64,000 nucleotides of DNA. Origin: Rhina ancylostomus (lineage: Eukaryota). The notes below the pieces were generated by a model, which did no database searches, was not told the DNA's origin, and saw only the letters and a program-made list of their open reading frames with translations. Where the stretch lies: assembly GCA_030265395.1 (NCBI GenBank), contig JARFYF010000050.1, positions 22,729,076 to 22,793,075 on the forward strand. The letters are read 5' to 3'. This document shows, in pieces, positions 1-64,000 of the stretch; positions within the stretch are counted from its first letter, which is position 1; every line of letters begins with the position of its first letter. The position numbers and the translations under genes were made by a program.

Positions 1-493
1 CCTTAGAGAGGGTGCAGTGGAGATTTACCAGGATGTTGCCTAAATTGAAGAGCATGTCTTATGAGGATAGGTTGAGTGAGCTAGGGCTCTTCTCTTTGGA
101 GAGGAGGATGAGAGGTGACTTAATAAAAGGTGTACAAGATGATAAGAGGCATAGATCAAGTGGACAGTCAGACTTTTTCCCAGGGCAACAATGGCTAACA
201 CTAGGGGACATGATTTTAAGGTGATTGGAGGAAGGTATAAAGGGGATGTCAGGGGTAAGTGTTTTTTTTAAACACAGTCAGTGGTGGGTGCATGAAACGC
301 ACCACCTGAAGAGTATGTGGGGGCAGATACATTTAGGGACATTGAAGAGACTCTTAGATAGACATATGAATGAGAGAAAAAATAGGGGGCTATGTGGGAC
401 GGAAGGGTTAGATAGATCTTAGAGCAAGATAAAATGACAGCACAACATCATAGGCAGAAGGGTCTGTACTGTGCTTTAGTGTTCTATGTTCTA
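1..493 (+). mobile_element. CR1 (HER1-like) LINE, 3' end fragment
   Basis: ORF2 C-terminus LERVQWRFTRMLP..LGLFSLERRMRGDLI with frameshifts; CR1 tail gaagggtctgtactgtgct ending in (gttctat)n. Confidence 0.9.
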
Positions 494-2707
494 AATGAAC
501 TGTGATTTTTAAAAGGTGATGTGAGAAAATCATCTGCAACTTACATTGAAGATAGACACCCAAATTGTTAATTTCTGTTGTTTTCATATTAAGCCAGGTC
601 TAATCACTATGACAATCGAGTTTTTATGTTACCTTCAGGACTGCCTCTAACATTTCTCTTCATTTTAGGCCTAGTCTATTCCAGTTATCATTCAGCACAT
701 TCATGTAACATGACTGAGCAATGACTAATATTAAAGATTATTTCAATACACTATGAGCACATTGGTCATGTCACACCCTCCAGTCACAAAGTTTCCATTT
801 GAAAAAGCTGCACTTTGTTTGCTATTGCCCAGACATATTTTTGCTGAAGAGATGGTCATGATAAGAGACTACCAGCTGGACAGGGGGAAAATAAAAGAAG
901 GACTGAAAGGTGTGCACAAACTTTCCTTGAAGAAAAGAAACAAATCGCACCAACCCCTGGGAGTTTCTGCTCCACTTTGAGCATTTGTGAACAAAGAAGT
1001 GTTTGGGATGGGGTTTGGAACATTGTGGCTATGAACCAGTAGTACACTGAGGTTCTGCATAAACAGTAGGAGTGGACCCACCTCACAACCTTCCCACCTG
1101 CCCATGCTGTTGATCACAATCTGTAGAATCTGTGGTTCCAGGGTTAGTGTTGTTAGCACCCCAGAACCAAAAAAATTGGAGTAGAAGTAAATTATTCTCA
1201 AACCCAAGCTACCCAAGAAGATGATTTGTTAAATGAGTCCAGTAAGTTTGTATTGGCACTTCAGCCACAACTTGTGTCGACATGGGTGGACACCCAGGAG
1301 GTGTTTATTGACAAGCAACTTCACCCTTCCACATTCAGGAATCACATATCACTAACAAAATACTTTATTGACAAAGCACTTCAGGAGAAATATCTTCCTG
1401 CAAACAAAAATCTAAACCGTGTGTGACCCAACAGTCTCCAAATCCCTTCAGTGCAAACTTCAGCAGGTTTGGAAAGTAATCATTAGAGATTTAACACAGA
1501 AATGATTTCAAATCAAATTGTACATTACAGAAGAGAAATGAATGAACTCACCAGGTTGGCCAATAACTGCAACAGGAAACGGTACACTAAGGAAAACTGA
1601 GGGTGATAGTTTAAAAAAATAACATAATTGGATACTTTGGATGAATATCTATATGGAAATTTAAACAGTCCCATGGCTATTGTCTGGGTATTTTGTCTTG
1701 CCAAGCACAATTTTCAGGTTGATATTTTATGCAACGTCAGGATTTCACACAACAGTGCATGACCACCTACTTGACTGATTAGAAACCTACCATCTACACT
1801 CAAGATGGCTATACTGGAATGTAAAAAGGATTAGCAAGCAAGTGATAGAGTTCATTACATCAAGTTAGAAACGCCTTCTCCATGTAATTTCCAAAAGAAT
1901 AATTAAAGCATGCATTTAATAGCAAATAAGACTAACAGTAAAATCAGTATTTAATTGCAGGCATTTTCAACAGAATGAATTATTTTAGTATGGTTGTTAA
2001 TGGTCAAGAATGAACGGTCAATGTCAGCATAAAGAAAATACATTCAAAACTGTATAGAATTCCCTGCACGCTTTGGTTGCTAGGGTGATCATTAGAGTTT
2101 AAGAAAAATCATAAAGTGCTCTTTGTACCAGTCTGTGGTCACAACGATGACCTCTGACACTTTGCATTCAGCTGGAGAAAAGCTGGTTCAGGTCATATTG
2201 GCTACAGACAAGAATCATTAAATATCTAAACGTCTGAGTACATGAAGACAGTTATTCAAACGTTCATACAGTTTTAAGTCAGGAATCAACTTTTAAAAAA
2301 ATGTTGTAAAGAAAAGCCTTTATTGGAAAAGTATCTATTGAATCTGTATTGCTTTACTATTCCCTGAACTGCACAGCTCTGCACATTTAAACCACAGGTT
2401 CTGGCTTGACTTCACAACATAATTAACACTAGTATTGCTTACATTAAAGGGTGGACTATTTTTTGGATTGTCCCAGTGCCTTGAGCAAGGTAAGCAGCTC
2501 AATGTCCACTGAAAGGTTGCAGGTATGGAGATTGAAATTCAGTCTGCAAGACAGAGGCATATTAAGACATTGTATGACTTGGCATAATCCCCTTCCTGAA
2601 ATATACGGACACACACAAATACAAGACATTAAAAACTACAGCAAATCTCTTGGCCTGTGATAATGTTGAGTTTTCAATACACCAGCAATATTTTACTCAT
2701 GTCTCAC

Positions 2708-2785
2708 CTTGATGTTGGAGTAAGTCATTTGCCCAAATGATCAAAATGTCTTTTGCTACCTGCTGATTTTTGAACTCTCCAATTA
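2708..2785 (-). other. candidate exon (IGEFKNQQVAKDILIIWANDLLQHQ), product unknown
   Basis: 78 nt, gtgtag acceptor, CAAG|GTGAGA donor, open frame phase 1-1; peptide not recognised. Confidence 0.2.
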
Positions 2786-2849
2786 CTACACATAGTAGTT
2801 ACAAAGTCAATATGAATTTAAACATCTAGAAACATTTACTGAAGGGTTT

Positions 2850-3340
2850 AGTCATAGAGTCAAAGTCACAACGCACAGAAACAGGCCCTTTGACCCATCG
2901 TGTCCACACAAACCATCAAGTACCTATCTATACTAACTCCAGTAATGAGTCCACTGCCTTCTATGACTTGATTCAAGTACACATCCAGACAATTTTTACA
3001 TGTTGTAACAGTACCAGACTCCTAACAATTTTGCAACCAACCTAAGTAATGTTTTTATCCTCCGATCCCTTCTAGCCCACTTATTCCTCACCTTAAATCT
3101 CTGCCCTCTGTCTCCATTGTGGGAAACCAAGTTTCTCACTTTCCACCCTGTCCATTGCCCCTCAATTTTTCACACCTCAATCAGATTCCCCCTCAGCCTC
3201 TGCCCCACAGAAAACAAATGCAGCCTTTCCTCACAATTGAAATGATCCATCCCAGGCAACATGGTGGTAGATCTCCCCTGAAGCCCCTCCAATGCATTAA
3301 CATCCTCATTTTAAAGCAAAGATCTATATTTCTATGCTGT
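2850..3340 (-). mobile_element. CR1 LINE 3' end, degraded
   Basis: Reverse CR1 tail cacagaaacaggccctttgacccatc followed by ctcaccttaaatctctgccctct and other reverse ORF2 C-terminal sequence. Confidence 0.8.
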
Positions 3341-3972
3341 TTAGTAAGATGTACTGATTTATAATAAACTCAGTCTATTTCATGCTTTTTCTTTGACCAC
3401 CACACATTGCACGGAGTGAGCCACCACTGAGTCAATCCTACATTGCCCAATTAATAGATACCTTGGGTATAATTATCCATCTTGAACTTTCATGACAATT
3501 TTATAATCTTATTATGAATTTTTTTATCTAAACCTGGAAATCTATATCAGTTGTGAATGGANNNNNNNNNNGAAAATTAAACAACTTTATGAGAGATGGC
3601 AGTCCCAGCATCATTCCCATCCTCAGAAAAATGTGAGAGCCTGGCACAAATGCCAAAGACAAGGCTGAAGCACACATAACCATCCCAAGGATGTGATCCA
3701 GCTCTGCTTCCACCTGAAGTACCTGCCATCTCTAGAAGGGACAATTCAATTTACTTCACAAAGTACCAGGAAATGGCTGAAAGCACAGGATACAGCAAGG
3801 GTTCTGGGACCAGACAACATCCCTGCTGTAGTATGGCCGAAAGTTTGTGCTACATAATCAGCACAACCCCCTTCTCCTACCTCTNNNNNNNNNNNNNNNN
3901 NNNNNNNNNNNNNNNNNNNNNNNNNNNNNNNNNNNNNNNNNNNNNNNNNNNNNNNNNNNNNNNNNNNNNNNN

Positions 3973-4215
3973 ATGTTGAGTTTGCACATTCTCCCAATGA
4001 CCACATGGGTTTCCTGTTTTTTTTTCCCAGATTCCTGCCATGTCCCAAAGATATACAGGTAGCTAGATTAATTGGCCATGGTAGGTTGCCCCTAGTGTGT
4101 AGACTCAAGGGAGAATTATAGGAATTTGGGGAAGTGAAATGGGTTCATGTGGGATGAGTGTAAGTGAGTGCTTGGTGGGGACTCAGTGGGCTGAAGAACT
4201 ATTTCCATACACAAC
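3973..4215 (+). mobile_element. HE1-type V-SINE (head lost in gap), CR1-type tail
   Basis: V-core gagtttgcacattctccc..gggtttcc..cccaaagat, then ttaattggcc..ttgcccctagtgtgtag and tail gggctgaaga. Confidence 0.8.
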
Positions 4216-4921
4216 AATGAATTGCAATGACATCTACCCAAAGTGATGGAAGGTCTGGCCAGTGCTATCAACATCTACTCACCAATGATCTGCTCACCAG
4301 TGCTTGGTTTGGGCTTTGGGCTGTTGAGTTCTAGTTTTCATTATAACCTAAGTTCAAGCATAGACCAGATTGGAATTCCAGGAAGAAATGGGAATGAAAG
4401 CTCTTGACATCAAAGGAGCATTTTCACTGAGTGATGCATCAAGAAGTCCTGGTAGAACTGAAGCTACTGGGGTCAAGGACAAAACTCTTCATTGGCAAAA
4501 AAACACGATAGAGGCAAATAATTTCAGTTCCAAGACATATTGCAGGAATTCCTCAGGACAATATCCTTAAGCCTGATCATCAGCTGTTTCCTTCTATTAT
4601 ATTTCCTAATGATTGTGTAATATTAATTACAACCATAATTCCTCTGAAAATGAAACAGCCTGTGCATAACTTAAGATAAATGTTCAGGCATTGACCATCT
4701 CCACCTAGAGACAGTCTATCCATCCTTCATTTTCAATAGCATTATCACTGTCAAATCCTTACATTGACATCCTGAAAGTTACCATTGATCAAAAGACTAA
4801 CATCAGATACAAGCACAGTCCTGTGGAAAACACTTTATNNNNNNNNNNNNNNNNNNNNNNNNNNNNNNNNNNNNNNNNNNNNNNNNNNNNNNNNNNNNNN
4901 NNNNNNNNNNNNNNNNNNNNN

Positions 4922-5057
4922 ATAATCTGCTGGAGCAACTCAGTGTGTCAAGCTGCATCTGTAGGTTGGGTGCGGGGTGGAGAAGGGATTGTTGATATTT
5001 CAGGTCGAAACCCTTTATCAGGACTTGACTTCAACATCTGCAGTCTCTTGTGTCTCC
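4922..5057 (+). mobile_element. PLE terminal fragment, inverted architecture, decayed hammerhead
   Basis: Minus-strand segment reads agtc-CTGATAA-agggtttcgacct-GAAAT-atc; joined to plus-strand terminus catctgcagtctcttgtgtctc. Confidence 0.75.
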
Positions 5058-8000
5058 TAGTTAATTGGCTCCCCATCCATCTCACTGAAAACATCCATTT
5101 CTTCTACCACTGACACACCAACAGTGAAGCATACATCACCTGAAAATTGCACTCCAGTTACTTGCCAAGGCTACTCCAAGAATATATCCCAAACTAGCAA
5201 CCTCTGCCACAGAGGGACAAGGATAGTAGACACATGACAACGCCATCACCTACAGGTTCCTCTCATCCCATACCATTTCAGTTTGGAAGTACATTACTGC
5301 TCCTTCATCATCACCAAGTTAGGATCCTGGAAATTTCCACCCAACGGAGGTGTAGAAGTATCTTCATCAGAAGGATCAAAGTGGCTCAAGACAATAGCTC
5401 ACCTCTGAGGAAATCACTGATGGCCAGCAGTCTAAGCAGTCACATCCTCATCTCTTAAATAAGAAAATGGCCCTCAGTCTATCACAGTCTATAGAACATC
5501 AGTAAAGAATAAATCAAAGGAGATTAACCAGACAGAATCTTCCCTTTGAAAATGAGGGTATATTATTTTCTTACAGCTTATTCTTCAGTTTGCATGAGGC
5601 AAATAATTGCATAATTTACTATTTATGTAATGCAGATGGGTTTAGCTACCAACTATTTCCATGGAATTGTATGACAATGCAATTCATTTGCTCATACCAT
5701 TTTAAGACTCTTTTAGCATGTGAGCATATTAAGACATTAGTTTGAAGCCATGTTCATCCATAGTTGGTGAATCATGCAGGTGTTTTAATATCCTGAAACT
5801 TTTGGAATAAATACAAAATAGATTTTAAGCTATCATACATCAGTACAGAGCAGTGGTATAGTGTATTATGGCAGCATCTGTACCTTTATTAGATTACTAG
5901 CATACAAGAGATTAACCTTCTTTTGTATTGTCAGCATGCTTTATTAACAGAATGTTAGCATCCATTCATACAAATAGGTAGCAACTGAAACAGGACATTG
6001 GAGCAAATCATTTTAGTTGCTTCAATCAATTGCACTTGGTAATTGGCTCCTGAACCTGATAATTCTGATGTTAATTTGTAACAACTGAAGTCAAGCACCA
6101 ATTAACCATCATATTTCCTGCCATTAACATTAGTACTAGTACCTAATAGATTCTTTTGTTATTGAAATGTCAAAATTTCCTGATTCAATTAAACATAACG
6201 AATAACAGGTTGTCAAATTGAAAATAACTCTCCCTGTATCGAGGAGGTCAGTTGTGACCTTAAGAATATACAAGGGAAATAATTGATACCCAGGAGAGTA
6301 GAGCAGGCAATGATCTCATTTTCTATATCCATTGGGAAGTATGAGGTGTCAGCTTTATGCTTTTCTGTTCTTTGCTCAAGACAATCCATGGGCACGTTGC
6401 TCAACAAAATCCACAGCAGAAAGACTATCTACCAAGAATAATCTTTAGTTTATTGAATGAAACAAGCAGAATATACTGTAATTATATGGTCAATTTCATT
6501 TGTGTGATTACATCCAGGAAAGGAGTTCCTTCTCGTCACAAGATAATATCAATGATTTTCATCTAAATCACATCTTGTGACCTGTAACTTTTAATAAATT
6601 GGAAATTAACAACAACAGTGGAGTAAGGGAAAAGTAAGAACAGTAAAACAAAAGTAGCAGCTTAAGAACAGAGGAAACAATAATGACCAGAAGCAAGGAG
6701 GTTGTTGATTAGTTGTATTAATTTGAAGCCTCAGGCTGCTAACACTTCATCAAAACGTCTCCTTTGTCGTTGCTAATAATATTAGAACTTCTCATTCATA
6801 CCACGATCTTATAACGGAACCACCATCATTGACTTCTCTCAATATTAAAAAGAACATTCATTCCAAAGAGCTCTCAAATTTCTTGGCAAAATGCTTCACA
6901 TGATTTAACATTTTCAATTGTATTCAACCAGCATTTTCATGACTGCCAATTAATATCTGAGGAACATCTTAACATTAAGTGATATTAAAAGTTCAATAGT
7001 AACCTCCCTATGTCAAGCTTAAGAAACAAGATATTAATACTTTGCAGACTATAATAACATTCAAAATTTAACAAGAAAATATCAGTTGATAAAGGGGAAA
7101 AAGTGCCAACAAGTTGGATTGCTTCTATGAAAAGGCTCACATTAAATATTTTCCAATAAACTACAGCTGGATCTTCCACTGGCTGCTGTCAGCATTCACC
7201 CTCCCTTATTTGGAGCACCCTTCCAATTGTGGTGCATACCATATATAACATATACACACACAAACACACACTTTTTTAAAATATAAAAAGTCAGTCAATA
7301 CAGAATAAAAAAAGCATCTTGTGGCTATTTTCTTTTAACAGTAACTTTAAGATTACAAATTGCAGTACTGGATCGGAGGCAGAATTATGAGCAACACATT
7401 CCTCTCTGCCCCCACTGTAAATCACTGCAGATTAGAAAGAGATTCACATAGAGATTTAACTTGTTATTGTTGATGAAAAAGATTTGCTGATTAGAAGCAC
7501 AAGACAGTTACAAAAATGCTTCATTATTTCAATAAACTGTACATTTTTTTGTAGACTCATAGCCTCGATAATTCTAGTAGGAAGCCTAAATGAAAGACAG
7601 ACACTGTCTGCTCAGGAAAAGGAATCTTGGCCAGAAAAAAAATGCAAACCTCAAATGGAACAGTTTACACAGTTCACAGTAAGCACCAAAAAATTTAAGA
7701 AATAAAAGTTCTGTAACGTACCTGAAATTCTGACTCTGTCCATTAGTACAACAAACAGCATTTAGTGGTATCCACAGCACACAGATTATCGTACCAGGAG
7801 TTGCTTTTCTACAAGTGCCTGTCTGATACAATTTCTTCAATCTGTGCAATCATGAATGCACCATATTACCACATTACCATGTGCTGATCATATGTTTGTA
7901 CCACACACTGAAGCAGCATTGTCAGCTTGTGGCTTAAAAACTGAGCACGTGACTACATTCATAAGCTTAAAATAACCTACCAGAAGACGGCAACTGTGTT

Positions 8001-8829
8001 TCCTAAATATACATCTGTACAATGTAATTCTACTGATAATAATTTAAAACAAATTGTTCAAACTTAATTTTGGATAGGAGTTTAAAAAAAGTTTCACCAT
8101 AACATTAGATTATAATGCTATGGCTGCTTTTACCTTGATAAAGTGATTTAATCTCCTTTAGTCAGAATGACAATTATATAGAGAATATAAAGGTGAGGAT
8201 GATGATACTGCACTTCAATTTACTGGAAGGAACTTTTATGAAATATCACAAGAGAATTATTCAAAGCAATTACTAAGTAGTTCTAGAATTGAGGCTACAT
8301 TGCAGCTTCCAACAAAAGTCAAATGTATTATTTTCCACCACTTAAAATTTTAACCCAATGCATTATAGTCTTTGGATTCCCAACAGGCTAGCTTGAGGAC
8401 ATCAGAACAGATGTGCTAAGAATGGTTTCAGAATAGATCAGGTTACAAAATGACAAATAATAAAAGCATCCAATAAAATGACTGCACAAGGGGGAACGGA
8501 GCTGAATTAACATGGTACTTCTTGTAGATTAAGCTACTATATAGACAACAAAGAACACTGTACAAAATTAGACAATGCAAGTGAAGAGTGACAAAGTGAC
8601 CAAATGATAGATCAAAGTGGATGTCATTTATCATGCTCCTTTACCCTATAGATTGTCACATCATTACAATGCTGACATTTATTAAATAAAACATTTTCAA
8701 AAATTTCTCATTGTAAAATTTTATATTATTCAAGTTTAACTGATATGATTGCCAAGTTTACCAATCTAACTTGCTTCATAATAGGATCTGGGGTGCCTAT
8801 CAGAAGGCTCAAGTCACAGCCAGTGTTCT

Positions 8830-9185
8830 TGTTGGGCAGTCGATCAGAATCAAGGACTGCTTGTTTCCCTTCCAGTTTTGTGGATTCTGACTTGGTTAAT
8901 GAGGCCGATGTGGGAACCACAGACTCTTCCACAGATGGGGAAGGTGGTATCTGACTGGGTGGGTGGATCGTAAGGGCTGTGCTCCTTCCGGCACTTCAGG
9001 CTTCTGTGTGCTCCAGATGGATGAATTCCAGATTCTTAGTCCCATCCTGAAGGCTTCTCTACTTCGAGCAGTCATGCGCCAGATATCCCCAGGATTAAAG
9101 GTGGGGATGTTGCACTTCTTCAGTGAACCTTTGAGCACACCATTGTAACTTTACCCCTGTCCACCTGGTATTCTCCTCCCACGAC
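8830..9185 (-). mobile_element. RTE-clade LINE 3' end
   Basis: GRRIPGGQG*SYNGVLKGSLKKCNIPT and DTTFPICGRVCGSHIGLINQ resemble the RTE C-terminus (GGQxKRYKDxLK; CxxCGRxCxSxIGL). Confidence 0.8.
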
Positions 9186-9329
9186 AGAGATTGGATTAGA
9201 ATGTCCATATACATACTCCTTGGTAAATACAATTCTTATTTTAAAGCAGGAAGACTGGATTTTTAAAATGGCGAATTAGGCCACCTCATGGAAATGTTAA
9301 CAACCTACACCATGGGATTCTAAAAAAAA

Positions 9330-11180
9330 GTTTTACAAAATTTGACAAGGAGCCTCTTAAGGAATATTAAGGTTAATGACCAAAACACTGACCAAAGATT
9401 AGAAGAGATTATTAAGAAGGGGAAGAGAGATTGTAGGGAATTCCAGAGTTTAGGGCTTTTGTAGCTGAAAGCATGACAACTAGTTGGGGAACAATTAAAA
9501 TTGGGATGCTCAAGAGTGGAATGGAAGGAATGCAGGTCTGATGAAGATTACAGGAAAAGAGGAAGGACTTGAAAACAGATGAGACTTAAAACCAGGAGCT
9601 AATGTAGGTCAACAAGTACATTAACAATGAGTGAACAGATTTAGTTCCAGATATGTAGCAGAATTGCAAATAAATTTGAATGTACAGAGGGTGAAACAAG
9701 GGAGACACTGCACTGGAGTCTAGAGGTAACAGTGGTATTGACAAGTATTTCGACAAGAAATTAGCCAAAACAGGACAGAGTCAAACTAGGCAAAAGAGTT
9801 GGGATTATCCAATATTAATTGTGGTACAGTTGTGAGATCTGAAACATATTTCAGGATCATTTACAACAGCAGGGTTGTAAGCATTGCGGTTCTGCTTGGA
9901 TGGTTGCTGGGGAAAAAAATGGAGTCAATCTCCAGGGAATGGAGATCATGATGGGAATAAGGACAATGTAAAGTTTATCTTTGAGAACATTTCTGCACTC
10001 TGAAAGTGTGTCAATATAGAAATAGTTGAGGGAAAATATCCATGACTGCGTGGGTTTCCTCTAGATGCTCTGATTTCCTCCCACATTGCAAAAGACACAT
10101 GAGTTAGGAAGCTGTGGGCATGCTATGTTGTTCCCAGAAGTGTGGCAACACTTGTGGGCTGCCCCCCAGAACATTCAACACAAAAGATACATTTCACTGT
10201 GTGTTTTGATGTACATGTGACCAATAAAGATATCTCATCTTAATATTCACGCGGAATAATAATGCAGTGACTCAGATGATATGGTCAAAAGGCACAAGTA
10301 AATGAGGCCATCCTGAGGAGATGCTGGAGGGATATCAGACCAGCAGTGCAGCAGCAGGAAAGGCATCCTTTGCGTGTGGTCTTTTGCCCATTATTGAATG
10401 AGAATGGAACCGGGCAACTGAAATCCCACACCACTTAGCTGATGGACAATCAAAAGGCTGTTGAGGAGTATAGTGCAGCCACTCAGGTCACAGCCTGCAG
10501 AAAGATAGAAAAGATGAATTGGGGAGATATGGGGATGGGGGTGGGGTGGTTGGGTGATAACACATCATCATCAGAAAGATGCCATTTACTGACTTTGAAG
10601 ATGAAACCAACACAGAAATTATCAGTTGCATTTCAAAAAGGGGCAGAAACCTCAGCAGAATGTTAATGGCAAGAATGGGAAGAATGAACATGGATCTGGG
10701 AAGCTTCAATGTTTCTGAAAGACTGAAGTGGGAGCAGAGGTTGGATATGGGGCAGTAGCTTGCAAAGAAAGGTCAAGAGTTGGTGTCTGGGGAGAATGAC
10801 ATCAGTAGATTTGAAGAGGGGTTCAACAGCCAACAAAAGAAAAGCACTAAAAGTACTAACAGGAGAGCCAGTTTCAAGGGAAAAGAGACAAAAGGCATTA
10901 AGAGGTGGGCATTATGAACAAGATGAACTTAGGGGGTAGGAGGAAAAATAAAAAAGAAAATGAATAAGGGAGAGACTTCAAGGTTAGAGATGGTTGGAGA
11001 AGCATCAGACAAGTTTGGTTGGCAAGGAAAACTGCAAAGGGTGGTGATTGGATGGCCTCAGTCTAATATATCTTAGACCTCTGATTTGTTGGAGGTTAAG
11101 GCTGTAAAGGAGTGCTTTTTAATGTAGGCAAGAGGATGTTGAAGGAATGGGAGAACTGTCATATTTGCAAGGAGAATGCT
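9330..11180 (-). mobile_element. highly degraded L2-type LINE, interrupted by a V-SINE
   Basis: Purine-rich tract with reverse L2-like motifs (agggaattccagagtttagggc, gaggtaaca). Confidence 0.5.
10040..10241 (+). mobile_element. 5'-truncated V-SINE with Rex1/Babar-like tail
   Basis: V-core gcgtgggtttcctc..tttcctcccacatt; tail catttcactgtgtgttttgatgtacatgtgaccaataaa. Confidence 0.85.
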
Positions 11181-12594
11181 CAGCTAAATATCACTCCTTC
11201 TCACTCACACCAGAGAGCACTCCATTTTAGGAATTAATCCTACAGGAACATATGCAAGTGTCACACTGTGGTTTCGGCTGAATGCAGATTCCAAATCCTA
11301 ACCACATGCGTATTAGCACAACAGTGACATTTGAAAGAAAGCCTTGAAAGCATCTACTAGTTAGTTAGTGGTGTGAACAAGAGGCTGGCCTGTACTCAGA
11401 TCCACAGAGTGAAAATCATTCAAATAAGTCAATGGCCATGGTAGTCCTGTGGGCTTTATCTTGTTTGTGCAAATCAGGCACTCCAGCTCACTAGCCTGAC
11501 TTGCACTCTTTTTAGCATCAAGGACAAGCAAATATTGTGGTGCTCATTTCAGATGAGATCATTATAGTCCATTGTACTTGGCCATGCACATGTTGTATCT
11601 GATGTGCGGCCACCAGCCAATACAAGGCAGGTTCACTTTATGCTGTGATGGCAGAGCCAAGGCTGAATCCAGTCTAGCCGGTTTATTTGAACTGAGTCAA
11701 TTATGCTGGTTAGAACAAAAATTCACAAGTTGAATTAGCTACTGCAAAAGGACATAAATTCATTCCAGCACAACCTGTTAACAAAATAAATCTTTACCAT
11801 TTTCTTTTCTTCTGTACCTAGAAATTTCTTTTCTTCCAATTTTAAATGGTCAGTGAAATTGGGGAGCTTGAATTTCAGTTCTTTCCTGTACATTTTAGGA
11901 TTATGCAAATTATATTTATGAACAAACTGCTTAACATTTATCATTGAACTACATCCTTCAAATTGGTGCACAGACAGGCCTAGGGATCAAAGGAAAGTTG
12001 AGGTTACCCAAATATGCCATTTCTGACACCAGCAGAAGTTTAGATAAAACAGAATTCAGTTTGTGATTATTTAGCATGCCCACAATTACAGGGTCATTTT
12101 GTATCCTTACAAGTTTGGTCAGAGTGGTTAAAAGTATAGTGTTTGCATGGATGTGCACAGTTTACAACATCTCATCTGAAATCAGCACTACAGTATTTGC
12201 TGGTCTTTGATGCTAAAAAGTGTGCTGGGCAAGTTAATGAGCTGAAATGCCTGATTTACACTCAATTTGACTGGTGACATTTATGGAAATTGTTGGCAAG
12301 TCCAAGTCTCATTGTTCTGGAGACAAACTGGAAGCTTCATCATTTGATGTTCCCCATGATCCAAATGTGAAAGAGCAAAGCAGGCATGATTATACTCCCA
12401 AAATCATTTTAAAATGTGTAATGATATTGCAAAAGGTACCCGCACCTCACAGAGGTCAACGATTATTTTGATACATCAAACAGCAAGTCATTTCACCCCC
12501 TTCAAGTATCACCATGAAAAAATGAATATACTTTCCTTGAGGTATTCAATTGAGAGAATCATACTTAAAATGCTTTAAATTTTCATGTACAGTT

Positions 12595-13055
12595 TTAGTC
12601 ACCCTGTTACAGAACTGGAAAGAGTGCAGAGGAGATTTAAGAGGATGCGGTGAGAACTCGAGGGCCTGAGTTATATGGAGAGGTTGGGCAGGCTAGGAAT
12701 TTATTCCTCGAGGGGTGGCCTTTTAGAAGTGTGTAAAATCATGAGGGATATAGATAGGGTGAATGCATATAGTCTTTTCCCCAGAGAAGGGGAACTAAAA
12801 GCTAGAGGGCCTAAAGTTTAAGGTGAGAGGTGAAAGATTTATTAAGGGACTTGAGGGGCAACTTCTTCATGCTGAGGAAATGATTAAGTTGTGTACAATA
12901 ACAACATTTAAAGGACAGTTGTTCAAGTACATGGATAGGAGGGGTTTAGAGGGATATGGGCCAAATGCAGGCAAATGGGACTAGCTTGGTGGAAACCATG
13001 GTCTGCATGGATGAGTTGGGCCGAAGGGCCTGTTTCCCTGCTGTATCACTCTGTG
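12595..13055 (+). mobile_element. CR1 LINE 3' end
   Basis: ctggaaagagtgcagaggagattt (LERVQRRF); tail gggccgaagggcctgtttccctgctgtat. Confidence 0.9.
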
Positions 13056-15564
13056 GATGTCAAGTGGTAGTGCTTTCATATGATAAGTGGATAGAAACCA
13101 GAGAAATACAATCTTTTCCTACCGGATTGTTAACATCACTCTTATAAATTAGCAACCTCCATCTGTGGGTAGTTTATAGTTCACAAGGTGCCTGATTAAG
13201 AATGGGTTATCATTCTTCTAATGCACTTATTTTTGGAAATTTATCATGTAGCTAACAATATGTAAAATATTACAAACTTGCAAATCAAAAAACTGGAAAC
13301 CCATTTTAAAATACTGGACAATTTATTGTATATAAAAAGGTGGGATATTCTAGTAAACAAAGATTATAGTAAAATAGCCAGTTATTTGTTGGCTTCTTTG
13401 TTACAAGCTAAATTATTAAACCGGCCATTTATTCTCACTGCAATGTCACTGCATTTCTTGAAGCCATCACAGACATTGCTGGCCAGCCAAGTTAGCTTTG
13501 GGCAATCATTTATGCCTCATATATAGAATCCATTTAGATTTTTTAAGCATTAAACAAAACTCATGCAATTACAAGCTCAGTTCATCCATTCCTACCTCAC
13601 ATTCTTGATAAAATCAAGCACTTCTGTTTGAAATACAAAACAATTTCAAGCTTCAACACACAAAAGAAAAGACGGCTCATCTTGTCTGATTTCTTCTTGC
13701 CTCCAGCCATTTTAAAATGTTCTTTTAACTCAGACTGCAACTTCCTGTTGAATCACAATCTGTTCATTTTAGACACAAACACTTCAGATAATCATGCATC
13801 TTTGCTTTACTTAAGTTGTCAAATGCAACAATTTATTGTACTCCAGGCTGCACTAGAAAATGTCAGTGCAGAGACAGTTTTGGTCAGATTAAAGAATTGT
13901 TGTCAAAGGATCAGTGTTTCTAATCCAAATACTAAATAATAACTGGAANNNNNNNNNNNNNNNTGAAGATAGCTAATAAACTATCCAACTGTCCAAAATA
14001 CTGAGAGGTAACCTAAAGTGTATAGTGAAGGTGCTTGCAGAGGGAAAAAGGCTGACCGAGCCTTTAACTTAAATACTCAGAATGATATACTTCAACCAAT
14101 GAATTAGAATTTGTAGTTATGAATCATTGGATTTCAGAAAAATTAGCCAAAGACCTGACTATAATCATCAATCTCCAACCAAAAAGGAATAATGTGCTCA
14201 CAGATCCCGGGGAACCTAAATGTTCCATTACCCACAAAGGAAGGCAACATTGGAAATGTAAAACAAAAATGTTTTCAAAACATCACACCTGGCAGTGGCA
14301 ATTTAAAATTGCATTTCTAGAACCTTTTTAGGCTGTGTGTCACAACAGGGTTCAAAATACATATCTATAATTCAAAAGTGGAGTCATCGCTTAGAAAGGA
14401 AGCTGAACAGAATGCAGTAGGATCTTTATCAGATAAATTCTAAACTCTGTTATAGAGCTACAAACAGTTGTACATTTCAAAAAAGCCCACAAGGAAAGTC
14501 ATACTCCACACTGCCCTGGACTTTCCTTCATCTTCCATCCCAGAATTACCCAATGCCTTCACTTTCATTGTCTCACTATGTGCCCGACTACTCCCACGTT
14601 AGTGGTTGCAATTTTCATGTGTGCCAGGGAAGAAGGGAAGAAGTGAAGCAGCAACATTTCAGATGAAGCCCAGGAGTTAAGTTCTTTGGATCTGAGATGT
14701 ATACATGCCAATGGTGCCTACATTTACAACTCTAGATCATCCAAGACTCATTATGAGCCAAGAGCTTCTGGTTGTGAACTGCCACTGCCAATAGAGATCA
14801 AAGCATTCGCTCTAATCCTCAATTACTTTAGAACATGCACATAGAAAAGATCTCAATAAAGTGAAAAGACAAAGAAACAATAATATTTAAACTGGTCATG
14901 ACCAACAGTGCAAAATGGGCAATTCCGTTGAATCTGTTAGTGGAGTGTAAACAGGTTGCTATTTCTTTTTTGTCCATTTGGTACACTCGCCCAAGAGAAA
15001 TTTACTTCAAAATCTTTAACATTTATGCAATTTATAATTTTTCTGGTCCTCATCATGAAGTGTGTCCAAGCAGACCCAGCTTACTGGTGGTTATAATCAT
15101 CTTCCTTGCTCAGCAAGGCTTGAAGGCTTTCTCTAGTCTTTTTTATTCCATTGTTTTTACCAAGTGCATTATGTAATTGGACTGAATATAATTCTACTGT
15201 GACAGTCAGTATACCCATTGAGTCCAGAGAGGAAGCAATTGTTATCAATCGATATTACAAATTAACTCTCAAATAAAAGGAAACTAGATTAAGTACTGTG
15301 AGAAAATTCTGCAAACTGCAATGAATGCAGTACACATCACCGCAATCTTAGAACCATTCCAAAACAAAATTACAGGATGACATTAATAAAAGGAGCAATT
15401 TGTGTGCAAGTAATTGGTTCAGAATCCATTGATTTAGATGTGGAGTACAACACACCACCAATATTATATACGCCTTTAGTGTAAACAACAGTTTCCACTT
15501 GTGTGAATGATTTATTAATACGTAATAGTCAACTAAAGATCAAATAGGGAATCCAATGGTCATC

Positions 15565-15695
15565 TGGTCCAGATTTAGGTCTCAACCCAAAATGTCGATT
15601 TTTCAATTCTGTCCACAGACACTGGCTGATCCACTGAGTTCCTCCAGCAGTTTATTTATTGCTCCAGATTCCAACATCTGCAGTCCTGTGTTGCT
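15565..15695 (+). mobile_element. PLE terminal fragment, decayed hammerhead
   Basis: gtccagatttaggtctcaacccaaaatgtcga..ctgagttcctccagca..gctccagattccaacatctgcagtc. Confidence 0.7.
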
Positions 15696-15906
15696 AAATA
15701 GCCCATATGCTTTTAGGGAAGCTACATAAGCAATGGAGAGTGTAGTATACTAATGGTATTAGATAAGGATGGATGAGTGGAAGCTTGATATGAAGCGTAA
15801 ACATTAGCCTGAATGGCTATTGTCACACTGCATATTCCATGCAATTTTATGTAAACCTTGATGAACTTTTGCTCTATACAGCATTATTGATCATGTGCTT
15901 ACTTAC

Positions 15907-15963
15907 TTGGATTGGTGACATCAGCAGTTCTTCTCAACTTTCCACTAGCAGTTCTTGTGATTC
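15907..15963 (-). other. candidate exon (GITRTASGKLRRTADVTNP), product unknown
   Basis: Strong acceptor gttttattgttgttttag, donor CAA|GTAAGT, 57 nt, only one open frame, phase 1-1. Confidence 0.4.
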
Positions 15964-16729
15964 CTAAAACAACAATAAAACACATCATTCACAAAATGTC
16001 AATTTACTCATCTCCCCAGCTATATGATTCTTCACTCCCCATCCTCTCTAGTTTATCATCAAATGCCGTTGTTCCCTTAAAAGCAAATAGTCTCAAAAAA
16101 TCTGAACAAGTTAAAAAACCTAACCATTGCAAATACCTTTACAATGATGTTGGAATATCATCATAAAAATTTCAAACTGGATTAACAATAAAAATGGTTA
16201 CAAATTTCTGACCAGGATTCCACAACTCAGAATATTCAGAATTTTAGAGCTGAAGTTGGCAACAAAAGAGGAACAGATCGCACAGTGACTTCCCTTTCCA
16301 AGTAACAAACACTGCCTGGTTTTGACAACTGCAAAGAGAGGATCACACAACCATCTGTTGCCTCATCTTTGCTGCTGTTGAATTCTTACAAAAAAAAATG
16401 AAAACACAGAAACAGTTTACTTCATTATAAGAGTCCAAAAGATCTAAAGTGCTTATCTTCTTAGACATGAGCCATTATGTTGGGAGGATAATCAGCAACC
16501 AATCACAGCCCAAAATGACTTGGAGATCCATACTCTCTGGATCTCCAAGGAATTGCACAATGGCACAAGGAATTGCAAATAGTCACACTCGAAAAGTCAG
16601 TCGGGGAAATCAAGGTTGAAACTTCTGAATGGCACATTACTCCTTTCAACCAAGATACAAGATACAACATGGCAAGGTTGTAGAACTTAAAGTGCAAGCA
16701 ATGTGCCAAAAGAACTTATGACATCAGAA

Positions 16730-16871
16730 GACAAGAAATTCTGCAGATGCTGGAATCTGGAGCATGTGGACCTGATGAAGGGTCTTGGCCCGAATCGTCA
16801 ACTGTTTATTTCCTTCTGTGGATGCTGCCTGACCTGCTGAGTTCCTCCAGAACTATTTTGTGTATTGCAAC
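16730..16871 (-). mobile_element. PLE terminal fragment with inversion and 10-bp TSD
   Basis: TSD gacatcagaa at 16720-16729 and 16872-16881; plus-reading CTGATGA-agggtcttggccc-GAATC-GTC at 16772-16799; terminal segment inverted on the left. Confidence 0.85.
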
Positions 16872-17487
16872 GACATCAGAAAAAGTATAAAAGTTCTTGC
16901 AGAGTGAGTTAAGTTTTAAACTGAAGTGGATGATCAAGGGTGTTCTCACATTTACTCCCGATGCTATATGGGTCATTTGTATTTACTGGTTAAATACATT
17001 GTTCCTTGGCTGCAGAGATGACATAGAAGAGAACGTTTTAGATTGTCAGGACAGCATCCACGTTCAGAGACCGGTGGAAAGTTCCAGGATCAAAGTGCTC
17101 CATCCAAAGCAGAGAACATAAACATGGTTGAGAGAAAGATTAAACCAATAAAAATGCAGAACTAAGGGAAAGCAAAATATCCCATAGAGGAAAGGAATTA
17201 ACAAATTAAAGAATTTTCCAGAGATCAAAACTTCTTTGACAGAACTTTAGTTAGTTCTCTGTGGTGTGCATGCATAGCTTTGTGGCTTGTGTACACTAGC
17301 TGTTATGTGACTATTAAGACAATAGCAGCCCCATCAATCTTAATAGGAGCCATGTAAAATGTTGCTAAATTAACCATAGCATGTACCATATTTCAGCTCA
17401 GTTTAGAGACTCAACTGCCACAATACAGATGTGTTCCCTTGATGCTCCACGTCTGAGTGAGTTTACGTATATTCCACACTATTACAA

Positions 17488-17690
17488 GTACATAGAACAG
17501 TACAGTGCAGGAACAGGCCCTTTGGCCCACAATGTCTGTGTTGAGCATGACACCAAATTAACTAATCTCTTTTGCCATCACATGATCCACATCCCTCCAT
17601 ATACATGTGCCTATCCAAAAGCATCTTGGATGCCACTGTTGTATCTGCTTCCACTACTACTCCTAGTAGCATATTACAGGCACCTAGGAG
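17488..17690 (-). mobile_element. CR1 LINE 3' end
   Basis: catagaacagtacagtgcaggaacaggccctttggcccac = reverse CR1 tail. Confidence 0.85.
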
Positions 17691-19579
17691 ACAGCAAGAA
17701 ATTGCCCTATTGGTGAAAGGTTTAGGAATCAGAGGATAAAGAAGGAGAATGGCAAAGGAACCAGGAATGACACGACAGAAAACATTTCATGCAGTAAGTG
17801 GTCATGATCTGGGATCCGGTCTCTAAAAGGGTGGAGGAAGCAGATTCAATTACTTTCTAAAGGGAAATGAGATGATACTTGAGGGAGGATAAAGTAGTAT
17901 GCAGACCATAGAGCCAAGGGGAAATGGCTGAGAATGGAACTAACCGGCTTATTCCTTCCATGCTCTAAAGATTTTAAATCACTTGAGCAGTCCCATTGAT
18001 AATTGAGCAAAAAATTTGAGGATACAGCAAGAAAAAACAGTTACAGTATTGCATGGTTTAGTTCCAGCACATCCTCCACAAATCTTACGTGGCTGCTTCT
18101 TGAAAATTCATTGTGTGCTTGAGGTTACTACAGTATTTTGGGAGCCTCATGGGATCAACAATGAGTGAAGAAAATGCTGTCGAAATAAACTCCGAGGAAA
18201 ATACCACCCTCTTGCTGGTCTTTATCCAAAAATCTAAAATCTAATTTCTGCAAGACATTTTCTGAAATGCTTATAACATTTTTCAAAGAAATACATAAAA
18301 GGAGAAAACTGAACTGACTGCCAGCTTCACATATCCTGGTAAACTGCCAGCTCCAATGTCTGCTTCAATTGCCACTATTGTTAAAAGAGCAGCAGCAAAC
18401 AGCCAGAGATTTTTTTTCCATGCTCAAGCTTTTGACGAATGGTTATGGCAAAATGAGAAGTGAGAGCAGAAAGAAGGAGGACAATAAGATTGGTACATTT
18501 TATTTTTGGGAGCAAGAGAGAAGTTACTTCTGTAGGAACTATCACAGCAGCCATTGCCTAGAGCAAATTTAACGAAATCTAGGAGGTTAAGAAAACATTG
18601 GCTCTCAACTAAATATCTTATGTCTGAAGCTACAATCTAAATGCAATGTATATCTGCCAACAACCGTAGTCAAAAACAGACCCATTGAGTGACTAGAGCA
18701 CCAAAGCCTTGAGTCCCTCCTCCAAAATCCCGCATCTGGACTGCAGTTTTAACCATTATACCAGCATTTTGCCTTAAAGAAAACATTAAACTAGTTAGTT
18801 AAAAAAACAGAAAAAAACATTGGCAAGGTCAAATGGGGTTTGACAAGAGATTTCACCCGATGGAATTGGCAAATAAGTTGGAAAAAAATATTTCATGTTT
18901 GAAAATTCTTAGTGAAGTCCATGTGGATTAAAATTATTTAATGTGCCACTGAATGGAGACCGCAGAATTCAAAGAGAATACATTTTAAACCAAAACTAAG
19001 ATCTTTTTTGCTAATAAATCTCTTCTGTGCAAAAACGTGGCAGGAACATGGTTGAATCACTGTGTGACTCACTCTTCAGTTAAAGAAGCTTTCTTCAAAA
19101 GAAGAGCACTTCAAACAGCACAAGGTCACATGCAAGACTTTTTAAAATTTACTTTGTTAAAATTCAGTTCGAACTCTTTCAAGGCAAATTCCTTTGCCCC
19201 ACGTTCAGGCAATTCAAATTTTAAATCTCAAAGCCTCATCTCCTTTCTTCATTCATTTGTCTTAATGTTGTAGCCAGAAGGCAGCTACACAGCTTGATCC
19301 CAGTGTTACTAATGCTGTGGATCACACAGTTATAACTCTTTTCCCAGACGTCTCCCAATCCACACTTGATGCAGTTCAGAGCAGGTATCAAATGAACTGC
19401 AATTACAGTCAGTGCACTTTATGGTGCAGATTTTTCTTAACATTTTGTCTTTACTATAGAATCAGTTATACTTAGTCTTTCAGAAAATGGAAGCAGGAGG
19501 GGAGAAATTAAAAACAGTAGATGTCCTGGTATAGACTATACAAGATTGCATTGCAGGCTTTTAAAGGAATATGTTCCAG

Positions 19580-20165
19580 GACGACTATTTGGGGACAAGG
19601 TACCTTCAATATGGAAGAGGACACCAAGTGTGGCCTCCTGAGGAAGTAGAGGTGCTGGTGAGCTTTCTTTGGTTGTGGTGTCTATGTGGCGGACTAGGAC
19701 AGGCTGTTGGTGATGTTCACTCGAGAAACTTGAAGCTTCCAACCCTCTCAACCTCAACACTGTTGACGGAGACAGGTGAATGTACATTGCCCCCTTTCCT
19801 GAAGTAAATGACCAGCTGTTCTGTTTTGCTGACATTGAGAGAAAGGTTGTTGTCATGACACCATTCCACTAAGCTCTCTATCTCCTTCCTATACTCTGAC
19901 TCATCATTATTTGAGATATGACCTACAAAGGTGGTATCATCTGCAAACTTGTAGATGGTATTAGAGCAGAATCTGGCCACACAGTCATGAGAGTATAGGG
20001 AGTAGAGTAGAGTAGAGGGCTGAGGACGCAGCCTTGTGTGGCACCGGTGTTGAGAATAATCATGCTGGAGGTGTTGCTGCCTATCCTCGCCAATTGTGGT
20101 CTGTTGGTCAGAAAGTCAAGAATCCAGTTACAGAGGGAGGTGTTGAGTCCTAGGTCTCAGAGATT
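19580..20165 (-). mobile_element. Rex1/Babar LINE RT fragment
   Basis: [43 protein letters not shown] motifs; frameshifted. Confidence 0.9.
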
Positions 20166-20169
20166 GGTG

Positions 20170-20312
20170 ATTGGAGGCATTGGAGGTTATGGGAAAGAGG
20201 CAGGTAGGTGGAGCAAAGTCCATGGCCAGATCAGCCATGATATTAATAAATGGTAGAGCAGGCTCGATGGGCCAGTTGATCTACTCCTGGTCCTATTTCT
20301 TATGATCTTGTG
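20170..20312 (+). mobile_element. CR1 3' tail (second tail type)
   Basis: agatcagccatgat..gagcaggctcgatgggcc..tactcctggtcctatttcttatg. Confidence 0.75.
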
Positions 20313-20614
20313 TTCATTGGCAGAAATTCTTATCCCATCATTTCAAAATTTTGCCCATGGGTGTGCTTATGCAAACATTTCAAAAGCTTGCACTCACATG
20401 TGTGATCAAGTATCATATATGTATTTGAAAAGCTACAAACCTTTCTCCCCAAGTGTCCAGCTTAACATTTGCATTATGTCTAGATGTGTTAAAAATATAA
20501 ATCTTCAGTGCACATGGAGTCACAGAGCAGTCGTCAGTTGTGGCAGGGCTTACATGCCACAACGGGCTACAAAATGAAGTTGGACAGCATAGTTAATAAC
20601 AGTGCATCCATTCC

Positions 20615-21360
20615 AGATTAGCTTAATGTATTCTATGCACATTTTGAACAGAAGGGGATTGGTTTGTCACCACCCACCCTGACAGCCTCCAATGCAACTG
20701 AACCCGTGGTCATCATTGAGGATGCAAGGTCTGTCTTCCGGAGAGTGAACCCGAGGAAAGCATCTGGCCCGGATGGTGTCCCTGTCAGTGTGTTCAGATA
20801 TTGTGNNNNNNNNNNNNNNNNNNNNNNNNNNNNNNNNNNNNNNNNNNNNNNNNNNNNNNNNNNNNNNNNNNNNNNNNNNNNNNNNNNNNNNNNNNNNNNN
20901 NNNNNNNNNNNNNNNNNNNNNNNNNNNNNNNNNNNNNNNNNNNNNNNNNNNNNNNNNNNNNNNNNNNNNNNNNNNNNNNNNNNNNNNNNNNNNNNNNNNN
21001 NNNNNNNNNNNNNNNNNNNNNNNNNNNNNNNNNNNNNNNNNNNNNNNNNNNNNNNNNNNNNNNNNNNNNNNNNNNNNNNNNNNNNNNNNNNNNNNNNNNN
21101 NNNNNNNNNNNNNNNNNNNNNNNNNNNNNNNNNNNNNNNNNNNNNNNNNNNNNNNNNNNNTTGTTATGACCTTGCACCTTAATGTCTACCTGCACTTTCT
21201 CTGTAGCTTAATCTGTATGACACTTTACTCTATATTCTGTTATTATTTTTACCATGTGCTACCTCAAAGCACTGTGTACCAAATTGATCTGTATAAACAG
21301 TATGCAAGACAATTTTTTCCACTGTACCTCAGTACAAGTAACAATAATAAACCAATACTT
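20615..21360 (+). mobile_element. Rex1/Babar LINE spanning an assembly gap
   Basis: FRRVNPRKASGPDGVP before the gap; 3' UTR ending ctgtacctcagtacaagtaacaataataaaccaatac after it. Confidence 0.85.
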
Positions 21361-22230
21361 CCAGTTATCTTGTGCATTCATTGCAGGTGATACTGCTATG
21401 CCTTGAGACCCCATAACCCCAGCAGGAAGGGACATTGGCAAATTTATATTTAAATATTTAATCTATCTTTCATATTAGATGCCTTTCAGATTATTTTAAA
21501 CTTTATGCAACCCTTATTTTCAGTGATCTTGTTGCCATGCAAGCCTCTCCAATCATCTGCTTTTCCTTTAAGATCTGATTGTTATAAAATTGAAACCTGA
21601 TCAACCCACGGCCAATCTGAAGCTGACCTCAGCACTTGTATTTTCCACACCCAACCATCATCAGCATGCCGAAGATCTGGTTGAGGTCTGAAACACTCAG
21701 CTGAAAATAAATCCTATTAAGTGCAAACAAAAGAAAAACCCAAAAATGTCATGGCATGAGAAATTATAATAAGTTAAGTTGCACCATATTGATACAAAAT
21801 ATTTTGAGGGTCTTGGCTTCAAAATAGCCCTGTGAAAGCATGTCACTAAACTCACCATTTTTATTATTTAGTTTCAAGTAGAACCATTTGCAAATGGCAG
21901 AACACCAAATACAAATAAAAGACATTTATATAGAGGTTTTCTTATGAAGTAAATCATCCCAACTTGGACAACCAAGCCAGACCAACATGGCACATACTGA
22001 TCCAACTCAAACCCAAAATGTTTGATCAGAATATTAACAAATGGTTTGGCTCTTCGGGCTTGGGTCAGGCGGTCAGGAAAGGATAGTAATACCTGGGTTT
22101 TTCTTCATCGCAAAGTGCTCCTTCCACACTCTCCCTTTTGTTTCCTATCTTTCACTTGTTTGATTGTTTTCAGTCAATAGCATTCATTGGTAGCACCCTC
22201 CTAGTTGTACCCATGTGTGTCCAACAATAA

Positions 22231-22542
22231 TACAGGCTGTCCCATGGTTATGGATGCTCCACTTATGGTCACCACTAGATATGAACAAGCTCCCTTAATA
22301 TCATCAAGTTCAGAAGTCCAACAATGTACATATATTCATTCCTACAAATGCTTCCTTTCTCTTTCCACTTTTAGTAACTGTTCTTTCTTTTCAGTCTTGC
22401 GTACTTTTGATGACATTTATTACAATACCAAAGGAGGTAATGTTACCAAAGAGTGATGTTTGTGTATTTTCCAACTTACAGACAAAACCAACTAATGGAA
22501 TCTGTAAAACAGAACCCATTTATTACCCAGGTATGACGTGTT
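22231..22542. mobile_element. degraded Tigger/pogo-like (Tc1/mariner) MITE
   Basis: Starts TAcaggctgtcccatggttatg, ends ttacccaggtatgacgtg (imperfect inverted termini); internal ccacttatg/ccaacttaca repeats resemble CpG-decayed CCGACTTACG. Confidence 0.5.
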
Positions 22543-24049
22543 CTCCCCACCATCCACCCACAAGAAAATATCTAGTTTTCTTTACTGGTTTCCACAGCAT
22601 TAACTTTATTTTTATTTTACATAATGTAGAAGTTTATGGTCAGTGCAAGAGGAATTGGAGGCAGTTGAGAGCAAAAAAAAAGGATGGAAGGAAATTATAG
22701 TGGGTGAGGAACAGAAGCAATGCAAGATGAAAGGTTATGGATATAAGGAAGCCCAGATGATTGGAGAGATGGAAGGAAATAGACGAGACACGATACACCG
22801 ACGGAAGAGCTAGGTGAGCTAGCAGGCAGTGGAGGAAATGGTAGTGGAGGAATGGCAAGATAAATTAGCAGCATTCCTTCCTCATTCTTTTCTACTTCTG
22901 GTTTCAAAGAAGTCAGGACCCCCAAACAAATATGATACAAGAGTGACCCTCAACCCTGGTTAAATTCACGTGGTGCAATCCAAAAGGTTGACAACTGATC
23001 AATTCAAGATAAACAATGTCCCTGGCTAGAACACTTCCTCAGCCAAGCGCTGATGCAGCTGGGTTGTGTGGCCTGGCTTGTAGACCCAACAGTAGAAAGT
23101 GGAGTCTCTGGCTCATTTCTCTACTGTCACAATAAAGAAAAAATGTTTTTTAAAATATATATAAAAAGGGAGAACATGAGAAATGAAATAACAGACAACC
23201 AAAAGTTAGCTTTTCTCTGATCTGGTTTTAATTCTGCTGTTGGTTCTTGAGATTTTCTAAATCTAATATAAAACTCATAATAAAAAGGTAGCCATCAAGA
23301 TGGTTACATGCAGAATATTGGCACTGTAGGTGAAATCCTTTGCTTTGGAGTTCAAAAATGTCTTTAAACAAAATAACTATGATGGTGAACACAAGAGCCC
23401 AGTAAACTCATGTGCTAGCATTGAGGTTTCAGTAGATTCCTGGACTAATGAGGATATAAAATGTACCAATTGCTTCTTTCTTTTACTTATATATAAAAAA
23501 TTATGCTACTGATCTGGCACAGAAGAGTTAATAAAATAAAGTCCCTTTCTCTAGGCCAAGAAACACCTTAATGGCAATATTTCTAACATGGATCTCAGCT
23601 GATAAAATAAACTGAGATCATTGCTGAAAATCTACTGCTGGAAAATAGCAAAAATTGCTCAGGAGGTTTTATTATGCTTTAAAATGATTTTATCCAACCA
23701 GACACACAGTTTCTTATTAAAACAAAAAAAATCTAAATACAGTAGAAGCTTGTGTCATATTTATGGAGTTTAAAGCAAGGGTTTTGAATAGGACGTTTAA
23801 AATAACACGGTATTTTCACACACTCTAAACTGTGGTATTGGAAAAGGAAGTTCCGGAGTTGGCACAATATTTTGAGTTCATTGAAATGGTTTTCTTGGGT
23901 ATTTCTGAAATACTGCAGTTAAAGATGTGGCTTTTTTCTTCAACTCTCAACCATTCAAAGAAAGAATGTGCATCTATAGTGACACTTTTCACACCGTCAT
24001 GAAACCCCAAATGCATGACACCAAAGAAAGAAATGCTGATAAACTGATA

Positions 24050-24213
24050 ATAGACTATTTTTGATATGTTAACTGAGGCACTAATATTAGCCAGGGCACC
24101 AAATTTTCAAAATAGCTCCATGGGATTTTCTACAACCTCAAATATAGGTTCAGTGGGACTTAAGCCCACAACCTGTGGACTGGGATGTTACCAACTGAGC
24201 CAAGACTGACACC
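24050..24213 (-). mobile_element. DeuSINE (SacSINE1-like), internally deleted
   Basis: tRNA-like head ggtgtcagtctTGGCTCAGTTGG..GGCTTAAGTCC; Deu core aaatcccatggagctattttgaa..ccctggctaatatt..cctca. Confidence 0.7.
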
Positions 24214-24691
24214 CAGCATTTTCAGAAACTTTGAACAATAATGTTTTTTTCACCACAGTGATTTACATTTCTTCTTGAATGCAAGTTTCTCTCCCCCCCC
24301 CCCCCCCAGATATACTAGGGGAGAAATTGGTCTCTGGATCTTGACAATAAACNNNNNNNNNNNNNNNNNNNNNNNNNNNNNNNNNNNNNNNNNNNNNNNN
24401 NNNNNNNNNNNNNNNNNNNNNNNNNNNNNNNNNNNNNNNNNNNNNNNNNNNNAATAAACACAGCTGAGTGCATTGGTTACCATTTGCACCCAACCCTCAC
24501 ATTCAGTTCTACTGACTTCAGCCAGTAGCCGATACTCTTGCACATATTTGACATCCAAATACAAATTCCTCCTCCACTGTGCTTAAAAACATTTCTTCAA
24601 TAAATGCTGAAGTAATTGTGCTAAATTAATGCAGCCAAGAAGCGATCTAGCATCCCACATGGCCAAAAACTGGTCTAGCTTCTTTAGTGGC

Positions 24692-24812
24692 TGAAAGTAA
24701 AATATTGCAGATGCTGGGTTTAGAAGTAAAATAAAATCCTTGAGGTGGTCTGCAAGTCAGGCAGTGTCTGAAACAGTTAATGTTTCAGGAGAGGAACCTT
24801 TCATCAGAACTC
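24692..24812 (-). mobile_element. PLE terminal fragment with both hammerhead core boxes intact
   Basis: Minus strand agtt-CTGATGA-a-AGGttcctctCCT-GAAAC-att-aact; stem I agtt/aact, stem II AGG/CCT. Confidence 0.7.
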
Positions 24813-25028
24813 ACATTTGCCTCCCATCAAGGTGTCAAAAACAATTAGAAACAAGGAATAGTTAACGGTTTGCTTTTGTTTCTCACCCACACCTCAGAGC
24901 TTTTAAGTTCTGAGAATATTTTTGATGCTTTGTTAAACTTCCCCATGCAATCATCTTGTGGCATAACAGTACTCTTGATATAAATCCTCATGCAACTAAG
25001 GAAAACAGAAACAGAATTAAAATCAAAA

Positions 25029-26400
25029 TCTCCAATGTAATGGAATCCACGCTGTAAGCACCAGACACCATATACTAGATTGGATGAGTGAAAAATAAAT
25101 CACTGCTTCACTTGGAAGGGCTGTTAGGGTTCATGGATGGTGGGTGACGTACATTGGAGAAAGCAAATTCAGACTGAGTGAACACTTTGAGCAGTGTTTG
25201 TGTTCAGTACTGTAATATGAAGGTTAAAAGCAGATCTTTTACTCAAAATGGAGTTGTCAGCCCACTGTCTTCACAATGACCAGGTATGTTAATCAGGAAG
25301 ATACATAAAACAGAAGGTCTTAATTCATCAGGTCCTTGAGGCCTTGTAGCATGCAGACGTGTGGCATTAAGGAATGTAAAATTACAAGATAACTTGTTTT
25401 TTCTTGGAGATGAGTGAAACTGGTTCAGTTGATAATGTAAAATTCATTAAGAAATAATTAGTTTTAGAATTGTAGCTGATTGAAATGTGCAGATTAGTAA
25501 AGCACAGACTTCCTTGATTATACAAGTGCGAGTAGTGAACAAGCTCATTGGACCTCTCCTTGGACGGAAACCGCGATTGGTGCCAAGAACCTCAGATTCT
25601 CCAGACCAGTCATTGTAAATCAGAGTCCACGACAAGCAGAAGGACATGAGACTTGTTCCTTCATCAATTATTTTTATACTGTGTTTGAGACATACCGCTT
25701 TGTATATCATGCAACCTTGAAGTGTTCATTCTCCCTCATTGATCCAAATCCTCAAAACCTGCTTATTTCCCATTACGGGTGCACAGGGCCTGAGCTTCCT
25801 GTTTCTGCCACTTCAAGTGTCCATCCCATTTCTACTCTAAATCAACTGCACTGTAATTACAAGGTCTAATGTAAACTTGAGAAACAGCACCATGTCTTCT
25901 GCCTGGGCACATAATAACCTTCCAGACTCAATATGGAATTCAATCACTTCAGGTAACTCCAGTTCTCTGCTTGTATCAGAACTGGCCAGTTCTAATGCAA
26001 GTCCTCTATCTGTACTAATGGCTCAGTTTTGCCCCTCTCCATTAGCAAGTCCTGTCTCCATTAGCATTCCCTACAGCTCTGCACTTCAACATTCCTTAGT
26101 GTTCATTCTCCCTCTATTTGCTCCTCCCATCTCATAGCTTTAAAGTTTCTTTGATCAGATATTTCTGTATGAGAGCACTCATTAACCCATCAACTGGATA
26201 ATGTCATCTACAGCAGTTCCCCACAATATCAGAGATATTCCCATTATCCTTTCCATCCCACCACCAAATCTCTTTGCAACTTAAAACTTTCTTTCTCTCT
26301 TTCCCAGTTCTAAGGGTCTTTGACGTGAAACATCAACTCTCTCTTTCCACAGATGCTGCCTGACCTGCTGAGGTTTTCTAGCAGTTTGTGTTTTCATTTT
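25029..26400 (+). mobile_element. Penelope-like element 3' part (GIY-YIG endonuclease pseudo-ORF, UTR, HHR remnant) with 5' inversion
   Basis: Minus 25145-25029: PTIHEP*QPFQVKQ*FIFHSSNLVYGVWCLQRGFHYIG; plus from 25150: YIGESKFRLSEHFEQCLCSV; 25870-25956: CKLEKQHHVFCLGT**PSRLNMEFNHFR*; terminal repeat at ~26305-26400. Confidence 0.85.
25211..25777. mobile_element. probable solo LTR nested in the PLE endonuclease
   Basis: 567-bp interruption of the GIY-YIG frame; termini TGTAATatGAA..TTCccATTACG; flanks agtac/ggtgc (5-bp TSD with two transitions). Confidence 0.6.
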
Positions 26401-26409
26401 TAAATCAAG

Positions 26410-26630
26410 GTTGGCAAGTGTTAAATATTGGACAAGGAACCTGGTATCACTCGTCTGCTCTTTCAAAGAGTGCATAGAATGTTTTATGTCCTCCTGGGAT
26501 CAGAACACTGGGCTTTCATTCATCAGCTCCTCCAAAAGATGGCTCCACTAGCAGTGAAGCACTTCCTCAATCCAGCTACACTGGGGCTTCAACCTAAATT
26601 TTTCTGCTTGGATTCTCTGGAGTGAGGATA
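26410..26630 (-). mobile_element. DeuSINE (SacSINE1-like), degraded
   Basis: Reverse Deu core aaatattggacaagga..ctgctctttcaaagagtgcat, followed by gcacttcctca..ctctggagtg. Confidence 0.6.
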
Positions 26631-26907
26631 GTTTGTACTATTTGCAAGAATTTGATACAAGTTTATGATCACATTTTCCAGTTGTGCACTGGACTACACA
26701 AATTAGGAACTAGCTATACAAGTTATATCCTATGTCTTAACACAGTACAGAATGATGGGTACAGTGAGCCACTAATCAAGAGCTCTACAAATTTGAAGCC
26801 AACACGATGAAAAGCACAGTCTAGAACAAATTTGGTATCATTGCCTGTACATAGAGAATGTATGTGTTAAGTAGCAGGATGAACAGTTTTGTGGAAGTGT
26901 TGGCCAA

Positions 26908-27162
26908 GGGCAGCACGGTAGCATAGCAGTTAGCGTGACGCTATTACAGCGCCAGCGATCAGGGTTCGATTCCCGTCACTGTCTGTAAGGAGTTTTTACG
27001 TTCTCCCGTGTCTGTGTGGGTTTCCTTCGGGTGCTCCGGTTTCCTCCCACATTCCAAAGACTTACAGGTAGGTTAACATGGTTTAAAATGGGCAGCACGG
27101 ACTCGTTGGGCTGGAAGGGCCTGTTACCACGCTATAAATAAAATTTAAATTTAAATTTAAAA
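26908..27162 (+). mobile_element. full-length tRNA-derived V-SINE (HE1-related), CR1-type tail
   Basis: A-box-like TAGCATAGCAG (~26919), B box GGTTCGATTCC (26963-26973), V-core, tail gggctggaagggcctgttacc, (aaattt)n end; CpGs largely retained. Confidence 0.92.
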
Positions 27163-28084
27163 AGGACCTTTTTGGCAAAGACTCAAAGTCTTTAAGCTTT
27201 GAGATAATTAAAAGGGGAAAATGCAGAAATTATGTGGAAGGTGCTGGGAACTGTAGGAAGCCATGTCTGTTCACAGGTCTTATGATCCACACAATACTGG
27301 TTTAACAACTTGTGTTGTTTTTTAATCCGTATTTTCATTGGCTCTTCTTGATGAATCCCAACTCCAAGATGAGTTTCAAGGGGCAAAATCCATTGTGCAT
27401 GTGGGAAGCAAAACAGATTACTTTGGCCAATGGCTCTCCCCTTTCTTGCATGGGATATTCCTTTCCTGGAGAAGCCAACTGAGGAAAAACAACACTTTAT
27501 TTCAGGCTTTTTAAAACTGATTTATTTTGTATTTTATATAATTTTTTGAAATACAAAAGAATTCACAACTGCTATGATGAACCTTATAGTATAATGTTCA
27601 TATATTTTAGGGCCTCCATTCCATGGTCTCACCATTTATTTAATGACACTGATCTCATTAAAAGGGTTAATTGTCAGAAGGTTAATTTGTTTTCTCTAAT
27701 TTAATAACATACAAATCAACGAGAGAGTCTGGAACTGAACCCAGTGCCTTTGGTGTATGAATAGCAGGAAGAGAAAAAGGTTTTAAGCCTACATATGTTC
27801 ACAGGGTTAAAATCCACAATTTAATATTCAAGCCTTTCTCTGTCTTGCATGAATGAACAAGCCTTGATTTAACAATTAAAATTCTATTCATCTGTATCAC
27901 TTCACAGGAAAAAAGTGAGTGCTGCCAAATGAACTCTCCTATACTTCCCGAGAACCAGGCAAATCACTGCATGCAGAACTATTCAGTTGCAGGTCAAATA
28001 ATACAGAAAAAGTGAAAAATGTAAAACAGTACTGAATCTGTGTCACTTTGTTCAAGAGAAAACACTTCATATGATCACATACCT

Positions 28085-28392
28085 GATCCTCCAACTTAAA
28101 ATGTTCACTCCCTCCACCACCAGCATACTGTGGCTGAAGTATGTGCAAAAGCTTCAACAGCACCTCCCCAAACCACAACCCTACCACACAGAAACACTTC
28201 TACCTCCAAATTCACCTCTACCACTTTTCATATGGCCACAAGTCCTGAAACTCCCTTCCTCAGTACTATGGGAGTTCCTTCAGCACATAACAATTCAAGG
28301 CATTGACTCAGAATCACTCTCAAGGGCAATTAAAGGATCATTGACAAATGCTGGTATTGTCAGTGACATCCACATCCCATGCGTGAATAAAC
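28085..28392 (+). mobile_element. 3' end of the CR1/L2-group LINE family seen at 3560-5465
   Basis: ttcactccctccaccaccag..ctctcaagggcaatt..aaatgctgg..cacatcccatg..gaataaa. Confidence 0.7.
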
Positions 28393-29321
28393 AGGCTTCT
28401 TCCAGTGTGCGTGTCATCTTTATATTTTTATTTTATACAAATGGAAACACTGAGCATCAATCCATAAGGGTTCATCAGGTTTTCCCATTGTTTCTTCTGC
28501 AGATATGGTGTGGGGCCTTTTCTCTGGAATTAATCAAAGATCAGGAGAGAAAAATCATATTAATGTTAAAAAAACTTATTGATTTTGAAGAACAAGTCTG
28601 AATCCTTGCAGCTTTAGTCAGACATTTCCTTCAATGTTTCAGGATTGAAGTTGTTCAATTCACTGTTCCTCAAACTGTACTATTTATTAAAAATATACCA
28701 ATGCCATTGAGCAATCTTCTGATTAATCTTCAGTCAAAGGCCTTTAAACAAATATCAAAACTATATTTGGGACAGATGCTTCCCATCCAGCATGCAGAAA
28801 ATGTTTGACACCTTACAACCAGTTATGTTCATTGACGCTCACTGCCAGAGAGGAACCCTTGAAACAGATGGCTTACACAAGTTGGATTTACTTTATCTGA
28901 TTTGCCAGCAAACATTAATACTTCCAACTGGTCACACACAGATCTGGAAGAAAATGAAGCTGGTATAACCATTTCACACGTGCTTTATATTCAGTTTCCT
29001 CTTTGACTTTCTGGAATCACACAATAAGCAAAGTAGATGTTTATTTTTGACAGTCCCAACACTGGAGCCAGATCCTCAGCCTACACCAACACTTGGATAG
29101 TTCCATCAACGTTACTTATGTACAGGATCTCAATTCTCAACAGTTCAAGTCACTGGTTAAGGATCACCTTCAAAGACTAAAACAAAATCATTAATAAGTG
29201 TTGGCTTTGCCAATCACATTCACTCCCATGTGGGAACAAGGAATGTCAATGTCACTGACAAGGCCAGCATGCGTTTCCAGTCCTTGGAGCTCAGGGTCAT
29301 TGCTGACTCATTTACTTAAAT

Positions 29322-29485
29322 GTAAAAAAAACTGCTGGAGGAATTTGGCAGGTCAGGCAGCATCTATAGAGGCAGAGTGAGAGTCAACATTGAGACAGGA
29401 CCCTGATCAGGACAGCCAACTTGCCGAGTTCCTCCAGCAGGTTATTTTGTGCTCCAGATTCCATAATCTGCACTCTCGTGTTGTT
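29322..29485 (+). mobile_element. fold-back PLE terminal fragment with TSD
   Basis: ctgctggaggaa..ccctgatcaggac (reverse) joined to gagttcctccagcag..gctccagattcc; flanks atttacttaaat (29310-29321) / atttatttaaat (29486-29497). Confidence 0.8.
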
Positions 29486-31054
29486 ATTTATTTAAATATT
29501 CATGTTCTGGTTCATGCACCCACCACCACCACCACCTTACCCAGTGTATTTGATACTTCTTGCTCCACATATGGAAGAGGTTGCAGTTCCTATAATACCC
29601 TCCTCAGTTACCTACAAAACTGGAATGGAAGCAAGTCATCCTCCATTCTGACCAATTGCCTCAGAAGAAAGTTACATAGCCATTTCATAAACACGTTGTA
29701 GAAATTATGCTTGACCAAGAAACTGAAAAACAAAAACTGGATTTTTAAAATAGGGTTTGGGGTGCAGAATTTCAATATCAGTCACAACACGGCAGAGTCC
29801 GAGTGTTGAACTTGTCTTCTGAAGTTTGGTTCCATTGATGAAGTCGTCTGCTTAGGAACCAATGAAAGGAAGGATGATATTTTTCTGGGAGCTTTGGGAC
29901 CCAGGATCAAGAATGAAACATAAGACTTTGGAAAAAGTAATCTCTCAATTGTTTTCCTAGCCAAGCAAGATCTGATCCAGATCCAACAGATCTGGATATG
30001 ACTGAAGGGCTCAGAGAGTGGCGTGGGAAACAGGAACATCCATTTCCTATGACAATGGAACTAGTACTGGCTCTAATTTTGCCAAGCTGGGAACACAATG
30101 TTCAAGAAAACGTGATAACTAGGGTTCAAATTAAAATTAAGGGATTGGAGGTAATGGTGGCAAAGGATTGGGGAGTTTGTGACTAGGCACAGAGAAAGTT
30201 CCCTTTCCACCCACGACCAAGAGAAAGGTTAAGGCAAAATGAAAAATAGCAGTTTAGATAATGTTCAAACAATGTTTGACAGATAAGAGAGCACAACAAA
30301 ATAGTGACAAGTTGAAATCAAAAGGGAAAACAGTGAAAATGACAGTTTCTGAATGCACAAAGAATTCAAAACAGGACTGACGAATTAATGGCAAAATAAT
30401 TGATAAATTGATCTAACCACCAGCATAGAAACATGGCCTTCATTGTAACTGGGGTTAGGAATTAAATATTCCAGACTACTTGATACTTATCAAGGAAGAC
30501 AGAAGAAGTGTTTACTATTGATTAAAGAACTATGGTAAATAAGCAACAGTGAAGAATGATCTTGTGTTGGAAATATGGGAAGTAGAATCAGAATAAATGG
30601 AAATAAAAAATGACACAGACAGAAACTAAGTGAGCGTACATTATAAGCACTAGAACAGGAACAGCACCATTAGAGTGATAATCAAGAGATGAAGTAAGCT
30701 CCTAGCAAAAATAAATACACTAATTGTGGTGGACTTGACTTTTCATGTGCACTGGGGAAATCAAATAGTTTAATCTAGTTTGGAGGCAGAACTCCTCGAA
30801 TGTATTTGGGACAGAATTGTGGAACATGACAGTGACCCATAAGAACAATAGTCTATTAATTCTACAACATTCAAAATGATGCTCACAGCAGACAGTGCAA
30901 GGACTATACTCTGGTTAGAACTGTCAGGTCAAATTTTAACTAGGGTGATATGAAACAACATGGCAGCAGTCATGACCACATTTCACTCAGAGAGAAGGGG
31001 GAGTGCAGGTGGTGGTGAAATTCACTTTCATAATTGCATCACACCATATAAAGA

Positions 31055-31520
31055 GTGTTTTACCCTGTGCTACCTCTGTCACAATGTTGATCCAGATCAA
31101 ACTCACAGAGAACCCAAATGCGGCACACCGATACACGACTAGAGTCGGGATACTTCCTCAGGACAAACGCAGGCAATAACTGGAAGGAATCTTGCCTTGG
31201 AGATCAGAAGAGGAATCCCAACACAAACTGGATCTTCGCAAAGGAANNNNNNNNNNNNNNNNNNNNNNNNNNNNNNNNNNNNNNNNNNNNNNNNNNNNNN
31301 NNNNNNNNNNNNNNNNNNNNNNNNNNNNNNNNNNNNNNNNNNNNNNCAGCATGGAATCCATGTGCTGGACAACAAGGCATTAATGAGCCAAATTGAGGGC
31401 CAGAACTCAGAACCATGACAACCTCAGTGCACTGTGTAATGAATTGATCTGTTCAAATGGTATGCAAGACAAGTTTTTCACTGTACCTCAGTACAAGCGA
31501 CAATAATAAACCAATACCAA
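31055..31520 (+). mobile_element. Rex1/Babar 3' UTR fragment interrupted by a solo LTR
   Basis: gtgctacctc|agtgcactgtgtaatgaattgatctgt matches uninterrupted copies near 21255 and 33015. Confidence 0.8.
31077..31420. mobile_element. solo LTR, probably Gypsy-type (contains a gap)
   Basis: Termini TGTCA..TGACA; perfect 5-bp TSD ACCTC at 31072-31076 and 31421-31425. Confidence 0.8.
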
Positions 31521-31961
31521 AATTTCTTGGCCAAACTACTGTAGACCATGCCTTAGGTAGTGAGTTGGTGCTGCAAGATAAACTTCATTGAAAGAGATCT
31601 TCCAGTGAAAAAATAGAAATCACTAAACATTATAATTTTTGTATTTCTAGTTTAGGAGTTTAAATTTAAAATTATACAGGATTTTATTTAAACCAAGGTC
31701 CTTTGAGGAACTAGGAAAACAATGGCAAATACTAAAATAAATGAAGTATCAAATGTGGATTCCATTGAGAAATAAAAACTCCACAAGAAACGTGTTCCTT
31801 CTGTGGACAAGCAAGGTGGCTAAAGATAGAGTTTAGTATTAACAGTAACGGCCCAAAAAGATGTCAAGAATCACAGTAAACTCAAGGACAGAGACAATTT
31901 TGGAAACCAGTAAGAAGTAACCAAACATAAATACTTCTCTCTGTTTTACTTGCATTTTAAG

Positions 31962-33103
31962 TAAAGACACCTACGTTAGACTATTGTTTATTGACTACAG
32001 CTCCAGTTTCAATACTCTAATTCCAAGCAAACACATCAGCAAACTCCAAGACCTAGGACTCAACACCTCCCTCTGTAACAGACCACAATCAGAAAGGATA
32101 GGCAGCAACACCTCCAACATGATTATTCTCAACACTGGTGCCACACAAGGTTGCGTCCTCAGCCCTATACTCTGCACCCTATACACTCATGACTGCGTGG
32201 CCAGATTCTGCTCTAATTCTATCTACAAGTTTGCAGATGGTACCACCGTTATAGGTCGTATCTCAGACAACAATGAGTCAGAGTACAGGAAGGAGATAGA
32301 GAGCTTAATGGAATGGTGTCATAACAACAACCCTTCCTTCATTGTCAGCAAAACAAAAGAGCTGATCATTGGCTTCAGGAAGGGGTCGGTGCACATGCAC
32401 CTGTCAACATCAACGGTGCTGAGGTTGAGAGGGTAGAGAGCTTCAAGTTCCTTGGAGTGAACATCACCAATAGCCTGTCCTGGTCCAACCATGTGGATGC
32501 CATGGCCAAGAAAACTCACCAGAGCCTCTACTTGCTCAGGAGGCTAAAGAAATTTGGCATGTCCCCTTTGACACTCACCAATTTTTAAGGATACTTTCTG
32601 TGGTGCACTGATATCTGGATGACTCACAACTTGGTACGGCAACTGTTCTGCCAGTGACTGCAAGAAACTGCAGAGAGTTGTGAACACAGCTCAGCACATC
32701 ATGGAAACCAGCCTCCCCTCCATTAACTCTGTCTATACTTCTTGCTGTGAGCATAATCAAAGACCGTACCCACCCCAGACATACTCCCTTCTCCCATTGG
32801 GCAGTAGATTCAAAAGCCTGAACGCATGTATCACCAGGCTTAATGACAGCTTCTTTCCCACTGTTATAAGACTATTGAACTGTTCTCTAGTATGATAAGA
32901 TGGACTCTTGACTTCATAATCTATCTCATTATGACCTTGCACCTTATTGTCTATCTGCACTGCACATTCTTTGTAGCTGTTGCACATTATTCTGCATTCT
33001 GTACTGTTTTCCCCTTGTACTACCTCAATGCACTGTGCAATGTATGAACAGTACACAAGACAAATTTTTCACCGCACCTCAGTACAAGTGACAACCATAA
33101 ACC
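31962..33103 (+). mobile_element. 5'-truncated Rex1/Babar LINE (RT pseudogene and 3' UTR)
   Basis: [34 protein letters not shown]; 21-nt deletion (WILDFLT) between aac microhomologies relative to the copy at 19580-20165. Confidence 0.92.
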
Positions 33104-33205
33104 AACTTATTTCTGAAAGCTCCCCTAACTACAGAAAAATTGAAGAATAGCAAAAATAAATGAAAGTCCAAGAGGGAGGGTAAGGAGAACTTATGACAAA
33201 TATAG

Positions 33206-33299
33206 GAGCAAAACACAAGCTGGAGGAACTCAGGAGGTCAGGCAGCATCTGCTGAGACAGAGGGATGGTTGACATTTCGTGCCGAGACCCTGCATTATG
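33206..33299 (-). mobile_element. PLE terminal fragment
   Basis: Minus strand ATAATGC-agggtctcggcac-GAAAT-GTC; possible TSD aatatag (33199-33205, 33300-33306). Confidence 0.75.
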
Positions 33300-36200
33300 A
33301 ATATAGAAAATAGCTGAATCATTGAACAAAATATTTTGTATCTTCTACAGTGAAGATGGTTGCAGGTCAACCAGAAATATAATGTGGAATCATAATGTTA
33401 CAGGAGGATCTTAAAGAAATACCTCTTAAGAAAATACCGGAGAAATTGAAGAGTCAAAGTTGACAATCTCCAGACTTGATAGTCCACATGCTAAGGTTCT
33501 AAAAAGACAGCATTAATCATCTTCCAAAATTCCCAGATTCTGGTACAATTCAGCAGACTGGAACATAGCAAGTGTAATATTTAGTGAGGAGAGACAGAGA
33601 AAATAGGGACATATTACCTCAGCATCAGGAATCCATTAAGTGGCAGCACAATACTTAGAAAATCATGCTCTATTTAAGCAGAATCCACATATTTCCCCTT
33701 CATTGAAATCCTATTTGAGAAAACCAGTATTTTTAAATGTTGTTACCAACAGGCGGATAAGGTGGAACCATTGAACACAGTTTAACTATGATTCCAATAG
33801 ATGTTTACCAAAATGGTACCATGTAGCTACAGCTCAAAATTTTAAAAGATAACATTGTTCTGGCTATAAAGTGCTGAGGGCTCCATTGGGGGTTGGGGGA
33901 GGGGGTGGTGGTGTGTGACTTGAGATCAGACAGAAACAAGTCTGTCAGTCAGACCAAATGTTTAGCACATTTTGTTCCAAATATGCAGGAGCTAGAAGAG
34001 AGAGTGGCCTTTATGTTAAAATCAGCCCCTATCAAACTATTGACAGCAAGGAAGTAGATGGAGCATATTCTACTTAAACCAAAGTCAACATGGAATAAAC
34101 CATAGACACATTTGAAAGTCCAACCAAATCTTTCTTAATTTGCACCGATCCAGTTGCACATTAAACTTTATTTGTACAGACAAGAAATGCTTGAAAGGTT
34201 GGGTCTCAAGTGCTGACAAATAGTTACACAGAAAAGAGTTCCATAACTGAGAATCCTTTCAGGCTATGTACAACTTGAAAACAGAGCTAGTCAACTGAAG
34301 GTTACCACAAGTAACTAGCCATTAGATTAGAATGTGCAAAGTCACTTGTGCCATTTACTGGATCTGCCTCCCTTTGTTGCAAAGTCAGAACTGTAACTTC
34401 CTTTTCAGACATACAAACATTAATAGGCAGCAAGCTGGATGAGTGGGAATTATTTAAGGTCAGTTTTCTGTGGTCTGACTACAATATTGGCATCAACACC
34501 AACTCATGGATTATAAAATTAAGGAAAATCTTTTGGAACTGTTTCATAACCATTCTTTGTAAAATCTGGTTGGCCACTTCTAAATCCTATTACTGCCATC
34601 CTGCTGCCAGTGCTCAGTTTTAAATGGAGACACTCCACTCTCGTTTTCTTTTCATTCCACAATAGCTACGATGCTCACAACTCACACTGTGAGAAGCTTT
34701 ATGGTACACAAACAATTACATCAAAAGACTGATACACAATTTCATTTTATGTCCCTGTAGACAAAATATCCTATTAAAATCCTTACAACCTTTACATCTC
34801 TCAGAATGTTTCACATCATTATGTTAAGACAAGAAAGCTTTCAGATGCTGATATCAAACATCTCTAAACTCATCAAATAGAAATGAAAATCAAATCCACC
34901 ATTTAGGGGTCAAAATTGAGCAAGCTGCTGGGTGATTCCATCATGAATTGTCAGCTGACACACACACCAAAATACAAATTTATAAATAAATTTCACATTT
35001 GCCCATGAAATTAGTTCACATCAGTGATGCCAGACTAGTCAGTCCTACCATCCTGTGTATGGACTAGGATTTCATTTATGGATGTGACCCGAGGCTGGAT
35101 CTAGGCTCTTCTTTCAGCTGTTGACAAATCAGTTCTGCATATGTACTCACGTTCATCATCATGTACAAGCTAGAACATGAGTTGTATTCATTTTGTTCCA
35201 GTTGAACTGCAATATGATAACTTTCATTTATTAAAAGCATCTAACCCAGTTAAAAAAACAAGGCGTTTCACTGGAACACAAACAGATAAAAACTGACTTG
35301 TCATCAAAAGAGGTAGCATGATGACTAGAATGCCTGACAAAAGTAATGCATTTTAAGGCAAAATTTAGAAAGTGGAGAAATGTTAGGAAGTGTATTCCAG
35401 AGGGTAGGATTTAGATGGCCAAAATATATGGCCACTAATGGAAAGGTTCAGAGGCAAGAGAACCAGAGTCTGATGTGTTTTAATAAAAGACCGTAATCCA
35501 GTTGCAGAATCTCCATTGACTGTGTAATGCAGTGCTGTCAATTTATTTCTTCTGGAAATCTGGCCTTTGATCGGCCCAAAACATCAGCCCATACAAGTTT
35601 TGATCTAATTTTACTTGTGAGATTCGACAATTTCATGTGCATTTGTAAATAGAGATCAGGTTTTTCCCAAAACCTTTAGATTTCAATCACTTCAACTAAT
35701 ATCTGAACAGACAAAAGGAGCAGATATTTGGGATATCATACAGTAAACACACTTTCTGCCAGAACACTGACAAAATGCCTTCCTATTGGTTGTGTGACTC
35801 TCCGCTTCACAGTTAGAAAATGTCCTTTACTGCATTTGCCTCCTACAAATCCTAAAATGAGTTTGCTCTCATGCCCCTTCTCCCAAAAAATTACATTGCT
35901 AAGTGATTTAAAATGGAACTTTTTCCTGTAGCTATATTGAGCATAGGATGATCAAATTTTGTCCAACTAGAGGTCACTCATACACTAAGTAAATATTGGC
36001 TTACACCAGTGGCAACAGAGAGTAAAACAGAAAATGCAAGTCAACAGATAAGTAGTCAAAGAATATTTATTAAAAAAAACAAGCAATCAAGTATTGATAA
36101 GCAGCTGATTGTTTTTGTCCTTTGCTCAGCACTGCGAGGATATGCTATCCTTGAACAGTGTTTCCATATCAGTACAGCTATAAGTATCTTATTACAGTAA

Positions 36201-36505
36201 AATACTAAGGGTTGTTGGTAGCATTATAGGAAATGGAAACTCTTTCTTCCATATAGATGTGATGACTATTGAGGTTTAGATGAAAAGTTTTATAGCAGTA
36301 GGTACAATTTAGATAGAGCCTGTGCTTTCCCTTTGAAAGTTCAACCAGTGCAACTTTTACAAACTAAAAGCAAGTTCCTGGATTTGAAAACAGTAAAACT
36401 GTGGGTCAAGTCGGTTCCACTATTCGATTAGATCATGGCCATTCCGCATCTTCACGAACCAGCTGTAGACCTGTAAACTATAATACCCTTGCCTATTTAA
36501 CATCC

Positions 36506-36727
36506 AGACACACAAGAAACTGTAGGTGATGGAATCTGGAGTAAAACACAAACTGCTGAAGAAACGTAGCAGGGTAGACAGCATCAGAGGAGGGAGATGG
36601 GTAGTCAGTGTTCGGTTTGAGACTTGTCAGTCCAGACGAAGGGTCTTGACCCAAAACATTGACTGTCCATTTCCCTCCACAGATGCTGCCTGACTGGAGT
36701 TCTTTCAGCAGTTTTGTTTTTTTTGCC
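36506..36727. mobile_element. fold-back pair of PLE terminal fragments
   Basis: Right arm CAGTC-CAGACGA-aGGGTCttGACCC-AAAAC-ATT-GACTG (36628-36665) keeps stems I and II; left arm is the reverse complement of the same repeat. Confidence 0.85.
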
Positions 36728-37009
36728 ATAAAACATTCAGCAGCCTCAAGTTTAGTTATTTGTGCAAGTGTGGCAATAAAAACAAAAATTATTTTCCAAC
36801 CTTCAGTTTTAATTTCTTCAATGCATTCCTTCAGAACAGGACCTCAGCTGCTGGTTAATCTATGTATCCCTGGATGAAGAGTGGGCATGTTGTTTGTAGA
36901 TTCCACCATGGAAACATTTCATGTGGTGACAAAAAAATTAGAGACAAATGTTTTATAAACACAGAATTGTTAAGTTACCAAGGAGAGCTTTTTTTCACTC
37001 GAGAATCAT

Positions 37010-38080
37010 TAATAGTTAGTGCACACAAGGAGGCCATTGAGCCCATTACATCCATGCTAGCTCCCTATCAGAGCCAGTTTCCTGTTCCACCCACCAGGCC
37101 TTTCTCCGTAGCCCTGCAGAGATTCCTTAACCAAGTTCCCTGGAAGATCAGAATGGAACCAACTGTCACCACATCAGCATGCAGTGAATNNNNNNNNNNN
37201 NNNNNNNNNNNNNNNNNNNNNNNNNNNNNNNNNNNNNNNNNNNNNNNNNNNNNNNNNNNNNNNNNNNNNNNNNNNNNNNNNNNNNNNNNCAGATTCCAAC
37301 CACATGACAAGCAAAACATTTCTTCACATTTATAAAACAAAGGTTAAGAGATTTAATGCGATCTTTAGCCCTCAAACCTTCCACCAAAAAGATAATTGCT
37401 CCCACTATCCATTCTGTCCAGACCACTCATCATTTCACATACTTCCCTTCAGCCTTTACTTTGCTAACGAAAAGAGGACAGGCCTGCCCAAACATCATTG
37501 TAACTGGCCTTGGGATGAGGGAGTACATTCTTGTTAATCTTTTCAGGACCCTCTCTAATGCACTCACGTCCTTCCTATAATGAAGCAACCAGAATCAAAC
37601 ACCATAGTCCTGTTGAGGTTGCAACAGTGACAGGACTTCCGTGCTCTTGTATTCCATGCCGCTATTGATAAAATAGAGAACTTCATTGGTCTTTTTAGCT
37701 GCTTTCTCAATGTACCCTTTCTTTGATTAATCCACTAGGTCCCTCTGCTCTCAGAAAAGGGTCCTTTCTTACATGTTGTATTTCTCAATTCTTTCTACCA
37801 AAATGCATCACTTCACATTTCTCTGTATTAGACTTCATCTGTCTGTTCAACCAGCAGACTGCAATCCATCACTATCTTTGAAATTCACAAGACTGACAAG
37901 ATTTGGATCATGTGCAAATTTAGAAGTTGTGTCTTGCATGCAAGTTCAGGTAATCGTTTTAGATTTAAATTAAAAACATGGCCCTAACATGGAACCCTGC
38001 TGAATGCCACTATTCACCTTCTGATAAACAACTATGTACTGTGACCCTCTATTGGCTCTTAACCAACTTCATACTAATGC
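37010..38080 (-). mobile_element. degraded CR1 LINE
   Basis: Reverse tail ggaggccattgagcccat; reverse ORF2 motifs ttttcaggaccctctctaatgc, ggaaccctgctgaatgccact (SGIQQGS). Confidence 0.65.
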
Positions 38081-38094
38081 TTTGAATTTAAGGA

Positions 38095-40864
38095 GCACGA
38101 TAGCAGATCAAAAAGTAGCATCTCCAACATTGTAATCACTGGATTACCTCAGATGCTATGTGCTGGCAAGTACAGGAGCAGTAGGATGGGTCAGATGAAT
38201 GTGGGTTGAATTGAGGACGTAGGAACAAGGGTTTTAGATTTCAGGATCCAGAGACCATTTCAGGAAAGGTGTGACCTCTACAGGCCAGGTAAGTTGCATC
38301 TGAAACTCCTTATTGGGGAGGTTTGCTAACTCTGGTGGGGGGGGGGGGGGTGGGGGAGTGGGAGNNNNNNNNNNNNNNNNNNNNNNNNNNNNNNNNNNNN
38401 NNNNNNNNNNNNNNNNNNNNNNNNNNNNNNNNNNNNNNNNNNNNNNNNNNNNNNNNNNNNNNNNGGTTTGCTAACTCTGGTGGGGGGGGGGGGTGGGGGA
38501 GTGGGAGGTTAGAGGAATGGGACACAAAGTGGGAGTACAGTAAGGGGGTGAGGATCAGACAGATATAGAAAGAAAGCTAAGTCAATCTGGTGAGTGCAGC
38601 AAATTGACTTGACAAGGTACAGGGGAAGAATGCAAGGCTGAATTGCATTTATTTTAAGACAAGCAGTCTGACAAGCAATGCAGATGAACAGTGGGTGTTG
38701 ATTAATATATATAGCAATATGATATTGGTGCTTTCATTGTTTAGGCAGAGTGAAACACGACATTTCATGCATGATGGGTGGGGAGAGTAACAGAATAGGG
38801 CCCAGCACCAGTCCTTGTGGTAGGTCATCGGTCATAGACTTCCAGCTGTGAAAAATCTTTGGGAATCTAGGTAGGGAAGAGGGCAGAGTGTGGGTGGGAA
38901 ACCACTAAGAGGTTGGGACCATACTCCATAGGTTCTAAGATATGAAGGAGGACATGGATGGATGAGAAGTTAAAGCTCTGAATCGGAGGAACGCAGATTC
39001 AACATGTAAAGACAGGAAGCAGCTCCTTCCAGTTAAGTCTACATGCAACCACAAGAGTCATTCAAAGTGAAACAGGGAGAGTTCAGGGCCATTGTTTTCC
39101 CATGATGGTGAAAGCCAATAAGTTCAAGGAACCCTGGATATCAGAGGATATCCAGAGTCTAATGAGATGCACCCAAGGCCACTACAGGAAGCAATGGAGA
39201 TTGCTAGGGCTTTGTCCGAAATCTTCAAACCTTCTCTGACCAGATGACAGGAGAACAACTAATGTAATGCTTTTAGCAACGATAAACCAGGTAATTACAG
39301 GCTAAGTTTAACATCAGAGGTGGGGAAATTACTGGAAAAAGTTCTGAGAGACAAAATTAATCTGCATTTGGAGAGGCACAGATTGATCAGGGATAATCAG
39401 CCTGGCTTTGTTGAGGGGAGATCCTATCCAACTAAATTGATTGCATTTTGAGGGAGGCAAGAAGTGTGTCAATGAGATTAAAGCACTTGATGTGCTTTAC
39501 CTGGACATCAATAAGGCCTGTGTCAAAAGTCCCACGTGGGAGACTGGTCCAATAAAGTAAGAGTCCATCGGATCCAAGGCAATTTGGCTCTATTATTCCC
39601 TTGGTGATAGGAGGCAGTGGGTGAAGCTCAAGGATTGCTTTAGTGATTGGAAGTCTGTGATCAAAGATGTATCACAGGGACCCTTACTGTTTGTTATTTG
39701 ATTAGCAATCTAGACATGAAAAGTAAGGAGGTTTGATCAGTTTGATCAGCTGACAAAGATTGGTGGATTTATTGATCATGCAGATGGTAATCTTCAGCTG
39801 CAGAATGATATGATCAGTTGTTAATACAGGCAGAGAAATAGCAGGTGGAATTCAATTCTGAAATACATGAGAGGTGATGTGTTTGAGGACGACTAATAAG
39901 GCTAGGACACACACAATGAATTGCAGAACTCAAAGTAGTGCTGAGGAACAGATGGATTTTGTGCACATATTCAAGGATCTGTGAAGACAGTAGCACAGGT
40001 GATAAGGTGGTTAAAAAGGAATACAGGATACTTGCCTTCATTAGTAAGAGCAAAGCAAAACTCAAAGAGATCAAGACACGACAACACAAAACATTGGTAG
40101 GTCACAGTTAGAATACTGTGACCTGTTCTGATCAGCACACTAAAGGAAAGACGCAATTGCACCAGAGAGGGTGCAGAGAAAAGTCACCAAGGAGGTGCCT
40201 GGGATAGAGAATCTGAGTTACAAGACACATAAACGACCTGGCTCATTGTCTCTGGAGCAGGAAAAGTTGGGGGGGGGGACCCAATCGAGATCTGCTTAGT
40301 TCTGAGGGCCATAAATAGGTTTCCTGCCCTCTTGATCAATCCATCACCCACACACTCCTCCCACCAGTTGCCCTCCTTCCCTCTATCCCATAGTCCACTG
40401 CCATCTCCTATCAGATTCCATCTTCTTCAGCCTTTTGTTACTTCTACCTATCACCTCTCAGCTTCATTCCCACCCTCCCCTCTCTGGCTATCAACCCCCT
40501 CACCTGGATCCACCCATCACCCACCAGTTCTTGCTCCGCCCCTTCCTCCCATCTTTTTATACAGACTCTCTCTCCTTTTTCTTTCCAGTCCTGATGAAGG
40601 GTCCCAACTATTTCCCTCCATAGATGCTGCCTGATCCACTGAATTGCTCCACCTCCTTTCTGTGATGCTCTGGATAGCAAGAAACTTTTCTCCTTAGCAG
40701 AGATATCCGAAACCAGAGGGAGTGGGTTGAAAATATTTGAGGATTTGAGCAAGAACTTTTTTCATTCGGCGATGGCCAAAATCTGGAATGCAGTACTGGA
40801 AGGGGTATTGGAAGCAGATACCCTCACAATATCTGTGAGGTATTTAGATGAGCATTTGAAACAC
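38095..40864 (+). mobile_element. long degraded CR1 with ORF1 SGNH-esterase remnant and ORF2
   Basis: KSSISNIVITGL..QMN..DLYRPGKLHL (esterase DGLHL-type motif); ORF2 start CIYF..NADE; DKPGNYR, GKLLEKVLRD, YLDINKA. Confidence 0.75.
40320..40672 (+). mobile_element. PLE pyrimidine-rich 3' UTR plus truncated HHR, nested in CR1
   Basis: cagtc-CTGATGA-agggtc at 40586-40603, GAAAC box deleted, then agatgctgcctgatcc. Confidence 0.75.
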
Positions 40865-41084
40865 NNNNNNNNNNNNNNNNNNNNNNNNNNNNNNNNNNNN
40901 NNNNNNNNNNNNNNNNNNNNNNNNNNNNNNNNNNNNNNNNNNNNNNNNNNNNNNNNNNNNNNNNNNNNNNNNNNNNNNNNNNNNNNNNNNNNNNNNNNNN
41001 NNNNNNAACACACCCTCTTTTCTTTGATAACATATTTGAGCTCATCACACAAGATATATCTAACATCTTGCTTTTTTTTGGGCA

Positions 41085-41627
41085 GGGTGCATTCAGCAGC
41101 TTTACGTCATTTGGAGTTTGAGGAGATTTGGTATGTCACCAAAGACTCTTGCAGATTTCTGCAGATAGATGGTGGAGAGCATTCTGACTGGTTGTATCAC
41201 CGCCTGGTATGGAGGGTCCAACACACAGGATCGAAGGAGGCTGCAGAAGGTTGTAGACTCAGTCAGCTCCAACGTGGACACAAACCTGCCCCCCCATCAT
41301 CAAGGACATGTTCAAGACACGGTGTTTCAGGAAGGCAGCATTCATCATTAAGGGCCCTCACCACTGGGACATCCCCTCTACGTGTTACCACCATCAGGAA
41401 AGAGGTACAGGAGCCTGAAGACCCACACTCAATGTTTTAGGAATAGCTTCGTCCCCTCCACCATCAGATTTCTGAACGGTCCATGAACACTACCTCATTA
41501 TTCATCTTTTGCATTATTTATACATTTTTGTAACTTATAGTAATTTTTATGTCTTGCACTGTACCGCTGCTGCAAAAACAACAAATTTCATGACAAATGT
41601 CCATGATAATAAACCTGATTCTGATTC
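41085..41627 (+). mobile_element. Rex1/Babar LINE 3' end, second subfamily
   Basis: VESILTGCITAWYG..DRRRLQKVV; tail aacaaatttcatgaca..ataataaacctgattctgattc. Confidence 0.85.
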
Positions 41628-43229
41628 GATCTGACCCATTTACAGAATAGATAATTGGCTATCCAATCCAAGATTCACAATAGTTCCTTGGTCGTTGAGT
41701 AGCTGGCAGTTTTCCCAGTGCAAGTACTTGCAGCAGGGAATACCATGGGAAGTTAGTCGATGGGAAACTATGACAAACACTATTGCAATTGCTGCCATCC
41801 AGGTAAACTGGAATCCACTAGCTGATACTTTAAAATTCCTGCACAGCAAGGAATGTAGACTCTTTGTAATTGATCATTTGGGGAAAGAGATACACTATTT
41901 ATCAAGCTGAAGATATCATTAGATCCATCTATTTTCCCTTGAGAACATCTTCTTGCATGTGTTAGAATATGCAACTTAGACATCAAGCTGATGTTTTGAA
42001 ATTCATATTTTTTTTGATTCAAATTGACCTAAACTGACAGCTCTTTTACTACTCAGTAAATCAAGGTTTATTGAATGTGACAATGCCACAAATTTAAATC
42101 AGAATATGTTTTGCTGGAACAAGCTTTGATTGTAAGGTCTTTATATATAAAAAGCATTGGAATAACATTAAACATTCAGCCCAGTTTGAGTTGTGTAGAT
42201 GCTTATGGATCCTATTTTATGAGAAAAGCAAAGCACCATCTTTGAACATAAGCAAGAAGGAACCGTTTATTCTGAAAAAGTAATCCTTTGAACCATATAG
42301 GAGTGTCAAGAACAAGTCCAATGGACAAAAGATAGGAAGCTCAGCATTCTGAGTGATTCAGCAGAAAGCAATTTGTTACAGTTTGGTCACTTATGCAAAA
42401 AAAATCTGTTAGGGAAAAATCAAATTATCCAAGAGGAAAGAGACATATCTCAATCCAGATAAAAGACATAATAGCATATGTTTGCAATATGTAACACGGG
42501 ATTATTACATCTACAGAAGTTGTTGGCCTCTGGCAAACATCAGAGGAACAGGAAGAGGAGGAGGGCAATGGGAAAGGAGGTGGCGAGCTGAGAAGGGAAG
42601 GGAAGGGACAATATCAATGAGATAAATCACCGAACTTTAATATACATTAATCACTATAATACTCACAAACTTGCTTCATGAATAGAATCAATAAAAAAAA
42701 CAGCTACAAGAAAAGGTTGGAAACAATAGATTCTCCTGCATAAAATGGTAGAAATATCACTTGGAAACTTTGAAATTGGAAATGGACAGGGACTGTAGTT
42801 GAGTTGGGGTTGGAGGAGATGAGGGGGGTTGCTGAGGAGAGGTGTAGTGGAGGGATTATGTGGAGGAAGAGAATGTGAACATGGAACAGGTAATGATTCA
42901 ATTTCAGGGAAAAAAAATTAGACAAGTAATATCCTGATACTCCCTCTCTTGTGGTAGACAGAGACAATTACACATTCAATTTAATTGGAAGAGTTTATGC
43001 CTGCATGCAGTGTGAGGTAATAAATGACCACATCACACAAATGCTGAGTGATGGTGATCATAGTCAACAAGAGAAAATCCAACCAATAAAGAAAAACAAA
43101 AAAAAACTGCAGAAGCTGGAAAACTTGGGATGAAAAGCAAGAAGTGTTAGAAACACTGAGATCAGGATGTCCATTTGATTTCAGAGAGTTTAACCAGCTT
43201 ATTTAGGCATTCATCAGTATTACCATTGC

Positions 43230-43618
43230 TAGCAACCCCACTATCTCCTTGGGGTTGTCATCAAGTGCATAACTGGGTCATCCACATAAATGTTTAGTCT
43301 TAGGTTGCAGATTATAAACTGTATATCCTAGGGCAAGTGACTCACTTCCTGACTCTCCCAAGTCTTTCCACCGAGGTTTGGTTCAGAATAATGAAATACT
43401 TTTGATTTGTATGGACAGGGCTGCTCAACTACTTTAAGTACCTCACACCATCTTTCTGTTCCTTCACTGCTGTGTCCAAACACTGGTGGAACAATTACCC
43501 GAAGGGTGAACTTTCACTACATGGCTTGCAGTGGTGTAAGAAACTGGTTCATCAACATCTCAAAGGGAATCAGTAGGTTAAATGCTGGCCTTGCCAAAAT
43601 GCCTATTCCATAAATAAT
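43230..43618 (+). mobile_element. degraded CR1/L2-group LINE 3' end
   Basis: atctcaaagggaatc..aaatgctggccttgcc..ccataaataa, same tail as 28085-28392. Confidence 0.55.
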
Positions 43619-45149
43619 TTAGAAGCCTTTAAATAAAAATCATCCAACTTAATTTAGAGCAGAATATCACATGTTGCAAAACCTTGGTGGCCAAAAGGGG
43701 ATCAAACTCTTCTCCATGTCCAAGTGAGCAGCATTGCTCTGAAGACCCTCTGGCAATTAATCCTGCCTTTATTGTTAAAGATCTTTCCCACTGCTGTACA
43801 TCTGCCCCCATTTGAAAGGCAGTACAAAGAACTGGGATCTGTGGGATCAAGGCCAACAACGTGAACCAGTGTAATGTTGATTGTCTGGGTGAGAGAACAA
43901 CACATGTAGGTAACTGGAGGAAGGAGCATGCAGGTTTGGACAAGTGGGTGGAAGCAAGAACAAAGAAACCAGCCCAACAGCCAGGCTTCAGGTAATATAC
44001 CATTTGTACAGAGCTGAATGAGTCTTACCTCCCATATTGAATTTTCGTGGTAAAAAACAGAAATTGCTACATATTTATGTTAATTGTAAAAGCTCTCAAT
44101 CAGCCTACATTGACGCCAACCTAATAATAATGTGATTGAAGTAAATGATCCCAGTAGATTAATCTCTGACAACACCTAAAATATTGCAACTGAAATGTCC
44201 AAATAATGAATGAGGCTTGAGCTTCACCTGACACTAATAATGTTGGAGGCATTGCCAAGCTCAGTAGGGAGGCTGTTATTATTCAGCTCAATTGTGAGTT
44301 AACCAAGCTCTGGCTCTTTAAAAATAAAAGCTAACACAGTTTTCTCAAAAGTAACCTTGGAATATTAAAATCTCACATTCAGCAGCAGAATCGCTCAAAA
44401 GGGATTGCAATCTTAAAGCACCAAATAATGTCATTAGTTACAGCAAACCAGACAGTTTTAGATCAGCAAGGCAAGATCCTCAACCAACCTCTGATGTGTA
44501 ATGTGAGTGGCAGGGGACAGGTAAAACACAGATAAATGCCAAATTAGTCATTTAGAAGACATTTAAGAGATTCCTATAGGGCCTTGGAGAGGTGATTAAT
44601 CAAGGAAAAGTCTATTGTAGGTAATGAATGGTTTAATTACTAAGGTTTGTTGGTGATATTCTGTGCTGATTAACTCAGCAGAGAAGCTGCATGTGAAATT
44701 AGAAAGGAGAGAACATGGTTTTTTTCACCTGCAGACACTGGGTTGAATCTTCAGAAAGCCAAGTGCAGTACCTCCGTATCCCAGTTACACTTTTCATATC
44801 AAAAGAGAAAGACTCCCTTATCAGAAGATAGGTAAATGGGGGCCTACACCCATGTGTTTATCTTGCAAGCTCAGTGCCCCAGCAGTATCTGCTTGTCCTT
44901 GTACCAGTGAGTTGACATACCTGGAGTGCTGAGAGTGGTGGGAAAGGACTGAATGAGATCGGCTTTGCTCGAAAATCCTGCACTGAATGGAATTGGAAGG
45001 TTTATATGCTGGATCAGAAGACTTTGGCCAATGGGAGGGGATGAGGACTGGGTACTGGGCTGGATGGCTACATGGATCCACCTGAAGAGGATCTGGAAAC
45101 TGACCAGTGAAATTATAAAAGGGAATTCTGGAAGACAATCCAATGGGAG

Positions 45150-45640
45150 TTGGTAATTGGTTCATTATTGTCACATGTACTGAGATACTGTGAAAAGCTT
45201 TGTCTGCATGCCATCGAGGTAGTACAAAGGAAAAAAACAATAACAACATGCAGAACATAGGGTTAAAATTGTAGAGAAAGTGCAGTGCAGGTAGGCAATC
45301 AATATGCAAGGGCCATGACAAGGTCAAGAGTTTGTCTTTATTGTACAAGAGGTCCATTCAAGAATCTTATAACAGTGGGATAGAAGATAGAGGAATCTTT
45401 AATTATGTTGGCTGCTTTCCTGAGGCAGTGGGAAGTGTAGACAGAAGTTAATGGAGGGGAGGCTGGTTTTCATGATAGACTGAGCTGTGCTCACAACTCT
45501 CTGCAATTTCTTACTGTCTTGGGCAGAGCAGTTGCCATACCAAGCTGTGATGCATCTGCACAAATTGGTGAGGGTCATTAGGGACATAAGGTTCTTTAGC
45601 TTTCTGTGGAAGTAGAGATGCCGGTGTGCTTTCTTGTCCA
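45150..45640 (-). mobile_element. Rex1/Babar LINE 3' end
   Basis: CITAWYGNCSAQDSKKLQRVV..TSLPSI; reverse tail ttattgtcacatgtactgagatactgtgaaaag. Confidence 0.88.
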
Positions 45641-45881
45641 TACCACGAATACTTCCAGGCATTGGCATCTAGTGTTCACACGACAAAGCAATTAGTTTAT
45701 CCAAAACCAGTAAGCCAGGATGGAGGTTTATGATGGTCCAAGTTATTCAGAGCTGGGGTTAGCCAGTAATAATTGGAAGGCNNNNNNNNNNNNNNNNNNN
45801 NNNNNNNNNNNNNNNNNNNNNNNNNNNNNNNNNNNNNNNNNNNNNNNNNNNNNNNNNNNNNNNNNNNNNNNNNNNNNNNNN

Positions 45882-46280
45882 GGAAGGCATAGGAGGCTGA
45901 GGGCTGACCTTATAGAGGTATACAGAATCATAAGGGGCATAGATAAGGTGGATGGTTACAGTCTATTTCCCAGGATAGGGGAGTCTAAAACTAGAAGGCA
46001 TAGATTTAAGGTGATAGCGGAAAGACTTAAAAGGGGAGATGAGGGGCAAATTTTTCCACACAATTGATAGTGGATTAATGGAATGATCTGCCAGAGGAAG
46101 TGGGAGAGGCAGATGCAATTACAATGCTTAAAAGACATTTAGACAGGAACATGAATAGGAAAGGTTTGGAGAGATATGAGCCAATTGCAGGAAAATGGGA
46201 CAAGCTCAAGTAGGCAACTTGGTTGACATGGATGAGCTGGGCTGAAGGGCCCATTTCTGTGCTGTATAATCTATATTATG
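45882..46280 (+). mobile_element. CR1 LINE 3' end
   Basis: RRLRADLIEVYRIIRGID..LFP..KTRRHRFK; tail gggctgaagggcccatttctgtgctgtat. Confidence 0.9.
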
Positions 46281-49200
46281 AACTCTGTACTATGCAGATC
46301 TCCATCAGCCATGGACTGACCTCTCCTTGGGGACACTATGCCTGGGAGCATGTTGGTAGAAGCAACTTATCCCCAATGCCATGCCAACAGCAAGCTGAGG
46401 TGGCATGTCATCCATTGGAAGATCTACTCTGATTAACACCATTGCTCCAAATCTGCAAAACTTTAGACAAAATATTCTTTTCCTTTTCAATAATCTGCCT
46501 TAAATTAACTCCTTAAACTCAACCATCACAAGACAGTTCTATGCATTTATGCATACAGTGTGTGAATGACTAAAATACAACAAAAAATAAAATCTATTGT
46601 GATAATTGGGCTTGATTAATTCACTGTGGTTCATGGAAAGCAAAGTCAGGAATCTGAATACTTAGTGTTTTAATATGTTTTTAACTCTTGGTTCAGTGTT
46701 TCCCACTCAAATTTTTCTTGCTATCTCATTCGAAGTTGGAGAACATATATCCCTGCCACCAAAGAATAAAAATATCAAGTTTTCCACACATTTTGCCTGA
46801 AATGGTGCAAAGCATTGAGAAATTTCAGGTGTAAATTACGCTCAGTCAAATTGAATTTTGGAAAATATCATATGACGGTTTATAAAACAGTTGCACGAGA
46901 AGGACCACCTGCAAAATTGACTGCAAAGATGAACTGATTAAATCACTAGGGTAAGTTTACACAGAATGTGCTCATCAATGTGCCTTTGACAAGATTCTTA
47001 AACATTTTAGTGCAAGATCACTAATAAGTCTCAAGGAAACAAAGTCTTAAACTAAATATATATTTTTAAATATACAAAAATCTGACTGCTGTAAGTTAAT
47101 GAAACTAAACATTCACATGGAAAGATTACTAAAGTATTTCAAATTGATGTTAGTAACAGGCAGTGGACCAGACATTTATTACAATTGCTTATTTGTGATA
47201 AGCAAGGCCCCACCTAACAGGTGGCTTAAACTTCAAAAATTTCCAGCTGAATTGCAGACAAAAGACTTGCAGAAAAGTAGAATTTACTTTGTTTATTGTA
47301 ATTTTCAGTCAGTGTATTTTATTCCAGTGGGGAGTATCTGGAAAGCAGTTTATACTTTGAGACTCTTTGAAGCACAAATTATACCATGTCTTTGGAGTGT
47401 TTTACCTTAGTAGCTATCCTTCCCAATCCCCTCCCCCAAATATCTGCCGGTGCTTCGCACTTCTTCACTCCAGGCTAAGTTACATCCCCCGATGGGTTTT
47501 TGGAGATTGCTGCAGAAATAGGTAGTCTGGGGTCTGGGATTTGGTAGACTGGTGGCAAGAACCAAGGGTATAATCACTGGAGGCTCTGGAAGTAAAAATA
47601 AGTTGGACGATTTTAACTGATGAGACTTAGGCCAGGTATTGCAGAATCTACAGTACTGTAATATAGGTAGGGCTCTAGCTTTTCAGCTTTGCACCAGCCT
47701 GCCACTCAAATACATTAAGACATGTTTTAAAATGCAAGTATATGAAAATATTGCAAATTGATGCCTGATTCACAGAAGATGTTTAATCAACATGCAGTGA
47801 TAGGCAAAGAAATATGAACAAAAATTGAGTGAAGTTTTAAAAAACCCATTGATTTAAATATAATGTTCAGTGTATTTTATGTACAGATTGCCAACTTAAA
47901 CCAAAGCAAAAATTCCTCAACAGTCTCAAGAAAAATTATGNNNNNNNNNNNNNNNNNNNNNNNNNNNNNNNNNNNNNNNNNNNNNNNNNNNNNNNNNNNN
48001 NNNNNNNNNNNNNNNNNNNNNNNNNNNNNNNNNNNNNNNNTCAACAGTCTCAAAAAAAATTATGGTACAAATCAACTAAAATAACATTCCCTAGAATGCC
48101 ATTTGTTAAGTCTGAATAACTGGAACAGTCTGTCATAAACTGGGTGTTATTAATAATGAACCCACTGATAATTCCGAAGCTTACTTGAAAAGACAACGAA
48201 TGTATTTTGTTGATTGGATCCCACCATCATTAACATGGTCAGCAATTACAGCACAACCTTAGTTCCCTCCAAACAGGAATAAAGTGAGCAATCTTGTTGA
48301 CTTGGTGCAGTTTATGTGAATGTACACCTCCAGAGCTGCAGTGATGAAGGAGTGTCCACATATACAAGTCAAAATGCTGTGTGGCTTTAAAGTTCTCAAT
48401 CTAGTCATTCTCTCCCTAGTAGATGAAAGTCATCTTGGGTTTTGTTGGTCCTGATGAAGTAGAATTGGAGAGTTAGTGCAGTCCATCCTTTTGATAGTAC
48501 ACCCTGCCACCACAGGGCATCAGGAGGTGGATGGGATGCTTTATTCTGGTTATTGCCAAACTGTGCTATTGGATGTACATCATCCATGCAAGTGGCAAGT
48601 ATTCCTCCACTCTCCCAACTTCCTGGATGCTAAAACAATTCTTCTGTGCAGACTGAAGTAAGCATTAACTAGAAAGTTGAGGCCTGCCTCAGCAATGTTT
48701 AAAGGAACCCAACCTTACTGCTGGGAGTCTGAGTCAACCACCTCCGTCCAACTTAGTTCTCCTTCAGGTGTTTTGCTCATGACAATCCCTCACATTTGCA
48801 CCCACCCCTCCCCAACCAAGCCTCCCTCCTTGGGCACCCCTGATCAACACCTCTCCCAGTCAACAACATGCACTGCCTGACTACGTCACCTTCACCATCT
48901 GTACACAACTGCTAGAACCGGAAATATCCCAGCCCTCCACCCTTTTCTCCTCTATGGCTTTTTAAAATCTGATGGCCAGAAAGTAATCAATAGTATCCCC
49001 ATTGCAACATGCTAAGTCTTCTCTCCGCTGTGGAGAATTTTTTGCATTAACAGGCAGTAAACAAGATTTTCATTTCTTCGCAAAAAGTGCTCAGGAACCA
49101 CATTCCCCTGAACTTTCTCTTCTCTCCAGAATAATTCTAACTTGGGTAGAGAACCACGAGTGACAGCACCCTTCCACCACCTCACTAAAAAGGATTTTCT

Positions 49201-49330
49201 TTTTCCAAGAACCAACACAGTGATAGGTGGAAAGCTCCGACTGTGGTTGGCAGCACAGTACTCCTCAATTGCTTTGTTTTCCAGCAGGAGAATGAGGAGA
49301 CAGCAGAGCAGAGGGTGGTATTCCACTTAC

Positions 49331-49399
49331 ATCCTCACATTTTCCCAACCAGGAAATGTTTATGCCAATTGTGAGGTTTGCCTTCCATTCACTTAACAG
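49331..49399 (-). other. candidate exon (LLSEWKANLTIGINISWLGKCED), product unknown
   Basis: Acceptor ttttatgtaccccag, donor GAT|GTAAGT, 69 nt, single open frame, phase 0-0. Confidence 0.22.
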
Positions 49400-52300
49400 C
49401 TGGGGTACATAAAAATTAACTGCTGACACATGAAAATCCAAACCACATACACAAACACGAGGCACACAATATTGTTAGCATCATCTTCTCATAAAAAGCA
49501 GTAATGTTCAAATTCTGAATGTATATGTTGGATCAAATGAAGACCCTGTCAACTGCATCCAGAATTTCTGCAGGAAGATTAAAAGTAAACATTGCACCAA
49601 ACACAACTTTTTTCCCACTTAAAACAAAAATGATAACATGCACACGTGGATCAAAAGGGGACAGTTTGGTCTGCCTCGTCACAACAATTTTGCAATGTCA
49701 GTGTTAAAAAGCAGATAATAAAGCATGTTCAAGGAGGTATTTTTAAACAGTCAATGAGTTCAGAAAATGTCAAACTACTAATATTAGTGGAGTCTGGTTT
49801 CAAGAGAACATTTATCTTTGTAACATGCTTCTATAGACATTTGACACTATTATAATTGGAACTCAATTTATTCAGATACTGCAGGACTTTTAAAAGGAAA
49901 AAAAAACTTAAGTATTTTGCACTGCAGTCCTTTGATCCTTTGAGTATTGCCAATATATATATATTCACTGATCTTTCACATGCAATGTATTGCAAACTGA
50001 ACACAGACCTGAAGAGGTTCCTCAGGAATTTCAATGTACAAGTTAAAACCTTCCAGGTCAGACATTTTTTAACTAGCTGCCAATAATCTCAAAGGGAAAG
50101 AATTGTTACAGTAAGCAGAGTTTACAGCAAAACAATTCATTAACCAAGATGGCCCTTCTGCCAAACAATTTTGAATGTTGCAGACAAGCTGCTTTTTAAA
50201 ATAACTTGGGTATACAAAGGAAAATAATTACCAACTTGACTTTNNNNNNNNNNNGGAAGAAATTACATTATAAAGAATATCAAATCTTGCGACACCAAGT
50301 TAGAAACATGCTACATCCAAAGCATCCAAGATTATAAAACATATACTTAAAAAAGTGGTATTGAAGTTTTATGCATCATTTAACAAAAGACTAAAAAGGG
50401 TGAGAAACTGCAAATGAGACTCTGTTTTGCAAACAAGTAGTAAAATGATTCTGTCAAATTAATGCAAAACCAAAGCTTTCCAGTGCAGAAAATAAAAAAA
50501 ATCTCTTTGAATGGGTTGCAATTTCTTGATGTTAAGAACTGAGTATTCAAATAGTCAATAGTGGAATATTCAAGGACAGACCAGAAGATGTAGGCAATTT
50601 GGACAGTTTCAAACATGTTCCAAAAAACTCTGTTTCCTTTTAAACATTTTACACTGCATATTTGGAATATAAAAACACAGACAGCTGACAATGTGATAAA
50701 GGCATTATCAATTTTAAGACCTTTTAAAATTCAAACAAACTTCCACATCTAGATTAGATTTTGTAACACAAAATCTGTATTTATGAACATGTGTCTAAAT
50801 GAACTGATGTATAGATTGAGTCTTGCCCAGCCAAACACAAAAAACCCACAGAAGGAGAGATGAACAGAGAATGTACTGCCCTAAAATAAAACAACAAAAT
50901 CTGAACAACTCTGTGCAATGAGCACTATTAGCTATCCTAGTACAGAACTGACAACTCACTTCCTTTATTTACTTAACAATACAGATTTACAACCATGGAA
51001 GTATACATTTTGGCTCAGATCAAACTCTGTGATACAGCTGCTGCCTAGTTGTTGCAATCAACTCCACACAAGCTGGGATGGGCATCGTCATGTTAACAGA
51101 CTTTACAATTAGTCATCAGAGGCCAAACGGAAAGCTGATATGAATGTTTAGTCATTACTTATTTTTGTTAAAATTTTACAGAGCTTTTTACTTATTCATT
51201 TTATGAAAGGCGGTGCAGTCCATTGAGCACATTTGTAAATCCTCCACAAAAAAAAATTAAATTGTAATTCTTTTCAAATATATAAAAGCATAAAAACTTC
51301 CTACCAGTTCTTCCCACCAGAAAAAATAGTAAAATCCTATACTAATAGCTTTCAACTGGAAAGACTGTCCTTCCAAAGCATCAGACAAACAAGATCTCTT
51401 GACTCACCCGAATAAGAACTTTTCCTCATGGCTGGTTTCTAAATTTCATACAAAAAAAGTCTTCAGGATCAAGTTAGGTTACTTCCACAGTGCTCAGTAA
51501 TAAAAAAAATAGTGCAATTTCACAGGAAGCTGACCGATTCACAAACTTTTCATTCAAAGATCAGCAATTGGAGCTCCTTTGCACGGTTCAACTGTTCATG
51601 AAACACTCCCATTAATCAGTACACACCTTTCCTAATCAGATGAACTTAGACATCTTTGGCTTTGCCCAACTTAGTTAAAACAGCAGGGAAATTATAGAAC
51701 ACCTATGTTTCCAAGTAATAAGATTTCAAAAAAATATTTTAATAGTAACTATTGGTTCATCATAACACAAAGTACAATATTCACATATTTTAAAATATTA
51801 TTGTATGTACTTCAAAGAAAATAGGTAGTTTAATGTGAATAAACACACCCTCCCTCATCCATCTACATGGTTCAGCTCACTTAGTGCAGTTAAATAGTCT
51901 ATAGGAAAAATTCACTGTCCAAAGTACAGTTTAACTTCCATCTAAACTGTATGATAATAACTCAACTTTTTCCTCACATACAACAGCAGTAAAAATATCA
52001 GTTTTTGAACATCACTCAATTTAGACCACAAGCTCCTCATCCACTATGCAAAAAAAATCCCTTTCTCCCAATAAACAACATAACAATGAGGCATGAACCA
52101 CAGACACTCCAGATAATACCACTGTACAGACTTCCAGTGTCACCATTTCAGCTTCCTTAATCGCAGTTGCTTTCCACCAACCATAAAATATAATCTCAAA
52201 ATCTTTCCACATGATACTAGATCATCCAATCTGGCCCTATGCTGTGCCTATGCCTCGTGCATCAGAGGAGTGACAGGTGTTCAACAAAACTTTCTCACTG

Positions 52301-54917
52301 GCTCTGAAAGCCAATCACCTTTAAATGATTCGACACAAATGACTTATCGCAGGAACAAAACAAGATAATTTCCCCAAAAGTCATAGCAAGTCTATCTCAT
52401 TTGCATACAGTTTATTTATTTAAATGTCCTAAGATAAATTATGTAGTTATGTGAATATTTTAGTGACTCACCTGACAGAAAAGCTTTAAAACAAAGGTTA
52501 TCACATTCACCTGTACATATCACAGTTTTGCAGAGAATCAGCTCATTTAAAATATCTCCATTATAATTTGTGCAACTCTGTTCTCAACTTTGCTCCTCCT
52601 GGCATATTTCACATGTCTTGGTTATTATCAAATGATGGTGTAAATGCCAAACAAATTTGAATTTAAGATATGCTTTTAACCTTGTTAGCCACACTATGGT
52701 TCTTCCCATGCCTGTTCTTAGGAGATACATATTAATTTACTCTGAAGTTTGCATTTATTAGGGAATGACTGATGTTTCCATGGCTGTTGGCCTCTCATAT
52801 CAGTAAGAGGATGGGTGTCCTTAAATTGAACCCAGGAAGTGATAGGAGAGATGAACTAAGACCGGGAGTTTATCAGACCCAGCTATGAACAAACATAATC
52901 ATTAGCCAGGCCTAGTAGTCAAAAGGAGAATAGATTTTTGTTTCAAAGTTTTCCTATTCATTAAGTCTGGATTTAAATGTTTATTCCTTATGTGATTTGT
53001 TTGCAGCAGACAGATGCTCACAAGATGAGAGTCACTTCTCCAGCAGTGATGGTTAGCTCTGCCTGCCACTCATTCTCATTGGGGCTTTGGTCGGTCTGAA
53101 TGAAGATTCCTTCACCCTTTGTCCCTAGCTACAAGATGTTCAACTGATACTGCACCTTTAACTAAACCACCCTTCAGCAGGTCCAGGTAATATATGAACA
53201 TACTCAGTAAGTCATTATTTGGGATTATTTCGAAGGATCTTTTCTTATTTTATGTGTGACTTCCTCTGAAATCTCCTTCCCTAAACTCTAAATCAACTTG
53301 CTTTGAATTGGTATAATACCTCCTCCAGGTATGATGTCATAACCCACAGGGAGGGCACTTTCAGTGACATTCTGAAGAGTTTACAAGTATTTTAAGCATT
53401 GTTCTCCATCTAGGATTTGCATGTTAGAATTATTCAAATGAATCGGATGAAATAAACCTCTCAGGTTGCTCTGCTCTGCTCCACCCTCTGTGCAGCAGTG
53501 GTGCAGGGAGAGCTGGTGGTTCTCAACCTTCCCCAGTGGTCATCTAAAATGATACAAGATTTTAGGTTTGTTCACCCCATAACATTAAGGCTGCTTGGCC
53601 CAAGCTCCAGGGGCCCAAATGTATGTGTAAGAGGCAGGGTTGCCTTAGGTGTTTATTCCACTGAAGTCACTGAGTTTGTGTCAAGTTGTGCTGTGCCATT
53701 TCTCGGTACTTTATTCAGGACAGGACAATTTGCTTAGTTTTCACACGTCATGGCCTCTGCTCTTGATCAGTAACGATGTATGTGCAGCATAGTCAGTCTT
53801 TTCCACTTCACTGTCAGTGCCTCCAGATTGGGTCAAGTACAGAAAATAACATGTGCTGAAGCTTGGGTCAGTTTGGATTGGTCCTGGTTGGTTTGTGTGA
53901 GGTTTTAATTTTATATCCAAGCAGCTCTCTAATGAAGGTTCCCCTAGAAACCTGGCAAATTTCAATTTAAATTCCTGACCAAGTAGGCTCAACCTGCACA
54001 CCATCCCATCAACCAATGGTTCTGTTCCCTAAAGATACCGGCCTGAATTTTGTGATAAACAATGGAAGAAAGGCAGCTTTAGTGTTTCATTCTGTGGGGT
54101 TTTGGCCTGGAATATGTTCAGCGCAATCTACAGGTGAACTGGAACTCTTGTGAACAGGGCAAGCAATGATAAATCTCCTAAACCAATCAGATGGTAGGAA
54201 TCCATTCTGTGATACAAAGTATAAGTTAGAATTTTGAATTCAGTGTCAAAAACTGGAATAAAAAATAGAAATAAAGATAGGAATAAGAAAGAACAAGAGG
54301 GAGCAGAAGAAAAAAACTTGAAGATAAGTGACTTCTCTGTAAAATGTCAGTGCTGACTCTGTAGTTGTTAATGTAAAACACCGTTAAAACCCTAGTTAGA
54401 TTTGAATGGACTAGCCTTTAGTCTTTAGTAGGTGAGTGCAGCAACATTATGGCATTCAGCGTAGTTCAATGCCGACTCTCTTGAAAGGATATCTTTCTGG
54501 TGAAACTTCAGGGTGACAAAATGCATATTGTCAGATGCACTCTTTTTTTTAACAATGAGTACTGATTGTCTTTATTCAGCCCATTAAGATTGTTGTTTTC
54601 TGTTGTACCACAAACATATCAGAGAATTCCCTTGTTGAAAGCATCTACTATCTTCCCTAATCTGATTAAGTTTATAAAAGGGTGATGGCCTGATGGGTCC
54701 TGTAGGATGAACCGGGGCAGCGATGGACGGAGCGAAGGGGCAGCTAGCCAAGTGCAGTGCGGCGCAGGGTGAGCGGGAAGTAGCCCAGGCAACGTGGCGC
54801 AGTGCGACGAGCCAGTGCACCAGGGAGGGGGGAAGCATGAACCAGAGTGAGGAGGCAGAGCGGGGGCAAGGACGAACCGCACGGCAGGGAGGAGCGCAGA
54901 GGCGGCGGCGGCGACGG

Positions 54918-55140
54918 TGGAACTCAAAGCGGACCTAAAAGGGAGAAGGCGGGCCTGGGCTCAAGCGGACCTGGAAGGAATACGGCAGGGTGGAGCTCAA
55001 GCGGACCCGAAAGGGCGAAGGCCGAGCNNNNNNNNNNNNNNNNNNNNNNNNNNNNNNNNNNNNNNNNNNNNNNNNNNNNNNNNNNNNNNNNNNNNNNNNN
55101 NNNNNNNNNNNNNNNNNNNNNNNNNNNAAGTGGTCCGGAC
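54918..55140. repeat. degenerate 36-nt tandem repeat running into a gap
   Basis: agcggacc at 54928, 54964 and 55000; variant agtggtcc at 55129. Confidence 0.7.
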
Positions 55141-55189
55141 AATGTGAAGAGGGTGCGGGCATAGCAGGGTGAAGCAGGAAACGATGCGG

Positions 55190-55265
55190 TTAAATGGGAT
55201 TAGTGTGCATGAGGCGGCAGAGACGTGGAGGGCCGAAGGGCCTGTTTCTGTGCTGTATGACGCTA
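55190..55265 (+). mobile_element. CR1/HE1-type tail fragment
   Basis: aaatgggattagt..gggccgaagggcctgtttctgtgctgtatga. Confidence 0.75.
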
Positions 55266-56649
55266 AATCTGGGCAGACCCACTTCTAACTTTGGCTAATA
55301 TTTACAGAGCTTATTGTAATGCCAAATCCCTTCCATTAAGATTTTACTACATTTTTTATTGAAGGTTCTGGAAATGACCTATGTGGCATTGTAATGAACA
55401 GCAGATGACAGCAGAGGTGGTACAGAACATACACGTTAATGACTGGATATGCATCAGAAGGAGCCTTTTTACGTAATTCAGACTGAATGAAGCTCAAGAC
55501 AGGTAGTAGCATTAGCCTGAACTCCACTTATGTTTCAATTCACTTTTATTTAACTAGAAAGGTAATGTATTTGAAACTTCCTTCCTTCCTTCTCTTTGAA
55601 TGATCACTTGGTCAAATAAAATCTTATGTGAGGGGTCAGGAAAAGTACTTGTTCCATGATTCCACCTAAGCTTTTCTGGAGCCATTCAAAATTTCATTTC
55701 AATGTTGTCAATTAGCATTATGGCTTTAAAATTTGGAAACAAAAACATATTAATGTCTTACAGGTCAATGTTTGTAGTGACTTAAATCAAACATTTTATT
55801 TAAATTTCCTATACAGGACTGTTACGTGTTTCTGATTTGACTGAAACAAATTAACCCTAATCCCTTTAATTAGAAGTGCTACCAAATTCACAAACAATTT
55901 AGAATAGACAGATTACATTTGATCCACGTTGGTCCAAACTCTACAACTTTGAAACATTCTCTGCATGTCAACCACCTGACAATCAATGTGACCTTCTCTG
56001 GTGTAGCTAGTGAGGTGGTGGGTGGATGTCAAGGATCAAAGCAGCCCTAGGTGATGAGCCTTCGATGGGAGTTTAGAAGCATTCCAGCATTCTGTGCAAC
56101 CTAAACTGGTCAAATCCACTGTTCGTCAGGGAATGCTTCATGAATAACTAGTCAAGTAAATTCACTTTAGAAATTTGGAAGATTAGATCGACTACTGGAA
56201 ACTGCGGTTCTTCCCACTTGGGTTAATCTGCAGATCAACATCGTCATGGCCAGGGTGCTTCTAGCTGGACAAGTAATGGGATCCACTCCAGCAAAGAGCA
56301 TGATTTAAACTGACAGAACCCTGACTACCAATTCCTATACTCCATGTATATAAGTGCAGTACAGTTGAAGGGATTGTGTGCTCCATTTAGGGTAAACAGA
56401 AACCCAAGAATAAACATCTAAAAAGGAGGGTAGTACATGGAAGAAAGTATGAGATGACCCCTNNNNNNNNNNNNNNNNNNNNNNNNNNNNNNNNNNNNNN
56501 NNNNNNNNNNNNNNNNNNNNNNNNNNNNNNNNNNNNNNNNNNNNNNNNNNNNNNNNNNNNNNCGATCTCTCTTCCCTCTAATGGCTGTCTCATCTCCTTT
56601 ATGTACGGATGATAATGTTGGTGAGGGTCCCTGCAGATTCTTAATTCCT

Positions 56650-57020
56650 AGGAGACCTGATATAGGTTTCTGAAGTTATAAGAGGTGTAGACAGAGTGGG
56701 CTGTCAGTCTTTTTCCCTGGTTAGAAATGTTGAATACTAGAAAGTGTAGCTTTGAGAATGAAAAGGGGGAAGTATAGAGGGGATGCACAGGGCAGGTTCT
56801 TTTTTTATGTTGAGAGTGGTAGGTGCCTGGAACATTCTGTCAGAGGAGATCATGGAAGCAGAATGGTATTCAAAAAGCTTTTAGACAGGCACATGAATAT
56901 GCAGGGAATGGAGGGACATGGATCATGTGCAGGCAGAGGAGGTTGGGTTTAATTTGGCATCATGCTCGGCAGAGATATCATGGGCTGAAGGGCCTGTTCC
57001 TGTGCTGTCCCATTCTATCT
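56650..57020 (+). mobile_element. CR1 LINE 3' end
   Basis: ggagacctgata..actagaaagtgtagcttt; tail gggctgaagggcctgttcctgtgctgt. Confidence 0.85.
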
Positions 57021-58570
57021 TCTCTCCCCTACTACTCATTGTCCTCTACCAGCAGCCACTCTTCAGGGAACTAGGGTTCTTGATTGCAAACCACAGGTAT
57101 GGCATAAAGAAAATACCAATAACCAAAATAAATGGGAGTGTTTTTTTTAAATGTCTTTAGTTAAATTAAAATAAGCTTCTTCTACATTGTAGGAGGAGGA
57201 TGAGGTGAATGACTACCCAGATGTACAGGCTGGGAGCTAAATGTGGCCTCTCCCCGTGGGTGCACCCACCTCCCTGCACAGGGCCACTTCACCATAGCCA
57301 TTCAGCAATGATTCAGAAGGCAGAGCATCTCTAATGGAGCAGTAACTGAATGGTGCCACATGTCAGACAGCTGTGTGCAGAACCCACAATGGAGGCCTTC
57401 ATCACCTGACTCAGAGCTCATGCCAAATGAATCCCATCATTGTGGTCCCCTGTTGGCAATAAATTTAATTCAATTGTCTGCTGACATATAGTTCTCCTTA
57501 TATAACTACCATGCCTTACATTTGGAAATCATTCATCTGTTCTTTCATGCAGAAAACCCCCTCTCATTGGTCTAAACAGTAACAAAGGAGTGAGCATTTA
57601 TGTAATGTCTTTCCTGTCTTTTATAGAATGTCCAAGAGATACACGTAGCTAATTGTTCCAGGATTGAGATATCACTGGCGATGTCATTCACTGCCAGGAT
57701 CTCTGCCTTAGCAGAGCTTTTCAACTGAGCCAACAAGCCACATCCATGCTAACTGGATCATCAACAGTTACAGATGAAATCAAGAGGGATTCAAACTGTG
57801 GGCCATTAGCGAGTGTTATTCTCAGCATTGTACCAATATCATCCACACAGAAAAAACAACAAGTTAAAGGGAAAAAACCCCTAACAATCTGTTAATGCCT
57901 CCCACAGAGAGCTATCATCTGAAGAGTGAAACTTGAAAACCAAACCAGAGAACTGGGTATAAGAAAAACTTNNNNNNNNNNACATTGTTCAAGGTGCATC
58001 ATGGCTGCCTTGGGCCTTTGCATTAAGGTCACTGTGCTGAAAGTCTCCCTCCTTTGCCCCAGAGGTGGACACCCTTAGAGAGAGCAAACAGTTAAGGAAC
58101 CCATGATAAACAGGTAATCAAGATGCTCTGAGGAAAGTTGGATTGACCTTGAAGGGAAAATGCTGTATAGTGCCTCCCAGGGACAAGAACAAGAAGAACC
58201 TGGAACATCATCCAAGAACCCTTCATCCCTTGGCATGATGCCACTGCTCCAGAGTTATGGGGTTAACAGCCTGGAATCTCCCACCAACTTCATTTGTGCA
58301 GGCACTATCCAGCCTACAGTGAGATGAGGAAAATGTCCAGACCCACTTTTCAGAGAAACTCGAGGGGGTTGAGATTGTTCAGGTCTGAGTAGCAAGTGCG
58401 GCAGGGTCACAGCAACGTGGGTTCCCAAAATTACTATTCTAGTATATTTTGTGCACTGAGCAACTGGGGGGGGGGAAAAAAAAATCGATCCGTAGTCATC
58501 GTGCTGCTTTTTTCACATCGGTTGGGAAATGGGAGTTTCAGCAGCAACACGACCTTCAGTGGTGTTAATC

Positions 58571-58586
58571 TAGTGCCCTCATGTGG
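58571..58586 (-). promoter_or_regulatory. candidate CTCF site
   Basis: CCACATGAGGGCACTA vs consensus CCASYAGRKGGCRSYA; lies in a locally CpG-retaining stretch. Confidence 0.35.
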
Positions 58587-59152
58587 TTAGTTCAGTTCAG
58601 CTGAGACCAGAAATAAGATCCTGCACCAAATCACAAAGCTATTAGTTTCCCTGTAAGTAGTTTAGTTTTATTATTTATTTTTAAAACTAATTTACCTAAA
58701 GGTTAAACTTGAAATTTGGTAAGCTCATTTTGTTAATGTATAGATATAGCAATATGGAAAGGAGATGATCACAAGACCATGGCCAAGAGATTTTAGTTCA
58801 TTCAACTGGGTGCATGAAGTGGACCTAAGTTTCATCCATCTGTTTTTTTGATCTGCAGTCTCGTGCACTGCTAAACGGACATTGCTTCCTCCTGATGCTG
58901 CTCAAGACATAGGTTGGAGAGGGAGGGCTGGCTGATGTAGGCTGAGGATTAGCACCTCATGTCAGGTTGGTGAGCAATGTAGTGGCTGGGAAAGTGGGAA
59001 GTTTTCAGTGAGCAAGGTCAGGGAGAGGATGTAGGATGCAGGTCAGGCAAACATAAGGAAGGGTGGAAACTGGGTCCTTTAACATTGGCTCCAGCTAATT
59101 GAAGAGTGGTTTAGGAGGAAGATAATGGGTTGGGGGAGGGATCAGAGGGTAG

Positions 59153-59400
59153 AGAATCGGAATCATATTTATGATCACTGACATATGATGTGAAATTTGT
59201 TGTTTTGTGGCAGCAGTACTAGACAAAAATATAAGAATCTATAAATTACAAAAATAGTGCAGAAAAAAGGAATAATGAGATGGTGTTCATGGATCGTTCA
59301 GGCATGGCAGAGGGGAAGAAGCTGTTCTTGAATCAGTGTTTGTGTCCTCAGGCTCCTGTACCTCCTCCCCACTGGTAGTAACGAGAAGAGGATGTGTCCT
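59153..59400 (-). mobile_element. Rex1/Babar 3' end (subfamily of 41085-41627)
   Basis: gaatcggaatc..gtgaaatttgttgttttgtggcagcagtac..ggggaagaagctgttc. Confidence 0.8.
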
Positions 59401-62139
59401 AGGTGGTCTGTGCCACTTAAGGGAGTGAGCCTGAGTGAAAAATCAAAGTATGATATGTCTTTTAGTTGGGTCTCAATCCAATGTTGCTTCGTGCAGCAGT
59501 ACTATGATGCCCTGAGTGCTCAAATGATGTTCAGTCACAGTACAATTTGGTCTAATTTACCCTGCAGTGTTCTAAATGAAGTGCTGCACAGAATCACCCC
59601 AGGTGCAGCTGATGCAGAATTGCAACCAGAAGTGGCTGGTTGGGGGAAAAAAAGAAAAAGCCCCTCACTTAACTAAACTCCCAAGCACACAAGTTGACAG
59701 AGCACTAACCACAAAACTTAGAACTTGAGTCATTTATGGATAACACCCAAAAATAAGGATTCAGTTACAATGTTTGCCATTAATGAGTAATATTTCTGTT
59801 TAAGTTTTGTGGATTGCAAGTCTCTCTCTCCCCTTCCCTGTAGTCTAATAGAGGAAGCCAGTATGGTGCTATTAAATATTATATTTTGTCTTCTAAATTT
59901 CATCAACTGGTTAATGAAACTGATACCCTAACACCAAAGATGAAGCGAGCAGTAAATGCTTATTTTTGCCAGTATAACTTGTAGTAACACTTTGTTCACA
60001 CACTCTGCTATATTGTACTTGCTNNNNNNNNNNNNNNNNNNNNNNNNNNNNNNNNNNNNNNNNNNNNNNNNAACAACTAAGTAAGGGACACATCACTTTA
60101 TTACAGTACATTGGTTCTGCTGCACAGACCTTGGTCAAGAGGAGATGAAACAATCCAGAGCATCAGGAAAAGTACTGCAGCTTGCACTTTACATTCAGTA
60201 GGATGTGCACTGCCAAGTAGTGGTCAAATCTGTCGCGATGTACCACAATTTCCTGACGAGCTAGTTATATATTGGGTCTTGGAGGAGTTAGAACAAAAGT
60301 AAATGGGTTGTCCACTGGTCTCCCCTACAATTCGTGCATAAATTCCACTAAAGGGTGTTTATGGGTGATTGTGGAGAACAACATGGTGTAATCAGTGCAT
60401 GGATGACCTTGTGATGCAGTTACTGCAACAAGATAAATTCCACTCAATATTGATTAAAACACCTAGGCAGTTCCACTTATAATGTGAAACGTTCACAAGT
60501 CCTTTTGTGTGGTTGTAATGTGGCTGGAGTTGCCAACAGAGCATTCTTGATTGGAGGCAATCAGCACTCTAACAGTAGTGCCTGGTATAACAACTTACTA
60601 GTAGTCAAACCACTGTGTACAGAGATGTTAAAGGTGTATATGTACTGTGCTCATATGTACTACATACAAAAGTTATCATTTGCTTATTTCTCATCTAAAT
60701 GATATGGACAGTTCCATTTAAAGGATAACATTAAACACCTTCTGGATGCTTCATCACCACCCTTTATGCCAAAAAAAGTTCTCAAACCAGCATCCCTTTA
60801 AGGAATGGGCAGTACTTACAAGTTTAAGGTCCATGATTGTAGTTCCCAATCCAACCACAGAGCCTGTCTTTTTTGCAGTATTTAGTGAAGGCCAGCAAGG
60901 ATAGTAGCACCAGACTGAGATGGACTGAATTCTATGCCATTGAAACATCAAAGGAATATTTGATAATTATACAAAGATTTTCAGTCTTAATAAGAGAAAA
61001 GAAAATCAGTTTTTGGATTGGGGACCAGAAGTGGAATAAGGTCTCCACAACCAGTGTTGCTGAGGTTGTACAAGTACTAACTAGTAGGTGTGTGGACAAT
61101 TGGTGAGGTAGGATTAGGCATGGCTTTTTGGGTTTACACATGAAGAACATGCATGCAACCCAGCAAAGGTGAAGAGGTCCAATTCCAACAGGAGTTTGTG
61201 CTTTCAGAAGGAAGGAGTACTGTGAGGAAATCTACTAGTATATAAAGACAANNNNNNNNNNNNNNNNNNNNNNNNNNNNNNNNNNNNNNNNNNNNNNNNN
61301 NNNNNNNNNNNNNNNNNNNNNNNNNNNNNNNNNNNNNNNNNNNNNNNNNNNNNNNNNNNNNNNNNNNNNNNNNNNNNNNNNNNNNNNNNNNNNNNNNNNN
61401 NNNNNNNNNNNNNNNNNNNNNNNNNNNNNNNNNNNNNNNNNNNNNNNNNNNNNNNNNNNNNNNNNNNNNNNNNNNNNNNNNNNNNNNNNNNNNNNNNNNN
61501 NNNNNNNNNNNNNNNNNNNNNNNNNNNNNNNNNNNNNNNNNNNNNNNNNNNNNNNNNNNNNNNNNNNNNNNNNNNNNNNNNNNNNNNNNNNNNNNNNNNN
61601 NNNNNNNNNNNNNNNNNNNNNNNNNNNNNNNNNNNNNNNNNNNNNNNNNNNNNNNNNNNNNNNNNNNNNNNNNNNNNNNNNNNNNNNNNNNNNNNNNNNN
61701 NNNNNNNNNNNNNNNNNNTGTTGCCATGAATACAAAAGAAGGAACAATTAAATTAGGATTTGAGTAACCCTACACTTCTGTGGCTGTTTTAATCTTTAAG
61801 GCCAATTTGCATTTACATTTGTAAAATGGGACAAAATCATTAATGGTGTTTATTGCTCTGGTTGTAAAAAAAATAGGGTAATAAAAATAATTACCCTTTT
61901 AATGATATGGGTGCTATTAATCACTCCTAATTAACCTATGGCACTGAAAATTAAATAGTGTGGAATCTCATCCCATTACGTTTTGTTCTGTTTTATGATA
62001 TTTGATTTCAGATTATTTTTCAGTGTCAGAGGTTAATCAGCAGTGATTAATAGCAACTACATCATGTAAAGAGTACTTCCTTTTAATTATTTTATCCTGT
62101 CTCCTCTCTTTCTCACCTCTCAATCCAATTTTATAGATG

Positions 62140-62560
62140 AGAGTATAAGCAATAGAAAAAGGTGGGCCATTCAGCTCCTCATTCCTGCTTTGCTGTTCAA
62201 TGAGATCAAACCTGATCCAAAATCTCACTGCCACTTTCCTGCATTAACCCCATATTCCCTGATGCCTTTTATATCCAAAAATTTATCAATCCCTATCTTG
62301 ACCATTATCTGTGGCTGAGCCTCTACAGCCTTCTCGGTCGAGAATTCCAAAGATTCAAGATCCTGGAGGTGAAGAAGTTCCTTCTTACCTCAGTCTTGAA
62401 AGCATAGCTTGAGACTGTGGCCCCTGCTGTTGGACATCCCAGCCAGGGAACATGTCATCCTTGCATCTACCCTGTCCAGCCTGTCAGAATTTTGGGAGAA
62501 AAAAGGGCTGGTTTTCTTAATCTCTCCCTAATACAATAAACCTGCCATCAAACACATGAA
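62140..62560 (-). mobile_element. CR1 LINE 3' end
   Basis: ggccattcagctcctc..ttcaatgagatc; agaattccaaagattca; gaagaagttccttctt. Confidence 0.8.
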
Positions 62561-62579
62561 TCTTCACTGCATTCCCTCC

Positions 62580-62832
62580 ATTGAATTCTCCCACTTGAAG
62601 TAATCCCCACACCCCTTTCCCCTACCACATGCCCCAAACCATGCCTCTTTTCTTCCCTTTCCTAGCCTATTTTTTTTACTTACCCCTTTCTCTCTCTCCT
62701 TACCTTTGACCCATCCCCTGGTGGATCTGCTCTCCCCACCTCCCCCACACCTGCCTATCACTATCTCTTACCTGCATCTACCTATCACCATTTCGTGCCC
62801 ACCCCGCCTCCCCGCTTGTCTACCTTTCACTG
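62580..62832 (+). mobile_element. PLE ORF end and pyrimidine-rich 3' UTR (runs into gap)
   Basis: IEFSHLK* (62580-62603) parallels MEFNHFR* ending at 25956; cctatcac motifs shared with 40320-40672. Confidence 0.65.
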
Positions 62833-62932
62833 NNNNNNNNNNNNNNNNNNNNNNNNNNNNNNNNNNNNNNNNNNNNNNNNNNNNNNNNNNNNNNNNNNNN
62901 NNNNNNNNNNNNNNNNNNNNNNNNNNNNNNNN

Positions 62933-63077
62933 TGTGGGAGGAAACCGGAGCACCCGGAGGAAACCCACGCAGACACGGGGAGAACATACAAACTCCTTAC
63001 AGACAGTGGGCGGAATTGAACCTGGGTCGCTGGAGCTGTAATAGCGTTACGCTAAGCACTTTGCTACCGTGCTACCC
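62933..63077 (-). mobile_element. V-SINE head and core (tail in gap)
   Basis: Reverse complement of the 26908 element: gggtagcacggtagc..GGTTCAATTCC..gggtgctccggtttcctcccaca. Confidence 0.9.
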
Positions 63078-63102
63078 TGTTACCACTACCATTAGCACAT
63101 CT

Positions 63103-63252
63103 GGTTGAAGACCTGTCATCAGAAGGGGTAAGAATCTTGACCCCTTCTAATGCCAGGTCTTCAACCTGAAAAGTTTTTCTTTCCTGACCTGCAGAGTGTT
63201 TCCAAGATCTTTTGCTTTTATTTCAGATTTCCTACATCTAGACTTTCCTGTC
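63103..63252 (+). mobile_element. PLE terminal fragment with 64-nt fold-back
   Basis: ggttgaagacctg/caggtcttcaacc inverted arms; downstream cctgacctgcagag..tttcagatttcc. Confidence 0.7.
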
Positions 63253-63269
63253 TAAACCTTGCTAAAACC

Positions 63270-63822
63270 CATATAGACAACATTAAGTTTTCCTTGACTG
63301 TCCTGCTGGTCTTGATTAACCTATGTCTTTCTGAATGAAAATTTATGCTCTTCCTCAGCACTGATTCCAACAATTTGCCTACAATCCAAATTAAACTAAC
63401 TGATATATAATTTCTTGGTTTATCACTTCCTTTTACAACTCTCATTTTACAGAAGCAACAAGCAATTTGTTGGAGGAACTCAGCGAGTTGAGCATCATCT
63501 GTGGGGGGAAGGAACTGTCGAAGTTTCGGGTTAAAATCTTGCATGGGTCGTAATGCAGTGTTTGGACCCAGAATGTCAACAAGCCCTTTCCTCCCACAGA
63601 TGCTGCTCGACCTGCTGAGTCCCTCCAGCAGATTGCTCCTGCAGATTCCAGCGGCTGCAGTCCCTTGTGTCTCTACAACTTTACAGAACATTGCTGCAGC
63701 CAGAAAGGCTTGAAAAATCGTTGTCAAAACCTTTGCAATTTCATCCCTTGTTTTGTCTAACAGCCTGGGATATATTTTATCTGGGGCTGGTGACTTCTTC
63801 ACTTTCAAAGACGCTAAACCCC
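63270..63822 (-). mobile_element. CR1 RT fragment interrupted by a PLE fold-back
   Basis: LKVKKSPAPDKIYPRLL..EIAKVLTTIF and DKPRNYISVSL..VGKLLESVLR. Confidence 0.85.
63455..63673 (+). mobile_element. fold-back pair of PLE terminal fragments with TSD
   Basis: Two opposed arms meeting at ~63548; flanks tttacagaa at 63446-63454 and 63680-63688. Confidence 0.85.
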
Positions 63823-63939
63823 TAAAGAACATATGAAATGGAAGCAGGCATTGCTCTTTCTGCTCCTCATATCTGCTCTGTCATTCATTGATCATGGCTC
63901 ACCCTCCCCGAACTAACACTACATCCCTCAATTTCCTTA

Positions 63940-64000
63940 GGACAGCTTCTACCCCACTGTAATAAGACTACTGAACGGTTCCCTTATACAATGAGATGGA
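63940..64000 (+). mobile_element. Rex1/Babar 3' fragment (continues out of window)
   Basis: gacagcttctaccccactgtaataagactactgaac matches ~32845-32880. Confidence 0.75.

Follow-up and report, generated by a model that had tools for sequence, protein, structure and literature searches.

Decayed hammerhead end-pieces of a putative Neptune-type Penelope-like element share a 5′ boundary at the ribozyme edge in Rhina ancylostomus

The transposition of Penelope-like elements (PLEs) is poorly understood, in particular the role of their hammerhead ribozyme, the start of their RNA, and the origin of their inverted pLTRs and tail. The window analyzed here, a 64-kb stretch of the Rhina ancylostomus genome (contig JARFYF010000050.1), carries many short hammerhead-bearing copies that stop close to the 5′ edge of the ribozyme, and the question is what placed their boundary there.

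The family is real. It comprises 11 loci with 17 arms, each about 80% (71-90%) identical to a 135-nt majority line, and is dense, all 11 falling within 62 kb of called sequence (Table 1). With 11 arms as input, a profile detects 15 arms scoring over the best of 10 shuffles (8.6 bits), three of them held-out arms at 40-51 bits, which backs the membership of all 11 loci listed in the initial annotation. The arm at 5026..5057 (8.4 bits, below the shuffle maximum) was accepted for its adjacency, and a weak possible solo piece at 43166-43103 (7.8 bits, also below that maximum) was excluded. As had been stated, no locus in the window is an intact copy. Judged from their letters, the loci appear to be old, decayed end-pieces (hammerhead plus tail) of a Neptune-type PLE, and the family is probably already listed in Repbase or Dfam. 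A DNA pattern scan of viral contigs returned no match, and one of metagenome contigs returned six, none extending past the pattern itself; protein-seeded locus scans gave none in viral contigs and two weak, unrelated matches in bacteria.

Table 1. Members of the family and associated features in the window. Arm extents are positions of the majority line; TSD, target-site duplication.
Feature	Coordinates	Strand	Remarks
Hammerhead arm, 4 to at least 94	4922..5025	-	cut by N gap 4839-4921
Tail-only partner arm, ~105-135	5026..5057	+	27/30 identical to majority line; head to head with 4922..5025
Single arm with tail, 5-133	15567..15694	+	no significant TSD
Tail-only partner arm, 99-134	16730..16764	-	30/34 identical
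Hammerhead arm without tail, 5-105	16769..16869	+	partner of 16730..16764
TSD of 16730 locus	16720-16729 + 16872-16881		10/10 letters, null 0/150
Single arm with tail, second sub-lineage	24692..24811	-	no TSD found
Decayed first half of PLE GIY-YIG domain	25028..25165	-	tblastn 43-47% to P0027, P0032; profile iE 6e-5
Decayed PLE ORF C-terminus	25693..25956	+	stop 25954-25956
Donor-like site	25950-25958		8/9 letters, top 0.6% of GT sites
Pyrimidine-rich UTR (65% pyrimidine)	25957..26304	+	ends in 18/20 pyrimidine tract
Body-linked hammerhead unit, no tail	26305..26400	+	starts with acceptor-like CAG
Hammerhead arm without tail, 3-102	29322..29415	-	
Partner arm with tail, ~61-133	29416..29484	+	pairs with 29322..29415
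TSD of 29322 locus	29310-29321 + 29486-29497		11/12 letters, null 0/150
Single arm without tail, ~6-104	33206..33299	-	
TSD of 33206 locus	33199-33205 + 33300-33306		7/7 letters, null 3/150
Arm with tail, ~8-135	36508..36630	-	three junction letters common to partner
Hammerhead arm without tail, 3-104	36628..36727	+	87% identical; predicted scissile bond between 36660 and 36661
PLE UTR body (77% pyrimidine)	40320..40585	+	ends in 20/20 pyrimidine tract
Body-linked hammerhead unit, 17-nt deletion	40586..40680	+	starts with CAG
Third PLE body (ORF end + UTR)	62580..62832	+	runs into N gap; absent from the initial annotation
Fold-back pair	63100..63255	both	palindrome 87% at 63100-63169; inverted match E 4e-20; + arm with tail to 63255; - arm ends at 63103
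Arm without tail, ~10-104	63455..63544	-	held-out arm, 50.7 bits
Hammerhead arm with tail, 5-135	63546..63673	+	pairs with 63455..63544
TSD of 63455 locus	63446-63454 + 63680-63688		9/9 letters, null 1/150

The PLE origin is upheld by an ORF remnant and by GIY-YIG matches. The 26305 and 40586 units lie, as proposed, on longer PLE bodies, with ORF and UTR sequence upstream of the first ribozyme and UTR sequence upstream of the second; the body upstream of 40586 is homologous to 62600-62832 (score 80 vs a shuffle maximum of 67). The 26305 locus retains a GIY-YIG C-terminus, with remnants of the domain at 25028-25165 and 25693-25953, and no RT piece was found in the window. The ORF remnant, 350 nt upstream of the ribozyme, is 32-42% identical to the ends of PLE-type proteins, and its relatives, whose names place them in sharks and rays, possess both RVT_1 and GIY-YIG. 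The CX2-5CxxC linker, which marks Neptune/Nematis in the available text of PMC8557442, is present in 8 of the 10 relatives printed, and the remnant begins just past it. One shark protein, P0028, continues through the UTR into a peptide resembling that encoded by the ribozyme of the window. Pfam gave no match to the ORF remnant alone, nor did word-indexed protein searches with the remnant and the ribozyme-frame peptide; a single one of 26 phmmer hits is a PLE relative (P0026), two others that were checked being RCC1-repeat proteins, and the Atlas search returned solely unnamed or HTH_animal clusters. The piece at 25028..25165 is likely the inverted arm of the 26305 insertion, for which a TSD candidate matches in 9/10 letters, but with a null of 16/200. 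The 24692 arm was also considered as a spliced continuation of this minus-strand piece and rejected, the intervening 216 nt not being ORF-like. Joining 15565 to an ORF-end exon gave 0.6% in one of six comparisons, but a control outside a TSD gave 2%, and it is kept as a lead only.

The motif had been read as a minimal type-I hammerhead whose stem III, ACGU, is loopless; this reading is retained. The core CUGANGA / GAAA / NUH, stems I and II and the palindromic 15.2-16.2 are restored by majority letters together with the pattern of CpG decay; letters from four runs (contigs of related organisms) restore the core, each CpG decaying both C>T and G>A. Pairing of stems I and II, likewise claimed, is present in the consensus, with 68% of cells paired vs 22-44% when the register is slid. 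The proposed scan against the curated Rfam models found no hammerhead match in the window up to E=1, and its two miRNA matches, below the gathering score, are caused by the fold-back pairs. RNAalifold found no common structure in the family arms, and covariation in them is not above shuffles. The hammerhead reading accordingly rests on the core motif, the stem register and the literature, because Rfam, RNAalifold and covariation are all negative. Missing compensatory changes are expected for neutrally decayed copies, yet they lend no support.

The sharpest feature of the short copies is their 5′ end. In 12 of the 14 arms that reach majority-line position 10 it falls in positions 3-10, no more than 8 nt from the 5′ edge of stem I (10/14 if the two 63103 arms are counted as 10 nt longer). 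Elsewhere there are 5 ends in about 2,400 nt (P ~4e-20 per arm, 2e-12 per locus), a rate more than 50 times lower; these figures come from a small window sample and from boundaries set by eye in copies 20% decayed. Each of the nine short loci has one arm or more whose start coincides with the 5′ strand of stem I or lies about 10 nt from it at most, so the clustering described in the initial annotation stands. A G directly precedes the T of stem I in 7/8 short arms (P 8e-5), the A is kept in three and the C in two, and homology therefore ends inside a CAG. In both body copies 18-20 of 20 letters before this CAG are pyrimidines, which ranks the site in the top 0.02-0.2% of 8,120 AG sites. By its letters, the boundary is a polypyrimidine-CAG site resembling a splice acceptor or an initiator; in Drosophila virilis Penelope, according to the accessible part of PMC4209133, the 3′ end of an intron maps to the 5′ end of helix I. 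An ordinary spliced template is argued against because the short copies share no upstream first exon, none being found in the window. The other bodies contain no donor-like site (best 4/9 in the 40586 body and 6/9 in the 62600 body). Contig loose ends upstream of the ribozyme remain pyrimidine-rich in their majority line (agreement 0.34-0.46 vs 0.64-0.68 where the element continues), and many copies genome-wide therefore extend into the body, the short class making up just a part of the family.

The elements had been described as single units of 100-220 bp. That description fails at six of the nine short loci (4922, 16730, 29322, 36506, 63103 and 63455), which consist of two arms head to head, an architecture missed at first. 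The four scorable pairs are all asymmetric, with the 30-nt tail present on one arm and absent from its partner (chance 0.06). Among 16 readable arms, 3′ ends lie at 133-135 in eight, at 102-110 in seven and at 28 in one, giving two main ends 30 nt apart; the tail end previously proposed is not universal. Significant TSDs of 7-12 nt flank 4 of the 10 loci tested, that of the 36506 locus being weak (8/9 letters, null 17/150), and a longer-range search was negative. At 4922 and 16730 the tail arm (99/105-135) and its partner (4/5-104) tile the unit with almost no overlap, as copying of one RNA of about 131 nt from two starts would predict. Wide overlap between the arms of three pairs calls for two RNAs or for re-copying. 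The pairs are known PLE anatomy in miniature and fit two-strand priming at two internal RT start sites.

A second class of junctions was observed in related organisms, two of which, D and E, share the 36506 locus. In 9 of 10 rows among those listed, opposite-strand joints link 36627-36631 with 36659-36664 (36506-locus coordinates). They come from 53 contigs and from all four runs (four related organisms), with 22/53 at 36661, counted in 15 of 39 rows, where one orthologous locus may count up to four times and where reference mismatches at 36653-36660 shape the table. This class, peaking at the predicted scissile bond, is possibly a trace of in-vivo cleavage; template switching at stem I is the rival reading. 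In the anole PLE study no RNA reads ended at the ribozyme cut (PMC11167929). The earlier statement that the 5′ ends were not made by self-cleavage holds for the nine listed loci but may not hold for the family, since partner arms of four organisms start at the predicted cut.

On balance, the short insertions are probably hammerhead-and-tail cDNAs begun at two internal starts and run off the 5′ end of the RNA. The PLE enzyme would start copying at either of two sites that lie downstream of the ribozyme edge by 100 and 130 nt; the signal used would be the copy that the ORF follows, at the transcript's 5′ end, and the product a short run-off cDNA. Two nicked strands would each prime one cDNA, one per start site, and the two would be joined head to head through microhomology of a few letters. 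The CAG would mark where the RNA began, whether by transcription start or by processing, and the smaller class of partner arms would derive from ribozyme-cleaved RNA. In another PLE nicking and extension take place on both strands of the target, RT initiates at two internal sites bounding the tail, and the template requires ORF sequence downstream of the start (PMC11167929).

The RNA may instead have continued upstream, RT stopping at the polypyrimidine tract, either blocked by splicing factors on the acceptor or dropping off owing to the weakness of U-rich RNA/DNA hybrids. This seems rather unlikely, although the boundary is a strong acceptor-like site, many copies read through it, and PLEs keep introns, so that unspliced RNA serves as template (PMC2377424, PMC3846280). 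Drop-off from a weak hybrid should leave a few pyrimidines, but 0/8 short arms keep more than the CAG. A less probable course is snap-back or template switching, in which the cDNA end pairs with the copied 3′ strand of stem I or with another CAG and synthesis switches. Neither an RNA end nor cleavage would then be needed to account for the boundary and for the joints near the cut; the joints do link the two strands of stem I, three letters of microhomology occur at the 29415 and 36628 junctions, and palindromic inverted junctions, of which 63100-63169 is one, are described for PLEs (PMC3846280). Yet the exact register predicted by shared stem-I letters appears in 5/53 contigs (assuming non-overlapping coordinates), and the single arms 15565, 24692 and 33206 show the boundary without an inverted partner.

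Fixed ends, TSDs and the high density would also suit a discrete non-autonomous element of 100-135 nt (SINE-, MITE- or retrozyme-like) mobilized by PLE protein, and non-autonomous PLE derivatives are known from the available portions of bioRxiv 2026.07.22.740005 and PMC8557442. This is improbable: the pair structure is unlike at every locus, and in a weakly supported tree of 13 arms the short copies fall into at least two sub-lineages (the second at 0.73), each also with a body-linked copy, which does not favour the discrete SINE-like unit envisaged earlier. Nor does the retrozyme proposal agree with the window, where no tandem array occurs (none of five tandem-repeat rows overlaps the family as a head-to-tail array) and the main boundary differs from the cleavage site. 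A direct joint that goes back was seen once, in run X4 only. Random truncation of the 5′ ends, a stall of RT at the ribozyme fold and solo pLTRs left by recombination are all very improbable. PLE copies are commonly 5′-truncated, and lone minimal hammerheads have been read as truncated PLEs (PMC4209133, in its accessible part), but the concentration of ends in positions 3-10 makes random truncation a poor fit, as was originally argued. Stalling, then offered in its place, misfits because an RT travelling 3′ to 5′ along its template meets the 3′ base of stem I first and should halt there, on the 3′ side of the fold, whereas these arms run through the entire ribozyme. A stall within the three-way junction is conceivable for the minor class near 36661. 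Recombination does not produce head-to-head pairs and leaves their asymmetric tails unexplained.

The element and its inverted, tailed anatomy are of known types. Neptune-clade EN+ PLEs (Craig et al. 2021, PMC8557442), as far as the available text describes them, likewise have RT with a C-terminal GIY-YIG and the CX2-5CxxC linker (found here in the relatives), a hammerhead near the 3′ end, an inverted 5′-truncated copy adjoining the 5′ end and a tail of 30-40 nt at one end only; that text describes variable truncation rather than a ribozyme-edge boundary, whereas most loci here retain just the final 100-135 nt and share a fixed 5′ end. Adineta vaga Penelope Pen2/Pen2a (Arkhipova et al. 2013, PMC3846280) shares head-to-head inverted pLTRs, a 31-bp tail on one pLTR and a TSD of 8-10 bp. 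Its pLTR holds the first 12-22 codons of the ORF, and here an ATG frame opens at position 58; its inverted pLTR flanks a long element, whereas both arms are minimal here. Its authors propose self-priming on an antisense template. Minimal PLE hammerheads, in the portions of the descriptions available, also have a loopless palindromic stem III and an extra base before stem II and are mostly lone, some forming opposite-strand pairs 100-700 bp apart; those portions contain no endpoint analysis, no shark or ray family and no in-vivo cleavage evidence. The anole Poseidon element PAc (Frangieh et al. 2024, PMC11167929) has two RT starts, some 30 nt from each other and downstream of its ribozyme, nicking and extension on both strands, and AT-rich targets, but belongs to another clade and its ORF begins in stem II; the main text gives no 5′-end analysis of genomic copies. 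Non-LTR retrozymes (PMC7229834; bioRxiv 10.64898/2026.07.22.740005), reported in one cartilaginous fish genome, are similarly small, non-coding and PLE-derived with a type-I hammerhead; they are defined by head-to-tail tandem units, whereas the present copies are dispersed, single or head to head.

Neither a sharp ribozyme-edge 5′ boundary nor a junction class at the predicted cut was found in the literature searched, most subscription papers lying outside it. With about 11 loci per 62 kb and four related organisms, the ends of the family can be counted genome-wide in existing assemblies, and the questions surrounding PLE transposition therefore become directly testable. More tentatively, shark and ray genomes could preserve, as fossils, a vast collection of PLE run-off cDNAs in which four ends can be mapped: the two RT starts, the RNA 5′ end at the splice-acceptor-like CAG built into stem I and the ribozyme cut. 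If so, the scissile-bond joints would be, in the literature searched, the first evidence from genomes of in-vivo cleavage by a minimal PLE hammerhead, and the paired tailed and tailless arms would reveal two-strand priming by a PLE dimer.

The family, that is, the hammerhead-plus-tail end of a Penelope-like element (PLE), was present at all 11 loci proposed by the initial annotation, as judged with a profile built from 11 arms (an arm being one copy on one strand) with 8.6 bits, the maximum over 10 shuffles, as threshold. Fifteen arms exceed this shuffle maximum, including three held out of the profile, and arms 5026 and 63124, which lie below it, were taken in as abutting partner or as forming an 87% palindrome. 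The window is repeat-rich and of vertebrate type (38% GC, CpG observed/expected 0.18, 19 N gaps). Arm identity to the 135-nt majority line (the consensus of arms) is 71-90%, with a mean of 62% between arms; the family is therefore old. In majority-line numbering, the 5′ strand of stem I is 3-7, the predicted cut follows 35, and the tail ends at 135.

Two copies, 26305 and 40586, are linked to PLE bodies. The ORF end upstream of 26305 matches P0026, a PLE-type protein, with 42% identity over 53 aa. Longer relatives of P0026 bear names from Rhincodon, Stegostoma, Chiloscyllium, and Hypanus and carry reverse transcriptase (RT) and GIY-YIG domains. The CX2-5CxxC linker occurs in 8 of the 10 relatives printed, and the available text of PMC8557442 gives it as a feature of Neptune and Nematis, not of Penelope/Poseidon. 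The Stegostoma protein P0028 continues across the UTR and enters a peptide similar to a one-frame translation of the window's ribozyme, which connects this ribozyme with a shark PLE that has an RT. On this ground an elasmobranch is the probable host. As a working assignment, the family resembles an EN+ PLE of the Neptune/Nematis type, in agreement with the features tested.

Features in the window beside the short copies
Position	Strand	Feature	Remarks
15538-15567		30 nt upstream of the 15565 arm	Similar to PLE ORF end (0.6% in one comparison out of 6)
25028-25165	-	GIY-YIG piece	Consecutive domain part with next row, 530 nt between; candidate TSD 9/10, not significant
25693-26400	+	GIY-YIG piece	With previous row, like L1-type 5′ inversion with internal breakpoint
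25950-25958		Donor-like site	Overlaps ORF stop, 8/9 letters; none found in the window's other two PLE bodies
		PLE body of 26305	350 nt pyrimidine-rich UTR and decayed ORF end upstream of ribozyme
62580-62832		Third PLE body	ORF end and UTR into N gap; homologous to 40586 body
19717-20171, 31921-32895, 45243-45556		Pieces of a different non-LTR family that encodes RT	Similarity 80-92%; PLE copies apparently older
10040-10092, 26907-27058, 62933-63078		SINE copies	Presumably resembling HE1/V-SINE type of cartilaginous fish; last is just left of truncated 63103 arm
63094-63175, 63482-63617		Fold-back pairs	Sub-threshold Rfam miRNA matches; could be source of hairpin RNAs or false miRNA calls

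The expected clustering of 5′ ends at the ribozyme edge was borne out. Among the arms that reach position 10, 12 of 14 end in 3-10, against 5 arm ends in the remaining ~2,400 nt; the count is 10/14 if the 63103 arms are taken as 10 nt longer, and it is made without the third PLE body, whose ribozyme would fall in a gap, and without a sub-threshold piece at 43103-43166. The letter before the stem I T is G in 7/8 short arms, and the two positions further upstream have A in 3 arms and C in 2, so homology ends inside CAG. In both body-linked copies this CAG is preceded by 18 or 20 pyrimidines of 20, placing the two sites in the top 0.2% of 8,120 AG sites. We take the boundary site to fit the 3′ splice site consensus and also the initiator consensus.

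P0032, a gene model from the ray Hypanus sabinus, represents an isoform of a host gene and consists almost entirely of PLE ORF; at the expected ORF stop it closes with eight residues that are not PLE sequence. These foreign residues suggest that the stop codon of the PLE overlaps a putative splice donor. For D. virilis Penelope, the 5′ end of helix I is described as the intron end (PMC4209133), and most transcripts as spliced, with a start lying 46 nt before the intron (PMC2377424). No common upstream exon was found among the short copies in the window, and an ordinary spliced template is for this reason unsupported. The arm at 15565 is possibly an exon-joined copy, judging from the 30 nt before it.

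Short loci exist, but as units of ~100-220 bp they were only partly well described, since six of the nine are two arms placed head to head. The 3′ ends of 16 readable arms lie at 133-135 (eight), 102-110 (seven), and 28 (one). Four pairs (16730, 29322, 36506, 63455) have a readable 3′ end on each arm, and every one of them combines a tailed with a tail-less arm. Target-site duplications (TSDs), sought at 10 loci, are significant at 16730 (10/10), 29322 (11/12), 63455 (9/9), and 33206 (7/7), weak at 36506, and absent at five. This architecture is known PLE anatomy: published accounts include an adjoining inverted truncated copy and, at one end, a tail of 30-40 bp (PMC8557442), pLTRs arranged head to head with a tail of 31 bp and TSDs of 8-10 bp (PMC3846280), and minimal hammerheads that are mostly lone, with some opposite-strand pairs (PMC4209133).

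The results on the fold speak against a hammerhead: an Rfam scan of the window gave no match to one, no consensus fold of the arms was found, and covariation among them was at shuffle level. Folded to minimum energy, the majority line gives stem II without completing the hammerhead. In the anole study, as far as its available text goes, no RNA ends were seen at the cut (PMC11167929).

All contigs of 4 of 14 runs, from four related organisms, were compared with 36430-36800; 18,215-25,695 contigs fitted per run, a figure distinct from copy number. The 36506 locus, flanks included, was found in organisms D and E and is therefore older than their split. Other letters restore the hammerhead core (in run X1, 86% of the depth at 36637 shows C>T), and paired CpG decay is seen at 36652/3, 36657/8, and 36660/1. 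Loose ends before the ribozyme form a pyrimidine-rich line with agreement of 0.34-0.46, against 0.64-0.68 downstream, in which short and body-linked copies are mixed. At 36654, the CUGAUGA box has A for T as its second letter in these lines from three of four runs; this A, also in the reference copy, may be bias or a core-mutant sub-family.

Ten of the 15 joint rows listed (39 in all) join opposite strands, and nine of these ten connect 36627-36631 with 36659-36664. They comprise at least 53 contigs (10, 15, 15, and 13 per run), in which one orthologue is possibly counted several times. Among these listed rows, 22/53 contigs join at 36661, the base immediately following the predicted cut, a peak possibly shaped by reference mismatches just upstream. 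The side lengths fit head-to-head pairs with one arm from the ribozyme edge and the other from the predicted cut. Run X4 also holds one direct head-to-tail joint, 36691 to 36628, of a tail-less unit followed by one starting exactly at CAG.

The simplest account of the main 5′ boundary is run-off at the RNA end, giving short hammerhead-tail cDNAs, a reading we somewhat favour. In a partial tandem, the hammerhead-tail segment would also be the start of the next ORF, so an RT start signal would sit near the transcript's own 5′ end, with the needed downstream ORF sequence present. RT starting there would yield a cDNA of 100 or 130 nt, and priming of each nicked strand at one site would leave products joined head to head with one tail. 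The anole PLE protein is reported to nick and extend both strands, its RT beginning at two internal sites, one at each boundary of the tail, and requiring ORF sequence downstream of them (PMC11167929). The arms at 4922 and 16730 tile one 131-nt RNA; at three other loci the arms overlap, which requires either two RNAs or a second round of copying.

A road-block at the pyrimidine tract, which does precede CAG in the body-linked copies, is a less probable source of the boundary. Snap-back at stem I is unlikely, and the register expected from shared stem-I letters is seen in only 5/53 joint contigs of the rows listed. RT moves 3′ to 5′ along RNA, so the stalling at the fold initially suggested would be expected around position 40. 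The main boundary lies beyond the fold, and by established RT behaviour it would have been reached after the fold was read through. Random truncation or stalling is very improbable. A discrete non-autonomous element is also unlikely, and its retrozyme version failed: retrozymes are described as tandem units (bioRxiv 10.64898/2026.07.22.740005; PMC7229834), whereas no arrays of this family were found in the window. Within the literature alone, covered mostly at title level, no title dealt with a fixed boundary at the ribozyme or with a shark/ray family. The two end classes of the family are apparently undescribed and are testable.
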